Positions 1-64,000 of a stretch of 64,000 bases of DNA are shown here, one piece after another. Numbering within the stretch: the first letter of the stretch is position 1; each line of letters begins with the position of its first letter. The stretch is from IMG/VR virus record IMGVR_UViG_3300035188_001352, positions 1 through 64,000 of that record; one strand, 5' to 3'. Source of the DNA: an uncultured virus (IMG/VR IMGVR_UViG_3300035188_001352) (Duplodnaviria; Heunggongvirae; Uroviricota; Caudoviricetes). The notes beneath the pieces were generated by a model that was not told the origin of the DNA, searched no databases, and saw nothing but the letters and a program-made list of their open reading frames with translations. Position numbers and translations under genes: made by a program.

Positions 1-122
1 TCCGCAATACGAAGCTTACAACGAACTGCTTCATCCAAGAACGTCATTAACTTAGACTTGTCACTTGGGTTAGCCAAGATAGATTCAATTGATACGATTT
101 GTTTTTTCTCTTTAGCTGCCAT
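1..122 (-). CDS. Partial (runs off window) small protein, possibly T4 DsbA-like dsDNA-binding protein
   Basis: Manual translation from ATG at 122: MAAKEKKQIVSIESILANPSDKSKLMTFLDEAVRCKLRIA; the L..F..EA...KL.I pattern resembles T4 DsbA. Confidence 0.4.
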   Translation of the reverse strand, partial: MAAKEKKQIVSIESILANPSDKSKLMTFLDEAVRCKLRIA

Positions 123-190
123 ATGCCTTATGCCTTTTATGTGATGTTGAACAAAAAATTATTATACCACACTTTTATGTAGAAGTGATG

Positions 191-646
191 CTAACAAGAT
201 GTAGAAGTGTCTCGTTTGCCAGTAAAGATTGAACCCCGTACAACCGGGTCAAGATTGCTGTTGTTGATTGGGCCTTGTTGATTGACTACAAGGTAAAGTC
301 TTACGAGCTCGCCTTCAAGCCATTCGTTAGCAGGTGTAATATGAGGTAATTCACCAGAGTTAGTTTTAGGATTTGATTCCCACGCAAGTAAATGTTTCAA
401 TGAATGATTCAACTCGTTAAGGTCTGCAGCCAATTCGTTAAAAAACTTATTGCAAGAAGTAACACATTCTTTATAATCATTGAATCCATTACTTTCTATA
501 GTTGCATTAACACCATTGAATAGTTTGATAAACTCATGATGTTCAAATGAAGGTTTCTTCAATTCTAAACTAACTACAAATGAAAAGAATCTATTATCTA
601 TATCTTGTATCATTTTAATGCACCGTTCTATTAGTATCGAAATCAA
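191..646 (-). CDS. Hypothetical protein
   Basis: 151 aa ORF in a co-oriented gene run; start may be further downstream. Confidence 0.6.
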   Translation of the reverse strand: MISILIERCIKMIQDIDNRFFSFVVSLELKKPSFEHHEFIKLFNGVNATIESNGFNDYKECVTSCNKFFNELAADLNELNHSLKHLLAWESNPKTNSGELPHITPANEWLEGELVRLYLVVNQQGPINNSNLDPVVRGSIFTGKRDTSTSC

Positions 647-1106
647 TCAATTCAGCTGCTTCAGGTGTAGTTACTATATTAAGCCGTAATTGTAGTGCAT
701 GCATTTCTTCATCAGCTAATACGTAAGTTAATTGAATATAGTCATTGATAGTTAAATCTCTTTCTGTTCGAGGTAATCCATCTAATGCAATTTGAAATAG
801 GTTATCATCTTCTTCACCTAATTCTTGGAGTTCTAGTTCTTTGATTAGTTCTTCTTCCTCTTCATCGGTATCTTCGCCATATGCAACTGCTGCAGGATAG
901 AAATCAGGATTAAACTCAATAGATAAAAATTCCTGTTCTTCAGTTAGAAGCAATTCATTTATAGCTTCTTCTGCTGCTTCTATAGCAAACATATCATATT
1001 GATACTCATTTGAGATAACGGTAACCTTAAACAAGTCATCGCATGAAATTCCAGGCAATAACCGTTCAAGAAACGGTTGAAACGCTTCTATAGTATAAAA
1101 GAACAT
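615..1106 (-). CDS. Hypothetical acidic protein
   Basis: 163 aa ORF, Glu/Asp-rich, abuts the upstream gene. Confidence 0.7.
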   Translation of the reverse strand: MFFYTIEAFQPFLERLLPGISCDDLFKVTVISNEYQYDMFAIEAAEEAINELLLTEEQEFLSIEFNPDFYPAAVAYGEDTDEEEEELIKELELQELGEEDDNLFQIALDGLPRTERDLTINDYIQLTYVLADEEMHALQLRLNIVTTPEAAELIDFDTNRTVH

Positions 1107-2264
1107 TTATATTGGGCCGATGATTTTTGGATTGTTAGGAATTAACGAAGTATCATCCGTGATGACATCTGCTGATGATAACCATTCTAAGTTATCATCA
1201 GCGACATGTATTAAAGGGGCAAAGCTAACGTAAGAAATAGAATTTTTAGAAACTTCTAAAGTAATAGAGCCATTATTTGAATAAAGTCGTAAATGATAAT
1301 CTACATCTGAAAGATTATTAAAATCAACAAAAGCTGAATAAATTCTATCAATAACAGAAAATGGAGGATACGCTAATAAAAATCTAAAGTTATTCAAATC
1401 AGTGTAAATAACATTGCTTGAAAAATGATTTCCATTTGGATACAAATTCAAAATTTGATTAGCAGGTAAAGATAAAGTATCTAAACATGTATAAACATCA
1501 TAAGTATCATTTCCATATTCAATAGTAGAAACATTTGTCCATGAAGTTTGATTTTCTAAATTAGAAACTAATAAAGTATTACGAGTAAAAGTTATTGGAT
1601 TAGATAAAACAATATTTTGATTTTGATAAACTATTACTTTTACTACTGAACTAATTGAATAAGAAGTATTGAAAACTACTTGATAACCATTTTGACCATT
1701 ATAGTTTAATCTATAATCATTGATTAGCGTTCCTTCAATTAATTCAACTCCATTCAAAAAAACTTTTACAATATCTGAAGATGTAAATCGCAAAACCTTT
1801 TTACTTGATGTAGAGTCAGGGCCAGAAACAGAATTGAAAGTAGAAGAAATAAAGTATGTAAATTCATCAAAAGTATTTACTTCAGATTGTTGAGTAGCAA
1901 ACGAAATTGATAAAGAAGACGGATTGTTGTTTATTGACGGATTTTGACGTTTGACTGCTAAAGATAAAGCCAAAGAACTAGAAGATGCTAAAGTAACATA
2001 AAGATTTTGTTCAGAACTATTTATAGTTGAAGATGTTTGATTTCTACTAATTTCAAAACGAGAAATCCAATCAGGAACGCCGTCGACAGGGGCAGAAGCC
2101 AAAACATTACGCAAACTTTTAGTAGCTATAGGTAATAACTTCCCACTACAGTTCAAAGTAATTGAACATAGGTTTATGAAGCTGTGTAAAGACGAAGCCT
2201 CAACATCTTTTGTTCTATTACATGTATTGCATTTATAAGTAACGAATTTTTTATTTGCAGCCAT
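1107..2264 (-). CDS. Hypothetical protein, probable virion structural protein (beta-rich, N-terminal Cys cluster)
   Basis: 385 aa, Ser/Thr/Asn-rich, CxxC...CxxxxxC at N-terminus. Confidence 0.55.
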   Translation of the reverse strand: MAANKKFVTYKCNTCNRTKDVEASSLHSFINLCSITLNCSGKLLPIATKSLRNVLASAPVDGVPDWISRFEISRNQTSSTINSSEQNLYVTLASSSSLALSLAVKRQNPSINNNPSSLSISFATQQSEVNTFDEFTYFISSTFNSVSGPDSTSSKKVLRFTSSDIVKVFLNGVELIEGTLINDYRLNYNGQNGYQVVFNTSYSISSVVKVIVYQNQNIVLSNPITFTRNTLLVSNLENQTSWTNVSTIEYGNDTYDVYTCLDTLSLPANQILNLYPNGNHFSSNVIYTDLNNFRFLLAYPPFSVIDRIYSAFVDFNNLSDVDYHLRLYSNNGSITLEVSKNSISYVSFAPLIHVADDNLEWLSSADVITDDTSLIPNNPKIIGPI

Positions 2265-2266
2265 TA

Positions 2267-2467
2267 TTATTCTGATGGATGTATTACATAAAGGTCTTCA
2301 GGTCTTACCCATTTGAACCATAAACCTGCATCAAGAGCAGGAGTTATTTCAACTATAGTCTGCTCTTTAGCTCGCAGATTTTTGCCAATAGTTTTAACTG
2401 CCGTTCGACCAGTTTGACGGACTTCTAAACCGTCATAGACATAACATAAATCTTTATCAATTACCAT
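2267..2467 (-). CDS. Hypothetical protein
   Basis: 66 aa ORF tightly packed between neighbours. Confidence 0.6.
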   Translation of the reverse strand: MVIDKDLCYVYDGLEVRQTGRTAVKTIGKNLRAKEQTIVEITPALDAGLWFKWVRPEDLYVIHPSE

Positions 2468-3062
2468 CAGTTAAAGCCATCTCAACTAAGTCTCGCATAA
2501 ACTTTACAGCAGCAATTGTCATGAACACATCAGCCAATGCATTATGTGTATCACGGTCGCCAACTCCTGTTATTTCGAACAAGTGGTCTGATTTATATGT
2601 CACAAAATTGACAAAGCTAACACCTGCAGTATCAATCTTCACATTATGAACATGAAACATCATGTTATGTGGAACTAACATCTGACGCATAAACAATAAG
2701 TCATAATCGACATTGTGACCCATGACCATGATTTCCGGATTAGGTCCAAAATACTTCAACAAAAATTCGACAATTTGCACAACCGCATCTTCGTTAGACA
2801 GCCCGTGTTCTTCCAGATATGCTTGTGAAAGTCCGTGTATTGCTTCAGCTTCAGCAGACCATTTGTATCGGCTTGCATCAAACTTCATCTCAAGATAGAG
2901 AGAATCCACAACATCTAACGTTCGAGTGTTGAACACTGCCATACCCAAACTTAGTGCTTGATGGTCAATAGAACTATCACCGCCCCACGTTGAACCTGAA
3001 GTCTCAAAGTCAAGGCAAAGACCTAACTTAGGGGCACGAGATGTATAAAGTTGCAAAGTCAT
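2457..3062 (-). CDS. DEDDh 3'-5' exonuclease (DnaQ/RNase T-like)
   Basis: Motifs LDFETSG (ExoI), GHNVDYD (ExoII), HNALAD (ExoIII). Confidence 0.9.
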   Translation of the reverse strand: MTLQLYTSRAPKLGLCLDFETSGSTWGGDSSIDHQALSLGMAVFNTRTLDVVDSLYLEMKFDASRYKWSAEAEAIHGLSQAYLEEHGLSNEDAVVQIVEFLLKYFGPNPEIMVMGHNVDYDLLFMRQMLVPHNMMFHVHNVKIDTAGVSFVNFVTYKSDHLFEITGVGDRDTHNALADVFMTIAAVKFMRDLVEMALTDGN

Positions 3063-3113
3063 ATAAAGTTAAACCTAATAAAAGTAGTATAGGTTCAATT
3101 ATATCAGGTGTTG

Positions 3114-3743
3114 CTACGAATGTAAATGGTTCAAAAAGTCAGTAACAAGTTCAACACGTTCTGTTCTTCCTTCGCAGAAGACATCCAACTTAGCATAAAA
3201 GTTCTTAGTTGCTGGACGACGTATAGCATCACCATATAAAGTAGAATATGAAATCAGCAAGTTTTCAAATTGAGCTCTACTTTGTTCATCAGCACGATTC
3301 GGGTCAAGTTCAAATGGAATGTTTGGATGAGCATGTACGATGACTAACCCGTTGTAGATACGTTGAGCTTCAATACATCTTGCTTTGAAATCTGCAAACC
3401 AGGTACGTTGTGCTTCAGAAGTTCTATTTAGACGAGATACCCAAATCTCAGTATAAGCTGCAATATCGAAGAATGACCTTTCAGTCAAAACGAGTTTGGA
3501 ATCTTCTGCTTTAGCTAAAGCACTATCATGACTCCATTTGTATTCAAAAACTTTTTCTTGATAATCTTTCATTTTGTAGAAAGATGTCAATACTTCTTGA
3601 AGATTTTCTACACCGAGTTCTTCTTGAACAGCACGAGATACTTTGAATGTATCTACTGTAAATTGAGAATTTGCTGATAATCCCTCAAGAATTGCGGATT
3701 TTCCAGAACCGTGAGTTCCGCTAACTGCGACTAAAATTGACAT
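3114..3743 (-). CDS. P-loop nucleotide kinase / AAA_28-like protein
   Basis: Walker A SGTHGSGKS at N-terminus; LTERSFFD motif typical of dNMP/thymidylate kinase-like proteins. Confidence 0.75.
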   Translation of the reverse strand: MSILVAVSGTHGSGKSAILEGLSANSQFTVDTFKVSRAVQEELGVENLQEVLTSFYKMKDYQEKVFEYKWSHDSALAKAEDSKLVLTERSFFDIAAYTEIWVSRLNRTSEAQRTWFADFKARCIEAQRIYNGLVIVHAHPNIPFELDPNRADEQSRAQFENLLISYSTLYGDAIRRPATKNFYAKLDVFCEGRTERVELVTDFLNHLHS

Positions 3744-3776
3744 ATGAAAAGATACTCCAGAAATAAGTGTTGCGAA

Positions 3777-4214
3777 TTACATGAGAAGTGCTAAGTATAA
3801 CAAGCTCTCATCAATTGCGGTAACCCATTTAGAAGTTCCTGCAGTATTTCCTATCTGCACCATCAACATGCTTGTAGTAGTATTATACCACATTTGACCT
3901 TTTGCGATAAAAGTTGGAGCAGTTGGACCAACCTGACATGCGCAAGACTGTGAAAGTATCCAAGCTGTCCCATCCCAGACTTTCAGTTGTTTTAGCGTCT
4001 TACTGTACCATTGTTGTCCGTAAACAGGATGAAGAGGCGCAGTATCAGAAGCAAAGTTTTCAAGTATTTTCAAAAAATTTGTTTGATGTATTTGCCCATG
4101 ATTTGGAACTCCACGACCAACAAAGGTCAATGAAGTTGAAGTATCATCTGTAGTAAGCGGCGCAAGAGGTATATCTGCGACCGAAGTATCAGCATGTTTT
4201 ATTTGATAAGTCAT
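3777..4214 (-). CDS. Probable virion structural protein (tail/baseplate-associated)
   Basis: LENFA..TAP..P..GQ.WY....L.VWDG..W motif and a second GQMWYN repeat; ATAAATA late promoter at 4261-4267 (-). Confidence 0.6.
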   Translation of the reverse strand: MTYQIKHADTSVADIPLAPLTTDDTSTSLTFVGRGVPNHGQIHQTNFLKILENFASDTAPLHPVYGQQWYSKTLKQLKVWDGTAWILSQSCACQVGPTAPTFIAKGQMWYNTTTSMLMVQIGNTAGTSKWVTAIDESLLYLALLM

Positions 4215-4266
4215 GTTAATTTAGCTCCATCTATAGAAAGCGAGTATTTGAATATAATAATATTTA

Positions 4267-4683
4267 TTAATGTTGAGCCTTCGTTACAAGGCTTATCCAT
4301 TTATTCAATGCCATTTCAGGATTATGATAAAGTTCCAAATCTTCATTTGCCTCAACGATTGCAAGTTGACGTAATAGCCATTCTGCTAACTTGACTTGTT
4401 CATCATCTTTCAGACCTTTGATATCATCAAGTAATTCCTTAGGAGTTGGATTCTCATAGACATAACGAGGTTTCATTGCACTATGAGATTGTTGGAACTG
4501 AAGAATATCATTCTGCGGATTGACTGGTGAAAACTTGAACAATTGAACAAGTTGTGCAATCAGAACAGTTTGTGCAGTGTTAGTGATTTTGCCTGCGTTT
4601 CTTACTTCGTCAAGAAGCATAGTCATATGTATAGGAGTGCTTGACTCACTGATAACATGTGGTTTGATGTCGATAAGTTTCAT
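4267..4683 (-). CDS. Hypothetical protein
   Basis: 138 aa ORF with AG-rich SD upstream. Confidence 0.7.
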   Translation of the reverse strand: MKLIDIKPHVISESSTPIHMTMLLDEVRNAGKITNTAQTVLIAQLVQLFKFSPVNPQNDILQFQQSHSAMKPRYVYENPTPKELLDDIKGLKDDEQVKLAEWLLRQLAIVEANEDLELYHNPEMALNKWISLVTKAQH

Positions 4684-4757
4684 GATAGATGTTCTCTCTC
4701 TCTTTATATAAATGTTTGATTTACTATTTACACCTAAGCCATAATCTATGCAAGCTA

Positions 4758-4973
4758 AAAAACTGACAGACTATATAATTGATTTCGCTCGTGTCTAAGC
4801 AGTTGATTTTATTACTCGAAAAACTGACAGACTAAGGGTATATATTATATTCAGTTGTCTCTCTCCTCTCCTCTTCAATTTCGTTATTACTAGAAGTTGA
4901 CGTTTTTCTAAGTAGTTGATTTTATTACTAAAAATATTTATCATTATCTTCGTAACTTATTGATTTTATTACT
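4758..4973. repeat. Intergenic repeat cluster: 3 x IHF-consensus-containing repeat and 2 x AAAAACTGACAGACTA
   Basis: TTGATTTTATTACT at 4803, 4916, 4960, each within TAANNNNTTGATT (= WATCAANNNNTTR on minus strand); 16-mer at 4758 and 4819. Confidence 0.75.
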
Positions 4974-5041
4974 AGTTTTCAAACACATCATTTTCCATGA
5001 CTAATCACTCGGCAATTTTTTAAGAAAAACGAGGTTTTTCC

Positions 5042-6601
5042 TCAAAGCACCATAAAAGGTATTGCTTCATCACTTTCATCTAATGGAGTGTCAGGTCCAA
5101 AGCTATTTACCGCTGGGTTATAATCTTCGGCATTATATTCATATAACAACTTTCTAGCTTTGTCATCAAACTCACTTACATGCTTTAGCAATCTAATAAT
5201 AAGTAATAATGCAGACACACTGTCATCAGTAGCTCCAATCTTAGCGGCATAAGAACCACCTGAAGCAATAAAGTTCTTAAGTTCAAAGATATTGATTTCA
5301 GACCTTATCTCCAATCCGTTCTTTATCTTTTCAACCATAGACTTTAGTTGAAGACAAGCGAGGATTTTGTTACGATTTGTTGTTTGCATTCCTAACTTGC
5401 CAGGCACATCATTGATAAGTTCGGCATACTCAGGTGGATGTTCATCGGTATTATAAAGAGCACCAATAGCTTCACCAACTCCATTTCGTTCAAATGTCCA
5501 GAATACTTCAGGTCGTTTGTTATTCATAGTATGACTTGACATTTTGTTTAGTAACCACTTTATTCTATCATATAAGTCAGGTATGTTTAGACTATTAGTT
5601 CGAAGCTCAGCAACTTGAATAAGTGATGGAAACTCAAACACTTCAACAACACTGTAATCTCGACCCGAACCCGTTGCAATATCAACACCTACAAGATAAG
5701 CAGCATCAGCACGAATGTTTTCCCAGAAAGAAAAGCCCTTGTCAATAAAGATTGGTTGTTGATGTCTAAGTTCGATAAGACGTTGTGATTGGATAAGAAG
5801 AGCATCAGAAGAAAGGAATTCGCAATCAAGTTCTACTCGTACAACAAGTTCCCCTAGTTTTGCAAGCATTTCTTCTCGATAACCAGATTCAGGACCACGT
5901 TCAGGATGTTGAGTATAATGAGCAAAAGTATGACTAAAGCTGTTTAGACCTGCAAGACATTCTCTCCACAATCTAGCAAACAAGTCAGTATCACCATTAG
6001 GAGTAGTTGTCATAATCAACTTACCACCAGTTGAAAGAGCCGGAGCAATTGAAGCCCAAATCTTTTCTTGGATACGAGTTGAAATAAAGCTAATCTCGTC
6101 AAGCATTAGAATTGATGGTGAATTACCACGACCAGTTTTTTCTGTAGTTGCTTGTGATTTGATGATTGAACCATTGTCAAATTCGATTGATGTACGATTG
6201 TAGAACTTGACTCCAGGCTTCAACCAATTTGGAAGCTCTTCATATGCAAATTTGATTTTGGCCATGATGTCTGTAGCATGGTCCATGTTCTTAGATGCTA
6301 TCACACATGCTTGGTCATCAGTAAAAGCAGAAAGCCAAAAGATGTAGATTGCCGCAGTAGTTGTCTTACCAAGCTGGCGAGACATTAGTGCTAACGTATC
6401 TTTGTTATTGTGAATTGCTAGAATGAATTCTTCTTGATAGTCAAACAGCTCAAATAGAACCGTACCTTTAATAGCATGCTGAATTTTGACATAGTTTTTG
6501 ATGAAGTATATCGGGTCATTCATACACTTCTCAAGTTCTTGGATTTGCCAAGCTTCGTATTCAGTTTCTGTATTCGCTCGCTTTAGATAAGGATTTGCCA
6601 T
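5042..6601 (-). CDS. terL: Terminase large subunit (T4 gp17-like)
   Basis: Adenine-binding LFDYQ, Walker A SRQLGKTT, Walker B LMLDE, TTTPNG, nuclease VGVDIATG...DYS and DDSV. Confidence 0.95.
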   Translation of the reverse strand: MANPYLKRANTETEYEAWQIQELEKCMNDPIYFIKNYVKIQHAIKGTVLFELFDYQEEFILAIHNNKDTLALMSRQLGKTTTAAIYIFWLSAFTDDQACVIASKNMDHATDIMAKIKFAYEELPNWLKPGVKFYNRTSIEFDNGSIIKSQATTEKTGRGNSPSILMLDEISFISTRIQEKIWASIAPALSTGGKLIMTTTPNGDTDLFARLWRECLAGLNSFSHTFAHYTQHPERGPESGYREEMLAKLGELVVRVELDCEFLSSDALLIQSQRLIELRHQQPIFIDKGFSFWENIRADAAYLVGVDIATGSGRDYSVVEVFEFPSLIQVAELRTNSLNIPDLYDRIKWLLNKMSSHTMNNKRPEVFWTFERNGVGEAIGALYNTDEHPPEYAELINDVPGKLGMQTTNRNKILACLQLKSMVEKIKNGLEIRSEINIFELKNFIASGGSYAAKIGATDDSVSALLLIIRLLKHVSEFDDKARKLLYEYNAEDYNPAVNSFGPDTPLDESDEAIPFMVL

Positions 6602-6646
6602 ATAATATAGATATTAGAATAGTAATTAATATCTATATTTATATTC

Positions 6647-7348
6647 TTATAATTCAGCATATTCATCTAAATCCTTTTCAATTAGTTCTCGTTGACATGC
6701 AATAAAGTCTCTATTACCATTTAAATGTTTATTTAGAATACTAAGAGCTTCTTTACATGATTCACTTTCGTCATTTACATCCCCCGTAAATGCATATACA
6801 TCTGTTAAAGTTGGAATCTTTAAAAATGATAAAATAGGTCCAACATAATTAGGATTTATTCTTATTGTTTCTGCATCCAAAATATGTTTATGAATATTTG
6901 AAAAAGAAGCATTTACAAATGCCTCTAGTTGTATTTCTCCATTAGGACAATATTTTGGAAAATTCTCAAAAGATGTAATTTTACGATACTTAAAAAGATG
7001 ATATGTTATAAAAACATCCCTATAATCTGATTTACATACTAATTTTTCAGGAAAGTTTTTGAATGATTTTAATTTTTCTAAACGCTCCAAAATCATATAT
7101 TTTGCATTTCGGATTTTGAATGGGAATTCACCATTAGCATCTAACATTTCATCATAAATTATAAGAGTTCCTAACTGACAATCAACTATCCCAGATGCAG
7201 ATATTTTGAAACCGTGCAAAGAGTTTTTCTTTGGGTCATTCGGTATAAGTTCTTGACTTGCCCAATCATTTAATAGGTCTCGAATACGTTGAACGTATTC
7301 GCTATTTGAAGCCGTGTCTTCTTGTAAGTATTGTTTAAAGCTCTGCAT
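6647..7348 (-). CDS. Array family member 1 (start MQSFKQYLQE)
   Basis: Ends FIACQRELIEKDLDEYAEL; start placed at 14-bp overlap ATG. Confidence 0.9.
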   Translation of the reverse strand: MQSFKQYLQEDTASNSEYVQRIRDLLNDWASQELIPNDPKKNSLHGFKISASGIVDCQLGTLIIYDEMLDANGEFPFKIRNAKYMILERLEKLKSFKNFPEKLVCKSDYRDVFITYHLFKYRKITSFENFPKYCPNGEIQLEAFVNASFSNIHKHILDAETIRINPNYVGPILSFLKIPTLTDVYAFTGDVNDESESCKEALSILNKHLNGNRDFIACQRELIEKDLDEYAEL

Positions 7349-8009
7349 ATTCATCTAAATCCTTTTCAATTAGTTCTCGTTGACAAGCTACAACATTTCT
7401 ATCACCATCTAAATGTGTTCTGACAATTCGAATGGCCTCATTTAATTTATCGTATTTTGCTAATCTAATACTATTAGAAGAAAACCAAACTTGAGTTGGA
7501 TGAGGTATTTGTAATAATCCTAATAACCCTCCATTAAAATACTCCATTTGATAAATGTGAATCGCATCACATTTTACTAGCTTTTTGATATTTGTAAAAA
7601 CTGTATCAACTTGAACATTGATAGACAATAAATGACAAACTACTTGAAATGGAAGTAATCTATTCAATCCTATATTACAATTAGCCGAAAACTTATGATG
7701 ATTAATGACATGCGCAAAGTTCATTTTATACTCAGAGCAAACTGCTTCCATAATCTTACCATGCAAATCAAACTGAGCTTTTTCAGATTTCAACCAATTA
7801 CTATCAGGGTCTATAATAACTACAACAAAACCTTCAGTGCTTACATCTTGAAGTGAAAACTTAAAGCCTTTCAACACTGGTGAGACTATACCACGAACTT
7901 TTGCTGAAGTTATGTCTGTTATAGGATTTCCTGGAAAGTAATAACAACATTCAAGATAAACTGAATTCTGAGTTTCACCTTCTTGCAAGTATTGTTTAAA
8001 ATTCTGCAT
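7335..8009 (-). CDS. Array family member 2 (MQNFKQYLQE)
   Basis: Ends VVACQRELIEKDLDEYAEL; body similar to 15233..15904. Confidence 0.9.
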   Translation of the reverse strand: MQNFKQYLQEGETQNSVYLECCYYFPGNPITDITSAKVRGIVSPVLKGFKFSLQDVSTEGFVVVIIDPDSNWLKSEKAQFDLHGKIMEAVCSEYKMNFAHVINHHKFSANCNIGLNRLLPFQVVCHLLSINVQVDTVFTNIKKLVKCDAIHIYQMEYFNGGLLGLLQIPHPTQVWFSSNSIRLAKYDKLNEAIRIVRTHLDGDRNVVACQRELIEKDLDEYAEL

Positions 8010-8664
8010 ATTCGTCTAAATCACGTTCAATTAGTTCTCGTTGACAAGCTACAACATTTTGACGTTCAGGATTCAAATGCTTATTGATAACATACATCCA
8101 ATGCAATTCATGATAATCTGATGTTGATAAGTTGATTGCTTTACCTTTCTTAGCTAACCTAATAATGCCTAATGCCTTTCCGGTAACGTTTTCACAATTA
8201 CGAATATATAAGTTTCTAAAAGAAGATATAATTTTATCAATTCCGGATAATGAAGATTTATTTTCTACATTTACATAAACAGTATCATATGAAATTGGAA
8301 TTGAAAGTTTAGGAACCTCATGTGAAAAGAATAGATTAACATGGTGGTCTTCATGATTTTCTCGATAGTTAGAAGAATCACCTGCAAATTCATTCAATAC
8401 GTCTAAAACATTTTCACGATAATTATCAAAAGCATCAACATTTTTATCTTCAATCAATAATTTAATAGAAAATGAAATAGTACTAACTAATATAATACTA
8501 TCAGTTCCAGTCTTTTCATTGATAAGTTTTTTGAACTGTTGCAAATTTGCTTTCATCTTCTTACATAAGTCAGTCAATCCGCTAAATTCTAATGTAAGCT
8601 CTATCATATGATTTTGTTTTAACTTTGGAATAGCTTCGTGTTCAAATAGTTCTTTTACTTTCAT
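7996..8664 (-). CDS. Array family member 3 (MKVKELFE)
   Basis: Ends VVACQRELIERDLDEYAEF; body similar to 11237..11872. Confidence 0.9.
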   Translation of the reverse strand: MKVKELFEHEAIPKLKQNHMIELTLEFSGLTDLCKKMKANLQQFKKLINEKTGTDSIILVSTISFSIKLLIEDKNVDAFDNYRENVLDVLNEFAGDSSNYRENHEDHHVNLFFSHEVPKLSIPISYDTVYVNVENKSSLSGIDKIISSFRNLYIRNCENVTGKALGIIRLAKKGKAINLSTSDYHELHWMYVINKHLNPERQNVVACQRELIERDLDEYAEF

Positions 8665-9602
8665 TAAAACTCCGCGTACTCGTCTAGGTCGTTTTCAATT
8701 AGATCACGTTGGCACGCAATCCTGTTGCGCCCTGCAAATATATGTTTAGTTAGAATTTTACCTAAGATAAGATCAACTTCTTGTGGTGGTTTTGTTTGTC
8801 GAACACCTTGTTCTAATCCTTTAATTTTCAAAATAGAAAGAACACCACTTTTAATAGTTGGGTCAAATTGTAACATGATGCCTATTCTTTTTACTAACTT
8901 ATCTAAATTGTCAAAAGAAGTAATTTTTGCATTACGATAAATTTGTAGATTACCATCAATATCAGAAGCAATATGTTCTAATGATGATAAGTTTTTATTA
9001 TCCCATATAGCTAAATTTGTTAATTTAGATGGACAACCTTCTAAAGATATTAGATTTTCATTGTCACTTATCATCAAATGTTCAATTGTTGGCGGACAAC
9101 CTTTTAGGGAACGAATTGAAGATTTAAGAACATTGAGATAAATTGTATCTTTTGGGAATTCAATTTGAGTTAAGTCAGGGCCCATTTCTCCAGATAATAT
9201 AATTGTTTTATTTTCTTCTTTCTTAGCTAATTTTTTTTCAGCTATGTCTTTCAGCTTTTTTAAACAGTTGATATAACGAACATATAGATTAGGAACGGGA
9301 ATAGGCGAATTCATCTTAGTGGCTCTATCAGCATGTGCTGCCTGAGCTCTTATCTGTCCATTAGAATAAATCGAATAATCCATAGTTCCATTTTTCAACT
9401 TGAATGTTAAAGTTCCGTTTTTTAGTTTTATAGCAGAACTGATATCAAATGTTTTTGAAAGTATTTCTTTATATTCGTTTGATTGTTTGACTTTATTTAG
9501 AGTATCAGCTAAATCAACCGGGTCAATAGGCGGCAAATCTTTAACAGCAGGTATCGAAACACCGGCTTCTTTTAGTAATGGAAATAGTTCATTTAGTTTC
9601 AT
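8664..9602 (-). CDS. Array family member 4, LRR-containing (MKLNELFPLLKE)
   Basis: Repeats SLKGCP / SLEGCP / SLEHIA / SFDNL; ends IACQRDLIENDLDEYAEF. Confidence 0.9.
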   Translation of the reverse strand: MKLNELFPLLKEAGVSIPAVKDLPPIDPVDLADTLNKVKQSNEYKEILSKTFDISSAIKLKNGTLTFKLKNGTMDYSIYSNGQIRAQAAHADRATKMNSPIPVPNLYVRYINCLKKLKDIAEKKLAKKEENKTIILSGEMGPDLTQIEFPKDTIYLNVLKSSIRSLKGCPPTIEHLMISDNENLISLEGCPSKLTNLAIWDNKNLSSLEHIASDIDGNLQIYRNAKITSFDNLDKLVKRIGIMLQFDPTIKSGVLSILKIKGLEQGVRQTKPPQEVDLILGKILTKHIFAGRNRIACQRDLIENDLDEYAEF

Positions 9603-10327
9603 TAAAACTCCGCGTAATCGTCTAGATTATTTTCAATTAGTTCTCGTTGGCAGGCAATAGCATTTTTTTCGTCTGTTTGTAAATGGTTATAGACTATTCC
9701 AATTGCTTGGCGAAGTTCATTAGAGTATTTAGCTCTTTCAGTTGCTGGATATGAAATAGTTCTCAATCCTGGTATCTTTAGCAAGCCTAATATAGAATTA
9801 GTCAAAGTATGCGGAACGACAATTTCACCATCACCTTGTCTATTAGGTCTTATTTCTTTGATGACTTTGTGAATGCCACTCAAAGAAGTAATACCAGTTC
9901 CACGAAGTATATATGAAGAAGCTCTTTCAGGAAAATAATCAAGTGATGTGATTTCTGGATTGTTGCTAATGCTAAAACGACCACCCACGATTTTAGGACA
10001 TCCTTTCAAAGAACCTAAACTACAATTTGCTATAAAGAAGTTCCTTTCTATTTGTCCAAACTGACATGGCAAATAACGAAGATGAGTTGAACCATTAATA
10101 CGTGGCAAACATTCTTCATCACCAGATAATAACACAGCCGTAGCATTTACAATACCATAATCATACTTTGCATTTTCAAAGTTGCCAGGGTCTAAATCTT
10201 CAATGTTATACTTCTTTAGAACTCGATGACCATTTCTAGTAATCCAGTCGATAATATCTTCTTCCGGCCAAAAGTCGAAATCGTTGTTAGCCTGTTCTTT
10301 TAATAAGTATTGTCTAAAACTCTGCAT
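9602..10327 (-). CDS. Array family member 5, LRR-like (MQSFRQYLLKE)
   Basis: SLKGCP / SLDYFP / SLSGI repeats; ends IACQRELIENNLDDYAEF; start at 14-bp overlap. Confidence 0.9.
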   Translation of the reverse strand: MQSFRQYLLKEQANNDFDFWPEEDIIDWITRNGHRVLKKYNIEDLDPGNFENAKYDYGIVNATAVLLSGDEECLPRINGSTHLRYLPCQFGQIERNFFIANCSLGSLKGCPKIVGGRFSISNNPEITSLDYFPERASSYILRGTGITSLSGIHKVIKEIRPNRQGDGEIVVPHTLTNSILGLLKIPGLRTISYPATERAKYSNELRQAIGIVYNHLQTDEKNAIACQRELIENNLDDYAEF

Positions 10328-11240
10328 AATCATCCAAGTCGTTTTCAATTAGTTCACGTTGACATTTGATAGCACTTCGTTCACTAGAGAATAAATGCTT
10401 AGAAACAATTTGAGCAACTAAACCAAATTCTCCATCTTCTGTTTTTCTACCATTTATAGTAAATGCAATTGAAGTACAATCTTTTACTTTGAAAAATGCT
10501 AAGACCCCAGTTTTGACTGGCGGTAAAGTAAATCCTTGACACCTCGGAATATGCTTATGAACGTCAGAGAATGAAGTGATTGGATTACCATACGCTTGAA
10601 TAAACTGAGCATGCTTTGGAAATCCTTCAAAAGATGTTAGCTTATTATTAGCAGCATTAAACAATCTACATTGTTCAGGACCACCAACTAAAGGCGAAGT
10701 CAGTTCATTGTTGTTACAATAGAAATCCCCACCTACTGAGAAATCCCCCGCCGCATTAAGTTCAGGTGCTCCTTCTAAGGTTGTAAGATTATTGTAAGAA
10801 CAATTGAAGTTTGAAATCTTATTTGGATAAATTCTGCCTTTTAGCGTAGTAAGACTAAGATTACGCACATCATCTTTAGCATTCTTTAGACGTTTTGCAA
10901 ACCAATTCACAAAATGGGTATGTATTGTATCTAAACAGTTCAGATACATTTGTAATGAACCGTCTGGACCCGCACCATAACCCGCTTTACCCCAAATAGA
11001 GGCGTAAGAATTTTTGACTTTGATATCACCTGCATAATTGACAAAGTATTCTCGTGGTTCTTTTAGATAGGTATCTTTAGTCACTATTTGCAAAGAACCA
11101 TTCTTTCTTTGTATTTTCGTGGAGTTCAAGTCAAAGTACTTCGAGAAGTCCTTAAACTCTGGAGTTTGTTCTAATTGGTCAATGACCGCTGAATAGTCTG
11201 CACCTTTAGATGCTTCATTTAACAATTCTGATATTTTCAT
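10314..11240 (-). CDS. Array family member 6, LRR-containing (MKISELLNE)
   Basis: CSYNNLTTLEGAP / CNNNELTS / NNKLTSFEGFP repeats; ends IKCQRELIENDLDDYAEF. Confidence 0.9.
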   Translation of the reverse strand: MKISELLNEASKGADYSAVIDQLEQTPEFKDFSKYFDLNSTKIQRKNGSLQIVTKDTYLKEPREYFVNYAGDIKVKNSYASIWGKAGYGAGPDGSLQMYLNCLDTIHTHFVNWFAKRLKNAKDDVRNLSLTTLKGRIYPNKISNFNCSYNNLTTLEGAPELNAAGDFSVGGDFYCNNNELTSPLVGGPEQCRLFNAANNKLTSFEGFPKHAQFIQAYGNPITSFSDVHKHIPRCQGFTLPPVKTGVLAFFKVKDCTSIAFTINGRKTEDGEFGLVAQIVSKHLFSSERSAIKCQRELIENDLDDYAEF

Positions 11241-11872
11241 AGTTCTGCGTACTCGTCTAAATCCTTTTCAATTAGTTTTCGTTGACATGCAATGACATCA
11301 CCCGAGTTTAAATATTTTAAAACAATGTTAGCCCATTCAGGATTTGGAGTATTGATTTTTATTACTCCATGTTTTGCTAACTTTATCAAACCCAAAACAC
11401 CACCTGTAATATTCTCAGAATTATTGATTTCTAAATAACTAAAATCTTTTATTATTTTATGAATACCAGATAATGAAGTTTTATTAAGGTTCTGAATAAA
11501 GATATTCGGAAACTCAATTGGTATTGGTAATGAAGGAACCTGTTTGTCAAATGTTAAATGAACTATATGCGACCCTGAATCTTCACGAATTTCAGTGATA
11601 TCAAAAAACGCTTTAAGAACAGCATTGACATCATCTATGTAATTCGCAAAATCATTCACCTGATGTTCTGGAACTTCAAGGCTAATATCAAATGTACCTT
11701 TACCAACTTGAATAATTGAACTCAATCCGGTTTTTTTGTCAATAGCATCAGTTATCTTTTTAGGATTTTCATTGAGTTTTGTTAAAGTAGTAGTTAGAGC
11801 ATTATACGACAGCCATAAGTCTATAAAATAATCTTTTCTAACTGAGGTTTCAAATAGTTCTTTTATTTTCAT
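11237..11872 (-). CDS. Array family member 7 (MKIKELFE)
   Basis: Ends IACQRKLIEKDLDEYAEL. Confidence 0.9.
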   Translation of the reverse strand: MKIKELFETSVRKDYFIDLWLSYNALTTTLTKLNENPKKITDAIDKKTGLSSIIQVGKGTFDISLEVPEHQVNDFANYIDDVNAVLKAFFDITEIREDSGSHIVHLTFDKQVPSLPIPIEFPNIFIQNLNKTSLSGIHKIIKDFSYLEINNSENITGGVLGLIKLAKHGVIKINTPNPEWANIVLKYLNSGDVIACQRKLIEKDLDEYAEL

Positions 11873-12528
11873 TAAAATTCCGCGTATTCGTCTAAGTCTT
11901 GTTCAATCATTTCACGTTGACATGCAACTATATCTTGATTTTCTGATTTTCTATAACTAGTAATAATTTTAACCCATTCAACAGTTTTAAACTTATTACC
12001 CCAATCTGCATTATTTAGAATGAGTTTGCCTTTGATTTTCAATAACCCTACAACACTATCGCTAATCATATTAGCATATTCAATTCTAAATAATTCATCT
12101 GCTTTAATAAGTTTATCAACACCTGCTAATGAAAGAGCTGTATTACTATTTGAGTTCAAATAGATAACCGGCCATTCAATTGGGCTATTTGGCATATTGT
12201 CAATAAAGACAATAGGAAATGATGAACCTTCGTTATAAGGGCTTTTATCGATTTTGTTAAAGCTTTCGACTACTTCGCGAACTCTTTCTAATTGATGTTC
12301 AATATTAGTTTTGTTGAATGGAAGTTTTCCGTTCAAAGTTATTCGTACTTGGTTACTTGATGATGGTTTATCGACAAGTTTAACTTTTACGCCAGTAAGA
12401 TTAGCTTTAATCAAAGCATCTCGAATAGCAATTACTTTTGGTGCAAAATGTGTTTCAAACGATAACTTTATTTCAAAAGTATCGGTTCTATTACTTGTTG
12501 CTTCATTTAATAATTCTGATATTTTCAT
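11872..12528 (-). CDS. Array family member 8 (MKISELLNE)
   Basis: Ends VACQREMIEQDLDEYAEF. Confidence 0.9.
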   Translation of the reverse strand: MKISELLNEATSNRTDTFEIKLSFETHFAPKVIAIRDALIKANLTGVKVKLVDKPSSSNQVRITLNGKLPFNKTNIEHQLERVREVVESFNKIDKSPYNEGSSFPIVFIDNMPNSPIEWPVIYLNSNSNTALSLAGVDKLIKADELFRIEYANMISDSVVGLLKIKGKLILNNADWGNKFKTVEWVKIITSYRKSENQDIVACQREMIEQDLDEYAEF

Positions 12529-13166
12529 AATTCTGCGTACTCGTCCAGGTCGTTTTCAATTAGTTTTCGTTGACATGCAATCCAATCATTGGCTGTTTGA
12601 TAACTATTTATGATAGATATAGCTTTTAATAAAGTATTATAACCTTCTTTCCATCTATCAGTTGAAGCAGTAGAAAGTAAAGGAATATTTTTCATCTTCA
12701 ATACACCTAATAAGTTTGATTGAACTGATACAGGAACATAAATCTTACTGCAACTCTGAATATGTTTATGAATATCTTTGAATGAAGTGATAGGATTATC
12801 AATCAAATCTAAAGAACCACTTATATTATAAGGAGCACCTTCAAGTGAAGTAATATTATTTTTATAACAATTTACAGCACCATGAACCGAGTTTGGAAAG
12901 TTTTTGAATGAAACTATTTGTCTATCTTCAATATCAAAATCACCTAATACTACGTCAAGTTTATATTTTAGTTCATATCCATTTTCAACTTTATCAGCGA
13001 AAGCTCCAAATGCCGTATCAGATTGCGATAAGTCTAATTTAGAATTAGCATATAATATGCCCATTTTATTTAGATTGATAGTACCTTGAGTAAGCATTCT
13101 CAATTGCTCTGCTACTTTATATGGTATTTGTTCTTCTTCCTGTTCAAACAATTCTTTTATTTTCAT
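12525..13166 (-). CDS. Array family member 9, LRR-like (MKIKELFE)
   Basis: SFKNFP / SLEGAP / SFKDI repeats; ends IACQRKLIENDLDEYAEL. Confidence 0.9.
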   Translation of the reverse strand: MKIKELFEQEEEQIPYKVAEQLRMLTQGTINLNKMGILYANSKLDLSQSDTAFGAFADKVENGYELKYKLDVVLGDFDIEDRQIVSFKNFPNSVHGAVNCYKNNITSLEGAPYNISGSLDLIDNPITSFKDIHKHIQSCSKIYVPVSVQSNLLGVLKMKNIPLLSTASTDRWKEGYNTLLKAISIINSYQTANDWIACQRKLIENDLDEYAEL

Positions 13167-13831
13167 TAAAACTCCGCATACTCGTCTAAGTCATTTTCAA
13201 TTAGTTTTCGTTGGCACGCAATGGTGTTGCCATTAGGTAAGAATTCATTGAGAATATCAATTGCTCTTTCGAAATCGTCAATACTTTCACTTGATATCCA
13301 AACAGTTTTAAGGTTTTTGATTTTCAAAAATCCTAATATCGGACTTGGCTTATTCCCAGAAATATAAATCTTATCAGCTTCTAAGATATGGTTATGAACA
13401 TTAGCGAATGATAAATTTTGAGCTTCCCATAAATTCAATACTCCTTTGGAATACTTTGGAATACTTTCTAAAGAAGTAAGCTTAGGGAAATTTACTCCCT
13501 CTAATTTTAGAGCATCAATCTTTGAGCTTTTAGGAGTTTCAATATACTCTGGAAAGTTTTTGAATGAAGAAAGTGCAGACGTATAAACGTGAATACATTT
13601 AGCTCGGGTAATCTTGAATGGAAGAGTTCCTTCTGGCGTTAGCATTCTTTCCGTAATTTGAAATTTTGGCATATTGCATGAAACTGTTCCATCTTTAGCG
13701 ACTACAAATTTGTCATAGTAATCATGCGGAAAAGTTTGCCAACTTCGCCATTCATCAATAATAGCAAGTACTTCATCCTTAGACATTTGTTGATTACTAG
13801 ATGTTTGTTCAAATAGTTCTTGTATTTTCAT
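13166..13831 (-). CDS. Array family member 10 (MKIQELFE)
   Basis: Ends IACQRKLIENDLDEYAEF; close paralog of 15904..16581. Confidence 0.9.
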   Translation of the reverse strand: MKIQELFEQTSSNQQMSKDEVLAIIDEWRSWQTFPHDYYDKFVVAKDGTVSCNMPKFQITERMLTPEGTLPFKITRAKCIHVYTSALSSFKNFPEYIETPKSSKIDALKLEGVNFPKLTSLESIPKYSKGVLNLWEAQNLSFANVHNHILEADKIYISGNKPSPILGFLKIKNLKTVWISSESIDDFERAIDILNEFLPNGNTIACQRKLIENDLDEYAEF

Positions 13832-14523
13832 TAAAACTCCGCGTACTCGTCTAAATCTTTTTCAATCAATTCGCGTTGACATGCAATGGCATCTCGTTTA
13901 GAACTTGCTAAATGTTTATTTAGTATCTGTTGCCACTTATCACCATGGTCTGTAACTGAACTCAATCCATTTATCTTTAGAAATCCAAGAATAGGACCTT
14001 TATACGGATATGGAAATTTAACACCTTCAACATAATCGATATGTTTATGAACATTTGCAAAAGATAGTTTCGGAAAATGAGAAAAATCTGCGGAACCATT
14101 AATATGTCGAGGCACACCTTCTAATGAATGAATATTAGGCCCTTTCATTGTGCTATTAACTCCGAATATGTTCAGCATTGTGCCATTACTATTATTAAGA
14201 ACTTTATCTGGAAAGTTTTTAAACGTTGTCATTGCATTAACACCATAAACATCAAGTGAAATACATGATATAAACTTGAATGGAAGCTCTCCGTTCTCAA
14301 ACATCCATTCATAAAGTTTTAGATTTTCGCTCAAATGCTCTACACCATAACCTCCACCTTTATATGGAACTATTTTATATTTTCCGAATGGTGGATACCA
14401 TGAAGAATATGTTGCAGCTTTTTCAGAAGCAATTTTGGTTCGCCATTTATGTATCTTAGCCATGATAGCAAATTCTTCCGGATGCTTCTTTACTGCTTCA
14501 TTTAACAACTCTCCAATTTTCAT
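13831..14523 (-). CDS. Array family member 11 (MKIGELLNE)
   Basis: Ends IACQRELIEKDLDEYAEF. Confidence 0.9.
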   Translation of the reverse strand: MKIGELLNEAVKKHPEEFAIMAKIHKWRTKIASEKAATYSSWYPPFGKYKIVPYKGGGYGVEHLSENLKLYEWMFENGELPFKFISCISLDVYGVNAMTTFKNFPDKVLNNSNGTMLNIFGVNSTMKGPNIHSLEGVPRHINGSADFSHFPKLSFANVHKHIDYVEGVKFPYPYKGPILGFLKINGLSSVTDHGDKWQQILNKHLASSKRDAIACQRELIEKDLDEYAEF

Positions 14524-15236
14524 AGTTCTGCGTACTCGTCTAAATCCTTTTCAATTAGTTCTCGTTGGCACTCAATGATGTTTCTTTTACCTTTTAAATG
14601 TTCAGTAACAATAGCACAAGCTTTTTCTTTATTAGTTGTAGCATTTTGTAATGTTGGACCATTAATTTTTTGCAAGTTTGGTATTTTCAGAAAACTTAGT
14701 AATGGGCCAACATAATCACGGTCAATAGCAACAACAGAACAACTTTTGATATACTTATCAACATTAGAAAAATTCACTTTTTCTAGCATGCTCATATCAA
14801 TACCACCCTGAACTTCTGGAGTAATTCCTTCTAACGAAGTGATATGATCATATCGTTCATCATTTGAATAAACCCCTCCAAAGTTAAGTGACCAATCAAA
14901 TCTTCCAAATCCTACTTTATTTCTATAATCTCTAAGTATTTCATTAGGAAAGTTTTTGAATGACTTAATTTTTGGAGTTCCAACTGATAACTTATAACAA
15001 CTATGGATTTTGATTGGTAATTCTCCATTTTCATCTAACATGTAGTTTCGAATTACTAATGCTCGTCCTTTATGAATAAGATGATTATCTGGGGTTAGCT
15101 CGAAGTGACCAAAAGCAGATTCTGAAAATTGCGGATTAGCTTTTATTTCTTCTCGCCATTGTTTAATAATGGCTCTAACTCGTTTTGTTTCTTCTGAAAC
15201 TTTAGGTGCTTCTTGAAGTAGTTCTCGTATTTTCAT
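14520..15236 (-). CDS. Array family member 12 (MKIRELLQE)
   Basis: Ends IECQRELIEKDLDEYAEL. Confidence 0.9.
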   Translation of the reverse strand: MKIRELLQEAPKVSEETKRVRAIIKQWREEIKANPQFSESAFGHFELTPDNHLIHKGRALVIRNYMLDENGELPIKIHSCYKLSVGTPKIKSFKNFPNEILRDYRNKVGFGRFDWSLNFGGVYSNDERYDHITSLEGITPEVQGGIDMSMLEKVNFSNVDKYIKSCSVVAIDRDYVGPLLSFLKIPNLQKINGPTLQNATTNKEKACAIVTEHLKGKRNIIECQRELIEKDLDEYAEL

Positions 15237-15904
15237 AGTTCTGCGTACTCGTCTAAATCCTTTTCAATTAGTTTTCGTTGACATGCAACGAGATCACGAT
15301 TTTTTGATGATAAATATGTTTGAATAATGTTCCAAGCACTAGCTAATTCCGGGTACATTTTTCCGTTTATACTAAGTCTTACTGTAGTTGACGGGTTAAG
15401 TTTCAATAAACTTAATAAGCCCCCACCTTTGAAATTATGAAAGTCATTTAATTGTAATTGGAAACAATCTAATACTTTATGTATTCCAGTAAATTTGATA
15501 TCTGGAGTTATTGTCAATTTAAAGAACTCACATTCAACCGGAAAAGTTGGGATATAGTTACTATAGATATTACAAAATACTTGAAATAACTGATTATTGA
15601 TAACGTCAATATAATTTTCACCAATAGCATCACAAACAGCTTCCATTACTTTATCATGAAACTTGAATTGATTTGCTTTTGATTTTAGCAAATTACTATC
15701 AGGACTTTTTATTTTGATATTGAATGAGTGTTCGCTAACATTCTCTATTGAGTATTTAAATCCTTTTAAAAGATTATATACAGCTTTTCTAATCAATGTT
15801 TTAGAAAGTTTATCATAACCGTTAACTGTAAATGGAAAATAATAAACGCATTCTAATGTGCATTCTTTGACAGTATCTTCTGATAATAGTTCTTTAATTT
15901 TCAT
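15233..15904 (-). CDS. Array family member 13 (MKIKELLSE)
   Basis: Ends VACQRKLIEKDLDEYAEL. Confidence 0.9.
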   Translation of the reverse strand: MKIKELLSEDTVKECTLECVYYFPFTVNGYDKLSKTLIRKAVYNLLKGFKYSIENVSEHSFNIKIKSPDSNLLKSKANQFKFHDKVMEAVCDAIGENYIDVINNQLFQVFCNIYSNYIPTFPVECEFFKLTITPDIKFTGIHKVLDCFQLQLNDFHNFKGGGLLSLLKLNPSTTVRLSINGKMYPELASAWNIIQTYLSSKNRDLVACQRKLIEKDLDEYAEL

Positions 15905-16581
15905 TAAAACTCCGCGTACTCGTCTAAATCATTTTCAATTAGTTTTCGTTGGCATGCAACAGAATCTCCTTTTGGTAGATACTCATTGATAATCTCTGCT
16001 GCTTCAGCTAATTTTCCATTTTCTGAATATAAGTGTCTAATTTCTTTAAGATTGACTATCTTTAGAAATCCTAACATTGGGCCAACATATTCTTCATTTA
16101 TAGAAATCACATCTGCAGCTAAGATATGTTTATGAACGTTAGCATATGATAGATTTTTTGCTCGTGATAATCTCGCGTGACCTCTACAGTATTTTGGACA
16201 TCCTTCTAAAGATGTAAGATGAGGGAAGCTAGGTGCTAACATGTCAAGACACAAAAGATTGCCAGAAATTCGATGTTCAATTTGTTCAGGAAAGTTTTTG
16301 AACGAAGAAAGATTATTTGCTCTAACTGCGACATACTTAGCACGAGATAACTTGAACGGAAAGGTTCCTTCAGGAGTTAGCATTTCATTCACTATTTCTA
16401 GCTTATCAAGTTTACGTTCAGCAGAACCATCAGAAGCTACTTGGAAACCATGTATAGAATCACCATTGTTAAAACCTTCCTTTAGCCAACCCTTATCAAC
16501 CCAGTATTGAATTAACTCACGGACTTCTGGATTAGTCATTTGTTGAGTACTTGATGTTTCAAATAATTCTTTTATTTTCAT
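15904..16581 (-). CDS. Array family member 14 (MKIKELFE)
   Basis: Ends VACQRKLIENDLDEYAEF; TAATG overlap with putative terS. Confidence 0.9.
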   Translation of the reverse strand: MKIKELFETSSTQQMTNPEVRELIQYWVDKGWLKEGFNNGDSIHGFQVASDGSAERKLDKLEIVNEMLTPEGTFPFKLSRAKYVAVRANNLSSFKNFPEQIEHRISGNLLCLDMLAPSFPHLTSLEGCPKYCRGHARLSRAKNLSYANVHKHILAADVISINEEYVGPMLGFLKIVNLKEIRHLYSENGKLAEAAEIINEYLPKGDSVACQRKLIENDLDEYAEF

Positions 16582-17054
16582 TAGTCTAACGAATCCTTGT
16601 TTTTGTTACGTAACATTTCTAATATCTGATTTCTATCCGCGACAACGATGTTGTTCCCAGAAATATTTGTATTATTTCCAAATGGAATAAATGGAGCAGT
16701 CTTTCTTTTGTCATTTTTAGTTCTTGCTTTAAGAGCCGTTGCATTCAACGCAGTATTGAGGTACTGTGCCGCCACTTCTGCATTCCTTGCAGCATATCGA
16801 GGTTCTACTATTTCAGTAAGTGCTGTTTGGTTTTCATAAGCATCCATAGCAGCTTCAAAAATACTCTCAATCTTATTGTTGATATCAATATCTTCTGCAT
16901 CATCTTGATATGATTGGGCAACCGTTTGTTGAGGAACAGCAATCATATCATCTTCATATGAAGATGATGAACTTGTAGTCATATCATAAGTTGAACCTGG
17001 TTCAATGTTGAAGATATCTTCAAGCGGATGTTTTTTTAGATTTTCTTTTATCAT
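16581..17054 (-). CDS. Probable terminase small subunit (T4 gp16-like)
   Basis: 157 aa; helical core PRYAARNAEVAAQYLNTA and C-terminal NNIVVADRNQILEML resemble T4-like gp16; upstream of terL in the same operon. Confidence 0.6.
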   Translation of the reverse strand: MIKENLKKHPLEDIFNIEPGSTYDMTTSSSSSYEDDMIAVPQQTVAQSYQDDAEDIDINNKIESIFEAAMDAYENQTALTEIVEPRYAARNAEVAAQYLNTALNATALKARTKNDKRKTAPFIPFGNNTNISGNNIVVADRNQILEMLRNKNKDSLD

Positions 17055-17595
17055 TTGTTGGCGCTCTTGTTATAGATGTCTTACTTGCAGTTTTCGGTTT
17101 TCTTGGTGCTACAGGTTTCTTAGTTCCATTGGCAGCTAGCTTTTTGACTTTTGGTGCTTTCTTCTTTGCAGTTCGTGGCATCATTCGATAGATATCAACT
17201 TCAGTGATGACCTTGAATTTCATTCCATTGACCTGGCAAAACCTTTCAGCGGCAATCCACTTCGCTTCATTGACCATAAGTGCAACTCTATCATAAGCTG
17301 ACTTAGCATGTTCAGCACTTGCTTCTTTCAACGGTTTTACTTCAACTATCCATCTTTCAACTTCTTGATTTGTATTTATCATCTCAAACATAAAGTCAGG
17401 ATAATACCGATGGACTCGTCCATCTTTTGGAGAAATGTAAGGTATTGCAACTTCTTCACTATTCCATCTAGTAACACTTATAGAACTATCAAAGAACTTC
17501 ATGACAGTTAGTTCCCATGAAGAACGAAAGAAGATTTGAGCAGCATTTCCAAAATACTTTTGAGGATTGCGCGGAATAAAACGACCTTGAGCCAT
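17020..17595 (-). CDS. Head completion nuclease (T4 gp4 / TnsA-N-like) with basic C-terminal tail
   Basis: F.P.NP.KY, RSSWE, SEE..IPY, YYPDF, VEVKP, NEAKW motifs. Confidence 0.9.
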   Translation of the reverse strand: MAQGRFIPRNPQKYFGNAAQIFFRSSWELTVMKFFDSSISVTRWNSEEVAIPYISPKDGRVHRYYPDFMFEMINTNQEVERWIVEVKPLKEASAEHAKSAYDRVALMVNEAKWIAAERFCQVNGMKFKVITEVDIYRMMPRTAKKKAPKVKKLAANGTKKPVAPRKPKTASKTSITRAPTNDKRKSKKTSA

Positions 17596-17599
17596 AATC

Positions 17600-18868
17600 T
17601 TATTCTTCTCTTATTTTCCTAAACATTTCATCAGATGTTTGAGTTCCTACTGGCGGTGAAGTTTTCCCCATGTTAGACACCGAGTCACTTATCCATCGTC
17701 CAGCACTTGATGCTGAGTTAGAGATAGCTGAACTTAAACCGCCAGTTACACCAAATAAAGTATTACGAGTAGTATTGGTAATCTGACGTGAAGCTCCAAA
17801 GACAACATTTCGTGCTGCTTGTCCAAGAATTGGAATTTTGATGTTACCTACTATTCCACTTGCTACTTGATTGACTGCTCCTCCTACAACACCTGATAAC
17901 ACATTACCTAACCATCCTCCACCTCCACCAAATCCTCCAGGACCGGCACTATCACCGTACCAATGAGGAGAAGGAAAACCAATGTTTTGAACTGGGATTT
18001 CTGGACTAAACATATCAGACCCTGGAGCAGCATATTCTGAACGACCTGTGACTTGTGTCGGTTGTCCAATTGACAAAGCATCATAATCAAATCTTATAGT
18101 GGCATGGTTACCAACATCTCCACCTTCATTATCAGCAGAGTCATAAGAAATGTCAAGGATACGTGGATTGACAAACCAAAAAGTATTCAATTGTGTAGCA
18201 TGTCCAAAGTACTGAATAAGACGAATAGAACGAAATGGATTGATAGCATCATCAGGTAAAGCACCTCGCGCAGCAGAGTCAATCTGCGTTCCGTCACGTG
18301 ATTTGGAAAAAGCCATACCACTGCTTTCCATCATAGCTAATGACTTTTCTGGTGTCCATGAACGAGCCGCTGGTGAATGAGCACGAAGATAAGCAGCAAA
18401 GAACGCATGAAAAGTATCTGCGATATCGTCAATCAACGTCATTGACAAAGGTTCATGGTTGATTGTCTTCAAAACCTTTGTCTTATAGTTATACATATTG
18501 ACAGCTTCATAATCAAAGTTCAATTTAGGTCTATCAATATTTTTGATAACATATTGAAATACGTCTTTTCTTCCGCCTATCAGTTCAGTAAAGTTAGGAT
18601 TCATTTCGAACAATACACGAAACATAAACCTATGTTTCGGTTGATACGTAATTAAATCCTGCGCATAGTTAGCAGGTCGCCATATTCCTTTTTGGTCTGG
18701 TCTAAAATGCGGGTCTAAACCTCCAAAACTCGAAGTCCTTGCGGTAATCATGTCAGAAAATGGAGCACGAGTAAACTGGTCGACCGCTGCTCCAAATTTG
18801 TTATAAGCTGCTTGTTCGAGCTGTATCCCTGCTCCACTGACTATTTTGCTAAAATCAATTGCTGACAT
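17600..18868 (-). CDS. Tail-tube-like baseplate protein (gp48/gp54-like)
   Basis: Shares PKHR.RF, RP.L.F, YN, L.DD and L/I.YD motifs with the adjacent tail tube; Gly-rich C-terminal extension. Confidence 0.65.
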   Translation of the reverse strand: MSAIDFSKIVSGAGIQLEQAAYNKFGAAVDQFTRAPFSDMITARTSSFGGLDPHFRPDQKGIWRPANYAQDLITYQPKHRFMFRVLFEMNPNFTELIGGRKDVFQYVIKNIDRPKLNFDYEAVNMYNYKTKVLKTINHEPLSMTLIDDIADTFHAFFAAYLRAHSPAARSWTPEKSLAMMESSGMAFSKSRDGTQIDSAARGALPDDAINPFRSIRLIQYFGHATQLNTFWFVNPRILDISYDSADNEGGDVGNHATIRFDYDALSIGQPTQVTGRSEYAAPGSDMFSPEIPVQNIGFPSPHWYGDSAGPGGFGGGGGWLGNVLSGVVGGAVNQVASGIVGNIKIPILGQAARNVVFGASRQITNTTRNTLFGVTGGLSSAISNSASSAGRWISDSVSNMGKTSPPVGTQTSDEMFRKIREE

Positions 18869-18910
18869 TTATATAAGTTCCTTGTTTTCTGGTAATACAT
18901 GTACTAAATG

Positions 18911-18917
18911 TATTTAT
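18911..18917 (-). promoter_or_regulatory. T4-type late promoter (ATAAATA) heading the tube-like/gp4/terS/array/terL run
   Basis: ATAAATA about 45 bp upstream of ATG 18868; same motif precedes other structural genes. Confidence 0.55.
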
Positions 18918-18955
18918 CTTTATTTGGAAAACTAATATTTACTAATAATATAAAC

Positions 18956-18990
18956 AAAAAAGGGGAGAATACTTTATTGGTATTCTCCCC
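18956..18990 (-). terminator. Rho-independent terminator after tail tube gene
   Basis: GGGGAGAATAC / GTATTCTCCCC 11-bp stem followed by T6 on minus strand. Confidence 0.8.
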
Positions 18991-19009
18991 CCTTCTATGA
19001 GTATGAAAC

Positions 19010-19603
19010 TTACAACAAGAAACCAGCTGTAGCATTTATACCATCAGTTCCAACTACGCCATTATTCAATTCTTGCCATGCATGGTCATATTTGATTGAT
19101 AATTGGATTTGAACTTGGTCAGCTGACGAATAGTCAAGGTCTCCATAAGTTGCTTCTTTTATCCAAGCACCTTCCATTTTCCATTGTTCCGCAATAGCTT
19201 CATTACCATCAAGCATTTGAAGAACTACACCAAATTTGTAACCTGATGCAGTCGCTGCAGTATTCAAAAATTGACCTGAAGCATGGTCAGCACCAATCAA
19301 ACGCTGTTGTCTTTCTAATTGAGCTTGAACAGCAGAAGATGCTAAACCTGTCAAGTCATCTTCCAAAGTTACTTGGAAATCTGACCAAGAATGCTTTCCT
19401 GCAACAAATGAGATTGAATTGTAACGATGTAATGGGACTTCATCAAATGTTAATGTTGGACGATTACATGTAACAACCTGTCTTGTTAGGTTTGTGCCGT
19501 CGTTCAACATACCTACGAATTGAACTTGAAATCTATTACGGTGTTTAGGATGAAGAATACCGTTACCAGATAATGGTATCCCTGTTTGTGATAAAGTTGC
19601 CAT
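19010..19603 (-). CDS. Tail tube protein (T4 gp19-like)
   Basis: PKHRNRF, RPTLTF, AGKHSW, LEDD, W.MEGAW, GDLDYS, IKYD motifs; late promoter at 19664-19670. Confidence 0.85.
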   Translation of the reverse strand: MATLSQTGIPLSGNGILHPKHRNRFQVQFVGMLNDGTNLTRQVVTCNRPTLTFDEVPLHRYNSISFVAGKHSWSDFQVTLEDDLTGLASSAVQAQLERQQRLIGADHASGQFLNTAATASGYKFGVVLQMLDGNEAIAEQWKMEGAWIKEATYGDLDYSSADQVQIQLSIKYDHAWQELNNGVVGTDGINATAGFLL

Positions 19604-19713
19604 AAGTAAGCTCTCCTTTGAAATTGAATTATATATATAAAGAATTATATTTCTATATGAGAGTATTTATCATTAGAGCCTTCTAATTCTCGAAATATGT
19701 ATGTAACCCTACA

Positions 19714-19721
19714 TATAAATA
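19714..19721 (+). promoter_or_regulatory. T4-type late promoter TATAAATA
   Basis: Exact T4 late consensus just upstream of ORF 19728. Confidence 0.55.
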
Positions 19722-19727
19722 GAGTAT

Positions 19728-20039
19728 ATGGAAATCAAATCTCAAATAGAACAATCTTTATTAGTATCTAATAAGAAAAAGTTGAACTCAAGAAAGACTG
19801 AATATCTTGAGTCTATTGACCCTGACTTATTCGAAAGTATTCTACGTGAGACACTTTTTCTTCCAAAAGAAGCTACACTTCATGAACGGATTTATTGCAT
19901 ATTGAATAATATTGATGATATGCCATTATGCCAGTTCTGTGGCAATAAACGGTCTTATGTATTATACAGAGGCTATAGAACAACTTGTGGAAAAGCAAGT
20001 TGTGGACTACATTTAAGATATCAAAATAAAGAGGGATAA
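19728..20039 (+). CDS. Small Zn-ribbon protein (resembles DNA-binding modules of phage homing endonucleases)
   Basis: ERIYCILN...PLCQFCG...YRTTCGKASC. Confidence 0.6.
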   Translation: MEIKSQIEQSLLVSNKKKLNSRKTEYLESIDPDLFESILRETLFLPKEATLHERIYCILNNIDDMPLCQFCGNKRSYVLYRGYRTTCGKASCGLHLRYQNKEG

Positions 20040-20045
20040 AAACAC

Positions 20046-20255
20046 ATGAATAACTTTTCAGCAGAATATTTAGAAAAACTAAGTCAAGATTATGAATTCG
20101 TCGCAAAATCATTAGGGTTTTTTAAAGAAAACTATAACTTTTACGCCAGAGTAAACGGTCTCGACAATATCAATAATGCAATAGGAAAAATGGAAGCAGA
20201 GAAACTCGAACTTGCTGTTAAGATAGACTTTTTGACTAACTTGTTAAACTCTTAG
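20046..20255 (+). CDS. Hypothetical protein
   Basis: 69 aa ORF; converges on array block 2. Confidence 0.55.
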   Translation: MNNFSAEYLEKLSQDYEFVAKSLGFFKENYNFYARVNGLDNINNAIGKMEAEKLELAVKIDFLTNLLNS

Positions 20256-21001
20256 AACTCTGCGTATTCATCCAAGTCATTTTCAATTAGTTCGCGTTGG
20301 CACGCAATGGCGTTTCGAGATTTAGCATACTTGCTTAGTATTTTGCATACTAAATCAAATTCTTTAGCTTTAGAACCATCTGGGTCTGACTTCCATTGGT
20401 CAAAACTGGTTCTTTGTTCTATTGAAACCCAATGTCCTTTGATTTTGAATATTGATAAGACAGGTTTTTTATAGGCAGCATCAAATCCAAGATAGATAGT
20501 ATGAATTACTTCAACGTGATATTGAACCTCTTTGAGAGGAACATCACCAATGTCATATAGAACTAAGTCAAGACATTTTGTTTTTGCATCTCCAAATGTT
20601 TTGAGATTAGGACATTGAATGCTGAGCTTCCAATGTACTTGAGTATAAAGATAATCTAAGGTGGTTAAGTTCTTTGAGTCAATAACCATTTCATGTCTTA
20701 TTGTATCAGGACAACCTTGAAGAGTAGTAAGACCATTTTCAACACCGGAAATAGTTTCAAAGTAACTCATAATTGAAAACTTGACAGGTAGTACGTATTG
20801 CTTACCATTATCTAACTTTAGACACGAAATAAAATATCCATGAGGCGCAGAAGTTGAATAAGTACCATTCTTATTCCTCTTTACACTTCCTCTAAAGTAA
20901 TCACTTACATTGACATTAACATATGCTGGATTAGACGGGTCTTGCCATGGAGCAAGGTTTTTGGCAGATGCTTCTGCTAGATATGTTTTAAAACTCTGCA
21001 T
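20252..21001 (-). CDS. Array family member 15 (MQSFKTYLAE)
   Basis: Ends IACQRELIENDLDEYAEF. Confidence 0.9.
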   Translation of the reverse strand: MQSFKTYLAEASAKNLAPWQDPSNPAYVNVNVSDYFRGSVKRNKNGTYSTSAPHGYFISCLKLDNGKQYVLPVKFSIMSYFETISGVENGLTTLQGCPDTIRHEMVIDSKNLTTLDYLYTQVHWKLSIQCPNLKTFGDAKTKCLDLVLYDIGDVPLKEVQYHVEVIHTIYLGFDAAYKKPVLSIFKIKGHWVSIEQRTSFDQWKSDPDGSKAKEFDLVCKILSKYAKSRNAIACQRELIENDLDEYAEF

Positions 21002-21647
21002 ATTCGTCTAAATCCTTTTCGATAAGTTCACGTTGAAAACCAATGACATCCTGTGTAGGACGATGCTTTATCAGCATTTCGTCAATCTTATGATGTAAAT
21101 CTCCAGACGATCTTGAATAGAGATACATATCAACGCTCATAGGTATTTTGCATAATGACAAGATATGACCTTTCAGCTTTTGAATATCGTTAATGAATAG
21201 TTCTTGAACTTCTGGTCCTATGAGCTTGTCTAACCCGGTAAGACCAATGGAATTTTCTTGACAATTGATAGTTACTCTTTCAGTAATAACTTTGAATGAT
21301 GGAACACCATCGAAAACTAATTCTGATTGACCATGAGCAATAGGATCTTCATCTTTATTATTAAAATCATTAACTGTTTCTTCAACTGTTTGAATAATGT
21401 CATCATGTATATCCGGTAGTTCATGAATATAAGATGCCACAATCTTTGGTATTTTAGTCAAAATAGCTTCTTTATCAATATGAACTTCAGCTTGAGGATA
21501 GACAAACTTGATGTTTTTGACTATCCTTTGTCTAAGATTTTCTGATGGAAGATTTTCAAGAGAAAGGTCTACAACATATGTTCCACTACTAACTCTGCCT
21601 TGTGTCGTCATCGGTAATTCATTCTCAAATAGTTCTTTTATTTTCAT
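20988..21647 (-). CDS. Array family member 16 (MKIKELFE)
   Basis: Ends IGFQRELIEKDLDEYAEF; start reassigned to TAATG overlap at 21647. Confidence 0.9.
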   Translation of the reverse strand: MKIKELFENELPMTTQGRVSSGTYVVDLSLENLPSENLRQRIVKNIKFVYPQAEVHIDKEAILTKIPKIVASYIHELPDIHDDIIQTVEETVNDFNNKDEDPIAHGQSELVFDGVPSFKVITERVTINCQENSIGLTGLDKLIGPEVQELFINDIQKLKGHILSLCKIPMSVDMYLYSRSSGDLHHKIDEMLIKHRPTQDVIGFQRELIEKDLDEYAEF

Positions 21648-22384
21648 TAAAACTCCGCATATTCGTCTAGGTCTTTTTCGATAAGTTCTCGCTGACATTG
21701 TATAATACTAGAACTATTATACTTATTTAGTATTTTTAACACTTCTACTACTTCAGTTAGAGACGTTCCATTAATTGTCATAATTGAACCCCATGTCAAT
21801 TTAGCATTACATTTCAACAATGATAACAGCGGTTTTTGTTTGATTAGGTGTAGAGCGGTGTTATAGAAACGAATTTGTGGAACTGCAAAATGTTTGTGTA
21901 AATCTCTAAGCGGTGCTTTCCCAATACTTCCAATTTTTAGTTCTTGTGCAATCGAAACTTTTCCACAATCAAAACTTTTCAAGTTAGGAGTATAGAGATA
22001 TAACGAATCTTTGATAACTGGAGTACAATGTTCTAATGTTTCTAATGACGGAACACTTATATTCAATTGGTCGCATGCATCAGGAATTCCCCAAAGTGAT
22101 TTGAAATTTGAACCATCTGCAACATTTATTTCAAACTTCTTAGCAGTTCTGTACTTTACCATGAGTGCAGTTTCACCATGACCGTATCCGCCAATGTCGC
22201 CATATACCCCATTAGGCGAATAGTCCGACTTAGTGACAGATACAGTTCCGTCTTTATTCACTTTCCATCCAGACATATTAGCATAATTTTTCATATAGTA
22301 CTGAACTTTCTCAGGGTCAGTAATATGCCAAGGGGCAAAATTGGTTGCTAACTTTTCAGCAAGATAAGATTTAAAATTCTGCAT
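21647..22384 (-). CDS. Array family member 17 (MQNFKSYLAE)
   Basis: Ends IQCQRELIEKDLDEYAEF. Confidence 0.9.
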   Translation of the reverse strand: MQNFKSYLAEKLATNFAPWHITDPEKVQYYMKNYANMSGWKVNKDGTVSVTKSDYSPNGVYGDIGGYGHGETALMVKYRTAKKFEINVADGSNFKSLWGIPDACDQLNISVPSLETLEHCTPVIKDSLYLYTPNLKSFDCGKVSIAQELKIGSIGKAPLRDLHKHFAVPQIRFYNTALHLIKQKPLLSLLKCNAKLTWGSIMTINGTSLTEVVEVLKILNKYNSSSIIQCQRELIEKDLDEYAEF

Positions 22385-23015
22385 ATTCGTCTAAGTCACG
22401 TTCAATTAGTTCTCGTTGAAAGCCAATAGTATCTTTACTCCCATTATAGTATTTATGTAAAATGTCATTAACAATTTTAAGGTCGCTAAGTAATTCATCT
22501 GGACCATTTATCATGATGCTATCAAAACCTTTTACTTTTAGAAGCGATAGTATTCCAATTGATTTAGCCGGTGCTTCAAAACGAATGTCCAATTGAAATG
22601 CACTTGAACCTTCTATTAGTTTTTCGATACCTTTAACAGACTCTTGGTTAGTATAGATAGTAGTCAAATGATTTTGAATGACCATCTTGAAAGCAGGTGG
22701 CCAATGACATTCAATATGACTGTAAGCGTCAACAGGTTCAAAGTGGTCAGTAACTATGTCATGTATATCACCTAAGAAATCAACAGTTTCAAAAAGATGT
22801 TGCGGAACATCGTGTATTTTGACAATTATTGAATCAAAAATAGAAGTGAACTCTATTGTATTAGAAAGGTTGTATTCTTCCTTGATAAATTTTGTAATTA
22901 GGAATACTAGAGTTTTACGTTTGCCGACAGAAATAGGACCAGCAAAGTCAATTTGTACATTGACAATTGGTAAGTGTCCAGCACTTTCTAATAAGTATTC
23001 TTTAAAACTCTGCAT
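22371..23015 (-). CDS. Array family member 18 (MQSFKEYLLE)
   Basis: Ends IGFQRELIERDLDEYAEF. Confidence 0.9.
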   Translation of the reverse strand: MQSFKEYLLESAGHLPIVNVQIDFAGPISVGKRKTLVFLITKFIKEEYNLSNTIEFTSIFDSIIVKIHDVPQHLFETVDFLGDIHDIVTDHFEPVDAYSHIECHWPPAFKMVIQNHLTTIYTNQESVKGIEKLIEGSSAFQLDIRFEAPAKSIGILSLLKVKGFDSIMINGPDELLSDLKIVNDILHKYYNGSKDTIGFQRELIERDLDEYAEF

Positions 23016-23796
23016 ATTCGTCCAAGTCGTTTTCTATTAGTTTACGTTGGCATCCAATAATATCAGGGTTGTTTGACGCTAAGTATGTATTGACTATTCT
23101 AGTTGCTTCAACTAATTCTTCGTTTACTTTAGTTTTATCAGAAAAGTAAAGTTGAATACCAAACATATTTCGTGTAGGCTTTTTAATTTTGAATATACTA
23201 AGTAATCCTTTTCCAACTAAAGTTTTTGCTGCGGCATTAGACAATGTTATGTTATTTACTATTTTGAAATGTTGTCCGATAGTTCTAAACAATTCATAGT
23301 CAAATTCGTAGTCAAGCACTAATCTATGACATGTAATTTGACATCCTTGACCCCATTCTTTCAACTTTAGACAATCGGTCAATATCAATGCCTCTTTAAC
23401 TTCACATGCAAATCCTTTGAATGAAGTAATTTGTGAAAGTTGTATGTTTAAACTCATTCCGACTTTATTAGGTCCATATTCTAATGTAGTCAATTTCCTA
23501 GTATTGAAATCTTTTATACTAACTCTACCTGGGCAATTGATATTGTTATACTTTACAAGTAGTCCAACTTCACCATTATCAACAGGTCCGATTTCACGAA
23601 TAGCGAAGAATTGCTCTCCTCGAACAGAAATACTTCCATTCTTTAGGAATACGAATGTAGTTGGCAAATATTTATTTCCATAATGTTCAAGATAAAACTC
23701 ATGAAGTACTTCCTTAGTTGCTTCTGGAGTTGTTGGGTGCCAAGGTGCCAAGTTCGTTTGCTTAGCTTCAGCAATAAAGTTCTTAAAATTCTGCAT
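23002..23796 (-). CDS. Array family member 19 (MQNFKNFIAE)
   Basis: Ends IGCQRKLIENDLDEYAEF; start at 14-bp overlap. Confidence 0.9.
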   Translation of the reverse strand: MQNFKNFIAEAKQTNLAPWHPTTPEATKEVLHEFYLEHYGNKYLPTTFVFLKNGSISVRGEQFFAIREIGPVDNGEVGLLVKYNNINCPGRVSIKDFNTRKLTTLEYGPNKVGMSLNIQLSQITSFKGFACEVKEALILTDCLKLKEWGQGCQITCHRLVLDYEFDYELFRTIGQHFKIVNNITLSNAAAKTLVGKGLLSIFKIKKPTRNMFGIQLYFSDKTKVNEELVEATRIVNTYLASNNPDIIGCQRKLIENDLDEYAEF

Positions 23797-24451
23797 ATTC
23801 GTCCAGGTCGTTTTCAATTAGTTCGCGTTGGGCAGCAATAGTGTCATGGGATTTTGCATATTTATTTAGTATTTCAATCCAGTGTTCATTTTTTCCTAAT
23901 ACTGAATGTAATGATTTTATCTTCAACATACTCAACACGTTAGTGACTTCTCCTACTATATGTTCAAACCTGAACACTTGAGTATCAGGGAAATGTTTGT
24001 CAAAGTTGCTAAGTGAGATACTTTTATTACGTTTCAAATCAAATACTATGACTGGATAATGTATGATAGTATTAGGATTGACCGGACCAAAGAACCATAC
24101 ACTTGGATTGACTTCATCTAGTGTCAATCCACCGCTTAGCTCACGATTAGAAAAATTCGCTGCTTCAGTCGCTATTTCTTCTAACTCATCTTGTACATAA
24201 TGTCGATTGCTTAGTTTAATTTCAACTTGTAGATTGTCATCTCTATTGAAACCCCAATCAATATCTTTCATACCTAAATGACTTTTAAGATCGTTGACAA
24301 ACTTTTCAACTTCATTATCAAAAGCATCGCGATTTCTATGATTTCCCATAGCTTCGCCAAAAGTTTCTTTGTTCTCTAGTTCTAAGACAAGCCATGGGAA
24401 AACAAATGGAGATTCATTTTCTTTTAGTAAGTATTGTTTAAAGCTCTGCAT
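23783..24451 (-). CDS. Array family member 20 (MQSFKQYLLKE)
   Basis: Ends IAAQRELIENDLDEYAEF. Confidence 0.9.
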   Translation of the reverse strand: MQSFKQYLLKENESPFVFPWLVLELENKETFGEAMGNHRNRDAFDNEVEKFVNDLKSHLGMKDIDWGFNRDDNLQVEIKLSNRHYVQDELEEIATEAANFSNRELSGGLTLDEVNPSVWFFGPVNPNTIIHYPVIVFDLKRNKSISLSNFDKHFPDTQVFRFEHIVGEVTNVLSMLKIKSLHSVLGKNEHWIEILNKYAKSHDTIAAQRELIENDLDEYAEF

Positions 24452-25100
24452 ACTCGTCTAAATCCTTTATAATAAGTTCGCGTTGGCATTCAATAATATC
24501 GTTATTATTTTCAAAATGTCTATGAACAATCTTAAACCATTCTGGTTCATTACTCATTGCCCATTCAAGATTTTGAAGATTTGTCATTTTCAACAATCCT
24601 AATACTTGCCCAGTGACTTTAACCGCGGCACTTACGTATAAAGCCAAATCTTTAGGATTTATAGCTTTATGAATATCATGTAAAGATACTTCAGCACCAC
24701 CATTTACTGTAAAGTTAAGAGCCACCTTAGGATGCTCAATTTTAAATGGGGGTATGATATTAAAGATACTTACAAACTGTTCTTTTAACTTCAAGGGTTT
24801 AGTAATAATATCTTTGTAATAGTTATTTAGCAGACCAAGCAGTTTTTTGTCAAAAGCACTAATACCTTCTGTACTACCTTCAGTTGCATTTGTGATTGGT
24901 ACTTTAAAAGCAAATTCTTTATCTCGGTATTCTATAGAAACTATTCTATTCTCAAATTGATTATGTAACAGATTGCCGATTGCATTTTCTATTGTTTCTG
25001 AAGTCGAGGGTAATGAAGAATTTGGTAGGTTACCGGGAACCTTACAATAAACATAATAGGTAATTCTTTGTGCGCCATTTGACATGTTATAACTCCGCAT
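24438..25100 (-). CDS. Array family member 21 (lacks typical N-terminal tag; start 25100 or 25085)
   Basis: Ends IECQRELIIKDLDEYAEL. Confidence 0.85.
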   Translation of the reverse strand: MRSYNMSNGAQRITYYVYCKVPGNLPNSSLPSTSETIENAIGNLLHNQFENRIVSIEYRDKEFAFKVPITNATEGSTEGISAFDKKLLGLLNNYYKDIITKPLKLKEQFVSIFNIIPPFKIEHPKVALNFTVNGGAEVSLHDIHKAINPKDLALYVSAAVKVTGQVLGLLKMTNLQNLEWAMSNEPEWFKIVHRHFENNNDIIECQRELIIKDLDEYAEL

Positions 25101-25791
25101 ACTCGTCTAAATCTTTTTCAATTAGTTCACGTTGACACGCGATGAAGTTTTTATCGGCGTCGAAATGTTTCATTACAATTTCATACCAAGGAGGTATCTT
25201 TTGAGAACGTGGCCAAATTGTAATATGCTTCAATTCTTTTAACTTTAATAATCCTAATACATTAGAATTTATTTTATTAATCGCATTATAGAAAATAATT
25301 TTTTTGCAATGAGGCATTTTCTTATGAATATCTTTTAGAGATATTGAAGGAGAATGATCTAAGTAAAATTCGATATATGGCCAATCAGTATAAACATTTG
25401 GACCAAGTTGTTCTCTAAAAGATATGTATGTATTGTCTTCATCACGGTGAAATATATCGGTTCCTAAAAGCTCATCAACTATTTCAGTGCATTTTTTACG
25501 TATTTCTCTAACATGATTAGCATGTAAGTTAGTCTCATCTAGTTCATATGTAATAAGCATTTCATCAGCTCCGAAAAAAGCTTCAACTTCATTATGTCCA
25601 AAGTAATCTTGAAGATGAGATGTTATCCATTTTTCGAAAGTAATATGTGGATTATCGTCACCATCACCGTCAGTAATCCATTGCTCAACCTCAGACGTAA
25701 AGATACCAGTGCTAATATCAATGTACGCGTTAGTGGGAAGTTCATGATTAATAATTTCTTCTTTCAATAAGAATTCTTTAAAACTCTGCAT
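25087..25791 (-). CDS. Array family member 22 (MQSFKEFLLKE)
   Basis: Ends IACQRELIEKDLDEYAEL. Confidence 0.9.
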   Translation of the reverse strand: MQSFKEFLLKEEIINHELPTNAYIDISTGIFTSEVEQWITDGDGDDNPHITFEKWITSHLQDYFGHNEVEAFFGADEMLITYELDETNLHANHVREIRKKCTEIVDELLGTDIFHRDEDNTYISFREQLGPNVYTDWPYIEFYLDHSPSISLKDIHKKMPHCKKIIFYNAINKINSNVLGLLKLKELKHITIWPRSQKIPPWYEIVMKHFDADKNFIACQRELIEKDLDEYAEL

Positions 25792-26455
25792 ATTCGTCTA
25801 AATCCTTTTCGATAAGTTCACGTTGACAAGCTACAATATCTTTTGACTCTGACCTTAAGTATTTGCTAATAATTACTTGAACATCTCGGTGTTCGCTTGA
25901 ACATTGGCCAAAAAACAAAGCTTGAAGTTTTGGAATCTTTAATGCCCATAAGACACCACCTTTCCATTGATTAGAAATTGTTAAAGTGCCATCTATGTAT
26001 TCAAAATGTTTGTGAGCATTAGACCAATCAAGATTATGACACAAGCCTAATCCAAGGTTTCCATCAATTCGTTTTGAAATGCCATCTAACTTTGTTAGAA
26101 GTGGATGCGCACAGGTAGTCACGATAGCAGTTCTTCCATACATCTTATCGCCGGTGAATGATACATCTGGTGGAAATCCTTCAAATGATGATAATCTATT
26201 GGCACCCAATTCAATCTGACCACACTTTATCATTTTGAAAGTTAGCTTACCGGCATCAGGTCCATCTTTAGGAATAAGAGTATTCTTTAAGTTCCAACGT
26301 CCATCAATTGATACCATACTATTAACAACGCTAAATTTCCCAAAGCTGACTGGCATCGGATGTGATGCATACTTACCTTTACGAATCGCATTTATTTCGA
26401 GTCGTACAGCTTTATCTTCGGCAGTTTCTTCAGTTAGTAGTTCAGAGATTTTCAT
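25778..26455 (-). CDS. Array family member 23 (MKISELLTE)
   Basis: Ends VACQRELIEKDLDEYAEF. Confidence 0.9.
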   Translation of the reverse strand: MKISELLTEETAEDKAVRLEINAIRKGKYASHPMPVSFGKFSVVNSMVSIDGRWNLKNTLIPKDGPDAGKLTFKMIKCGQIELGANRLSSFEGFPPDVSFTGDKMYGRTAIVTTCAHPLLTKLDGISKRIDGNLGLGLCHNLDWSNAHKHFEYIDGTLTISNQWKGGVLWALKIPKLQALFFGQCSSEHRDVQVIISKYLRSESKDIVACQRELIEKDLDEYAEF

Positions 26456-27120
26456 AGTTCTGCGTATTCGTCCAGGTCGTTTTCAATAAGTTCTCGTTGG
26501 CATTCAATAAAATTTCCAAGTGGTAAATATTTGTTGATAATATTACAAGCATTTCTTAAATTCACTTTAATTTTTACTTCATCTTGAGATTTACCAGAAT
26601 GGTGGTCAATAAATCCTACATGCTTCAAGTCTCTAATTTTTAGTAATGATAATAAGGGCCCTTCATATAAAGCACTAGTTATTAACCATCCATCAAGTCT
26701 TTTGACATACTTATTGAAATTTGTAAAATCAAAGTTTCTAATTCTTGATGTATCAAGTCTATTACTAATATCTGATGGAAATCCATCAAGAGATTGTATT
26801 TGGTTACCTGTAGAAAATTCAATACCACCTTCGCCAACTATTTCAGGAAAGTTCTTGAACGTCTTAGGAACATTCCATATTACTAATCGAAGAGCTTCTG
26901 CAATTGGAAATAGTAATTCATCATTGTCATCAAACATGCAATGCTCAATAATTAAAGGTTTCTTCAAATAGATTTTTCCATTCTTAACTGCATGTCGTGG
27001 AAATTTATTCGGAAACCTACATCTGCCAAGTTCTCCACTCTTATACTTTCCAATCATTTCACGGATTTGTTTATCATCCGGATTAGAAGCTTCAGATAAG
27101 TATTGCTTAAAGCTCTGCAT
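26452..27120 (-). CDS. Array family member 24 (MQSFKQYLSE)
   Basis: Ends IECQRELIENDLDEYAEL; start at 14-bp overlap. Confidence 0.9.
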   Translation of the reverse strand: MQSFKQYLSEASNPDDKQIREMIGKYKSGELGRCRFPNKFPRHAVKNGKIYLKKPLIIEHCMFDDNDELLFPIAEALRLVIWNVPKTFKNFPEIVGEGGIEFSTGNQIQSLDGFPSDISNRLDTSRIRNFDFTNFNKYVKRLDGWLITSALYEGPLLSLLKIRDLKHVGFIDHHSGKSQDEVKIKVNLRNACNIINKYLPLGNFIECQRELIENDLDEYAEL

Positions 27121-27793
27121 AATCGTCCAAGTCAAGTTCAATTAGTTTTCGTTGGCAAGCTATAAAGTCTTTTCCTGTATCGAAATATTCCTTTACAATG
27201 TTAAACCATTGAACTTTAGCTGAAGCATATAATGTTATAGCATTCTTTATCTTTAGTAATCCTAATACATTTTGTGTTATATTAGAAGAGTCACCCATAG
27301 AAATCTGTTTAGCAGATAATATGACTTTATGTATATCTTGTAAGGATTTGACACTTTCTTCAATGATAACGTGATTGACTTCAACTGTAGTCGTTTTATC
27401 AAAGTTATCTTCTAAGATAACTACTGGCATTTCAGAAGATACTGGTTCAAAGTCATTCTTATAAATTTCATACTTATCTGCTAACTTGATAAACTTTGTT
27501 GCTATAGTATCAAGTTGCGGTTTAGTATAATGAGTATGGGGTTCAAGAACTAAATGAAACGTTACTCTATCAACTCCAAAATGATAGACTTCTTTTACTT
27601 TAGGAAGATTTGCTTTTTCACAGAGTTCAGATAATTCACGAATAATTATATTGTTTCGCTGAAAAAGCTGTTCTCTATTATACTTTGGAGAAATGTAATC
27701 ATCTCCACGTACTTTTATTTGAAGAAGCAATGGGCGAATTGGTTCTACCCAATGATCATTGCCTTCTGCTAAGTATTCTTTAAAACTCCGCAT
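27107..27793 (-). CDS. Array family member 25 (MRSFKEYLAE)
   Basis: Ends IACQRKLIELDLDDYAEL. Confidence 0.9.
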   Translation of the reverse strand: MRSFKEYLAEGNDHWVEPIRPLLLQIKVRGDDYISPKYNREQLFQRNNIIIRELSELCEKANLPKVKEVYHFGVDRVTFHLVLEPHTHYTKPQLDTIATKFIKLADKYEIYKNDFEPVSSEMPVVILEDNFDKTTTVEVNHVIIEESVKSLQDIHKVILSAKQISMGDSSNITQNVLGLLKIKNAITLYASAKVQWFNIVKEYFDTGKDFIACQRKLIELDLDDYAEL

Positions 27794-28451
27794 ATTCGTC
27801 TAAGTCTTTTTCAATGAGTTCTCGTTGGCAAGCAATAGCATTTCTATTGCCTTGCAAATAAGGATTGACAATTGAATACCATCGTGGGCTATTACTTCCA
27901 AAAGGACCTGCGCCAATAATATTGACTGGCATTTTTAGTTTGAGCAAACTAAGTATTCCCCCTTTTATCATATTTGCTTTATAAAGTCTGAACTCATCAC
28001 ACTTTAGAATAACTTTATCTAAGTTAGAAATCGATTGACCTTCTTCACACCAATATGAAATGTTACCATCATTTATACTTAGCTTAAAATTTGGAAATCC
28101 AAAACAAGATAACTCAGCTGTAGAAAATTTTACTTGTAATTCAGGTGAAATCTTAGTCGTAAAAAACTCATTCACAGTTGAACTAATAGTATCACGTAAC
28201 TTTTGAATAGTTTCTGCTTGACACTGGATTTGTTTTGTTATCTTAAACTTCAAATCAATTCCATAAGTAGTACTGAGATAACTTGAAATATCATAACCTT
28301 TCTTTTTTGCTACTTTTATTATCAAATTTTTAAGCTCAGATTCTAAAGAATATGGAGAATATTCAATTTTGACTTTAGTTTCAACAAACATCCCAAGTTG
28401 AATATTTGAATCAGTTTCTACTTCTTGTAAGTATTCTTTAAAACTCTGCAT
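27780..28451 (-). CDS. Array family member 26 (MQSFKEYLQE)
   Basis: Ends IACQRELIEKDLDEYAEF; start at 14-bp overlap. Confidence 0.9.
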   Translation of the reverse strand: MQSFKEYLQEVETDSNIQLGMFVETKVKIEYSPYSLESELKNLIIKVAKKKGYDISSYLSTTYGIDLKFKITKQIQCQAETIQKLRDTISSTVNEFFTTKISPELQVKFSTAELSCFGFPNFKLSINDGNISYWCEEGQSISNLDKVILKCDEFRLYKANMIKGGILSLLKLKMPVNIIGAGPFGSNSPRWYSIVNPYLQGNRNAIACQRELIEKDLDEYAEF

Positions 28452-29076
28452 ATTCGTCCAAGTCGCTTTCAATAAGTTTACGTTGACAAGCAATAGCATC
28501 ATGTCGATTTGCTTCACAATATTTAGTTACAATTTTGCATGCTTCCTTTAGTTCGTCAGAAGCAGTTGATAATGGCGAAACCTTCATTAGGTTTTGTATC
28601 TTAACAAAGCTTAGTAACCCTTTAGTTTCTTCAGGTATTGAAATTGAATAGACTTTTTTGACCACTTTTTCAATACCTTTGAAATTGATAATACCTGTAT
28701 TATGCAGATAGATATCTTCAGCTTCTTCAGGTAAGTATTCAACTGAAGTAATGTTCTTACCCTTTACATTGAACTGTCCACCCACAAATTTTGGTACCCC
28801 TTTCAAGTCAATCATATCATTTGCTAATACATGAACATCTTTAGTACATTCTCTAAAGTTGATTGGCAATACACACTGCTTCCCTTTGTACCAGACCAAA
28901 TCACTTCCAGAAATTGATAAACTCCAATGACATGTGATACTCATATCTTTATGAATTTCATAATTCCCCTGACCAATGCCATGAGCTTTCATCCAAGCAT
29001 TGATTTGAGACTTCTTAGTATAGAAAGTCGATTCGCGTTCTTCTTTTAGTAAGTATTGTTTGAAAGTATTAGACAC
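28438..29076 (-). CDS. Array family member 27, LRR-like (MSNTFKQYLLKE)
   Basis: DLKGVP / SVEYLP / NFKGI repeats; ends IACQRKLIESDLDEYAEF. Confidence 0.9.
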   Translation of the reverse strand: MSNTFKQYLLKEERESTFYTKKSQINAWMKAHGIGQGNYEIHKDMSITCHWSLSISGSDLVWYKGKQCVLPINFRECTKDVHVLANDMIDLKGVPKFVGGQFNVKGKNITSVEYLPEEAEDIYLHNTGIINFKGIEKVVKKVYSISIPEETKGLLSFVKIQNLMKVSPLSTASDELKEACKIVTKYCEANRHDAIACQRKLIESDLDEYAEF

Positions 29077-29281
29077 CTGGCCCTTCCTCCATTACAGGAA
29101 TCAAAAAGCTTTCACCTGCTTTAGGAACTCGTAAGCCATTGACTTCATTGAACTTGTCCATTAGCTGCTTCAAGATTTCGCCATGAATGTACTTATTCTT
29201 ATAACGAATAGCTGCTTCAATGGTCATACCAGGCATGAACAGGAAGGGTTCGTAACCAGAAATTGTTATTTGGCATTCCAT
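29069..29281 (-). CDS. Small protein, possibly LysM-like
   Basis: G.TI.A.I...F.E.N....P.AG..F.IP pattern reminiscent of LysM; overlaps both neighbours. Confidence 0.4.
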   Translation of the reverse strand: MECQITISGYEPFLFMPGMTIEAAIRYKNKYIHGEILKQLMDKFNEVNGLRVPKAGESFLIPVMEEGPGV

Positions 29282-30450
29282 TTATTGAAGCTCTCAATGT
29301 TGATTGAATCGACCACGATTGAAGATTTGTCAAGTTTCATATAAACTTTAATTGCGGAAGGAACCCTAAACTTTTCCATTGCAACTTCTAAAGCTTCTTC
29401 ATCATTAGGGTATTCGTTTCTAATATTTTTGCGATATTCACTTAATGCTTTCCAATAGTTATGATACTCATTACTCTGTGAGTCTAACTGGTATTCAATG
29501 TGACTACGATTATGTTCAGCAACTTGTTTAGCACGAAGGTAATCAAAGTCTAAACGGTTGTACTTCAATATGTACGGAAGACCATTAATTTTGATTTTGT
29601 CCAAGAACCCTTCATTCTTTATTAAGTCAAGAAATTCTTCTGGAGTATCTGCTGCTGGAGCTTTATGTTCTTTGTAAGTATCTAAACGAGCGTTCAACTT
29701 AGCTTTCATCATGCTTATCCAATTTCTCATACCTTTTTCAGTAGATAAATCTTCTTTAGGCGGAGTTATTAAATGAGCATACTTAGCATCAATCTCACGA
29801 GCTTTTTTGCGTCGAGCATTTAGGGCAGTTCGTTCTTCATCGCTTCTGATAACTTTTACTTTGATTGAACCTGTTTTACCATAAATTTCTTTTTGACCTT
29901 TCATTAATGCAATAAGTGCTTTATATAGTTTTCCTTCTGAACCTTCAGATGTTTTGAGGTCTTCAAGTTCCGCTTTCTTGAAGGCAGCCATAATTTCAGA
30001 AGATTGATTCATCAAATCATGGTCATCTTTGAAAAAGTTTTGCCAAGAACATGCCCAAATGTAAAGTTCTTTGTTGTCATGTCCAGGATGAGGTGGAAGT
30101 TTCAAAAGCGATAGCACTTGTCTATCATCAAATAGTATTACTACGCCCTTGACAGTTTCATCATCTTTAATTAGACGATGCAGTTCAGCTGCACTTTTAG
30201 CGTTTGGAACTTCATCTATCTTTGCATATTGTCCTAAGAACGACGGGAACTTATGTTTAGTAGTACGAGAATAATTAACGCTTCCGCCATAATATCGTCC
30301 TCTTTCATATTCAAGTGAAGTTTTTAGAACCTTTAGTAAATCAGGTTCAATGAAAGAAAGATTCTTCAAATCTTCAAATAGAAGTTCAAAGAAATTATCT
30401 TCTTCTATAATAACTTTATTAGTAGAAGAAAAGAGTTCAAATATTTTCAT
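29266..30450 (-). CDS. Hypothetical late protein with MKIFELF N-terminus (candidate internal head protein)
   Basis: 394 aa; N-terminus matches the array's MKIxELF tag but lacks the C-terminal tag; late promoter 30491-30497. Confidence 0.65.
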   Translation of the reverse strand: MKIFELFSSTNKVIIEEDNFFELLFEDLKNLSFIEPDLLKVLKTSLEYERGRYYGGSVNYSRTTKHKFPSFLGQYAKIDEVPNAKSAAELHRLIKDDETVKGVVILFDDRQVLSLLKLPPHPGHDNKELYIWACSWQNFFKDDHDLMNQSSEIMAAFKKAELEDLKTSEGSEGKLYKALIALMKGQKEIYGKTGSIKVKVIRSDEERTALNARRKKAREIDAKYAHLITPPKEDLSTEKGMRNWISMMKAKLNARLDTYKEHKAPAADTPEEFLDLIKNEGFLDKIKINGLPYILKYNRLDFDYLRAKQVAEHNRSHIEYQLDSQSNEYHNYWKALSEYRKNIRNEYPNDEEALEVAMEKFRVPSAIKVYMKLDKSSIVVDSINIESFNKWNAK

Positions 30451-30490
30451 GAGAGTACAAACCGATATAAGTTAGATTATAGTGATAAGT

Positions 30491-30506
30491 TATTTATTGA
30501 TAAATA
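30491..30506. promoter_or_regulatory. Back-to-back divergent late promoters
   Basis: TATTTATTGATAAATA = ATAAATA on both strands, between array block 2 and the neck gene. Confidence 0.6.
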
Positions 30507-30552
30507 GTTTATACGTATCATCCAATAACTTTATCGTGGACATATTACTCAT

Positions 30553-32067
30553 ATGACAACAATCAATGACAATAACGAATTTTCAACTGCTGAACTTTGG
30601 GCTGAAGGGCGAGCAGTCACTCTTACCTTAACTCGCCCTACTCCAACGACAGTTCAATTGTCTTGGACAATTCCAACATCAACCATTGCTTATAAAGGTC
30701 AAGTCGTTCTTCTTTCGACCTCTCCATTAGAAGTTGCTCAACAACCTGTCGATGGTGTTCGTTACACGAGTTCAACTGACTTATTAGTTGCAGCTGATAC
30801 AATAGGTGGCGCTCAAGTAGTATCTGCAAATTATTGGATATTTCAAGACCCTCTTACTACTCAATCGGTTACTATTACTAATGCTGACCCTAACGAAGTC
30901 TATTACGCATCTATTCATATATGTACTAATGTCATTCAGTACTATCCATTTGGTTCAAAATCATATGCACTAGATGGGTCACGAGCTGAACATAATGTTG
31001 ATGGATATACTGGTTCAATTCCTCAATCAACAACACCTCCACTCAATCCAACAGTTGGACAGGTCTTCTATAACCCTGTGTCAAATTCTGTATCAATGTG
31101 GAACGGTGCTGCATGGATACCTGCAAGTGCAGGTACAGTCAAAACAGGTCATGCTTTTCCAACCTCTCCAATTGCTGGTGAGTTCTTCTATAACTTAAAC
31201 ACACATATCTTATATGTATGGAATGCGGTTCAATGGATACAAGCTAACGTTGACCAAGTGGGAACCCCTTCATATGATAAGGTTCCAATCGGCACGACAG
31301 GTTCGTTAGACGAACGAGTTCGATTGGTCAATGTATTGAAAGCACAACTTGGTTGGCCTTCAGTATGTGTCGAATTGAAGGAAGAAAATTTTGAGACTGC
31401 TATCGACATTTCACTATCTGAGTTTAGAAGACGTGCTGATAATGCATATGAAAGAAGACATATTTTCTTTACTGTTACAGCTGGACAAAATGCTTATTAC
31501 ATGAATGACCCGACAGTTGGAACTGATAGAATAGTTGACATCTATAAAGCTCATCGTGTTAGCACTATCGGTTTGAATGTATTGGGTGGAGATAATGGTA
31601 TCTATTCGCAAATCTTTTACAATCAGTTTTTCTATGGAAGTCAGATTGATATTCTTTCAATTCACTTAGCTCAACAACTTGCAGAAGAGTATGGTAAAAT
31701 CTTTGCAGCAGATTGGCCATTTGAATGGAATGAAGCTAAGCGAGAATTTAATATACTTCGCAAAATCTATAAAGATGAGAAAGTAGTATTAGAATGCTTT
31801 ATGGAACGTTCTGAGCAAGAGTTATTGACAGATAGATGGGCTAAGAATTGGATACGCGACTGGGCATTAGCGAAATGCTGGGAGATGTTAGGGATGAACC
31901 GTTCTAAGTTTGGTACGTTACCTGGAGCAGGTGGTGGATTGACATTAAATGGTGACATGTTACTCCAGAAGTCAGAAACCATGTATACAGAACTTATGAG
32001 ACAGATGAACGATTTTGAAGTTGGCAACAACGTAGGTGGCGGAAATGTTGCTTTCTTATTAGGCTAA
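30553..32067 (+). CDS. Neck protein (T4 gp13-like) with N-terminal extension
   Basis: LKAQLGWPSVCVEL, WIRDWALA.C..MLG..RSKF..LPG.GGG.TLNGD. Confidence 0.85.
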   Translation: MTTINDNNEFSTAELWAEGRAVTLTLTRPTPTTVQLSWTIPTSTIAYKGQVVLLSTSPLEVAQQPVDGVRYTSSTDLLVAADTIGGAQVVSANYWIFQDPLTTQSVTITNADPNEVYYASIHICTNVIQYYPFGSKSYALDGSRAEHNVDGYTGSIPQSTTPPLNPTVGQVFYNPVSNSVSMWNGAAWIPASAGTVKTGHAFPTSPIAGEFFYNLNTHILYVWNAVQWIQANVDQVGTPSYDKVPIGTTGSLDERVRLVNVLKAQLGWPSVCVELKEENFETAIDISLSEFRRRADNAYERRHIFFTVTAGQNAYYMNDPTVGTDRIVDIYKAHRVSTIGLNVLGGDNGIYSQIFYNQFFYGSQIDILSIHLAQQLAEEYGKIFAADWPFEWNEAKREFNILRKIYKDEKVVLECFMERSEQELLTDRWAKNWIRDWALAKCWEMLGMNRSKFGTLPGAGGGLTLNGDMLLQKSETMYTELMRQMNDFEVGNNVGGGNVAFLLG

Positions 32068-32762
32068 AAAGTAGCATACTCGTCAAAATCGTTTTCAATA
32101 AGTTCACGTTGACACGTAATTACATCTTTTGATTTCATATGACTATTGACAATATCTGACAGAGTTCGTAAAGCATTTACTCGTTCATTAGGAGTGCCAA
32201 CTTCAGATACACCAAATTCATCATTGAAACTAATTCCTATTAGTTTTGGTATTTTTAGTACTCCAAGAATTGCATATCCAAGAGTACTTGGTAAAGGTAA
32301 TCGTTCAGCAATAAAGCCATCTTTACCAAAGTACTTATCAATGCCAGATAAAGAATGTAATGATTGACATCTTGATAAATCTAATCTTCCATTGATTTTC
32401 TTTGGAATGCCTTCAAAAGAAGTTAGATTTCCTTCAACAATCACATCGCCATCCACGGAAGAAAGTAATCGATAAAACTCGTTCTTCTGACTATCTGGAA
32501 TACAGGAATCAATATTACCACGAACTTTTTCAAATGTTATAAGTTGTTTTTGTTGAACTCTTGATGGAACATTATATTGCCAATTATTAAAAGCGGTACC
32601 CACATAATTATCATACATTGTTTTGACAGAAATCCTCATCCCTGAGGAAAATGTCATCTTACTGACATTCGGTTCACTGTCTCCAAAGTATGATTGAGAA
32701 TAGTCAGGCTCAAATTGACCTAAAAACAATTCTCTAAACTTATCCATCGATAACGAACTCAT
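32064..32762 (-). CDS. Array family orphan member 28
   Basis: LTSFEGIP, SLSGIDK, ILGVLKIPKL; ends ITCQRELIENDFDEYATF. Confidence 0.85.
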   Translation of the reverse strand: MSSLSMDKFRELFLGQFEPDYSQSYFGDSEPNVSKMTFSSGMRISVKTMYDNYVGTAFNNWQYNVPSRVQQKQLITFEKVRGNIDSCIPDSQKNEFYRLLSSVDGDVIVEGNLTSFEGIPKKINGRLDLSRCQSLHSLSGIDKYFGKDGFIAERLPLPSTLGYAILGVLKIPKLIGISFNDEFGVSEVGTPNERVNALRTLSDIVNSHMKSKDVITCQRELIENDFDEYATF

Positions 32763-32763
32763 T

Positions 32764-33060
32764 TTAGTCGATAATTGAAAGCTCTAATTTTGGGAATTCT
32801 AATTCAGGTAATGGAGGATTGATAACATTAGACGGTACATCAGATTCAGGTGTTTCAATTTTTGGAATAGTTGCATCGTCGATAACACCATCAGTTTTTA
32901 GAATCATAGCACTTCCGGCAACACGACGACGGTCAGGATTGTTTGTCATGGTTGATTCATTTACTACAGTTGCGGCTGCAGCCGTTTTAGGGGTAACAAC
33001 TACAGGTTGTGCAAAACAAACGTTAGCACTGATAAGTAAAAGGGTTAGTAAGTATTTCAT
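32764..33060 (-). CDS. Secreted hypothetical protein
   Basis: Signal peptide MKYLLTLLLISANVCFA. Confidence 0.6.
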   Translation of the reverse strand: MKYLLTLLLISANVCFAQPVVVTPKTAAAATVVNESTMTNNPDRRRVAGSAMILKTDGVIDDATIPKIETPESDVPSNVINPPLPELEFPKLELSIID

Positions 33061-33097
33061 AATTAAGTTCTCCTTTGTGAGAAATGTGGTTATAAGT

Positions 33098-33592
33098 TTA
33101 TTCAGGTAATACGATTAGCAGTGTTCCTTCAGGCAAAGTATTCAATTTTTGATAGAAGAAATCAGAATCAACATTGATACATCCACCGGTAATACGGTTA
33201 TCATCTATTTGCGGACTTTTCAATCTTTCAATTCTTTTTTGGTCAGGATTCCCCTTCCAAAGTGGATGAATAGCTGCAACTGCATTCTGACCTTTGATAA
33301 AAACTAGCATATCTTCACCTAATCGCCATGAAAAAGTTTTAGATGTTTTGAACGAACCTGATGGAGTGACATAGTTCGTTTTAGACGGATAATCATATAC
33401 ATTCATATCTAGCTTATCAGATTTCACTTTACCAAATAAAGCTGGTTGAGTAATTTTTTGACCAGTTTCAGGATAAAATACTGATATCGTTGCTTGTTTT
33501 TTATCCGCGATAATAACAGGATCTTTGTCAGTAGAGGCTGTTACTAACTGCGAAAAGCTAATCGTTATCAAAAAGGCAAATACTGATTTCAT
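33098..33592 (-). CDS. L,D-transpeptidase (YkuD-like) catalytic domain protein, exported
   Basis: Signal peptide; PALFG, TPSGSF, AIH...RITGGCINV catalytic His/Cys motif. Confidence 0.8.
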   Translation of the reverse strand: MKSVFAFLITISFSQLVTASTDKDPVIIADKKQATISVFYPETGQKITQPALFGKVKSDKLDMNVYDYPSKTNYVTPSGSFKTSKTFSWRLGEDMLVFIKGQNAVAAIHPLWKGNPDQKRIERLKSPQIDDNRITGGCINVDSDFFYQKLNTLPEGTLLIVLPE

Positions 33593-34173
33593 AGTTCTAA
33601 TGTATCTTTTTCTTCTGGAGTTTGGATATCTTCTTCAAGAGTATCACAGGTTAAACGATTAGTAGTTTTTTCATAATCTGCATCACGAACTCTCATTTCA
33701 TTGATATAACCCGATGGGGGTATTGCAATTGCAACATCGTCAAAAGCCCAAATAGTTTGAGTCATTTTACCGATTTTGATAAATGCATTTTTGTCAATTA
33801 AGAACTCATATGGAAGAGAAGTTTCAAATGTAAAATCTTGTAATCTCCAATCTATAGTAACACATTTTGGAGTAGAAGATTTATTATTTCCATTGATAAC
33901 CCATACATCGAGTTTAACACCACGATGTTCAATTGGTGCTGAACGAACAGCTTCAATAACTACATCATCTTCTTCTTTTACCTTTACATAGTCTGCAGTT
34001 TTTTCAGATACAAACGGGTCTTCTTTTTTCTTCTGAGCGTTTTTGACTTTATTGATTTGATCATATTCTAATTTTTCAGCATCGTATTCTTGTATAGTCA
34101 TACAACCTGTACTTAAGAATATGCTAATACCTATTACTAACAACAACGATGAATGTTTAAACATTTGATTCAT
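33589..34173 (-). CDS. Lipoprotein, unknown function
   Basis: Lipobox-like LSTGC after hydrophobic stretch; GAGG SD before ATG 34173. Confidence 0.65.
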   Translation of the reverse strand: MNQMFKHSSLLLVIGISIFLSTGCMTIQEYDAEKLEYDQINKVKNAQKKKEDPFVSEKTADYVKVKEEDDVVIEAVRSAPIEHRGVKLDVWVINGNNKSSTPKCVTIDWRLQDFTFETSLPYEFLIDKNAFIKIGKMTQTIWAFDDVAIAIPPSGYINEMRVRDADYEKTTNRLTCDTLEEDIQTPEEKDTLEL

Positions 34174-34277
34174 AACCTCTGTAGGTATAAACAAAAACTG
34201 CCGGTTATCAGACCGAAATCCAACACCAGCAGTTTGTATTGTGTCTAAGATTTAAAACTTACCGGTAAGTCTTATTC

Positions 34278-34907
34278 TTAGTAAGTGCGTGAAGCTTGAG
34301 CTTGTTCAAGTTGATTCAAGATTTCTTGAGTACGTTTTGCAACTTCATCTTGGTCATCACGAACAACTGCATCAGTAGCAGGAGCAGGCACTTCTTTTAC
34401 AACTTCAGCAACAGGTGCTGGAGCAGGAGCAGGAGCCGCTACAGTATAGATACCACCGTCTTCAGCACAAGGACGGCCAACACGTTTAAATGCTTCACGA
34501 ACTAAATCGCTGTCACACATAATTTCTTTAGCAGCTTGAACATCGCCGAAAGTTTTAATCTCACGAGCATCTAAACGACGTACGCAAGCTGAATCTCTCC
34601 AGGTTGTACCAAAGCTGAAAGAACCACCAGAAAAACCACCACCAACTGAAGTTGAACCCATACAGGTTTCAGTCAAAGTAGTTGTCAAAGCAGGAGCAGC
34701 AGCAAAGCCAACAGCTTTTGACATATCAGAAGCAGCAACATTGTTTACGCTGTTATCATTACCTAAACCTGCACCACGACCTTCACCACCAACTGCAACA
34801 CCGGCACTTTGAGTTTGATTCGATCTTGCTTCAGAACCTGAGTTCACATCCGCAAAGCTAGTTGCAGAAATACACAACAAAGCGATAATTGCGATTATTT
34901 TTTTCAT
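34278..34907 (-). CDS. Secreted Cys-containing protein
   Basis: Signal peptide MKKIIAIIALLCISATSFA; motif APALT...TCMGS...SFGTTW.D..C.R. Confidence 0.7.
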   Translation of the reverse strand: MKKIIAIIALLCISATSFADVNSGSEARSNQTQSAGVAVGGEGRGAGLGNDNSVNNVAASDMSKAVGFAAAPALTTTLTETCMGSTSVGGGFSGGSFSFGTTWRDSACVRRLDAREIKTFGDVQAAKEIMCDSDLVREAFKRVGRPCAEDGGIYTVAAPAPAPAPVAEVVKEVPAPATDAVVRDDQDEVAKRTQEILNQLEQAQASRTY

Positions 34908-34941
34908 GTCATTTCCTTTAAAAAAGATTATTTGAATAAAC

Positions 34942-34974
34942 AGTGGGTGAGTATAAAAAACATACTCACCCACT
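34942..34974 (-). terminator. 13-bp hairpin between two secreted-protein genes (terminator/attenuator)
   Basis: AGTGGGTGAGTAT / ATACTCACCCACT. Confidence 0.6.
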
Positions 34975-35019
34975 ATTCAATTTACACCGCTAAGCAGTTA
35001 GTATAATCAAAAGTTCGTA

Positions 35020-35679
35020 TTAACGAACGATTGAGAATACTTCACCTTCTTCTACAGCGAAACCTAATGAACCAGCTTGACCTAAGCTAAACGCTTCGTT
35101 AGAAGTACCACCTAAAGTAGCAGCAGAAGTACTTACAGTGTCACCACGTCCGTCACGAGTACCCCAAGCAATGTTGCCAGCAGAGGTTTCTTGACCAGCT
35201 ATACCAAAACCATTTTCGTTTGTACCAGCACCGCTTACAGAACCTACAGCAGCTTCGCTTTCAGCACTCAAAGAAGGGTGATGATAACGATTAGCAGCAT
35301 TAGCTTCAGCAGAACCACCTTGAACAGCAACAGCACTAGTTCCAGCATCTACATAAGCATGTCCAATTGCATCTGATTGGCTAGCAGCCAATACACCGGT
35401 TGAACCTGAAGTAGCAGCCAAAGTTCCAACAGAACCGTGACCAGCTTCAGCAACTGCAGTTGCAGTGTTTTGAGCGCCTGCACCTACGATTTGGTTTGAA
35501 TAAGCTGCACCGTTACCTACAACAGCGATTTCACTACCGGAAGAAACAGAAACACCTGAGAATGAAGAAGTGTCAGTTGAAGTCACACCGTGACCATAGT
35601 GACCATAACCTTCTGCAAACACAGCGCCAGCAGCCAAAGTAGCGATTACAGCAGTTAACATTTTGATTGAAGTTTTCAT
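35020..35679 (-). CDS. Secreted Gly/Ala/Ser-rich repetitive protein
   Basis: Signal peptide ending AVFA; low-complexity beta-strand-like repeats. Confidence 0.75.
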   Translation of the reverse strand: MKTSIKMLTAVIATLAAGAVFAEGYGHYGHGVTSTDTSSFSGVSVSSGSEIAVVGNGAAYSNQIVGAGAQNTATAVAEAGHGSVGTLAATSGSTGVLAASQSDAIGHAYVDAGTSAVAVQGGSAEANAANRYHHPSLSAESEAAVGSVSGAGTNENGFGIAGQETSAGNIAWGTRDGRGDTVSTSAATLGGTSNEAFSLGQAGSLGFAVEEGEVFSIVR

Positions 35680-36013
35680 ATTGAAGTTTTCCTTTGATAA
35701 TTTTAAGTAGAAAAACTATTCATATTATCCTTCTCTCAATTACTCCACATCCATGAAATTTGATTTCATTTCTCAACCGATTTCAAGAGATAAGACAACA
35801 TAAATAGTGTTATATTATTCTCCTCAGAATTACTAAAATAGTTTAGTATTCTCATCGCATAGAAACTATTTTCTCCTCAGTTCAACTCATCGTGCATTGT
35901 TGGGAATAGGTATTCACATACATATCCAACTGTATCCATATCGTGCATATCAAAAATATGCCTCACTAAAATAATCATTGCGACTATTTTTCCTACATTT
36001 CCTTTTGAATCCC

Positions 36014-36388
36014 TTACTTAGACTTGCGATTCCTTGAAATTGTTACAAACCCAACTAATGCAGAACCAAATAACCATACTGCACCTGGCACCGGAACTGA
36101 CGGAACAATTGGGCCACCATTTCCATTACCTACACCGTTATTACCACCACCATTTCCACCGGTTTGCAAATTGCCACCATTGTTATTGCCATTGTTTGTT
36201 TGGATTTGAGTATTACCTGCAAATGGTTGTTTGAAAATTTGTTCATTATGTTCATCATGACGATTGTTATCATGATGATTTTTATCATGACGATTTTTAT
36301 CATGCTTTGATGCCATTACATCAGTAGTTAATACTAATGCAGATAAAGCAGCAGTTACTAACAACGAATTTCTTACCACTCGTCTCAT
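36014..36388 (-). CDS. PEP-CTERM/VPLPA-CTERM-type exosortase substrate, His/Asn/Gly-rich
   Basis: Signal peptide; C-terminus VPVPGAVWLFGSALVGFVTISRNRKSK (motif + TM helix + basic tail). Confidence 0.85.
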   Translation of the reverse strand: MRRVVRNSLLVTAALSALVLTTDVMASKHDKNRHDKNHHDNNRHDEHNEQIFKQPFAGNTQIQTNNGNNNGGNLQTGGNGGGNNGVGNGNGGPIVPSVPVPGAVWLFGSALVGFVTISRNRKSK

Positions 36389-36518
36389 CTCATCTTTACT
36401 CCTCGAACTTATGTGGTTATAAAAACATTTAGTAGATATATTATAAACTAATTTTTTGCAGACTGTATAAATTTTTTCAATCGCTTTAAAATCAGTTTTT
36501 ACAACATTTGTTAGATTT

Positions 36519-36674
36519 ATTATAATCTAGTTTTTTGTCGATGTAAACATTTATTTTTGTGGAACTTTGTAAGAATGTTTTACAATAAAAAACTTGATTA
36601 TTTCCGTTGAAGCAATTTTGTAAATGTTTCAACAGAATATGTGTCTATTATAACAAGTTTTCGCCTGATGTAAA
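36519..36674 (-). promoter_or_regulatory. Two tandem early (sigma70/T4-early-like) promoters
   Basis: TTTACA-N16/17-TATAAT at 36519-36547 and 36647-36674. Confidence 0.65.
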
Positions 36675-36913
36675 TAGTAGATGATGTAGTAAAGCAACAA
36701 TGTTGTAAAGTCCGTTTAGCATTGTTGCCTTACGAGAAAGTTTGACTTCCGTGAGCACTTTAAACTCGCGCTCTCGTCTCCTCAGTTTGATTACACCTAC
36801 TCTATCCATTTTACACTAAAATCCGTAATGTGTATCGAGTCGATGCTATTTTATTTATAGAAGTTGTGATAAATAGCTCTATCATCTAAAACATTGTAGA
36901 ATAACCACATAAC

Positions 36914-38698
36914 ATGGCCGAAATTACTCCTTATGTTCCACCTGCAGACTTTTGCTTCGGCGATTGGACGATGCAGAATGATTGTACTAAGCTTGATGAA
37001 AAGTTTACTGAGAACCTGATTGCCGAAAGCCTTGAGATAGCAGGTGCCCCAATCAACATTTTCAAGCTACTTGGAGTTCACGAACAAGGCCGATTGATAG
37101 ACCTAACTGGTCAGGGTTACCCACTTTCAAGTGGTGCTGGGGCAGGGTCTGATGCGTCTAATGCATTTGACATTAGCTCAACTTCGTGGCATTCTGCTCA
37201 AGTTGGGTCACTAGTTGTATCGACTCCAGCGTATCTTGGCTACAACTTTGGAACAGTCAAATCAGCGATTACGGGTCAAGCATCAAGTGCTCCACCTGCT
37301 AAGCTTTCGCATCACATCACAACTCTTAAAATCCAACAAGGACCACTTGCTCAAAACCGAGCATTACAAGTCCGTGTTGATAGAGCGACAGGCGAGCTAA
37401 AAGCGTCTAACACATTCATTGGTTCTGGCAACGGACTTTTGGTCAATATCCAACCTGGCTTCAATCCGTCTGAATGTACCATCTTGGTTACTGCATTAAC
37501 GCCTACTTCATTTTCAGTCTTTAGCTCAATTCGTGGTCCTCAGCCTAATGCAACTGTTGGAGTTCATTATGCTAATCAAGATGTTCGCTTTACCATTCAA
37601 CCAGGCAGCATTCCGTTCAGTGTAGGTGATACCTTTACGATAAAACTTGAACTCAATTGGCTTCGCGTAGACATTGTCAATCTACCAAATAGTGCAAATG
37701 TTGAAACTATTGCAATAAGACCTAGTGTGCCTTCACCTTTTTGGCGAATAGTTCCGTTGATGTTCAATGGAGGAATCACTGACTATTGGGAAGTCATAAA
37801 GCTTGAACTGATAGACTATCAATCAACAAACATCAACAACATTCAAGACACTTTGTTCCTTGAAAATCGTGATAGAGACTATGCACAGAACTCCATCACA
37901 CTCAAATGTCAATACCAACCGTTTGATAGCATTGGCGACCTTGGCAAGTTTGGCTTTTCAATCCTTGACCAATATGTCTTTACGTGTTCATTCGCTCGTA
38001 TGGTCCAACTGTTAGGAAGACCCGTTGTAACAGGCGATGTCATTGAAGTGACACCTGAACTTGCATATGACCATAACTTGATGCCTGTTAAAAAGTATCT
38101 TGAAGTCACTGACACTGGATGGAGTGCTGATGGTTATTCTGCTCAATGGAAACCAATGCTTTATCGCTTCCAAGCAATTCAGCTTATTCCTTCTATTGAA
38201 GTACGAGACATTCTTCCAATGCCAGAAGAAGCTGTTCAACGCGTAAGCGATGGTTCTTTCTTCGAGTCTATCACTCAAATTGAAACGACTTCATTACGTG
38301 CAAGCGAAACGACTAAAGTCGAGTCCCAAGCAGCAGTTCCTGAAGTTGGTGAAGACATTACTGATTTAGACACTCGTATCCCTGAACCATGGAAAGATAA
38401 GATAGCTCCTCAGCAAACGAATATGTATGTTGAGAACGGACTTCCACCAAACGGAGAACCTTATGGTGAAGGTTACAAACTTCCAGACATCACGGTTGCA
38501 ACTGATGGTGAATACTATCGCCTCAACTATGAAAGTTCTACAAACATCCCTGCTCGTCTCTATAAGTTTAGCGCAATCAAAAATCGTTGGTTGTATGTTG
38601 AGACTGATAGACGAGGAGAATATTCAAGTCATAAACCCTCGGTTCGTAATGCTCTTATTAGCCTTGGAAGAAGAACTTTACAGGATACTGACATATAA
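36914..38698 (+). CDS. Neck/head-closure protein (T4 gp14-like) with inserted domains
   Basis: LIAESLEIAG.PI, IQD.LFLENRDRDY, DL.KFG, GDVIE; precedes gp15-like gene; late promoter 36869-36875. Confidence 0.75.
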   Translation: MAEITPYVPPADFCFGDWTMQNDCTKLDEKFTENLIAESLEIAGAPINIFKLLGVHEQGRLIDLTGQGYPLSSGAGAGSDASNAFDISSTSWHSAQVGSLVVSTPAYLGYNFGTVKSAITGQASSAPPAKLSHHITTLKIQQGPLAQNRALQVRVDRATGELKASNTFIGSGNGLLVNIQPGFNPSECTILVTALTPTSFSVFSSIRGPQPNATVGVHYANQDVRFTIQPGSIPFSVGDTFTIKLELNWLRVDIVNLPNSANVETIAIRPSVPSPFWRIVPLMFNGGITDYWEVIKLELIDYQSTNINNIQDTLFLENRDRDYAQNSITLKCQYQPFDSIGDLGKFGFSILDQYVFTCSFARMVQLLGRPVVTGDVIEVTPELAYDHNLMPVKKYLEVTDTGWSADGYSAQWKPMLYRFQAIQLIPSIEVRDILPMPEEAVQRVSDGSFFESITQIETTSLRASETTKVESQAAVPEVGEDITDLDTRIPEPWKDKIAPQQTNMYVENGLPPNGEPYGEGYKLPDITVATDGEYYRLNYESSTNIPARLYKFSAIKNRWLYVETDRRGEYSSHKPSVRNALISLGRRTLQDTDI

Positions 38699-39450
38699 TG
38701 ATTACAGAATACTTTTATGCAAAACAACTAAGAAGCTACATTCGTCAATTTTGCGGTATCTTTACAGGACTTACTATTGTCACTGGCATTGGAGAGACCG
38801 GCGAACCTTCAACATATCGCGTTCCGATAGTAGTTGGAAGTAGAGATAGAGTTGTAGCTGCAATTATGTCAGGTAATACTCAAAACAAACCTTTCAGTAT
38901 TCCTATGATGTCAGCGACATTGTCTGGATTGGACTTATCTCCTGAACGTCGCAAAGGAGTTGGCGTAGTTGATAGAAAAGTTTACCTTCCAACTGGTGGC
39001 GTATTTCCTGATGACTTACGCTTGAACAAACGTATCATGCCTATTCCGTATAATGCAAATATGGAACTTGCTGTTTATGCTAGTAACACTGAACAAATGC
39101 ATCAGATGATTGAACAAATTCTAATGCTATTTGACCCAGTTCTACAACTTCAAACTAGCGATGCTCCTTTTGATTGGACTAAGATTACTAGCGTTGAATT
39201 GACAGGTATCAATAATGAAGAGAATTATCCGATTGGAACAGAAAAAAGAATTATAGTTTGGTCGTTCAACTTTTTAGTTCAAATCTACTTATCGGCGCCA
39301 ATGGATATTAGAGATGAAATTATTCGTGAAATCAATATACGTATTGGGAATATGAATGGCATGGCACTAGATGAAGTTGACGCTGACGGCGAATTACAAC
39401 CGTTCCAAGAAGTCTATGGACCTGTTCTTAACATTCATTATGAAGAATAG
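38698..39450 (+). CDS. Tail sheath stabilizer / tail terminator (T4 gp15-like)
   Basis: YFY..Q.R.YI.QF..IF, VPI..G, P.PYN...EL, QMIEQIL..F.P. Confidence 0.85.
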   Translation: MITEYFYAKQLRSYIRQFCGIFTGLTIVTGIGETGEPSTYRVPIVVGSRDRVVAAIMSGNTQNKPFSIPMMSATLSGLDLSPERRKGVGVVDRKVYLPTGGVFPDDLRLNKRIMPIPYNANMELAVYASNTEQMHQMIEQILMLFDPVLQLQTSDAPFDWTKITSVELTGINNEENYPIGTEKRIIVWSFNFLVQIYLSAPMDIRDEIIREINIRIGNMNGMALDEVDADGELQPFQEVYGPVLNIHYEE

Positions 39451-39456
39451 TATAAC

Positions 39457-40299
39457 CTACTCAGCCCATCCGCTTTCATCTAAATCATTTTCAATCAATT
39501 CTCGTTGACAAGCAATCATACTTCTTTCTTCTGACTTCAAATGTTTGTTGATAATAGTATTAGCTAGTTTATATTCAGGTGGTATCTCTGTAGATAAATC
39601 TATCGGATAGATATTAAATCTAGTAATCTTTTTCGATTTGAATACACTTAATGGTTGGATATTGTCTTTACCAATTTCAATATTACCTATGCCAAGGGTT
39701 TTAAGATTTGGACATTTTTTCAAAATTGCGGTAATGTCTGAAAACTTTCCAATTCGTAACCATGTCAAAGTATTAGGAAGCCCATCTAATCCAATGATAT
39801 CGCTAACATCCATAGATTGTACTGGCGGACATCCAACAAAAGACTTGATAGGTTTCTTTGAGTCGATTTGAATATCATAAAACCCTGAAGAATCTGTTCC
39901 TGAAATATGTTTAGGACATCCTTCAAAATCTTCAATTTCTACATTCAATAGAACCATAGGACCTAATACAACATGTGGTAATCCAATCATTGAACCGAGT
40001 TCCAAATGACTGACTTCTAATTTTCCTGGAGCAGTATTGAATTGAACAGGAAGTAACCACTTTCCATTATATTCAACTAAAGATTCTTTTGGTCCATTAC
40101 CAAATAAATTTCCTAATATAAGGTCTTTACGAGTTGGATGAACTTCAAGTTCTTTAGAAATCTGAGCTTCAATTTTAGCATCCTTTAACCACTTTTCTAT
40201 TTCTTCCTTAGTTTGATACATCCAAGGTTTAAGATTTGGTTGAAAAGCTGATTTACTAGAAGCAGCTGGTACTTCAGTCAATAGGTCTTGCAATTTCAT
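39457..40299 (-). CDS. Array family orphan member 29, LRR-like (MKLQDLLTE)
   Basis: SMIGLP / DFEGCP / SFVGCP / GLDGLP repeats; ends IACQRELIENDLDESGWAE; own late promoter 40332-40338. Confidence 0.85.
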   Translation of the reverse strand: MKLQDLLTEVPAASSKSAFQPNLKPWMYQTKEEIEKWLKDAKIEAQISKELEVHPTRKDLILGNLFGNGPKESLVEYNGKWLLPVQFNTAPGKLEVSHLELGSMIGLPHVVLGPMVLLNVEIEDFEGCPKHISGTDSSGFYDIQIDSKKPIKSFVGCPPVQSMDVSDIIGLDGLPNTLTWLRIGKFSDITAILKKCPNLKTLGIGNIEIGKDNIQPLSVFKSKKITRFNIYPIDLSTEIPPEYKLANTIINKHLKSEERSMIACQRELIENDLDESGWAE

Positions 40300-40338
40300 A
40301 ACGAAAAATAGTAGTAGTTAAAATATACTACTATTTAT

Positions 40339-40671
40339 TCACTTCTTCCACCCACGTTCCCGTTCATAGTTATCTCTAAAATACTCTGGTGGAGTATATG
40401 TAAAATGTGGTAAGTCTTCGCGTGCAGTTTGCGGTAATTGAACCAATGATTTTACATAACCATCAGCTCCAACTCGAATGCCATTGTACTTTGACAATTC
40501 TTCGTATGTCATAGCTGGTTCATCAGAACCATAAATGTATTGAACATTACTATATTCCATTCGACCATAGCCATTACTTCCATAACCTCCAGAAGTAGAC
40601 ATACATCCGGTGAAAGCAATTGAAGAAGTAAGTGCTAAAGCAATAACTTTGTTGACTGATGAAGTGTTCAT
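40339..40671 (-). CDS. Lipoprotein, unknown function
   Basis: Lipobox FTGC; early promoter 40706-40733. Confidence 0.6.
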   Translation of the reverse strand: MNTSSVNKVIALALTSSIAFTGCMSTSGGYGSNGYGRMEYSNVQYIYGSDEPAMTYEELSKYNGIRVGADGYVKSLVQLPQTAREDLPHFTYTPPEYFRDNYERERGWKK

Positions 40672-40743
40672 GTGATAAAGTCCTCCTGTTCTAGAATATG
40701 GTTCTATTGTATAACAGTTAGCAAAAATGTAAATAGCTAAAAG

Positions 40744-40759
40744 TGATTACCGGTTATCA
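40744..40759. promoter_or_regulatory. Palindromic operator-like site (TGATAAC-NN-GTTATCA family)
   Basis: TGATTACCGGTTATCA, 10 bp upstream of the -35 of the minus-strand early promoter. Confidence 0.55.
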
Positions 40760-40857
40760 GATTTATAAAAAAGATATTTTTTGCTAAAAAAGTTGGATAA
40801 GTCATAAATAATATATCAAACAAATTACAATTTCAAATATGAAATAGGAGAATTCTT

Positions 40858-42822
40858 ATGTCAATGGTTAGTCCAGGTGTTTCAGTTACTATTACTGATC
40901 AATCTTTTTATATACCGGCTTCTGCTTCAACAGTTCCGCTAATTTTTATCGCAACTCGTGCAAATAAGCTTCAACCTGATGGTGTTCATATTGCAGCAGG
41001 TACTAATGAACATAGTGTAGTTCGTACGATTACATCTATTGGGCAATCAGTAGAAACTTATGGTATTCCATATTTCTGGAAAGATAATAGTGGAGCTGGA
41101 GAACCTGCACAGTATCATGGCGATTGCCGAAATGAGTATGGATTGTTTGCATTGAACCAATTCTTAGGAATAGGTAATCTTGCATATGTAGTTCGTGCTA
41201 ACATTGACTTGACTGATAGTCCTCGTCAATTTATTTCGGCTGGTATTCCTGTATATGATGCAGGCTCATATAATTATGTAGGTGTTGGTAATGGTACTCT
41301 TTCAGCTATATCTGTGCCTTCTGCATTGAAAGAACCAGAATCATTTACTTTAGTATGTATTGGCTTACAAGGAACCGATACTATTGGTAACGAATCATTT
41401 ACAATCACCGGTTCAAAATCAGGAATGATTGGTGTAGCTAAAGCCAATGGTACTGCATTTGTTCACAGTAATATACAGTTGACAATAACTAATGGCGCTA
41501 CCGTATTCAAGCCGGGTGATTACTTTGAATTCAATACTGTTTACGCAGCTAAAAAAGGTACATCAGCAATGACTGGTCTTGCGTATACTGACTTTACTGT
41601 TGGACCAATGACAGGTAATGGTACGTTGATTGACTTAGTTCCTGAAGCTAATGCTGTTGAAGAAAACTTTATTGTTGAGTTTCTTGATGCAACAAACTTC
41701 AAAGTTATCGGATATCATCCGGTGACTAACGCAATTACAACAACTGGTCAATTCGGCACAGTTGGTGGTTCTACCCCATTCATTGACGTTGCAGGTAAAA
41801 TATCGTTTACTATTTTAGCAGGTTCGACTGCTTTTGCTGCAGGTGACGCATTTGCAATAGAATTTGATCAAGTTCAAAACATGAATCCTCTTGGTTTTGA
41901 TGATGCAACTCGTCGTCTTGCAATTAGAACTGCACTTCAAGCTGAAATCAATAGTAACCAAGATGTAAGATCGGAAATCTTTGAATACAACTTGATTCTT
42001 TGCCCTGGTTATCCTGAAGTTGTTGATGAGCTTGATTCATTGAATGATAGTATTAGTAATGAAGCATTTGTGATTGCTGATGTTCCTGTAACTAAAACTC
42101 CAGAACAAGCTGCTAACTGGGCTAATACTTCTGAGCGTATCAAAAAATCTACGATTGCGTATTACTATCCATGGTGCTTATCTTCTAATCTTGACGGTTA
42201 CAATGTTCTTGTGGCTCCATCAGGAACTGCATTAAGAACCTTTGCATTTTCTGATAATGCTTCAGAACTTTGGTTTGCTCCAGCCGGTCTTCGTCGTGGT
42301 ACAGTATCTGGAGTTGAAAGTGTAGGTTATGTTACCGGAACATTAGGACTTCCAACAACTTACGTTCAAGTCAATTTGAACCAAGGTCAACGTGATGCAT
42401 TATATGACTTCTTCAAGAACATCAATCCAATCGTGTTTTTCCCAACTCGCGGCTTGGTTATCTGGGGTCAAAAAACTTCATACAACGCTACTTCTGCTCG
42501 TGACCGTATCAATGTTGAAAGATTACTATGCTACATTCGTCGCTCATTACGTAAAGCGAGTATGCCATTCTTGTTTGAACCAAATGATCAACCAACTCGT
42601 GATGATATCAAAGCAATGATTGATGGGTTCCTTGGTGATATTATGATGAGACGTGGATTGTATGACTTCGTAACATTATGCGATAGTAGCAATAATACTC
42701 CAGCTAGAATTGATAGAAATGAACTTTGGGTTGACATTGGAATAAAACCAATGAAAGCTGTAGAATTTATTATCATTCCAATTCGAGTATTGTCTACTGG
42801 TGCTAAGATGGGAACTGCCTAA
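40858..42822 (+). CDS. Tail sheath protein (T4 gp18-like)
   Basis: MVSPGVSVTITDQS, YYPW, WFAPAG..RG, INPIV.F, WGQKT, RINVERL, FEPND, RIDRNEL; late promoter 40804-40810. Confidence 0.95.
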   Translation: MSMVSPGVSVTITDQSFYIPASASTVPLIFIATRANKLQPDGVHIAAGTNEHSVVRTITSIGQSVETYGIPYFWKDNSGAGEPAQYHGDCRNEYGLFALNQFLGIGNLAYVVRANIDLTDSPRQFISAGIPVYDAGSYNYVGVGNGTLSAISVPSALKEPESFTLVCIGLQGTDTIGNESFTITGSKSGMIGVAKANGTAFVHSNIQLTITNGATVFKPGDYFEFNTVYAAKKGTSAMTGLAYTDFTVGPMTGNGTLIDLVPEANAVEENFIVEFLDATNFKVIGYHPVTNAITTTGQFGTVGGSTPFIDVAGKISFTILAGSTAFAAGDAFAIEFDQVQNMNPLGFDDATRRLAIRTALQAEINSNQDVRSEIFEYNLILCPGYPEVVDELDSLNDSISNEAFVIADVPVTKTPEQAANWANTSERIKKSTIAYYYPWCLSSNLDGYNVLVAPSGTALRTFAFSDNASELWFAPAGLRRGTVSGVESVGYVTGTLGLPTTYVQVNLNQGQRDALYDFFKNINPIVFFPTRGLVIWGQKTSYNATSARDRINVERLLCYIRRSLRKASMPFLFEPNDQPTRDDIKAMIDGFLGDIMMRRGLYDFVTLCDSSNNTPARIDRNELWVDIGIKPMKAVEFIIIPIRVLSTGAKMGTA

Positions 42823-42828
42823 ATTAGA

Positions 42829-42858
42829 AAAAAAGGGGGATTTAAATCCCCCTTTTTT
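42829..42858. terminator. Bidirectional rho-independent terminator
   Basis: AAAAAAGGGGGATTTAAATCCCCCTTTTTT perfect palindrome between convergent genes. Confidence 0.85.
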
Positions 42859-42860
42859 AT

Positions 42861-43349
42861 TCATAAAGATTTGTTTTTGCAGGTAAAGTACTTTTGTAAA
42901 AGCTGAACTAGTTTTACATCATTTACTGGAAATGAAGCAGTTTCAGCAGTTCTTCCACCAACCATTCTTTCTATTGAAGAAGTAGTTTCACCATGTTTTA
43001 GGATAAAGCTATGGTCGTTATCTTGAAATAATTTCGGTGCAATATCATATACGATTGAAGGTAGTAGAATACCAATGGCAACATATTCTTCAGTATTCTC
43101 ATCATTACTACTTTCAACAATATAAGAGCCGTTTGATAAATTAGTAAGTTCTTTGAAAATGTTTGCCATTGCAAACTTATTATTTCCTGCAGAAGCTAAT
43201 GAAACAAATCGATGAAAGTTCATCCAACCTGAAATAGCTTGACTCGGTGTATGAGTATTTTGATAGACTAATTTGCTGATTATCTTTTCAGCATGTGCTG
43301 CAACTATTGACATTGAAATAGTTGAATTGAATAGGATGAATAGTTTCAT
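42861..43349 (-). CDS. Hypothetical protein
   Basis: 162 aa ORF. Confidence 0.6.
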   Translation of the reverse strand: MKLFILFNSTISMSIVAAHAEKIISKLVYQNTHTPSQAISGWMNFHRFVSLASAGNNKFAMANIFKELTNLSNGSYIVESSNDENTEEYVAIGILLPSIVYDIAPKLFQDNDHSFILKHGETTSSIERMVGGRTAETASFPVNDVKLVQLLQKYFTCKNKSL

Positions 43350-43395
43350 ATGGTTTTATGTTATGATAGTGAAGAACAGATCTATTTACATAAAC

Positions 43396-43429
43396 AAAAA
43401 GGAGGAGAGATTTTACTCTCTCCTTCTTT
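43396..43429 (-). terminator. Rho-independent terminator
   Basis: GGAGGAGAG / CTCTCCTTC imperfect stem with T-run on minus strand after the peptidase gene. Confidence 0.65.
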
Positions 43430-43444
43430 CGTTAGGTTATTGAT

Positions 43445-44890
43445 TTATTGAACTTTTTTAGGCATGAAGTTTGCAATTTTTGGAGCAGTAATTTTCAGAG
43501 TTCTTGTTGCATCTGCTACGTCTCTTACGCCTAAGTAAAGTTTTGTACCATTATTCAACGTTACACCAATTACATCAGGATTTGAATACTTAGCCTTACG
43601 ATTGAAGCAATAGCTCATAATATCTGCAATTCCACAGTTTGAACCACCATAGCCATACTTATAGTTATGAGCATAACCATAAGAATCTTCATAGACACCT
43701 TTCACAGAACCTAAACCAAATTCTTCCATGGTTTCTTTATTGTGAACAACCCCCATGATATGACCTACTTCATGAATCATCGTATCTCCATAGCAACCAT
43801 AACCACCATCAGAACCCCAATCAACAACAGCATTTGCAACATTTGCATTAAAAGCGGTTTGATTTGCACCATTCAACAATGCTTGGCCACAGATTACATG
43901 TGATTGTTTGAATGGACGGATAAAGACGACCAAGTCAGCACCAACTCTGGCTCTCATGTCTCGTACAGGTTTCCAAATACCTAAACCTTGTTGCATTTTA
44001 GATGGAACACCAGTTGTTGGTTCAGTATCCGCATACGGTACTTCAATTTTACCTACAGTTCTAAAGGCTACATTTGGCATGCCACTATCACTAAATGCTT
44101 TGGTCATTGCAGGTGTCATTGACGCAACATAAGTATCAATTCGTGGTTTGAATGAAGTGCTATATGCATACAGCAAATCAATTACTATTGGCGCATTTGC
44201 AACAGGTGTAGGAGGAGGGGCAACATAGGTAAGTGCGCCTGTAACAGTATCTCTATATACTTTTGTGCCATCAGGTTTTACGCCTATGTAAACCACCGCA
44301 TCCAATGATGTGTGGTTATGCGCAACTTCAGTATCACCTTTTACTGTTGGCATTTTAACCCCGGACTTTTGTTGGCTAATCAACCAAGCTTCAGGATTTG
44401 ATTCATCACCTTGAGTTTCGATGGCATAGGTGTCTTCATCAGTATAAATCGAACCGAATACATCACCAGTTGGACCCATTGAAATAATTGCACCATCGCC
44501 ATCAACAGTGTTACCCATCCAGGTAACAACACCATTTGCATCAGTCACTACGCTTTCAGTCGTATATTCGACATCTTCGCCAATCAGACCTAATGTAGTT
44601 TTGTCACCGACTTTTTGGGATAAAAAGTGACTTTTATCCAATTCAACTTTTGCCAAACCTTTAGCATCAAACGGGTTATAGACTTCCGGAATTGTTCCAC
44701 CGACGTGACGAACCGGACTATACACTGATGGCATCTCACCGATACCATATGTATGAATTGTTTTGACTACTTTACCTTCAACAATGTGTTGAACTGTGCC
44801 AGTAGGAGTAGAAGTTTCATTAGCACTAACTGCACTAATACCTAATGTTGCAATTGCGACTGCAACAGCCATTGTAGTTTTTCTCAACAT
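43445..44890 (-). CDS. Secreted zinc metallopeptidase (metzincin, reprolysin/M12B-like)
   Basis: Signal peptide; HEVGHIMGVVH zinc motif, DIMSY Met-turn, YSNP; early promoter 44958-44985. Confidence 0.85.
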   Translation of the reverse strand: MLRKTTMAVAVAIATLGISAVSANETSTPTGTVQHIVEGKVVKTIHTYGIGEMPSVYSPVRHVGGTIPEVYNPFDAKGLAKVELDKSHFLSQKVGDKTTLGLIGEDVEYTTESVVTDANGVVTWMGNTVDGDGAIISMGPTGDVFGSIYTDEDTYAIETQGDESNPEAWLISQQKSGVKMPTVKGDTEVAHNHTSLDAVVYIGVKPDGTKVYRDTVTGALTYVAPPPTPVANAPIVIDLLYAYSTSFKPRIDTYVASMTPAMTKAFSDSGMPNVAFRTVGKIEVPYADTEPTTGVPSKMQQGLGIWKPVRDMRARVGADLVVFIRPFKQSHVICGQALLNGANQTAFNANVANAVVDWGSDGGYGCYGDTMIHEVGHIMGVVHNKETMEEFGLGSVKGVYEDSYGYAHNYKYGYGGSNCGIADIMSYCFNRKAKYSNPDVIGVTLNNGTKLYLGVRDVADATRTLKITAPKIANFMPKKVQ

Positions 44891-44997
44891 GATATTCTCC
44901 ACAGAATAAACTAAGATTGGTTCATCCTTAACTTCTTTATTTCCGTATCTTGAGTCTATTATAACCTTTTTTGATTAGATGTAAATAGTCCGGGACT

Positions 44998-45309
44998 TTA
45001 TAAACTGTTATCTACTTCACAAATATAAGGCAAATAGATTTCCAACTTTTCTAACTTCTTTTGCTTCATTTTTTCAATAAGCTCATCATCAATTGTCAGA
45101 ACGGTTTGATTTTTGAGTACTTCAAGTACTGCATAAACATCGCCTATTTCTTGATGCAAAAGCTCGATATTTGACAAAGAATTTGGGTCTTCTGGATTTC
45201 TGCTATAAGCTCCAAAGCGACTGATTTTTGATGCTGCTTGGATAACTTCAGCACATTCTTCCTGAAGGCACTGAAGAACTAATCCTGTACTTCTACGTTT
45301 TGAATTCAT
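44998..45309 (-). CDS. MazG-like NTP pyrophosphohydrolase
   Basis: LQEECAEVIQA.SK..RFG ... L.QEIGDV. Confidence 0.75.
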   Translation of the reverse strand: MNSKRRSTGLVLQCLQEECAEVIQAASKISRFGAYSRNPEDPNSLSNIELLHQEIGDVYAVLEVLKNQTVLTIDDELIEKMKQKKLEKLEIYLPYICEVDNSL

Positions 45310-45569
45310 AACAATGGATGGTCAAAAGTTTTATACACTCGACGCTCATCATTATTACGTATCATATGGTCATCATATGCTTTTGCTAAAGTTTCAAGGT
45401 CCCGCTTTTGAAATGATGGAGCAAGCGGTTCGTTATACCACACAGGCTTGTAATTGTTAGACTTATCTACCAACTCCAAGAAGGTTTTGAAGTAAGTGTA
45501 TTTCCCAGCAAACTCATCTAATTGACGAAGTTTGCCAGGAGTCATATATGTTAGGTCGGAGAAGCTCAT
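45306..45569 (-). CDS. Hypothetical protein
   Basis: 87 aa, ATGA overlaps with both neighbours. Confidence 0.6.
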   Translation of the reverse strand: MSFSDLTYMTPGKLRQLDEFAGKYTYFKTFLELVDKSNNYKPVWYNEPLAPSFQKRDLETLAKAYDDHMIRNNDERRVYKTFDHPLL

Positions 45570-46411
45570 TTTCGACGGCTTGATGATGAAGAAGAACTTG
45601 ATGAAGATTTAGGAGGACTTACTCGTATTGGAGCAAATGTGCTTGAAGGTTTTGAAGCCGGTTTTGAAGCTACTGATGGTGGAGTAGTAGACTTAGTTGA
45701 AGTACTTCCACCAAACAAAGACCAGCTTGAAGAAGGCTTTTTAGCTACTGGAGCTGGAGCCGGTGGAGGCGTAACTTGAACTGGTTTGAACTGAGTTGCC
45801 GTAGTTGCTGCTTGCGTACTAGTAGTTGGCGGTACTACTTGTATCGGTTTGAATGATTGAGTAGCAGTAGCTGTTGCAGGTGGAGTAGTCACAGGTTTAG
45901 GTGTCGCTTGATTAGGAGCAATGTTAGTCGGATTAGCAAACAATGGCTGAATTTTTTGACCAGGTATCAATTGATTTGTGTTCTTTTCTGGAACCAATTG
46001 AGGTACTGATGGATTAGTCGTTTGTGGAATACCACGCACCTGAGGTGTCACCCAAGTTCTACGTTGTGGTGTATTGTAGTAACGGTCATAGTAATCAGGC
46101 TGGTTCATATACTCAGGATGATATTGATAGCTTTGATACGATGGTCTGTTCCACCAATGATTAGCAGCAGCCCCAGCAGCAAAAGCTGCTACAGTTCCTA
46201 ACCAATTAGTATCAGATGATTGTGGTCGTCCAGCTTGTTGATAAGCAGCCATACATTGAGCCGGTTGAAAGCCCATTGACATACATGGTTGAAGAGCTGC
46301 CATCGTATTAGCATCATATTGGTGTTGGTCACTACATGCACCAATGATGATAGACAATGCTGCAACGACTGCCATAAGTTTGATATTTAGAGTATTCATA
46401 TTTGATTTCAT
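45566..46411 (-). CDS. Lipoprotein with Pro/Thr/Ser-rich disordered tail
   Basis: Lipobox IGAC; repeated F(K/A)P(I/V)QV.PP; poly-Ser end. Confidence 0.7.
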   Translation of the reverse strand: MKSNMNTLNIKLMAVVAALSIIIGACSDQHQYDANTMAALQPCMSMGFQPAQCMAAYQQAGRPQSSDTNWLGTVAAFAAGAAANHWWNRPSYQSYQYHPEYMNQPDYYDRYYNTPQRRTWVTPQVRGIPQTTNPSVPQLVPEKNTNQLIPGQKIQPLFANPTNIAPNQATPKPVTTPPATATATQSFKPIQVVPPTTSTQAATTATQFKPVQVTPPPAPAPVAKKPSSSWSLFGGSTSTKSTTPPSVASKPASKPSSTFAPIRVSPPKSSSSSSSSSSRRK

Positions 46412-46419
46412 ACCGTATT

Positions 46420-46439
46420 GAGAGAGAGAGAGAGAGAGA
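46420..46439. repeat. (GA)10 dinucleotide tract
   Basis: Direct reading. Confidence 0.9.
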
Positions 46440-46594
46440 AGTTTTTAGATGATTGGAAAGGTTCCGCGTTTTGCTAACATATATCCACCCATTGCAAGTA
46501 GTATCCAAATGTTAGAACTGAAAATAGTTGCGGCTAAAAAGCCAAAAGTAAGAGCACCAAAGAACATCATAATTTTCACACCTTTTTCTACTGT

Positions 46595-47098
46595 TTATAA
46601 ATCGGTTTCAATATTGAGTGTTTCCACTTCAACATTTTTGTTAGTATATTGTATCACACTTCCGGGCACACAGTCATCAATCAACACCATCTTTTTAGAA
46701 GTCTGTGACATTGCATGCTTCAAAAATGAGAAGTACTTACCATTGATTTGCATGAATTCTAATGGACATGTGTAGTTGAACAAGAATTCATATGGCTTGC
46801 AAAGCACCATCATTTCATCAACTGATGGGTATTCAATGATGGGTAATCCAAAACACTGTTCAATTCTTTCCTTCATACCCGAATAGTCGAACTCTTCCTT
46901 TTCTTTTTGGGTCCAAATAGCAAAAGACCAAATGTTCAAGAAAGTTGGCTTGACATCTTGTAAGTAGTCTTTGATTTTAGACACATGCTGAATGAACAAA
47001 CCATCATCCCAATTATTGATGACAGTTCCTTCAAGGTCTAACCAAACTTCTAATGCTTGACTATCGCTACAATAGTTCATTAGTATCTCCGCCATCAT
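46595..47098 (-). CDS. HAD-superfamily-like protein
   Basis: VWLDLEGTVI and LIDD motifs. Confidence 0.5.
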   Translation of the reverse strand: MMAEILMNYCSDSQALEVWLDLEGTVINNWDDGLFIQHVSKIKDYLQDVKPTFLNIWSFAIWTQKEKEEFDYSGMKERIEQCFGLPIIEYPSVDEMMVLCKPYEFLFNYTCPLEFMQINGKYFSFLKHAMSQTSKKMVLIDDCVPGSVIQYTNKNVEVETLNIETDL

Positions 47099-47300
47099 TC
47101 GGTATCGGTTTATTAGTTGGGCAGTCTTTCATCCAGACAATATGAGTATTGCTCGTTGGATGAAGTTGCACGACACATTGTTGAAGACCTGCTTTAGCCA
47201 TGCTTATCCTTTCATAAGTTTCTAGAAAGGAACCTCCAAAGTAAAACGCTGCAAATCCAAAAACTATCAATACTATCATTGCTTTATCGGTCATTTCCAA
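47067..47300 (-). CDS. Small membrane protein
   Basis: N-terminal TM helix then AGLQQC...W.K.CP; paralog of 57221..57475. Confidence 0.6.
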   Translation of the reverse strand: MEMTDKAMIVLIVFGFAAFYFGGSFLETYERISMAKAGLQQCVVQLHPTSNTHIVWMKDCPTNKPIPNDGGDTNELL

Positions 47301-47511
47301 GTCCTTTATAAGGTTCTAATCCAACTTGTTCTCGCATTTGAGCAAGCAGTTTGTTTAGGGGTTCAAGCTTCATACAACGACAACAACTAATATAAATCGG
47401 ATGAAATATCGTACCACTATCTGATTCTTCTACTACATCTAAGAAATCAGTAAAGAATGTACGAACTAATCGTGTTAGTTCGTCTGTTGATTGTTCTACG
47501 TTATCGCTCAT
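47284..47511 (-). CDS. Hypothetical protein
   Basis: 75 aa, overlapping neighbours. Confidence 0.55.
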   Translation of the reverse strand: MSDNVEQSTDELTRLVRTFFTDFLDVVEESDSGTIFHPIYISCCRCMKLEPLNKLLAQMREQVGLEPYKGLGNDR

Positions 47512-47843
47512 AATCCTACAAACCTCATATTACACTGTGTTGAACAGAAAGCATAACGACTATCAAACCTTGCTTCTGCTTCTGGAATTCGTTTGCCGCA
47601 TTCAGCGCATTCACACATTCCATCAAACTCTTCATACTCAGCACCGATGCCATTAGTAGGAAACTGTTTGACAGTAGGGTCAACGATGGTTCCATCTGGT
47701 TTCTCACACCACCAATGATCTTGCTTACCCCACATTGGGCAATGATAAAAGCCACGAACTAATCGAAGTGATGGGTCTTCAGCACAAAGCTCTTCTGCAT
47801 ATTCTTTGCACTTGCCACGATATTGTAAGTAATCAAAACTCAT
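47508..47843 (-). CDS. Transglutaminase/papain-like triad protein with C-terminal Zn finger
   Basis: GKC...HWW....G.IVDPT; CAECG...FCS..C. Confidence 0.5.
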   Translation of the reverse strand: MSFDYLQYRGKCKEYAEELCAEDPSLRLVRGFYHCPMWGKQDHWWCEKPDGTIVDPTVKQFPTNGIGAEYEEFDGMCECAECGKRIPEAEARFDSRYAFCSTQCNMRFVGL

Positions 47844-48166
47844 ATAGGGTCATCCTTACGAGGACATTTGAAATGTGCTCTAAATTGAGCATTTGTATCA
47901 AAGATTTCATCGATATCGCGTTCTTCAATATCAAAATACTTTAGAACTTCTTCACGAATTTTAGCATTAGCTACATCACTTTCTGTTGGAGAACCACCTA
48001 GAACATAATCATGACTCAATTGCATTCTGCAAATACCAATCGTCGTTTGAATTGCTTCTTTGATGACAGTATAAGCAAAATCTTTGACATCTTGAGCTTC
48101 CCATAGTTCATCAGGTAAAGCCCATTTAGCAAATTCTTTTTCAATTAGATGATGGAGGTTGTTCAT
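47840..48166 (-). CDS. Hypothetical protein
   Basis: 108 aa in co-oriented run. Confidence 0.55.
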   Translation of the reverse strand: MNNLHHLIEKEFAKWALPDELWEAQDVKDFAYTVIKEAIQTTIGICRMQLSHDYVLGGSPTESDVANAKIREEVLKYFDIEERDIDEIFDTNAQFRAHFKCPRKDDPI

Positions 48167-48371
48167 ATTCTAAGTTGTTTGATACCGTAAAATTGCGAAG
48201 ACTAACGTAATACTTTTGCTTGAAGTTTTCAGCGTCAGCACGAGTTGTAAAAGCCATAACCTGAAGCCCAGTTGTAGTGTCATTGATTGTAGAAACTACA
48301 ATGTTAGTAGCTCCGGCAAATTCATCAATTCCTAAAAGAACTTCGTTTTCGAATCTAAGATAATAAGTCAT
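48141..48371 (-). CDS. Hypothetical protein
   Basis: 76 aa in co-oriented run. Confidence 0.5.
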   Translation of the reverse strand: MTYYLRFENEVLLGIDEFAGATNIVVSTINDTTTGLQVMAFTTRADAENFKQKYYVSLRNFTVSNNLEYEQPPSSN

Positions 48372-48386
48372 ATTATAACACCTTTC

Positions 48387-48644
48387 CTAATGACATGTTT
48401 GACAATTTTCGCAGTTTGTATTTATTACTGCTATAAGTCCGTCAAGTTCATCTTTACGTAATGTGACACTAAAACCTCTCAGCTTTACTTCTATCGGGTC
48501 ACCCATTGGAGCAACACGAATAATCATAAAGTCTATACCTGGAGTAAAACCAAATGAAAGTAGCTTCTTCCGATATGTCTTACTAATTGTTGGTTTGAAA
48601 CCAATCAGCTTGAATGATTGACCAACATCAGAAGCTATCATCAT
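48387..48644 (-). CDS. feoA: Ferrous iron transport protein A
   Basis: YRKKLLSFGFTPG...RVAPMGDPIEVKLRGFSVTLRKDE. Confidence 0.9.
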   Translation of the reverse strand: MMIASDVGQSFKLIGFKPTISKTYRKKLLSFGFTPGIDFMIIRVAPMGDPIEVKLRGFSVTLRKDELDGLIAVINTNCENCQTCH

Positions 48645-48959
48645 TTAGGCAAAGTAAGTGATTTCAACCGGGTGAAGCTCAATTTTTTCTTTTATACGAA
48701 GTTCTTCAATAACTTCAAGAGCTCGTTCATAAGTGGGAAGACCTACACGAGAACAGTCTTCATTTTCAGATGATATGATATCTGTCCAATGATAAATGTT
48801 GTCATTTCCAAGTTCTTTGGTTTGAGCATAATACACATAATCATATTCATCAACAAAGCTATTATAGCCAATAGCTTTCTGAACTATACGATATTTAGCA
48901 TCTTCAGACTTCACTGGTTCTGGCATTGATTTGCTCCGATAAAAATTGTTGGACTTCAC
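48645..48959 (-). CDS. Hypothetical protein (start may be MPEP)
   Basis: ORF in co-oriented run. Confidence 0.55.
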   Translation of the reverse strand: MKSNNFYRSKSMPEPVKSEDAKYRIVQKAIGYNSFVDEYDYVYYAQTKELGNDNIYHWTDIISSENEDCSRVGLPTYERALEVIEELRIKEKIELHPVEITYFA

Positions 48960-49668
48960 CTAAGAACTCATGAATACCACGCAAGTTCTTTTGCCAACGT
49001 AGCACCATAAACTTTTCATAATCGCCATCAAATGGAACACCATAACCGTGTTCAATTTGTTCATATGTTTCGTACTTCTTCAACCAGTTCTTTATGTCAT
49101 GTAAAGCTCTATCAGTTTCTAACTGAGTTGCTTTTGGAAATGCATAATGATACAAGCCGACATTTTCAGATTGAGCAAACCACCACCCACATTGATTGTA
49201 AAACCATTCAGCAGCTTCTAACCATTCAGTTCTACATTTAGTAGCAAAGTTTGTTTGAAAGATTGTTGAATAGTTTTTTTGAAAGTTTGGATATGGAACC
49301 CATGGATATATTGTGCTTTTGACCCATTTCTTGATTTCTGGATGATTGATTCGATCGCTATCAAGAACATAGATTGGTTTAGCACCTTCCGCCGGCATTG
49401 AGTATTCTTTTGTTATCCATCTTACTTCAGTATAGCCATAATACATATCTTCATTTGAAATGAAAGATAATGCATACTCTTTATCGAACTCTTTATATGT
49501 CAAATGTTCTTTCAAGATTCCGTTTGTAGAAACTCCATTACCATTTACATTGAATAACTGGTCAAATACTCGAAGCTTTACTCCATGCAATGTAGTATCA
49601 CGAAACAAAGACGGAAACTTTTGGAGCATGTAAAGAACATATTCATCAGGTGTAAAGAATTGTGTCAT
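48904..49668 (-). CDS. Hypothetical protein
   Basis: 254 aa ORF. Confidence 0.75.
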   Translation of the reverse strand: MTQFFTPDEYVLYMLQKFPSLFRDTTLHGVKLRVFDQLFNVNGNGVSTNGILKEHLTYKEFDKEYALSFISNEDMYYGYTEVRWITKEYSMPAEGAKPIYVLDSDRINHPEIKKWVKSTIYPWVPYPNFQKNYSTIFQTNFATKCRTEWLEAAEWFYNQCGWWFAQSENVGLYHYAFPKATQLETDRALHDIKNWLKKYETYEQIEHGYGVPFDGDYEKFMVLRWQKNLRGIHEFLGEVQQFLSEQINARTSEV

Positions 49669-50872
49669 TTGGATACCTCATTTAGCTTACGTTCCGTATT
49701 GGCTCCAATAGCAAACCATTCATCACGAGTATTTTCAACCCATGAAGTAAAATGAGCTAATGTAATCTGTCCATTGACAATCATTTGGAATAATGCATCT
49801 TCTCGAAGGTCAATCACGCGAACAGTTCTGAACTTCATATTTTCGTCTGGAATTCGGATAGTGCTCATCGTTAGCTTTCCTTTTTCTTTGAGCTGTAAAT
49901 TGCAATTTCTTCGTTAGTTGCAGAACGGGATTCGATAATTTCTTGGTCAGGAGCCATGTTTCTAAAATGCATTTCGGCTCTTTCAGTTGAACTATCAAAG
50001 AATACCATAGTCTTTTGTTCAGACCTTACCAAGAACGGTTGAAAATCATGCAACATTTTGAAATGTCCTTCCTTTTGAATTGAATCTCATTGGAACCTTG
50101 AACATCACAGGTTCAATACCGTTTGATGAAATATAACCGTGACAATGAAACTTGTCATCTGAAAGAAAGAATGTTTGATTGTATTTAGCATCAGCACCTT
50201 TGAAGGTTGTTTCTTTGACAGTAATCATTTTGGAACTCCATCACCAATACCATAAGATTCTACCCAAGGGTCTTTAGTATCCAACATATGTTGATACAAT
50301 TTGCAAACTAAATGTTTGTTGATTTCAATGATAGTTCCATCTTCATCAGTAACGTGCAGAAATCTCCAATTGACTTGTGCCCGGTCTTTCAGGATTTCAA
50401 CTTCACCATTTAGTTCTAATCTGTTAATTTTTGCTTTCATCGTAATTCTCCTTAGCAACAATTATACTACTTCAACAAAAGTTCTTTTACCAACAGTGAA
50501 CACTAAAGGTTGGAGTAATATAGTAAATTTTTTTGAACCTCTTGGTTTCAAACCAAAACAAAACTGTTTGTCAAGAGTCAAAATAAATTCATCATTAGTT
50601 TTTGTATCACGAAAAACTTTTGTATCTTCACCTTTTGTAACTGAAGTTCTTCTTGGATTTAGAACTTCATTAGCTAAGTCCAAAATGTATTGGAGTTTTG
50701 ATGGTTTATTGGGCCAGCTTTTAGCAGCAAAAGATTCCAACATTTCATCATCTAAAACATCAGCATATTTCAGTTCTTCAATTAGTTCTTTGACTAAAGG
50801 TGAAGCTGCAGTTTTAACGTTTGAAGTTGAAATGGTTGAAACTAATGTTTGGATTGAAGTGGTGGTAGTCAT
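49665..50872 (-). CDS. Run of five small hypothetical early genes (49665-49868, 49871-50056, 50046-50228, 50225-50461, 50462-50872)
   Basis: Tightly packed co-oriented ORFs downstream of early promoter 50910-50937. Confidence 0.55.
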
Positions 50873-50887
50873 CGTAATTCTCTCTCT

Positions 50888-50937
50888 ACGTTTGTTTGAA
50901 TATGGGTCTATTATACAACATCCAAAGTAGATGTAAA
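50888..50937 (-). repeat. 50-bp direct repeat containing an early promoter (copy 1)
   Basis: ACGTTTGTTTGAATATGGGTCTATTATACAACATCCAAAGTAGATGTAAA identical at 51848-51897; first 28 bp also at 59493-59520. Confidence 0.9.
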
Positions 50938-50955
50938 TAGACCCAACATCAAAAA

Positions 50956-50971
50956 TGATAACTAGTTATCA
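50956..50971. promoter_or_regulatory. Perfect 16-bp palindrome TGATAACTAGTTATCA upstream of early promoter
   Basis: Direct reading; related sites at 40744, 51908, 57215, 59553, 62255. Confidence 0.6.
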
Positions 50972-51565
50972 AATTTTACCTTTATTTGCAATCCATTTTT
51001 CTGCAGCGGCAATAAACTTAGGATTAGCATTTACAAATGCTTCATGCCAATCAGTATCATGAACTGGTTGTACCCCAATAAATTCGGTTAGCATTTCAAA
51101 TCTGTACGGCCGCCCAACTTTCAATAGGTTGGGATTTGAAATGAATAGCTTTGTAGATTCAGCAATTGTTTCCCAAATGTTAGGCTCATATGAAGATACC
51201 TTTGATTCCTTTTTGCGAACTTTTGGTACATACTTATCATAATCACGTTGTATGTTGAAATGTATGATATGCCCAAGCTCATGACACAAAACTCCAATAG
51301 GAGTAAGGTCAGCTTTATAGCCGGGATATGACCATTTGAAGCCTGGTGTTTTTGTAGCAACAGCACATTTTTTGATATTGATTTTGATAGTTCTTTTTGT
51401 TGCTTGTCCGTGTGCAGGCAGCGTATCAACAACTTTTATAGTAGGTGTTGGTATTTGCGGATTCAAAATCAGAAAATCTTTTAGTAAGATTTGAGCTTCT
51501 GCAAAAAGCTCAAGTTTTGTTTTTCCGATCATGTTATGCTCCAACATAAATTGGAGTGCCAACAT
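50969..51565 (-). CDS. HExxH metallopeptidase-like protein
   Basis: VLCHELGHIIH and VSSY....E.IAE motifs. Confidence 0.6.
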   Translation of the reverse strand: MLALQFMLEHNMIGKTKLELFAEAQILLKDFLILNPQIPTPTIKVVDTLPAHGQATKRTIKINIKKCAVATKTPGFKWSYPGYKADLTPIGVLCHELGHIIHFNIQRDYDKYVPKVRKKESKVSSYEPNIWETIAESTKLFISNPNLLKVGRPYRFEMLTEFIGVQPVHDTDWHEAFVNANPKFIAAAEKWIANKGKI

Positions 51566-51881
51566 GAACTGGGTGTTCAGAAATATCTTGCTCGATAATC
51601 AATGCGCATTTGCCAAAGTTTTGCCATACTTTGAATGCAACATAGTTTTTGACAGGTTCTTCAATTTCAGCAAGCTGACCTTTTACATATTCGAGAATGT
51701 TATTTGGGTCGTCAGTTTTTACACTGCCGCCGATCCAAGAAGTTGTGGTTTCAACTGCGTCAGATGGAACTTCTTCAGTTTTTACCAAAAATTGAATGTA
51801 TTCAATTTCGTATTCATATGATTTAGAGGCAGCCATTGTAGTTCTCCACGTTTGTTTGAATATGGGTCTATTATACAACAT
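51534..51881 (-). CDS. Hypothetical protein (true start probably MAASK near 51836)
   Basis: GGAG SD before MAASK; the longer start overlaps the promoter. Confidence 0.55.
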   Translation of the reverse strand: MLYNRPIFKQTWRTTMAASKSYEYEIEYIQFLVKTEEVPSDAVETTTSWIGGSVKTDDPNNILEYVKGQLAEIEEPVKNYVAFKVWQNFGKCALIIEQDISEHPVHVGTPIYVGA

Positions 51882-51897
51882 CCAAAGTAGATGTAAA
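51848..51897 (-). repeat. 50-bp promoter repeat (copy 2)
   Basis: Identical to 50888-50937. Confidence 0.9.
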
Positions 51898-51922
51898 CGG
51901 TTGAAAGTGTTAACCAGATAAC

Positions 51923-51958
51923 AAAAAAGGGAAGAACTTTTACATTCTTCCCCCTTTT
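51923..51958 (-). terminator. Rho-independent terminator after peroxidase gene
   Basis: GGGAAGAA / TTCTTCCC stem with T-run on minus strand. Confidence 0.7.
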
Positions 51959-51980
51959 CATTTTCACAAGGACTTACTTG

Positions 51981-54164
51981 TTATGGAGCTAACTTGGTTT
52001 CAAAGGTAGCCGGAGCAGCACGTCCATTACGTCCAGTTGCAGGAAGAACTAAGAAGTTATCCACTGCATCATTGGTATTTGGTTTAGCTGTTATAGTATG
52101 ACCATTAGGAATAGTCAACGAAGGATGGTCAAACGGAGCAGCTTCACGAGCAACACGATTATCAGTTAGCATCAACATAAAGTTCGTGATGTCAGTAAAG
52201 TCAGTTGCATCAAATCCAAGCACCTTGATTTCAGGATGTAAGTTTGGATTGTTGAACAAACCACCATTGTTATATAACATCATCACTTCGTTCAAATTCT
52301 TAGCAGAACCATTATGGAAGTATGGAGCAGTCAAACTAACATTACGTAATGATGGAGTTTTGAATGAACCATCAGTTCTAGCAGGTGATAAAGCTGGAGT
52401 CATAACAAGTGGAACACCATTGACATCAACAAAGTTAGTAGCAACATTGAATACATCAACTGTATTTGGAGGAGCACAAGCACCACCATTCGCAGGAGTC
52501 ACTAAGTCAGTTGGGCATGAAGCTAAACCAAAAGCATTTTGCCATTGTTGTGAAAATGCAAGAGGATTTCCCCAAGGATCATTACCACCAAGACCACGGT
52601 CAAATGCAATTGGAGTCACACCAATATCATAGAACCCTAAGTCATAAGAACCAAATTGTAAAGCTGGGTCAAACACTGGAACAACCGCTTCTGCAACAAC
52701 TGCACCTGGTAAGAACGGCATTGGTTCAACCATAAAGCCATTTGGAACTGCATTCGGGTCAGTTATATTGACACCAATTGGAGCAGGAGCTAATGCAGTA
52801 AATGTAGCTGATGAGAACTCAGGACCATTATGACAGAAGATACAAGCACCATTCTTTTGTGGAATAGGAGCAAGAGTTACAGGGTCAACACCAACTTGCG
52901 GATTCAATGGACTAACTGCTCCCATGAACAAATCGAAACCACGTGATTGACTTCTGTTCATACCAATGAATGTTCCATTAGGACGACGAATTAGCTGAGG
53001 AGCAGTTCCCACTGGAACGGGATTACCAGCAACAGTAATAGGTTGTCTTACACGTAGTAAGTTATCATATGGAGAATTACCAGAACGTAAGGTATCTTCA
53101 TAAGCTTGAACTGCTAAACCGAAGAACAATGGAAAGTTGGCTTCATCAAGTGGAATGTTTGATGGATTGACACCTGTCCAGAATACTGGTTGGAAAGCTC
53201 TTTGAATAAGAGTTCTGTATAATGGTTTGTTAGTTCTGAAAGTTGATAAAACACTATCAGTAGCACTAATTGTTTGGGTATTCAAAATCTTTCTACCAAC
53301 AAGCTTAGTACCAACAGTCGTAAAGGTTCTACCTGCACAGCTCATTTCCAAGTCAGATAATACAGGACCAACTGCTTGAGAAGCAAGTGATGCATTATCA
53401 ATAACGAGTTTGACTTGTGTTGGAACACCACCAACTGGAGTCATCCATACTTTAGAGTTTTGGTCACGTAGTCCAAATGGATTTGCTCCATTGAAGACTT
53501 TGTTTGCACGACCATCCCAGAAGTTTCTGACATAGAATGTAGCATTGATTGAAGATGGAGTATTACGAGGTTCTACACGACGAACGTTGATACCATTCAC
53601 AGATGCTTCATCAAGAATTCTTGATGTACAAGTATCGCCATCTAAAAGTGGATCATTTCCAACAAAAGTTCCGTTCAAAGTACCAGCAGAACTGATAACA
53701 TCATCAACTACAGTAGCAGATAACTTAGTTGGATTGGCAGGATCATTTGGAGCACCAAATACCCAAAGAGGAAAATCGCTAACTTTCAGTTGAGCATTAG
53801 GACCAACAGTTCCACCAGGAAGAGCATCATAAGTATGGTTGTTATGATTGAAACCTGGATTGATTTGATTGATTGTACGACTATCAGCACCTGCTGCAAA
53901 GTGACAAGAAGCACAAGCCATACCGTCAGAACCAACCGCAGTATCCCAGAATAATGCTTTACCTAATTGAACCAGTGCAGCATTGTTACGGGTAATTGAA
54001 GTGATACCGTTGAGCTGTGAAACACCATCAATTGTGACGGTCATTGGAGGTTTGACCGCAGTATTTAGAGGAGTTGGTTGAATGAACAACACTGCCTCAG
54101 ACACAATCGGCAAACTAAAGAGTCCTACTGCTGACGCGAGCAGGAATATAGCTTTTGATTTCAT
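51981..54164 (-). CDS. Secreted di-heme cytochrome c peroxidase / MauG-family protein
   Basis: Signal peptide; [49 protein letters not shown]. Confidence 0.92.
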
Positions 54165-54381
54165 ATGAATATACCTTATAAGGAGTTATACTAAAGGGAG
54201 TATATGAAATAAACGCATAACGTAAGTATGTTCTATCACACTCCACTAAGAGTATCTTTATCATCAGGTATAATAGTTCCACTTATTGTTACAAGTACTA
54301 TTTCATACAGGTTTTACAAATAACGCTCCATGAAAATCATCCTAATGTTCATGGAGAATCATTCATTCTTTTTACAGAATT

Positions 54382-54456
54382 TGGCAAGCACGGCTGGAAT
54401 CGAACCAACATTGTCAGAGTCAAAGTCTGATGTACTAACCGTTGTACGACGTGCCT
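54382..54456 (-). tRNA. tRNA-Gln(UUG)
   Basis: Cloverleaf, anticodon loop CTTTGAC, TTCGATT T-loop, encoded CCA. Confidence 0.9.
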
Positions 54457-54564
54457 AAATGTTCTTGTTTGAAGAACCTAGAGACACATTATACACATTA
54501 GGTATTATACGTCAGTAAGTTCTTCGATAATCTGTTGTTGCTGTCGATTCATAGTATGTGTGCT

Positions 54565-54831
54565 TTATTTGTATTGAGTTTTGTTGAACAATCTGTCCAA
54601 TTTTTCGTTTGTATCTTTTGCATACTGAGCAGCAAGGTTAGCAGCTTGTTCAGCAGCACCGGCACGAGCAGAAGCTTGAGCAGCCAAAGCTTTAGCTTCA
54701 GAAGCTGAATTAGAAGCAGCAGCTACTTTTGGAGCTAATGCATCGATTTGACCTTGTAAGTTTTCAATGTCACCATTAGTTGCGCAACCAGTTAGAGCGA
54801 AGATGGTAAAAAGTAATGCAATTTTTTTCAT
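54565..54831 (-). CDS. Lpp/OprI-family alanine-zipper lipoprotein
   Basis: Lipobox LTGC, Ala-rich coiled coil, NEKLDRLF.K..YK with C-terminal Lys. Confidence 0.85.
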   Translation of the reverse strand: MKKIALLFTIFALTGCATNGDIENLQGQIDALAPKVAAASNSASEAKALAAQASARAGAAEQAANLAAQYAKDTNEKLDRLFNKTQYK

Positions 54832-54866
54832 TGTGTATCTTTCCTATTGTGTTGATATAATTTAGT

Positions 54867-54921
54867 ATTTATTGACTATTCTTATGCAAGTATTAAAAAT
54901 GCATAAGAATAGTCAATAAAT
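54867..54921. other. 22-bp perfect inverted repeat (hairpin, 11-nt loop)
   Basis: ATTTATTGACTATTCTTATGCA / TGCATAAGAATAGTCAATAAAT. Confidence 0.9.
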
Positions 54922-55031
54922 TTTTTACAGTGTTTTTCTTTACGTTTGTATTGCTTGGATTTATCTTCTTCAACTTTAGCACGATTGAAGCGACAACAAT
55001 ACTTCGCTACTATGTTATTTATTTTCTTCAT
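54882..55031 (-). CDS. ArfA-like small protein (49 aa, not in ORF track)
   Basis: Manual translation MKKINNIVAKYCCRFNRAKVEEDKSKQYKRKEKHCKKFIDYSYAFLILA; GGAG SD; VE..K..K..Y.RK.KH as in ArfA. Confidence 0.55.
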   Translation of the reverse strand: MKKINNIVAKYCCRFNRAKVEEDKSKQYKRKEKHCKKFIDYSYAFLILA

Positions 55032-55049
55032 TTACTCTCTCCTTTCAAG

Positions 55050-55126
55050 TGGAGTCGAAGACGAGACTTGAACTCGTAGTATTCAGTTTTGCAGACTGAT
55101 GCACTTACCAATTTTGCTACTTCGAC
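55050..55126 (-). tRNA. tRNA-Cys(GCA)
   Basis: Anticodon arm TCAGT-CTGCAAA-ACTGA, CCA end. Confidence 0.9.
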
Positions 55127-55132
55127 AAATTC

Positions 55133-55624
55133 TTACCATTTTACCATAGTTCTTAACATTGCTTCATCTGCATCTATTGCTTCTGCCTTCAAGTATAACT
55201 TTTCTGGAGCTTTACTGAAGTACAAAAATAGAGCAGGACATAACCAACCACTAATACCTGGAGTCCAATGTCCAGGAACATGCCAACGATACCAGTTGCC
55301 ATGGATATTTCCGCTATAGTCTAATCCCTCTTTAACCCAATCACCAATCAATTGGTGACCTTTGAAAGGCTTATCACTAAATGACATCTTGAACCCATTC
55401 TTAGCAGAGGGAATGTCTCTGACTAAGAAATCAATTGCTTCATCAGTACCGGAAATAAAGGCTTCCCATTTGAGCCCAGTTTCTTTGTCATCAAATACCC
55501 AAATGTCATAACCTTCAATTTCCTTGCCGTCTTTGTCATTCATTACCCATGCAGAACCTGATAGCTTATATGGATAAAGAACGCGAACTTGTTCTTCCTT
55601 CTTCTTACAAAATGGCCAAAACAT
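55133..55624 (-). CDS. Conserved hypothetical protein (DUF6717-like)
   Basis: WVFDD..GL..EAFI.G.D..ID, FS..PF.G, GWLCPALF.YF...P motifs; family recalled, not searched. Confidence 0.55.
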   Translation of the reverse strand: MFWPFCKKKEEQVRVLYPYKLSGSAWVMNDKDGKEIEGYDIWVFDDKETGLKWEAFISGTDEAIDFLVRDIPSAKNGFKMSFSDKPFKGHQLIGDWVKEGLDYSGNIHGNWYRWHVPGHWTPGISGWLCPALFLYFSKAPEKLYLKAEAIDADEAMLRTMVKW

Positions 55625-55640
55625 TTAGTACCTTATAGTA

Positions 55641-55716
55641 TGGAGCCTCGTATCTGATTCGAACAGATGACCTATTCATTACTAGTGAATTGCTCTACCA
55701 ACTGAGCTAACGAGGC
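55641..55716 (-). tRNA. tRNA-Thr(AGU)
   Basis: Canonical cloverleaf; arm ATTCA-CTAGTAA-TGAAT; GCC acceptor start; CCA. Confidence 0.85.
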
Positions 55717-55722
55717 AATAAT

Positions 55723-55797
55723 TGGAGCTCCCACCCGGAACTGACCCGAGAACCGCGGGTTACAAAGCCGCCGTTTTTCCCGTTAAACTATAGGAGC
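55723..55797 (-). tRNA. tRNA-Thr(UGU), atypical
   Basis: Loop TTTGTAA, C-C mismatch at base of anticodon stem, T-loop GTCAGTT instead of TTCGAAT, CCA. Confidence 0.65.
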
Positions 55798-55826
55798 ATA
55801 TTTTTTATTTATAGTCTTATTCTAAT

Positions 55827-55902
55827 TGGTCGTGAAGCTTGGATTCGAACCAAGGACACAAGCATTATGAATGCTTTGCTCTACCGACTGAGCTACATCA
55901 CG
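55827..55902 (-). tRNA. tRNA(CAU), elongator Met or Ile2
   Basis: Arm AAGCA-TTCATAA-TGCTT, CCA. Confidence 0.85.
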
Positions 55903-56083
55903 ATTGTTCTTTTACCCAATCCAAAAACTCTTCAGCTCCATCACGTTGCATTATAGCTGCATCATCATATTGCAAAAGTGGTTCATTACCTTTTCTTTCA
56001 TGAGTATCTTCAAATGTTTGTAACATTGACTGAAGTTCTTCAATTGTATATCTTACTTCTTTCTTACGTCTTACTCCACCCAT
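55898..56083 (-). CDS. Hypothetical protein
   Basis: 61 aa; stop overlaps tRNA 5' end. Confidence 0.5.
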   Translation of the reverse strand: MGGVRRKKEVRYTIEELQSMLQTFEDTHERKGNEPLLQYDDAAIMQRDGAEEFLDWVKEQS

Positions 56084-56084
56084 G

Positions 56085-56417
56085 TTATATCAATCCTTCT
56101 TCCAAAAGAACTAATGCTATATCATAACGATACATATAACGAAGTTCTCGCATTGTGCAATTACAGTATGGATGACTACCTTGAGGACCCATACAACAAC
56201 AAGCATCAGAATAAGGCTGCAACATTAGTTCTTGAAACATATCTAGTTTCATCTGTTTTGATGCATAAATCTGTGTCATAAATTCAAAATTTTCTTTGAA
56301 ATATTGAACCAAAGATGCCAATAATTCGGGAGTCACCGGAAACTTATTCTCGATTTGCTCCACTTCCCGTAGTGTATCAGCCATCGTTTTCAATTGGAAG
56401 ACTTCTTGATAGTTCAT
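56085..56417 (-). CDS. Hypothetical protein with Cys cluster
   Basis: ACCCMGPQGSHPYCNC. Confidence 0.6.
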   Translation of the reverse strand: MNYQEVFQLKTMADTLREVEQIENKFPVTPELLASLVQYFKENFEFMTQIYASKQMKLDMFQELMLQPYSDACCCMGPQGSHPYCNCTMRELRYMYRYDIALVLLEEGLI

Positions 56418-56418
56418 C

Positions 56419-56754
56419 TTATTTCTCTACTTTGTAAAAGTTTCGACCATCTTTCGTTTCATACCCATAATGTTCCAACACTCGAGCCATATTAGTTCGA
56501 CCAACAGGATTTGACGTCACTAATTGAACATGGTCTGGAACAAAACCTCTATACATCAAATGACACAATACATCATAGCCATTCATTGCTTCACCTAAAT
56601 CATGGTCAAGACAAAGACATTCAATTCGGTCAAAATTTTCCATTACCATTTTGATGCCATCACGAGCATTCTTTGCAATCAATTCACAATTGAGTTCTCG
56701 GATATCATCAATGATTGCCCAAACTTTATTATCGCTCATCTTAGTTATTTCCAC
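56419..56754 (-). CDS. Cyclic-phosphate-processing receiver-domain-like protein
   Basis: IDDIR, LDHDLG, NGYDVL, TSNPVGR motifs. Confidence 0.7.
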   Translation of the reverse strand: MEITKMSDNKVWAIIDDIRELNCELIAKNARDGIKMVMENFDRIECLCLDHDLGEAMNGYDVLCHLMYRGFVPDHVQLVTSNPVGRTNMARVLEHYGYETKDGRNFYKVEK

Positions 56755-57016
56755 GTTGAATAGTAAAAGACGGATATGTTTCTCGAACTAGTTCTGATAA
56801 GACTTCTTTCAAGTCAGTAATATCTGTTGAAAGTTTGATACGTTCTAAAAGTTCATTTCGCTTTTGTTCTTTCTTCAAGTATTGATGAGCAGTTGGCAAA
56901 CTAACACCATACTTCTTACTCACTTCTTTTACTCGTTCAGCACAAATCTTACTCATCTTTCTATGTTCCACTTTTTTGCTATAAAGAGTATTTGCAAGGA
57001 GATACTGGGTTTTCAC
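56741..57016 (-). CDS. Hypothetical protein
   Basis: 91 aa ORF; start uncertain. Confidence 0.5.
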   Translation of the reverse strand: MKTQYLLANTLYSKKVEHRKMSKICAERVKEVSKKYGVSLPTAHQYLKKEQKRNELLERIKLSTDITDLKEVLSELVRETYPSFTIQRGNN

Positions 57017-57176
57017 CAGTATGGTGGCTTGGTTATGCTTCTATAGAAAGCGGCCACATTACATCCCGAATAACTTAGCTGATAAGAACCACCAAATCTA
57101 CCAATGTTATCGATAAGTTGGAATCGTTCACCAACTGTATCTCCCGCAAATACTCCTTCTTTTTGAATATGTGTCT

Positions 57177-57230
57177 ATTATAAACAATTTTTAGCAGATG
57201 TAAACGGTTATTTTTGATAACTACTTCACA
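57177..57230 (-). promoter_or_regulatory. Early promoter with upstream palindrome-family site
   Basis: GTTTACA-N16-TATAAT (57177-57205); TGATAACTACTTCACA at 57215-57230. Confidence 0.65.
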
Positions 57231-57475
57231 TTTTCACTATCTACTACAATCGGACCAATTTGACTCGTAGGACATTCTTTCAACCATGCAGTTACAATTC
57301 CAGCCGAACCAACTACTGCGTATTTGCATTCTTGCAAACCAGCATTGACTTTGATTGCTTCGCCAGCTTGAACTAATAGTGCTATACATAATCCGATAGT
57401 AGCCCCAATTCCAGCCAGCCATATCCACATTTTATGTTCACTTTCCATTCTATTGTCTCCGAGTTCTCTATTCAT
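57221..57475 (-). CDS. Small membrane protein
   Basis: TM helix then AGLQEC...W.KECP; paralog of 47067..47300. Confidence 0.6.
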   Translation of the reverse strand: MNRELGDNRMESEHKMWIWLAGIGATIGLCIALLVQAGEAIKVNAGLQECKYAVVGSAGIVTAWLKECPTSQIGPIVVDSENVK

Positions 57476-57896
57476 GTTTTAGTTTTGCATCTTCAAATTT
57501 GACCAACAATCTTGATGTATCCCCATCAGTTGGTCGCTTTACCAAATAACGTGCTGGGCTATGTTCGCAAATTCCAGTAATGACACCATGAATCAATTCA
57601 GTTCCTACTTCAAATGGAGGTTCAATCTTGTTGTCTTCTACCCACTTCTGTCTTGCGTTAGTCAATGCACATTCTGCAATCCAATGCAGTTCTTCAAGTT
57701 CATTGACGTCGTCAATAGTAAGGTCCCAACCATAACTGTCCAATTCTTTAGCAATCTTGAATCCATCCGGTCCGTAAGACATGTAAGCCTTGACCAAAGT
57801 ATTCAAATCACATTGAAACACTTCTTTAGCAAATTGAGCAAATGCTTCTGTCAGCATTTCTTTAGTTTCTTTTGGAGCAGGTGGATATTGGTTCAT
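57468..57896 (-). CDS. Hypothetical protein
   Basis: 142 aa with GAGG SD. Confidence 0.65.
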   Translation of the reverse strand: MNQYPPAPKETKEMLTEAFAQFAKEVFQCDLNTLVKAYMSYGPDGFKIAKELDSYGWDLTIDDVNELEELHWIAECALTNARQKWVEDNKIEPPFEVGTELIHGVITGICEHSPARYLVKRPTDGDTSRLLVKFEDAKLKHE

Positions 57897-57917
57897 TCAC
57901 AATCCTCTATCAATGTT

Positions 57918-57994
57918 TGGTACCTGAAACTGGGTTCGAACCAAGTGACCTCCGACTTGTAAGGACGGCGCTCTCCCAACTGAGCTATTCAGGC
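57918..57994 (-). tRNA. tRNA-Val(UAC)
   Basis: Loop CTTACAA, canonical D arm, CCA. Confidence 0.85.
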
Positions 57995-58002
57995 TTTATG
58001 TT

Positions 58003-58098
58003 TGGAGTCGAGATGCAGATTTAAACTGCGTCGGACATTTATGGAATCCCCAATCATGCTCTTATTGATTCGTACCAGCACCACTGGACTCTCTCGAC
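58003..58098 (-). ncRNA. tRNA-like RNA (96 nt) with non-canonical arms
   Basis: Acceptor GTCGAGA/TCTCGAC + TCCA; T-arm GCAG-TTTAAAT-CTGC; 9-nt loop in anticodon position. Confidence 0.5.
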
Positions 58099-58236
58099 TT
58101 GATTTAGTTATTATATCACTAAAAGTACTACAAGTAAAACAATTATTCCAACGAAGACAAATGCTAAGTCTCTAAACAAGTTTCCAAATAAAGCTCTTAC
58201 CCATTCATTTCGCGATGCTTTCATATTACTCCTACT

Positions 58237-58593
58237 TTATAAGGTGGCCTCGCTGGTAGGATTTGAACCCACGACCGTAGGGATAGAAGCCCTCTGCTCT
58301 ATTCCAACTGAGCTACAGCGAGTTTGTTCTTCGACTTTCAATAGTTCATATCGTTCAACATCATACATTGACTCAAACCAAATCGTAAACACTACAGGCA
58401 ATTGGTATTGTGCTAATTGCTTTGTAACCCATTCAATGTTGTCATTTCGGATAACACGACCTGTCTTTAAGCACAATGCAATTGCAGTATTACAGAAGTA
58501 ATAGTAAGTTCTAAACCGTATCAGAACTATGCCAGCTTCTCGAGCTGTATTTTCTGCTTCATGTGAAACTGTGCCTCGTTGAAATCCACTCAT
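58237..58593 (-). CDS. Hypothetical protein reading through tRNA-Arg
   Basis: 118 aa; last ~28 codons overlap the tRNA on the same strand. Confidence 0.45.
   Translation of the reverse strand: MSGFQRGTVSHEAENTAREAGIVLIRFRTYYYFCNTAIALCLKTGRVIRNDNIEWVTKQLAQYQLPVVFTIWFESMYDVERYELLKVEEQTRCSSVGIEQRASIPTVVGSNPTSEATL
58245..58322 (-). tRNA. tRNA-Arg(UCU)
   Basis: Loop CTTCTAT, TTCAAAT T-loop, GCCA end. Confidence 0.85.
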
Positions 58594-58621
58594 CGTCTAT
58601 TCTCTCTATCTCTAAAACTTT

Positions 58622-58691
58622 CAGTCTGTAAGTGAGTCGAACACTTCCTACATCGTTCATAGCGACGGGTCTAGAATCCGCTAGACAGGCT
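58622..58691 (-). tRNA. Degenerate tRNA-like gene with AUG anticodon, no CCA
   Basis: CGTCG-CTATGAA-CGATG arm, AAGTG-TTCGACT-CACTT T-arm, acceptor AGCCTGT/ACAGACT with one mismatch. Confidence 0.5.
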
Positions 58692-58872
58692 ATAATGGTT
58701 TTGATTGAACCGTTACTTCATACTTTTGATATAAATCTTCAGTCCAAATCGTTACTTCAAAATTGTATTCCGAACCGACTGCATGTGTAAATTCCACACG
58801 AACATCTTTAGGATTTACGTTATGTTGGATTGCCATCATTTCTTGAACTGCTTTATTCTTCATCTTAGTTTC

Positions 58873-59479
58873 TCACCATTGTAATTCAAACCAGTATTCA
58901 GTAACTGGTGTTTCAATAAAGTTATCATTTTCATCTACAATAACACCGAGACCGCCCCGCCGCTGACCATAATGATTTTTGCATTGATCGTGAAATCCAA
59001 ATCCAATAGCTTTCACTTCACTTCTAATCTTTTCTTGAAATGGCGTTAATATCACCATACCACGAGCATCAATATTAGGTTCAAATTTAGAAGGAAACTC
59101 TTTGGTCAAGTTCAAAACTCGCCCACCGTTAGTAGCATGTTCCCTAACTTTCGTATCTAATTTGTCAAGAAATTCTTTGACAACAGTATTGCTAACTTTG
59201 GTAAGTTCAACGGCTTCTCTTGCAGTAATCATCTTAGGTTCCCCCTCTCTTTTATAGTGAGCAATGATAAACAACTAACTTTTGGTACTTCAGTGGGAAT
59301 TCAGGAAACTTGTTCTTTACCCAATCCAATGAAGTAAATCCTGTAGGATAACCATGAATTGTCAAAGTAAACTCACGAGACAATTCATACTTCTTATTAG
59401 TTGTTGCAAGCTCTTGAATAAACTTTCTAATCTCATTAAGATTGGGTTGGCCATTATCAAACTGAAATGTTGTACTCAT
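58873..59479 (-). CDS. Two hypothetical early genes (58873-59274, 59252-59479)
   Basis: Co-oriented ORFs downstream of promoter 59515-59542. Confidence 0.55.
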
Positions 59480-59514
59480 CGTAGTTCTCCATACGTTTGT
59501 TTGAATATGGGTCT

Positions 59515-59568
59515 ATTATAAACAGTTTTCTAGATTTGTAAACAACTAAAAGTGATAACTACTTCACA
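59515..59568 (-). promoter_or_regulatory. Early promoter with upstream palindrome-family site
   Basis: GTTTACA-N16-TATAAT; TGATAACTACTTCACA at 59553-59568. Confidence 0.65.
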
Positions 59569-60389
59569 AAAATGCAGCTAAGATTTCACCAACGAGCTCT
59601 ATCAAACCGCCCAAGATTTCTAATGAACCTTCTGTCTTATGACCTCGGCTCAATCTGATAATACCCCAAACTACTAACAATCCTGCTACAATAGCTAATC
59701 CACTAATTACTGGCATTGACAATATCCTGTAATGCTTGCATTCCTGTACGTATTGCAAAGTTAACAACATCCAAATCTATCCAAGTATCTTCAGTATCAA
59801 TTCCATCTTGGATGTCTTTTTCCAATTGCTTTCGCGTATTCCATAACTGAGATAAGCTCATCTGACCAACACCTCTATCTTCAACGCTGTACTTTAGCAT
59901 ATGTCACCATTCGTTTCAATTGAATAAGTTCAGCTTCAAAGTCATAACCATCTTGCAAAAAGCGACCTCTATCATTGCTGAAATAAAGCAAACCATTTTC
60001 TATGTCTAGTCTAAGCAGCATTGGCCGTGGGTGTTCTCGTGTCATATGCAATGCTAATACACTAGATGCATGATGTTCCACATCTTCAACAAGTATTGCT
60101 ATTTGCTTTACTGGTTGTATCTGAACTAAAGTACCTTTCTTCATTCTTCAGTTTGGCTTTTATACACTGTCAATAAAACAAATTGCTCAAAACTATAATG
60201 CTCAAAGTACTCATAGTACTTTGTTAAGTATTCTTCAAGAGCTTTTTCAGCCTGCTCAATTGAATTGAATAAACCATCATTCAATTTGAACTCATCATAT
60301 TGAGGTCCATAAATGTGAGTATCTACTTGAGTCAAATCACCGTTTTCATCCAATACTTTCCACAAATATTTTTTACAAAACATTTTCAT
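59564..60389 (-). CDS. Run of four small hypothetical genes (59564-59770, 59703-59900, 59881-60144, 60141-60389)
   Basis: Overlapping co-oriented ORFs downstream of promoter 60418-60446. Confidence 0.5.
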
Positions 60390-60487
60390 TTACTCCTACA
60401 TTTTCGAATATGTAATTATTATAACTACAAGCGACAAAAATGTAAATCATCAAATGTAAAACTGGTTAACAGTTTTCACATATTATC

Positions 60488-60563
60488 TGGCAGGCGGCTT
60501 CAGATTCGAACTGAAATCCCACGGCTTTGGAGGCCGGAATACTAGCCGTTGTACTAACCACCT
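60488..60563 (-). tRNA. tRNA-Trp(CCA)
   Basis: Loop CTCCAAA, GCCA end. Confidence 0.9.
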
Positions 60564-60570
60564 ATATCTT

Positions 60571-60646
60571 TGGTGGACCCGGATGGAATCGAACCATCGA
60601 CACCATGCTCTTCAGGCACGTGCTCTTCCTACTGAGCTACAGGTCC
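60571..60646 (-). tRNA. tRNA-Phe(GAA)
   Basis: Loop CTGAAGA, ACCA end. Confidence 0.9.
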
Positions 60647-61179
60647 AAATTCTTTTTAAAAATAATTTTTTCAAACATTTCTATTGCATTATCTCTTTTA
60701 ATCCATTCTCCAGTTTCTTTAAATATTTCTGGATGATGTAAAATCTTTTTCTCTGCAGTAATCCTATCTAATACAAACTCATATTTTAATACTTTAAATC
60801 TTCTTAGCGGATCATAAGTTTGATAAGAATTTAACCTCGAGGGAAGGTCAATAGTCATACCAATCTTATAATGATCGGGATATACTATATTCTCAATGAG
60901 ATAAATCATTCCAGATTTCATATCATGAAATTTTGCATCTCGTTGAAAATTAAGTTTTAATAAATTTAATCCTGCTAATCGTCGTGCATATCTAGTATTA
61001 GAATTTTTATGTGTTCCTTTATTTGTTTTTCCAGCAATATTACCATAGTGAGTAATGTAACTTTGTAAATGATATTCATTTATTTGAAATATTCCACTAT
61101 ATGGAATTATTCCAGAATACATCATCTGTCCAATTACAATTTGTTCTAAAGCGGTTGCTGGTTTCATTTTACTACTCAA
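60637..61179 (-). CDS. GIY-YIG / T5orf172-like putative homing endonuclease
   Basis: GMIYLIEN...YKIGMT....RL.SYQT...AEK.I...GEW; lies between two tRNAs; ATG start likely 61167. Confidence 0.7.
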   Translation of the reverse strand: MSSKMKPATALEQIVIGQMMYSGIIPYSGIFQINEYHLQSYITHYGNIAGKTNKGTHKNSNTRYARRLAGLNLLKLNFQRDAKFHDMKSGMIYLIENIVYPDHYKIGMTIDLPSRLNSYQTYDPLRRFKVLKYEFVLDRITAEKKILHHPEIFKETGEWIKRDNAIEMFEKIIFKKNLDL

Positions 61180-61237
61180 AGTTTGTTAGACTAAAGATAT
61201 TCTAACACAAAAACTTTTAAAAGTAAAATTATTTTGA

Positions 61238-61313
61238 TGGTGAGACGCTCGGGGCTTGAACCCGAAACCCTCGGATTAAAAATCCGATGCTCTACCTATT
61301 GAGCTAGCGTCTC
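61238..61313 (-). tRNA. tRNA-Lys(UUU)
   Basis: TCGGA-TTTTTAA-TCCGA arm, ACCA end. Confidence 0.9.
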
Positions 61314-61503
61314 ATTCGTTTTTCATTCTAAGTTGATTTACCGTGCCAACTTAGTCCGAATGAATGAGAGCTAAATTGACACTAAAGTTTAACGCACCAT
61401 CGTTGATGATGGTGGCATCTAAATCGCTTGCTCATAAATGTCTTCATGTGATTTATTACCTTTAGTGTGTTGAAATGATTTATACTACGTGTTATTTATT
61501 TAT

Positions 61504-61950
61504 TTATAGACTTTTTATTTTTTCTTGTAATAAAGAAAAACTTTTTACTAAAGTCTCAAACCTTTCTTTTAGTTCAGCCTCATCTGGCATTGAAAAAGGT
61601 TTATGATTATCAAGTTTTATTAGCTTGACAGTATCCGCATCTACAATTTGATAATGTATTATGAATTCAGAAACATAATCTCCAAACTCATATTTCTTAT
61701 ATCGATTCTGTTTGATATAAGAAGGAATACCAATATGATAATGCCACAAATGAAACTTATTAGCATATTCAGCTTTAGCTAAGAAATCTCGTTTATTTGT
61801 ATTTGCTTCATTAGAATTTTTATTTCTACCTTGCAAACCCTCAAAACCTTTAGTTTCTAGATGTTGAACAAAATCATAAATTTTATCAAAATCAGCATCA
61901 TTCTGTCTAGCTAACCAAGCATTGAACTTTTTACTATATTGCACATCCAT
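61504..61950 (-). CDS. Putative RelE-superfamily toxin-like RNase
   Basis: M.V.YSKKF..., GRNK, LWHYHIG, IIHY, ..H.PF pattern; downstream of small acidic gene with TAATG overlap. Confidence 0.45.
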   Translation of the reverse strand: MDVQYSKKFNAWLARQNDADFDKIYDFVQHLETKGFEGLQGRNKNSNEANTNKRDFLAKAEYANKFHLWHYHIGIPSYIKQNRYKKYEFGDYVSEFIIHYQIVDADTVKLIKLDNHKPFSMPDEAELKERFETLVKSFSLLQEKIKSL

Positions 61951-62183
61951 TATGCATCAGCCTCAATTTCGCCTTCTGCACATTTTCTAACCCAGTCTCT
62001 CATTTGTTCTCGGGTCAATCCTTTTGGAACAGTGAAAGAAGGTTCTTTTATTATCTGTTCAATCTCAGCTTGCCAATTTGCAGTCTCTACTAAGAATTCT
62101 TCAGCTGAAGCACCTGGCTTATGGGCCATCATGCCAAGAGCTTCATATGTTTTTATTTGTTCTTCAGTCATCAGTTCAGTCAT
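61950..62183 (-). CDS. Small acidic protein, putative antitoxin
   Basis: 77 aa; translationally coupled to the downstream toxin-like gene; own promoter near 62209-62237. Confidence 0.4.
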   Translation of the reverse strand: MTELMTEEQIKTYEALGMMAHKPGASAEEFLVETANWQAEIEQIIKEPSFTVPKGLTREQMRDWVRKCAEGEIEADA

Positions 62184-62254
62184 GTCTGCTTCTCCTTAAT
62201 TTTGAGATATTATACCTTTTATATATGTTATTGTATACAATATCTTCACGTAAC

Positions 62255-62270
62255 TGATAACTGGTTATCA
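62255..62270. promoter_or_regulatory. Palindromic site TGATAACTGGTTATCA
   Basis: Direct reading; same family as 50956. Confidence 0.55.
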
Positions 62271-62277
62271 CTTTATT

Positions 62278-62316
62278 TGGAAGCGAGTGTAGGAATCGAA
62301 CCTACCTAGACGAGCT
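62278..62316 (-). pseudogene. Orphan 3' half of a tRNA
   Basis: AGCTCGTCTAG-GTAGG-TTCGATT-CCTAC-ACTCGCT-TCCA with no adjacent 5' half. Confidence 0.7.
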
Positions 62317-62334
62317 ACACAGGCATTAAACTTT

Positions 62335-62342
62335 TATAAATA
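62335..62342 (+). promoter_or_regulatory. Late promoter TATAAATA followed by a hairpin leader
   Basis: Exact consensus; AGGTTAGCTGGTAT / ATATCAGCAACCT stem follows. Confidence 0.6.
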
Positions 62343-62427
62343 GGTTAGCTGGTATTTACGAGATATCAGCAACCTGAGCTAGAGTTTCAGGCTGTCCCTA
62401 TACATTTATTTATGCTAGAGAAAAAAC

Positions 62428-63219
62428 ATGAAAAACTTTAAATATTCAACCAAATGTTCTTGTATTATATGTAATCAAGAAACTACTACGCAAAGTTTAA
62501 ATAAACATTACGAAAGTCATTTAAAACCAATTATTACTAAGACTTGTCCTAAATGTAAATCTATTCATTCTAATCATGGAATCTTTTGTTCTAGAATTTG
62601 CGCAAATTCTAGAACACCTTCAGAATTAACTAAACAAAAAACTGCAAATACTTTAAAAGAAATCTTTTCGGTTAATCCACCAATTAAAAAATATCCAGAG
62701 TACACACCAATATCTTTTTGCACTAACTGTTCAAAACTTTTTATTGGATTGAAATCCACATGCTCCCAAGAATGTTTAACGGCAAGACTACAGTCAGCCG
62801 GCAAAAAATCAGCTTCAGTTCAAATCAAACGCTCAAGAGATGAAATTACTCTATATGAGCTATGTAAATCTTATTTTTCTAATGTTGAACATAATCAACC
62901 AATTTTTGAGGGTTGGGATGCTGACATTATTATTCATGATATCAAAACTGCTATTCTCTGGAATGGCCCATGGCATTATAAAGATTTAGGTTTTAACAAT
63001 CATTCACTCAAACAAGTTCAAAATAGGGATAAACTAAAAATAAATATCATCAACAAAATGGGATGGAAATCTTTAGTCTTTGAAGATCGTTATTATACTC
63101 CAAAACAAGCTTTTAGTTTTTTAATTTCTCAAATATCTCAAATATCTAAAGAAGCGGGTGCTGGATTCGAACACAGCGTCCACGAGGGTTATGAGCCCTG
63201 TAATCTACCACTGATATAA
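62428..63219 (+). CDS. Putative homing endonuclease (Zn ribbons + PD-(D/E)xK/Vsr-like domain)
   Basis: Several CxxC / FCS..C modules; S..E..L, WDADI, W.GPWHY, QNRD..K motifs; antisense to the tRNA cluster. Confidence 0.7.
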   Translation: MKNFKYSTKCSCIICNQETTTQSLNKHYESHLKPIITKTCPKCKSIHSNHGIFCSRICANSRTPSELTKQKTANTLKEIFSVNPPIKKYPEYTPISFCTNCSKLFIGLKSTCSQECLTARLQSAGKKSASVQIKRSRDEITLYELCKSYFSNVEHNQPIFEGWDADIIIHDIKTAILWNGPWHYKDLGFNNHSLKQVQNRDKLKINIINKMGWKSLVFEDRYYTPKQAFSFLISQISQISKEAGAGFEHSVHEGYEPCNLPLI

Positions 63220-63225
63220 CCCGCA
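63152..63225 (-). tRNA. tRNA-Met(CAU), initiator-like, no encoded CCA
   Basis: GGG/CCC pairs in anticodon stem, loop CTCATAA, unpaired 1:72. Confidence 0.75.
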
Positions 63226-63246
63226 TTTTTATTTAAAAGGTTTTAT

Positions 63247-63318
63247 CTCCGGGGCAGGGAATCGAACCCCGCTCACACGGTTTAACAGACCGGCCGCACA
63301 CCTTGTGCGTTCCCCGGA
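63247..63318 (-). tRNA. tRNA-Asn(GUU), no encoded CCA
   Basis: Loop CTGTTAA; acceptor TCCGGGG/CCCCGGA + G; TTCGATT T-loop. Confidence 0.8.
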
Positions 63319-63353
63319 GATAAAACCTCTTCTTTATCAATTTTGTTAGAACT

Positions 63354-63382
63354 ATTATACACCAAAAATTTGTCAGTGTAAA
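63354..63382 (-). promoter_or_regulatory. Early promoter upstream of tRNA-Asn
   Basis: TTTACA-N17-TATAAT. Confidence 0.6.
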
Positions 63383-63385
63383 TAT

Positions 63386-63610
63386 TTATTTATACTTTTT
63401 ACTAAATTTATTTCTGTAGTACTTCAATGTTGCTTTTGGATGTAAAAGTATTCCACCGATTGTAGCAATAGCCAACATTGGAAATGCTAATACCCACTTG
63501 TACCAAGGTGTTGGCTTACCGTTAGAATGTTTACGACCTATGTTCTTAGCGAAATCTACCACACTTGCTAATGTCCATACAAGTATAACAATTATTACCA
63601 AAGAAATCAT
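63386..63610 (-). CDS. Small two-TM membrane protein
   Basis: Two hydrophobic helices, basic C-terminus; TAATG overlap with panD. Confidence 0.6.
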   Translation of the reverse strand: MISLVIIVILVWTLASVVDFAKNIGRKHSNGKPTPWYKWVLAFPMLAIATIGGILLHPKATLKYYRNKFSKKYK

Positions 63611-63954
63611 TATGATTCTACCTTCAGGTTTTTATCATCAACAAAAACTACTTTTGGTCGAAACTCGTCAGTTCGTTTGACTTGTCCATACGCACAAATG
63701 ATAATCAAATCATTCACCATTCCAAGTCGTGCAGCAGAACCATTCAATGCTATCATACCAGGAACTTCACTTGGAATAGCATATGTAATGAATCGCTCAC
63801 CATTGTTGATGTTGTATATATGGATTTGTTCATGCTCTTCAATACCACTTGAATACATCAAGTCTTTATCAATTGAGCATGAACCATGGTAATCCAAGTT
63901 AGCTTCGATTACTGTAGCTCGATGGATTTTAGACTTCAATACAGTAATTAGCAT
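63610..63954 (-). CDS. panD: Aspartate 1-decarboxylase
   Basis: LKSKIHRATV..ANL.Y.GS.SID autocleavage site, NNGERF.TY, LNGSAAR. Confidence 0.95.
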   Translation of the reverse strand: MLITVLKSKIHRATVIEANLDYHGSCSIDKDLMYSSGIEEHEQIHIYNINNGERFITYAIPSEVPGMIALNGSAARLGMVNDLIIICAYGQVKRTDEFRPKVVFVDDKNLKVES

Positions 63955-64000
63955 ATGTTATGTTTAGAGAGTTTCATTATTGAGTGTATTTTTCATATGC

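Follow-up and report, generated by a model that had tools for sequence, protein, structure and literature searches.

Leucine-rich repeat proteins with T4-like leaders form a large, diversified family that is probably virion cargo in a giant T4-like phage

Why would a virus keep 29 genes whose products end alike and otherwise differ? The question is raised by our window, a 64,000-nucleotide stretch of DNA from an uncultured virus (IMGVR_UViG_3300035188_001352:1-64000), for which the original prediction was a late-expressed, head-packaged repertoire of binding proteins. We confirmed the 29 paralogs it described, all on the minus strand: 14 in array 1 (6647-16581), 13 in array 2 (20252-29076), and two orphans starting at 32064 and 39457. 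A search of the whole contig gave 32 family matches, these 29 plus three outside the window at 106075-107896, where they adjoin the prohead protease gene; an overlapping contig holds 2 further members. Six members (6647-7348, 9602-10327, 20988-21647, 23002-23796, 26452-27120, and 27780-28451) use an internal ATG, not the first start codon of the open reading frame. The arrays are not an assembly artefact, since 21 of the 32 retrieved IMG/VR loci, drawn from at least 9 IMG/VR sample datasets, are 99.99-100% identical to the window and colinear with it. The source is a giant uncultured T4-like jumbo phage of a lineage related to RsoM2USA.

Array 1 and its surroundings, in order of transcription, are as follows.

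18911..18917, minus: promoter-like ATAAATA at the head of run 1, which comprises a tube-like gene, a head-closure gene, TerS, and array 1
16581..17054, minus: small terminase subunit TerS (phrog_445, E=5.3e-5), immediately upstream of array 1
15904..16581, minus: array 1 member 1, 225 aa, leader MKIKELFE; AlphaFold2 pLDDT 93, LRR fold
15233..15904, minus: member, 223 aa, leader MKIKELLSE
14520..15236, minus: member, 238 aa, leader MKIRELLQE
13831..14523, minus: member, 230 aa, leader MKIGELLNE
13166..13831, minus: member, 221 aa, leader MKIQELFE; 52% identity to 15904-16581
12525..13166, minus: member, 213 aa, leader MKIKELFE
11872..12528, minus: member, 218 aa, leader MKISELLNE
11237..11872, minus: member of the alpha/beta N-terminal class, 211 aa, leader MKIKELFE
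10314..11240, minus: member with additional LRR repeats, 308 aa, leader MKISELLNE; phrog_21719, 7.7e-6
9602..10327, minus: member, 241 aa from internal ATG, leader MQSFRQYLLKE
8664..9602, minus: member with additional LRR repeats, 312 aa, leader variant MKLNELFPLLKE
7996..8664, minus: member, 222 aa, leader MKVKELFE; AlphaFold2 pLDDT 90.4
7335..8009, minus: member, 224 aa, leader MQNFKQYLQE
6647..7348, minus: final array 1 member, 233 aa, leader MQSFKQYLQE
6636..6643, minus: TATAAATA before TerL, 41 nt ahead of its start
5042..6601, minus: large terminase subunit TerL (phrog_36964, 3.5e-66), downstream of array 1

Array 2, its surroundings, and the orphans are given in the same way.

30491..30497, minus: ATAAATA promoter-like motif heading run 2, 47 nt ahead of the start at 30450
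29266..30450, minus: 394-aa non-family protein, first gene of run 2; leader-like start MKIFELF; no Pfam or PHROG match
28438..29076, minus: array 2 member 1, 212 aa from a GTG start, leader xSNTFKQYLLKE
27780..28451, minus: member, 223 aa, leader MQSFKEYLQE
27107..27793, minus: member, 228 aa, leader MRSFKEYLAE
26452..27120, minus: member, 222 aa, leader MQSFKQYLSE
25778..26455, minus: member, 225 aa, leader MKISELLTE
25087..25791, minus: member, 234 aa, leader MQSFKEFLLKE; net charge -19 (strongly acidic)
24438..25100, minus: member, 220 aa, no recognisable leader; start MRSYNMSNG
23783..24451, minus: member, 222 aa, leader MQSFKQYLLKE; acidic
23002..23796, minus: member, 264 aa, leader MQNFKNFIAE, its final four residues those of the T4 capsid-targeting sequence (CTS)
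22371..23015, minus: member, 214 aa, leader MQSFKEYLLE
21647..22384, minus: member, 245 aa, leader MQNFKSYLAE
20988..21647, minus: member, 219 aa, leader MKIKELFE
20252..21001, minus: final array 2 member, 249 aa, leader MQSFKTYLAE
32064..32762, minus: orphan member, 232 aa, degenerate leader, degenerate end ..DFDEYATF
39457..40299, minus: orphan member, 280 aa, leader MKLQDLLTE, end ..DLDESGWAE
40332-40338: ATAAATA, 39 nt upstream of orphan 39457..40299

Each protein consists of three modules: a flexible N-terminal leader of 8-12 residues ending in an L/I-x-E site; a variable payload of further LRR turns or an unrelated alpha/beta domain; and a constant last LRR turn with a helical cap ending ..CQRELIE.DLDEYAEF. 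The motif (I/V)xCQR(E/K)LIE.DLD(E/D)YAE(F/L), expected at the end of every member, closes all 27 array genes, with Q, R, I, L, D, Y, A, and E invariant at their positions and Cys present in 24; the two orphans have degenerate ends. The looser S.xGI.K and LLxLLKI segments predicted ahead of it are visible in the alignment consensus. In an all-against-all BLASTP of the 32 members (E<1e-3), every one of the 496 pairs matched over the last 75 residues (mean identity 49%), compared with 40 of 496 over the rest of the protein, which fell into 19 clusters, in agreement with the prediction that the N-terminal parts are often unalignable. Identity in the cap DNA is 57% at third positions and 79% overall, and because synonymous codons are mixed at invariant residues, it is selection on the protein that keeps the cap. 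A single pattern scan of cellular genomes found no helical cap ending ..EYA(E/Q)L.

We modeled two members with AlphaFold2. The model of 15904-16581 (pLDDT 93, pTM 0.88) is a curved beta/loop solenoid, and the best 50 PDB matches listed by VIA-align were all LRR proteins (Z 5.6-7.5), including internalins and Leptospira LRR proteins. Foldseek against the PDB returned weak LRR rows only, with E of at least 0.26, and the family profile matched the LRR of IpaH7.8 among PDB sequences (E=0.0015). For tandem repeats of 20-24 residues, LRR profiles gave a mixed picture. A Pfam scan of the 27 array members gave no match at E<=0.01, pfam12699 included; relatives P0091, P0094, P0100, and P0106 score above the Pfam LRR_4 cut-off. 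Together, the two models, VIA-align, and the profile match bear out the proposed LRR scaffold with a helical cap. LRR structure does not run through all members, as the model of 7996-8664 (pLDDT 90.4) has a ferredoxin-like N-terminal domain followed by a short LRR and the cap. What had been taken for a free C-terminal tag is instead a well-folded LRR cap (pLDDT 94-98), and the lowest-confidence part of both models is the leader (pLDDT 71; 53-68). Bacterial LRR effectors and adhesins (IpaH/SspH1, internalins, XopL) share with the family a short LRR solenoid of bacterial type, capped by a helix at its N-terminal end; unlike them, the family has no E3-ligase or anchoring domain. The likeness is one of fold only.

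The leader resembles a peptide known from T4. The T4 CTS is MKTYQEFIAE (PMC8442874), in which residues 4 and 7 serve targeting and residues 8 and 10 processing, and gp21 cleaves after L/I-x-E (PMC9026906). Type A leaders, M-Q/R-S/N-F-K-x-Y/F-L/I-x-E, begin 12 of the 32 members and match the CTS in residue type, positions 4 and 7 being aromatic, 8 aliphatic, and 10 Glu. The shorter type B leader, MK-I/V/L-x-E/D-L-F/L-x(0-2)-E, ends in L-x-E and begins another 15; five members fit neither pattern, two of them also lacking any L/I-x-E. With corrected starts, L/I-x-E lies within the first 14 residues of 30/32 members; within the first 12 residues it is found in 83/91 small relatives from other phages and in 19/165 other genes of the contig. 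Leaders are missing from window members 24438 and 32064 and from two members on the overlapping contig. Similar leaders also occur on non-family proteins of this contig and of genome G007, and the leader therefore behaves as a portable module. A gp21-type Peptidase_S77 protease is encoded at contig 108401-109021 (PF03420, 84 bits against a cut-off of 27; phrog_207, 5.6e-54). Between this protease gene and those for the scaffold and the major capsid protein are three members, and the major capsid protein's own sequence begins MELFENW.

The predicted likeness to T4 internal proteins holds for leader and protease site and fails for charge. T4 internal proteins are highly basic (PMC8442874), whereas the median pI of the family is 6.0; it exceeds 7.5 in 8/32 members, or in 15/32 once both ends are removed in silico, and net charge is -14 to -19 in four. 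High basicity is a trait of the T4 examples and may not be a defining one for internal proteins as a class.

The ATAAATA motifs proposed as late promoters lie on the minus strand as expected: the one at 18911-18917, after a terminator-like hairpin, precedes the leading gene of run 1 (start at 18868) by 49 nt, and the one at 30491-30497 precedes that of run 2 by 47 nt. Ahead of structural genes, ATAAATA has the fixed placement of a promoter-like motif: 24 of its 53 copies precede a start by 30-75 nt, where 2.0 would be expected. Array 1 sits between TerS and TerL, an order repeated in G007, where a TerS homologue occupies the same position and TerL is 58% identical; in G010, family members lie on both sides of TerL.

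The family extends well past this phage. It takes in 12,315 clusters at E<=1e-3. One complete 360-kb genome has 39 profile matches and another related complete genome has 16; the family is expanded in other jumbo phages too and is not peculiar to this one. We found no description or name for the family, as the first reading of the sequence had suspected. XacN1, PA5oct, and Atu_ph07, TerL relatives with published or annotated virion data, contain no member, and the family is accordingly not needed for this kind of head.

In the cultured phage RsoM2USA, the best tblastn match of the window TerL (44%), a member has been assigned to a virion protein band. This phage has 4-5 members, compared with 29 in the window, and none beside TerL, where array 1 lies here. 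ORF88, ORF89, ORF90, and the ORF at 47320-48024 match the family profile (E=2.9e-24 to 1.3e-11; ORF89, 66030-66791, E=4.5e-19). The best four BFVD fold matches (E=5e-7 to 3e-5; 236, 253, 288, and 288 residues) agree with these proteins in length, which makes them family members by predicted fold as well. ORF89 and ORF90 have type A-like leaders, ORF88 begins MKLHEISE, and all three carry the cap. The authors (PMC8504454) annotate these ORFs as having "no significant similarity". Using SDS-PAGE and LC-MS/MS, they assign ORF89 to one of the ten virion bands of highest abundance, in the hedged wording "most likely correspond" and with head and tail not separated; our computed mass of 28.56 kDa agrees with their 28.57 kDa. 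This assignment agrees with the expectation that members reach the virion.

Two known kinds of system invite comparison. The T4 and T-even proteins IPI, IPII, IPIII, and Alt join a leader of about 10 residues (aromatic 4 and 7, aliphatic 8, Glu 10) to unrelated payloads, described as a highly diverse set with only the leader in common (PMC3012670, PMC9026906, PMC8442874), and T4, like this phage, has a gp21-type protease cutting after L/I-x-E. The family differs in having more than 30 copies rather than three and payloads with a common LRR cap and an acidic to neutral rather than basic character; we saw no sequence similarity to IPI-III. Its genes also sit inside terminase and head operons, unlike those of the T4 internal proteins. 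Large tandem families of head paralogs are likewise described for SPN3US (family B, 20 members) and for phiKZ and SPN3US (family A inner-body proteins, pfam12699); their copy number varies among relatives, and x-x-E sites are processed by a gp21-related protease (PMC5694885). Those phages are phiKZ-like, whereas ours is a T4-like jumbo phage related to RsoM2USA, and the comparison is by description only; those paralogs have either a long propeptide or no propeptide at all, and they are not reported to be LRR proteins.

Could the proteins instead be displayed on the outside of the particle, as interchangeable LRR adhesins or decoration proteins on tail, fibres, or capsid surface, anchored by a constant end and widening host or surface recognition? 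LRR proteins are common as adhesins, which would fit an external location, and multiple receptor-binding proteins are known in jumbo phages. LRR folds are typical binding modules, with internalins and Leptospira proteins among our matches; the constant cap could serve as a shared anchor, and the RsoM2USA virion member is not assigned to head or tail. We nevertheless consider this unlikely: the leader has a protease site at the T4 cleavage position, members have protease, scaffold, capsid, and terminase genes as neighbours and not baseplate or fibre genes, the models are small single-chain solenoids with no fibre-type coiled-coil or beta-helix module, and 30-40 different adhesins per particle would require many attachment sites. 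About equally improbable is a structural role in the prohead core or inner body, in which the cap lets paralogs co-assemble to shape the jumbo head or organise DNA, with no function after injection. Three members do occupy the T4 core-gene position between protease and scaffold, the cap is conserved far beyond what a fold cap needs, and giant phages have big head paralog families whose role is unknown, such as the 20-member SPN3US family B (PMC5694885). However, payloads that fall into 19 unalignable clusters and show two different folds are more diverse than a repeated structural unit would allow, copy number varies widely among related complete genomes (39 and 16; 4-5 in RsoM2USA), and XacN1, PA5oct, and Atu_ph07 lack the family.

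We give still less credence to proteins that never enter the particle, acting as late cytoplasmic binders (for example, defence sponges or lysis-timing factors) whose constant ends come from translational coupling and cassette recombination. There are indeed three fixed forms of overlap between a gene's end and the following start (YAEF-stop over MQSFK, TAATG, and ATGA). Of 269 gene pairs, 181 have their longest shared exact DNA word in the final 75 nt (longest 56 nt), and such words could drive unequal recombination. Against this, ORF89 is assigned to a virion band, the overlap with the upstream gene covers no more than the first 4-5 codons of type A leaders and 1-4 nt of type B, leaders are retained on single genes and in distant phages, and the cap varies freely at synonymous sites.

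We therefore favor, at a probability of roughly 0.6, a family of late-expressed, leader-targeted virion cargo made up of LRR binders. Location in the head, leader cleavage, ejection, and targets are inferred. Under this cargo reading, diversified small LRR protein-binding proteins would be made late and carried in the virion; the leader would dock each onto the scaffolding core of the prohead, the gp21-type protease would take it off, and the mature binders would remain with the DNA and exit with it at infection. A folded LRR solenoid may be too wide for the tail channel, which would count against ejection. Each binder would engage a different host or competitor protein. The kinds of system are already known, as T-even internal proteins and giant-phage head paralog families; because these proteins start with a T4-like head-loading peptide, they are probably a varied cargo of the virus particle.

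The original prediction had placed 29 genes of a small LRR protein family in two minus-strand arrays (6647-16581, 14 genes; 20252-29076, 13 genes) and at two orphan positions (32064 and 39457), and we found all 29 there. Searching the whole contig (G000, 118,937 bp, whose first 64 kb are the window) raised the count to 32 copies, with the three outside the window at 106075-107896, and the overlapping contig G001 adds two further members. We fetched 32 IMG/VR loci, and 21 of them, drawn from at least nine sample datasets, run colinear with the window (99.99-100% identity), so the arrays are not an assembly artifact. In an all-against-all BLASTP comparison, the last 75 residues were alignable in 496 of 496 pairs, with a mean identity of 49%, versus only 40 of 496 pairs for the rest of the protein, which falls into 19 clusters. 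This bears out the claim that the C-terminal part is constant and the N-terminal parts often unalignable. The nearest paralogs are not adjacent (e.g., the members starting at 7335 and 15233, or at 9602 and 28438), and therefore the duplications are old. Four members of array 2 (20988-21647, 22371-23015, 23783-24451, and 25087-25791, minus strand) are strongly acidic, with a net charge of -14 to -19, unlike other members.

We modeled the structures of two members. The model of 15904-16581 (pLDDT 93, pTM 0.88) begins with a short flexible N terminus and a helix, continues through successive short strands, and closes with two helices at the C terminus. Compared with 48,161 PDB chains, it matched LRR proteins in all 50 of the matches listed, at Z scores of 5.6 to 7.5 that are modest by themselves, so the weight rests on the uniform LRR identity of those matches. 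Foldseek against the PDB returned nothing at E ≤ 0.001, with weak LRR rows, and the family profile matched the LRR of IpaH7.8 (E = 0.0015). The Pfam LRR_4 cut-off was passed by some relatives and by none of the 27 array members, in which the Pfam scan identified no family. PHROGs gave array members weak matches to families without an assigned function (best, phrog_21719 at 7.7e-6, with two long members), and an ESM Atlas search returned unnamed viral clusters only. In the model of 7996-8664 (pLDDT 90.4), a beta-alpha-alpha-beta-beta-alpha domain with generic ferredoxin-like matches only (Z ≤ 5.3) replaces most of the repeats and is followed by the last LRR turns and the cap, as in the other model. 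The proposed shared LRR/cap scaffold thus holds for the cap and the last LRR turns, and not for most of the repeats of 7996-8664. Likewise, the constant C-terminal tag is constant, but it is not a loose tail: this end is modeled at pLDDT 94-98 within the fold, and thus the "tag" is a predicted cap.

The family genes are connected by three fixed junction types: a 14-nt overlap of ..EYAEF-stop with MQSFK, TAATG, and ATGA. Tight packing of the junctions fails as a cause of the constant ends, since the final 20 codons ahead of the stop encode residues with little or no variation, and synonymous codons are mixed beneath them (Cys TGT 13, TGC 11; Arg CGA 15, CGT 8, CGC 4; Tyr TAT 16, TAC 11). Third-position identity is 57%, versus an overall nucleotide identity of 79%. 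Residues are kept while synonymous codons vary, and therefore selection acts on the protein; gene conversion alone was rejected as the keeper of the C-terminal tag on the same grounds. Exact DNA words of up to 56 nt are common to the junctions and may favor unequal recombination. Removal of the last nine residues by a cut at L-I-E was downgraded, because relatives have LID, LYD, or LMD there and because both models fold this end with high confidence.

At the other end of the protein, we scanned every possible start on the contig with regular expressions for a type A leader (M-Q/R-S/N-F-K-x-Y/F-L/I-x-E) and a type B leader (MK-I/V/L-x-E/D-L-F/L-x(0-2)-E). Family members account for 27 of the 28 matches (12 type A, 15 type B). 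The capsid-targeting sequence (CTS) of T4 is MKTYQEFIAE (PMC8442874), in which residues 4 and 7 matter in targeting and 8 and 10 in processing; gp21, the T4 prohead protease, cuts after L/I-x-E, and Alt is trimmed at its C terminus too (PMC9026906). Type A leaders have the same residue type as the T4 CTS at all four tested positions, and the leader MQNFKNFIAE is identical to it in the last four residues. With starts corrected, L/I-x-E lies within the first 14 residues in 30 of 32 members; within the first 12 residues, it occurs in 19 of 165 other genes of the contig and in 83 of the 91 small relatives encoded by other phages. Across 87 diverse relatives, the consensus starts with MKxxELxE, followed by almost no majority residues over the next ~50 positions. 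A small minority of family members lacks the leader.

Leader-like starts also occur outside the family, in small proteins near the protease and in two larger proteins:

98987-99751 of the whole contig (outside the window), plus strand: 254-aa protein with the start MKVRELFLTE and an HExxH motif (HELTH)
29266-30450 of the window, minus strand: 394-aa protein with the start MKIFELF, heading the array 2 operon, with no family, Pfam, or PHROG matches

Based on its start and motif, the 254-aa protein is a candidate leader-tagged metalloprotease. Between the 394-aa gene and the first array 2 gene is a 56-codon ORF that overlaps the GTG start of that array gene. The major capsid protein starts with MELFENW, and in G007, a complete related genome, three non-family ORFs upstream of the small terminase gene have leader-like starts. 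Head-module proteins 107903, 107270, and 105352 (G000 105352-108379, minus strand) have in common a start of ~25 residues of the type ..MKELFEIAGIKDID.., weakly present also in protein 105656. Found beside the prohead protease, these MKELFEIAGIKDID-type starts may represent another class of shared leader.

The window genes are those of a T4-like myovirus, encoding large and small terminase (TerL and TerS), a head-closure protein, tail tube, sheath, sheath stabilizer, and head-tail adaptor; the contig additionally encodes a portal, a Peptidase_S77 prohead protease, a scaffold-like acidic protein, and a major capsid protein. At a CheckV completeness of ~35%, the full genome would be roughly 340 kb, and the closest relatives of TerL (38-44% identity) are from the jumbo phages RsoM2USA, XacN1, PA5oct, and Atu_ph07. 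G000 92633-118937 and G001 11146-37450 have 26.3 kb in common at 99.96% identity, with wholly different sequence beyond, reflecting either a misjoined contig or a large rearrangement in the phage population. Other genes include:

104572-105303 of the whole contig, minus strand: homing endonuclease gene (phrog_314) in the head module, between small leader-tagged genes and the scaffold gene
51981-54164 of the window, minus strand: CCP_MauG di-haem cytochrome c peroxidase-like protein, 727 aa (77.5 bits)
43445-44902 of the window, minus strand: reprolysin-like metallopeptidase, 485 aa

The peroxidase-like and reprolysin-like genes are uncommon phage cargo.

ATAAATA late promoters had been predicted to head the array-holding runs among morphogenesis genes. 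This word occurs 53 times on the contig, and 24 copies sit 30-75 nt upstream of a same-strand start (2.0 expected), an enrichment that ranks first among 21 permutations of the same letters. It lies upstream of TerL, both tube genes, the sheath, adaptor, and scaffold genes, both array-holding runs, and orphan 39457. The placement was therefore confirmed, and the word would be a late promoter by analogy with T4 and by the genes that it precedes. The exact T4 late-promoter word TATAAATA was dropped as the window's promoter because its count there is at expectation (8 found versus 7.4 expected), whereas the shorter ATAAATA is positionally enriched.

The order in the window is TerS, array 1, TerL (5042-17054), with a 10-kb array separating the terminase genes. 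In G007 (359,550 bp; TerL 58% identical), TerS and TerL are separated by four members and a radical-SAM gene, and in genome G010 members flank TerL on both sides. Three members of our contig are located between the prohead protease and the scaffold, the position occupied by core genes in T4.

Searched against 1.84 billion cluster representatives, the family profile gave 12,315 matches at E ≤ 1e-3, 5,313 at E ≤ 1e-10, and 252 at E ≤ 1e-30, with many weaker, longer matches covering the LRR part only. The best 150 included 130 newly returned proteins; 94 have at most 350 residues, and 91 of these 94 end in a ..YA(E/Q/K)L type tail. G006, a complete related genome with terminal repeats (360,227 bp), has 39 profile matches, most in a single array at 280-306 kb, and in some jumbo phages the family takes up 5-8% of the genome. 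Among 185,579 species genomes, one pattern scan gave 26 matches and no relatives. A 20-kb megablast and a one-member tblastn found no match in 50,697 phage records, among which the cultured Ralstonia phage RsoM2USA was reached only with more typical relatives as queries. XacN1, PA5oct, and Atu_ph07 have no profile matches, and Vibrio phage SRILMA and the 735-kb record LR756501 matched over the LRR part only. Consistent with the original prediction, no description of the family was found in the literature searched, including part of PMC7824862, and the sources searched give it no name.

RsoM2USA has four or five family members. The most abundant SDS-gel bands of its purified virions were cut and assigned by LC-MS/MS, and ORF89 (28.57 kDa) is among ten band assignments, worded "most likely correspond" and not distinguishing head from tail (PMC8504454). 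In the supplementary table, ORF89 spans 66030-66791 and is annotated as having "no significant similarity" (PMC8504454). We found that ORF89 (66030-66791) matches the family profile (E = 4.5e-19), and its calculated mass is 28.56 kDa versus the published 28.57 kDa. In a BFVD fold search, the lengths of the four best matches (E = 5e-7 to 3e-5) fit those of the RsoM2USA members. Another of the ten abundant bands is ORF86 (PMC8504454), which has a homolog on the overlapping contig:

68502-71366 of G001, minus strand: 954-aa protein with two AAA ATPase domains, 43% identical to RsoM2USA ORF86

The double-AAA protein adjoins family members in G001, G010, and RsoM2USA; both G001 neighbors lack the leader.

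The most economical reading is that the family is probably a virion cargo, targeted by its leader and made up of diversified LRR binders, with putative cleavage, ejection, and targets. The textbook case of injection alongside the viral DNA is that of the three internal proteins of T4, one of which blocks a restriction enzyme. T-even internal-protein loci encode highly diverse proteins with only the targeting sequence in common (PMC3012670), and the cargo would be an expanded, structurally unified counterpart of these loci. Head paralog families of large size occur in phiKZ-like phages as well (PMC5694885). Counting against it, the T4 internal proteins are basic whereas the family proteins here are not, and the leader is absent from a few members.

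External adhesins would fit a virion band that may come from head or tail, and the T4-like leader points away from them, leaving this alternative improbable. We give similarly little credence to purely structural core components: three members hold the T4 core-gene position and phiKZ-like phages have large head paralog families (PMC5694885), set against proteins that are mostly unalignable outside the cap. Late proteins acting outside the virion seem very improbable; the fixed gene junctions and the exact DNA words common to them would suit such proteins, and the assignment of ORF89 to an abundant virion band argues against them.

The cargo reading could extend, though we doubt it, to a general T4-like jumbo-phage system with a loading leader, a cap handle, a virion recognition machine, and an injected binder repertoire. 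Here, a portable leader would load any payload into the prohead, and the ultra-conserved helical cap with its acidic-aromatic end (..DLDEYAEF or ..EEYAQL) would serve as a handle common to all of them. This handle would be recognized by a conserved virion machine, perhaps the neighboring double-AAA+ virion protein (the RsoM2USA ORF86 homolog), which could act at ejection to unfold the cargo or set it free. Each genome would have 30-40 payloads, injected as binders against host defense proteins, with a turnover between strains that would resemble immune-evasion gene families.

The loading signal of T4 is possibly present on an unnamed LRR family with thousands of metagenome clusters, and because a cultured carrier exists in RsoM2USA, the cargo idea is directly testable. 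A short leader that agrees at the four tested positions between T4 and distant jumbo relatives would indicate an old, widely shared loading mechanism. If packaged and injected, the family would constitute a very large natural library of ready-made binders against bacterial proteins and a rich source of anti-defense factors.

Follow-up and report, generated by a model that had tools for sequence, protein, structure and literature searches.

The window, a 64,000-nt stretch that forms the first part of a 119-kb fragment, belongs to a jumbo phage of the T4 superfamily and contains two long, same-strand runs of paralogous genes (Table 1). With the family profile, at least 32 paralogs are detected in the 119-kb fragment; the family carries no Pfam or PHROG name and comprises 4622 representatives at E <= 0.001. 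Structural genes with Pfam and PHROG matches separate the two arrays, and the first gene of array 1 is itself joined to this block, its ATG at 16581 forming a TAATG overlap with the TerS-like stop codon. No family gene follows the last gene of either array (20252 and 6647). A third cluster in the same phage has two TAATG junctions. The non-family protein encoded upstream of array 2 has no significant family in Pfam or PHROG. Within the arrays, no excess of promoter- or terminator-like sites was found. The T4 late-promoter motif was not enriched (8 observed vs 7.4 expected). The arrays are covered by contigs from RNA libraries, although such coverage is no proof of transcription.

Table 1. Family genes, junctions and neighbouring genes in the window (junctions are given by their low coordinate unless a range is shown).
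Feature	Position	Strand	Basis or description
Array 1	6647..16581	-	14 family genes; ORFs, translations, stop-aligned junctions, family profile
Array 1, genes 1-7 in transcription order	15904-16581, 15233-15904, 14520-15236, 13831-14523, 13166-13831, 12525-13166, 11872-12528		
Array 1, genes 8-14 in transcription order	11237-11872, 10314-11240, 9602-10327, 8664-9602, 7996-8664, 7335-8009, 6647-7348		
Array 2	20252..29076	-	13 family genes; ORFs, translations, stop-aligned junctions, family profile
Array 2, genes 1-7 in transcription order	28438-29076 (GTG start), 27780-28451, 27107-27793, 26452-27120, 25778-26455, 25087-25791, 24438-25100		
Array 2, genes 8-13 in transcription order	23783-24451, 23002-23796, 22371-23015, 21647-22384, 20988-21647, 20252-21001		
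14-nt junctions, array 2	28438, 27780, 27107, 25778, 25087 (degenerate), 24438, 23783, 23002, 22371, 20988	-	
14-nt junctions, array 1	10314, 7996, 7335	-	
TAATG junctions	21647, 15904, 13831, 13166, 11872, 9602, 8664	-	
ATGA junctions	26452, 15233, 14520, 12525, 11237	-	
14-nt example	28438..28451	-	TAT GCA GAG TTT TAA; +1 frame ATG CAG AGT TTT AA(A)
TAATG example	13831..13845	-	TAC GCG GAG TTT TAA; GGAG 5 nt ahead of ATG
ATGA example	11237..11240	-	..GCA GAA CTA TGA
Solitary family member, end ..DEYATF, no family gene downstream	32064..32747	-	Family profile
Solitary family member, MKLQDLLTE leader, diverged end ..DESGWAE	39457..40299	-	Family profile
Structural genes between arrays 1 and 2	16581..19603	-	Pfam and PHROG matches
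TerS-like	16581-17054	-	Pfam/PHROG
TnsA/gp4-like head completion	17020-17595	-	Pfam/PHROG
Tail-tube-like	17600-18868 and 19010-19603	-	Pfam/PHROG
Large terminase, directly 3' of array 1, same strand	5042..6601	-	tblastn: 44% identity to RsoM2USA, 40% to XacN1 terminase
Non-family 394-aa protein, starts MKIFELF, upstream of array 2	29266..30450	-	ORF translation

The family proteins share a common architecture: a leader of ~10 residues, a variable N-terminal domain (the 32 members fall into 17 BLAST clusters, and at least two distinct folds are predicted) and a constant, leucine-rich-repeat-like (LRR-like) C-terminal module of ~95 residues ending in [DE]-[YFW]-A-[EK]-[LF]. An earlier reading of the sequence alone had taken this ending for a C-terminal tag, but it proves to be the last helix, or end cap, of the conserved module, which is predicted to fold with high confidence (pLDDT 96-98). 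Solitary and array-terminal genes retain the ending, indicating that it is constrained as protein regardless of any downstream gene, and since it belongs to the folded module the portable unit is not the 60-bp junction. The solenoid model has a pLDDT of 93 and the 50 VIA-align matches listed are LRR proteins without exception, yet their Z scores (5.3-6.9) lie below the tool's comfort level; the best Foldseek E-value is 0.43, and no Pfam LRR model reaches its cut-off. The predicted solenoid resembles CroV FNIP proteins and the bacterial effectors SspH1, YopM and XopL (7zal, Z 6.3; 9h6w, Z 6.3; 4ow2, Z 5.7; 4fcg, Z 5.8), and the giant-virus LRR families such as CroV FNIP are likewise many-paralogue binders in large viruses. 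The likeness to these and to injected bacterial LRR effectors is at the level of the fold only (Z below 8), the constant C-cap and the leader being particular to the phage family.

When the 27 array members are aligned at their stop codons, all 25 member-to-member junctions overlap, in just the three forms first read from the sequence: 13 of 14 nt, 7 TAATG and 5 ATGA, so that consecutive genes share 14, 1 or 4 nt. The start codon of each gene thus lies in the last codons of the preceding one and, in the 14-nt class, the overlap also carries the first four to five codons of the next gene. The latter class follows the pattern TAT GCx GAx yTx TAA/TAG, with the ATG 14 nt ahead of the end of the stop, and a full M-[QR]-[SN]-F-K leader is found at 12 of its 13 junctions. 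The exception (25087-25100) has TTA as last sense codon and a degenerate leader, MRSYNM; here a second ATG, 2 nt past the stop, could be the true start. ATGA and TAATG are the classic overlaps of translationally coupled genes in bacteria and phages and account for exactly 12 of the 25 junctions. As in such genes, a stop overlaps or abuts a same-strand start at 25/25 junctions here and at 100/117 across phages. The 14-nt form differs from the classic overlaps in that a conserved C-terminus and a conserved N-terminus are read from the same bases in different frames; this phage alone has it 13 times, and it is conserved in other phages.

The cross-phage set consists of 117 unique member-member junctions from this phage and 53 non-own loci, 100 of which belong to the three types (50 ATGA, 38 of 14 nt and 12 TAATG). 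Other phages contribute 90 further unique junctions (45 ATGA, 25 of 14 nt, 3 TAATG and 17 other), and 7 out of 24 sequence groups have the 14-nt form, which occurs even with a C-terminus reading YAKL instead of YAEF. Codon choice at the gene ends follows the junction class. Tyr is TAT in all 14-nt junctions (13/13 here, 38/38 across phages), whereas TAC is used in 10/12 non-14-nt junctions of this phage against a background of 19% (P 2.9e-6) and in 10/21 in other phages against 22.5% (P 0.0098); these are binomial P values, which overstate independence as paralogues share ancestry. TAC is thus favoured outside the 14-nt class, where an upstream out-of-frame ATG would be spurious. Similarly, the rare Ala codon GCG (9% background) occupies 7/7 TAATG junctions of arrays 1 and 2, and the ATGA class of this phage has TAC in 5/5 and CTA or TTA in 5/5. 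Because synonymous codons at the gene ends vary with the start of the next gene, the dual coding is genuine and subject to selection, and its recurrence in other phages together with these codon signatures places the pattern beyond chance. The last codons of each gene are therefore constrained by the next start, as had been proposed, and the YAEF frame alone is unlikely to explain their conservation, since its synonymous sites differ between junction classes beyond the needs of the protein.

These data bear on the simplest account of the junctions, mere inheritance, in which tandem duplication and protein selection on YAEF would have produced the pattern, the ATGs being incidental and the leader's likeness to T4 sequences (see below) a matter of chance. 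Paralogues are indeed not independent samples, and the C-terminal residues persist where nothing lies downstream. However, inheritance predicts neither the class-dependent synonymous sites nor reading frames that are open only 2-25 codons ahead of the proposed ATG; moreover, the first genes of the arrays bear the same leader with no family gene upstream, and the two strict-leader genes of the cultured relative RsoM2USA both encode published virion proteins. We consider this account already disfavoured and improbable.

In the TAATG class, the Ala-Glu codons GCG GAG were proposed to supply a GGAG Shine-Dalgarno motif, and GGAG is indeed found at 5-nt spacing in 6 of 7 cases. In contrast, a well-placed Shine-Dalgarno site was found in 0/13 junctions of the 14-nt class and 0/5 of the ATGA class, leaving 18 of 25 junctions without one. 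The overlaps and the missing sites together suggest translational coupling: at these 18 downstream genes ribosomes would terminate and restart at the overlap without a Shine-Dalgarno sequence, and the entire run would be expressed as a single unit. The 14-nt junction might in addition be a programmed +1 frameshift site, where CTT or TTT ahead of TAA-A would let the P-site tRNA slip onto TTT, so that a fraction of ribosomes fuse neighbouring proteins. prfB has a +1 site of this kind at CUU-UGA. In the 14-nt class, 36/38 junctions have CTT or TTT as their final sense codon, four bases T/C-T-T-T precede the stop, and the next gene lies in the +1 frame. The same codons are needed anyway for the Phe-Lys of the leader, though, while the invariant TAT is needed only by the ATG start; no Shine-Dalgarno-like stimulator was found at prfB-like spacing, and TAA is a strong stop. 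Frameshifting at these sites therefore seems very improbable.

Comparison with a related phage shows gain, loss and reordering of whole genes at the junctions: orthologues sharing 43-67% identity stand in a different order, some genes are present in only one of the two phages, and a junction that is TAATG in one has an ATGA orthologue in the other. A complete 360-kb relative has about 40 family matches, and no family member was found in XacN1, a close relative of RsoM2USA. Such exchange of whole units, along with the diversity of the variable domains, fits the proposal that the ~60-bp junction acts as a universal docking cassette, any foreign gene landing between two junctions being automatically tagged at both ends and coupled. 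Against this, every insert seen keeps the constant C-terminal module, which belongs to the protein fold and is no tag, and no non-family gene was found between two junctions among the 117 examined; what varies instead is the N-terminal domain within the members. We thus regard a general docking cassette as quite unlikely.

The leaders follow one of two patterns, M-Q-[SN]-F-K-[EQ]-[YF]-L-x-E or M-K-[IVLF]-x-E-[LF]-[LF]-x-E, with a common core [FI]-K-E-[YL]-[LF]-x-E. Leader class does track junction type, as had been noticed, but partly for a trivial reason, in that a +1 reading of the YAEF-stop codons gives MQSF. In sequence comparison, the leaders match the capsid-targeting sequences (CTS) of T4 (NC_000866), namely MKTYQEFIAE of IPII/IPIII, MKTFKEF of IPI and MELITELFDE of Alt. 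According to the available text of PMC9026906, residues 4 and 7 of the T4 CTS direct targeting and residues 8 and 10 processing, the gp21 protease cleaving after L/I-x-E, and the family logo is conserved at exactly these four positions. In the 14-nt class, position 4 is F in 37/38 and position 7 Y or F in 37/38; L8 (35/38) and E10 (23/38) are also frequent as a sequence pattern only, and where K occupies position 10 it is mostly followed by E11. The core of the ATGA class is I/L/F/V-x-E-L/F-L/F. Among 110 non-family ORFs of this phage, only one has the strict leader, which is hence nearly family-specific here.

The resemblance to T4 IPI, IPII, IPIII and Alt extends beyond the motif (a ~10-residue leader, hydrophobic or aromatic at positions 4 and 7, with L/I-x-E at 8-10). 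In both systems the leader sits atop unrelated or fast-diverging bodies, T-even internal proteins being "highly diverse ... with only a conserved CTS" in the available text of PMC3012670, a gp21-family protease is encoded in the genome, and in the present case leader-bearing proteins occur in a relative's virions. In contrast, no sequence similarity links the mature proteins to the T4 internal proteins, the phage has at least 32 copies where T4 has 4, nothing in T4 corresponds to the constant LRR-like module, ipI, ipII, ipIII and alt are separate genes rather than long overlapping runs, and packaging and cleavage here are putative.

The protease of this phage (108521-108946 of the 119-kb fragment) matches PF03420 with 84 bits and the PHROG head maturation protease at 5.6e-54, and a gp21-family protease is present in 4/4 relatives searched. 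The interval from the protease to the major capsid gene holds three family members, adjoined by small non-family proteins with ..KELFEIAGI.. leaders. Family genes beside the protease are seen only in this phage; they lie within about 4 kb of it in one relative (G003) and were not found near it in G001, G002 or RsoM2USA. In the 343.8 kb of RsoM2USA, the strict leader pattern matches twice, at the starts of ORF89 (family, 28.56 kDa) and ORF132 (non-family, 76.62 kDa), identities that were checked by mass. Both are among the ten named virion proteins of RsoM2USA in the available text of PMC8504454, where bands "most likely correspond" to the ORFs and head or tail location is not stated. With the T4 likeness, this makes the N-terminal peptide, which the sequence-only reading had called a tag, look like an address tag.

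Such an address might instead be a leader that stays uncleaved and docks interchangeable binders onto one exterior site of the virion, be it on the tail, the neck or the capsid surface, the arrays forming a host-recognition repertoire. The protein bodies are LRR-like binders and the RsoM2USA data give presence in the virion rather than location, both compatible with exterior docking. However, a ten-residue peptide would make a short anchor, the likeness to both T4 leaders takes in the L/I-x-E processing positions, three members lie within the protease-to-capsid gene module, and the leader is unpacked in both structure models (pLDDT 72 and 47). Exterior docking appears unlikely to us, if less so than the alternatives above.

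Altogether, these results are best explained, with reasonable probability, by arrays that are translationally coupled, prone to recombination and encode virion proteins with leader tags, a reading in which packaging, cleavage and coupling are inferred. The near-identical gene ends would act as recombination sites, such that gain, loss or reordering of genes keeps frame and coupling. The leader, a putative T4-type capsid-targeting propeptide, would bring the proteins into the prohead, where the gp21-type protease would cleave it after L/F-x-E; the virion would then carry the repeat proteins and probably deliver them into the next host. The jumbo phages phiKZ, 201phi2-1 and SPN3US similarly possess paralogous head, inner-body and ejection proteins, and many of their head proteins are cleaved behind the Glu of a short motif by a divergent gp21 homologue (available text of PMC9026906). 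Their motif is S/A-x-E, though, the proteins are unrelated, and overlapping-junction arrays are not described in that text.

More tentatively, the genes may be expression-packaging-delivery cassettes: recombination at the junctions would add, drop or swap coupled, leader-bearing genes, and dozens of LRR-type binders would be loaded into the capsid and injected with the DNA against host defence proteins, a possibility to which we give limited credence. If the leader works as a capsid-targeting signal, T4-like head loading would extend to many uncultured phages of ~340-360 kb and a cultured one. Such phages would devote 20 kb or more to diversified repeat-protein binders delivered with the genome, and a large set of jumbo-phage genes now called "hypothetical" would be given a role that can be tested. 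The junctions themselves are a clean natural case in which two conserved peptides and a start signal occupy one stretch of DNA, with selection measurable at the codon level, and their packing shows how a gene family becomes easy to expand and reshuffle.

Several genes place the phage, as judged from their sequences, in the T4 superfamily of jumbo myoviruses. The record behind the window is 118,937 bp long (estimated 35% complete; the window is its first 64 kb) and its large terminase is 44% identical to the homologue in the cultured Ralstonia phage RsoM2USA. Gp19-like tail-tube genes and a TnsA/gp4-like gene are present in the window, while portal, PF03420 prohead protease (84 bits) and T4-type major capsid protein are encoded later in the record. 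The window holds 27 paralogous genes of about 210-310 codons each, all on the minus strand and arranged in two arrays (Table), between which lie a terminase-small-like gene, a head-completion-like gene and two tail-tube-like genes. Four additional members were found on contigs apparently derived from other regions of this phage or of a near one.

Table. Location of the family genes in the record (positions 1-64,000 are the window).
Feature	Coordinates	Strand
Array with 13 family genes	20252-29076	-
Array with 14 family genes	6647-16581	-
Further members in the record (n=5)	32064-32747, 39457-40299, trio 106075-107896	

A small ORF of ~56 codons (window 29077-29265, minus strand; ends GGT GTC TAA, GGAGGA upstream) runs 8 nt into the first array gene at its GTG start, which means that the first member, too, has an overlapping neighbour. 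A strong terminator-like hairpin (window 18954-18998, minus strand; 19-pair stem then a T run) lies just downstream of tail-tube gene 19010-19603, in the space that separates the two tube-like genes. A repeat of 145-295 bp and 88-92% identity occurs just downstream of the terminase gene (window 4903-5046), at 92630-92922 of the record and at 13879-14050 of locus L012, a separate contig from this phage or a relative.

The sequence-only reading had sorted the member-to-member junctions into three overlap classes, and a stop-codon alignment of all members reproduced its count exactly: 13 of 14 nt (YAEF-stop read in +1 as MQSFK), seven TAATG (1 nt) and five ATGA (4 nt), the two array-terminal genes having no overlap. 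In the 14-nt class, TAT GCx GAx yTx TAA holds an ATG 14 nt before the end of the stop; one of the 13, at 25087-25100, is doubtful (last sense codon TTA, leader MRSYNM, second ATG after the stop). The trio contributes two extra TAATG junctions. Two profiles were then run on a viral contig collection, leaving out 34 of 87 loci as near-identical to our own record, and after duplicate removal 117 unique member-to-member junctions were classified: 50 ATGA, 38 14-nt, 12 TAATG and 17 of other kinds (45, 25, 3 and 17, respectively, for the 90 outside our own record). The 14-nt form was found in 7 of 24 sequence groups and survives a change of C-terminus from YAEF to YAKL, where TAT GCA AAA CTT TAA reads ATG CAA AAC TTT AAx (MQNFK).

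Part of the codon choice at these ends is true by class definition (TAT in 38/38; CTT/TTT versus CTA/TTA for the last residue). Outside the 14-nt class, Tyr at -4 is TAC in 10/12 junctions of our own phage versus 19% of Tyr codons in the same genes (P 2.9e-6) and in 10/21 in other phages versus 22.5% (P 0.0098), and Ala at -3 is GCG in 7/7 TAATG junctions versus 9% (P 5e-8), all P values being too small because paralogues were counted as independent, which they are not. The direction of the bias agrees between separate phages. GCG-GAG gives GGAG 5 nt before the ATG in 6/7 TAATG junctions; in the other two classes no well-placed Shine-Dalgarno was found (0/13 in the 14-nt class, 0/5 in the ATGA class). 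Such sites precede about nine of 14 non-family structural genes (upstream sequences judged by eye). Class-dependent codon choice and the Shine-Dalgarno pattern together argue that the gene ends are read two ways, with selection acting on the second reading; the TAC and GCG biases speak against conservation explained solely by the YAEF frame. On this sequence evidence, dual coding at the junctions is real, conserved and under selection, and coupling by termination and re-initiation would be its natural corollary.

Neither sigma-70-like promoters (87 vs 89.9 expected) nor terminators (9 vs 8.0 expected) were enriched, and both were at chance level inside the arrays. The T4 late-promoter motif is TATAAATA; in this form it had 8 matches vs 7.4 expected, again no enrichment, one of them just upstream of the terminase gene. 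Metatranscriptome contigs from one study cover 30/30 bins in three runs of one sample and 17/30 in a fourth run, coverage that is no proof of transcription or operon structure because these are contigs only and may include DNA. One joint in them, 15959>22989, is most simply explained as a chimeric assembly through the repeated junctions. Ends of these contigs recur at family junctions (window 21007-21016, 23000-23021, 25797-25806, 26537-26568 and 28436-28465), as expected if near-identical junction DNA breaks short-read assembly, and family arrays may thus be fragmented or collapsed in metagenome assemblies.

The YAEF ends had been called C-terminal tags, and structure models point instead to the end of a folded constant module. 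The AlphaFold model of member 13831-14523 (80-row alignment, pLDDT 93) has a short helix (residues 3-7, block pLDDT 72), a loop and a long helix on its N-terminal side; then come a short beta-strand solenoid and a closing pair of helices in which the last residues lie (pLDDT 98). In a Foldseek-independent structure search, all 50 of the matches listed were leucine-rich-repeat proteins (Z 5.3-6.9); Foldseek against the PDB gave no match at E <= 0.001, and predicted viral structures gave only four at that threshold, equal in length to the four RsoM2USA members. In the model of a second member, 7996-8664 (pLDDT 92), the leader is disordered (pLDDT below 50) and residues 19-94 form a ferredoxin-like alpha/beta domain, a common fold (best Z 9.0), ahead of the same C-terminal module. 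By BLAST, the variable regions of the 32 members fall into 17 clusters. The architecture is hence leader, variable domain and constant ~95-residue module, and the C-terminal part is, as modelled, structure and not a tag. This end is kept even where no family gene follows, as in solitary, terminal and RsoM2USA members, and first-in-array genes likewise have the leader; each peptide is thus under a constraint of its own, and the overlap amounts to a compaction that the codons of both peptides happen to permit.

The leader resembles the capsid-targeting sequence (CTS) of T4 internal proteins (IPs). In the T4 record, IPII and IPIII start MKTYQEFIAE, IPI MKTFKEF and Alt MELITELFDE. The 14-nt-class leader is M-Q-[SN]-F-K-[QE]-[YF]-L-x-E (F4 37/38, Y/F7 37/38, L8 35/38, E10 23/38); that of the other classes, M-K-[ILFV]-x-E-[LF]-[LF]-x-E, is close to the I-T-E-L-F-D-E of Alt. 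According to a review of how the T4 head is assembled, 10 N-terminal residues of IPIII are enough for packaging, CTS residues 4 and 7 matter in targeting and 8 and 10 in processing, and the prohead protease gp21 cleaves after L/I-x-E (PMC9026906). A strict leader regex, which misses MKIFELF at 29266-30450, matched 1/110 non-family ORFs of the record and 0/493 internal Met residues. From these likenesses to T4, the N-terminal part is probably a T4-type capsid-targeting propeptide. The same leader (MKVRELFLTE) begins a 254-aa non-family protein with a HELTH (HExxH-like) motif, at 98987-99751 of the record (plus strand; 88-852 of locus L094); it had no Pfam match and could be a leader-tagged metallopeptidase-like enzyme.

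RsoM2USA has four to five family members, and ten of its proteins were named from the most abundant virion bands by LC-MS/MS, among them ORF89 (28.57 kDa) and ORF132 (76.64 kDa), in assignments worded 'most likely' and without a stated place within the virion (PMC8504454). RsoM2USA_89 belongs to the family (profile E 1.4e-28) and has 253 aa, a computed mass of 28.56 kDa and the leader MKTFKQFLSE; ORF132, a non-family protein of 674 aa and 76.62 kDa, begins MKTFKQFLNTLME. Searched as a strict DNA pattern, M-K-x-F-K-[QE]-F has two matches only in the 343.8-kb genome (reversed control, 0), and both are gene starts, those of ORF89 and ORF132. Both strict-leader genes are thus among the ten virion proteins named, out of 486 ORFs; ORF86, a virion protein too, has no such leader. 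No homologue of ORF132 was found in our record, a 35% fragment.

Three members sit between protease and capsid gene in the record; their neighbours there are a coiled-coil scaffold-like protein and small non-family proteins whose leaders contain KELFEIAGI. The capsid protein itself begins MELFEN. The presence of the protease, the members in the head module and the MELFEN start fit a head-targeting role of the leader. Family-protease synteny is not general: members lie within about 4 kb of the protease in the related phage genome G003, whereas in the other three of four relatives (G001, G002 and RsoM2USA) they are not adjacent to it but far away. At 105352-108379 of the record (minus strand, outside the window), orf158 and member 107270-107896 share the 28-residue N-terminus MK[PS]EKSMKELFEIAGIKDID..LSLITE; in the same region orf99 has LFEIAGIKDID and orf125 MKIAGITNIN. 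Together these suggest a second kind of common leader, with LxE sites, in the head module. Two homing-endonuclease-like genes (HNH / PHROG 314, 3339) are inserted within and next to the module (104572-105303, 100429-101976).

Pfam and PHROGs assigned no family to the 10-12 members searched, giving only weak PHROGs of unknown function, and we found no description of the family in the literature on jumbo-phage leucine-rich-repeat or capsid-targeting-sequence paralogs. At E <= 0.001, a profile matched 4622 cluster representatives in a set of 1.84 billion proteins; ten clusters were looked up, every one of which came from metagenome assemblies and was named 'hypothetical protein' at most. By tblastn against 50,697 phage records, member 13831-14523 had no match and a broader member matched only RsoM2USA and three uncultured megaphage records. 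XacN1 has no family member. In complete relatives, 342-360 kb in size, the profile has 10, 22 and 40 matches.

Orthologues of many members, 43-67% identical, occur in a related phage, where whole genes are absent, extra or reordered; those of 15904, 14520, 13831, 9602, 12525 and 7996 stand in a row, and junction 21647>20988, TAATG here, is ATGA there. Such turnover of whole genes fits unit-wise recombination at shared ends. No non-family gene was seen between two junctions, the place where, in the sequence-only reading, an inserted gene would become tagged and coupled. Protein P0005 (325 aa, from another sample) joins the front of 22371-23015 to the back of 21647-22384 (window 21647-23015), either by a natural deletion fusing two neighbours or as an assembly artefact.

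Altogether, the dual-coded junction was rightly observed, and what changes is its interpretation. CTS-tagged polymorphic internal proteins (for T-even IPs, Repoila et al. 1994, as cited by PMC3012670) and overlapping coupled genes are already known kinds; on these, the family with its scale and its two-frame junction is a new variation. The leader would act as a T4-type capsid-targeting propeptide on the array proteins, the overlaps would couple array genes by termination and re-initiation, the shared ends would let whole genes recombine as units, and the products would be repeat proteins borne in the virion. The best reading of the arrays is as runs of such proteins, coupled and prone to recombination.
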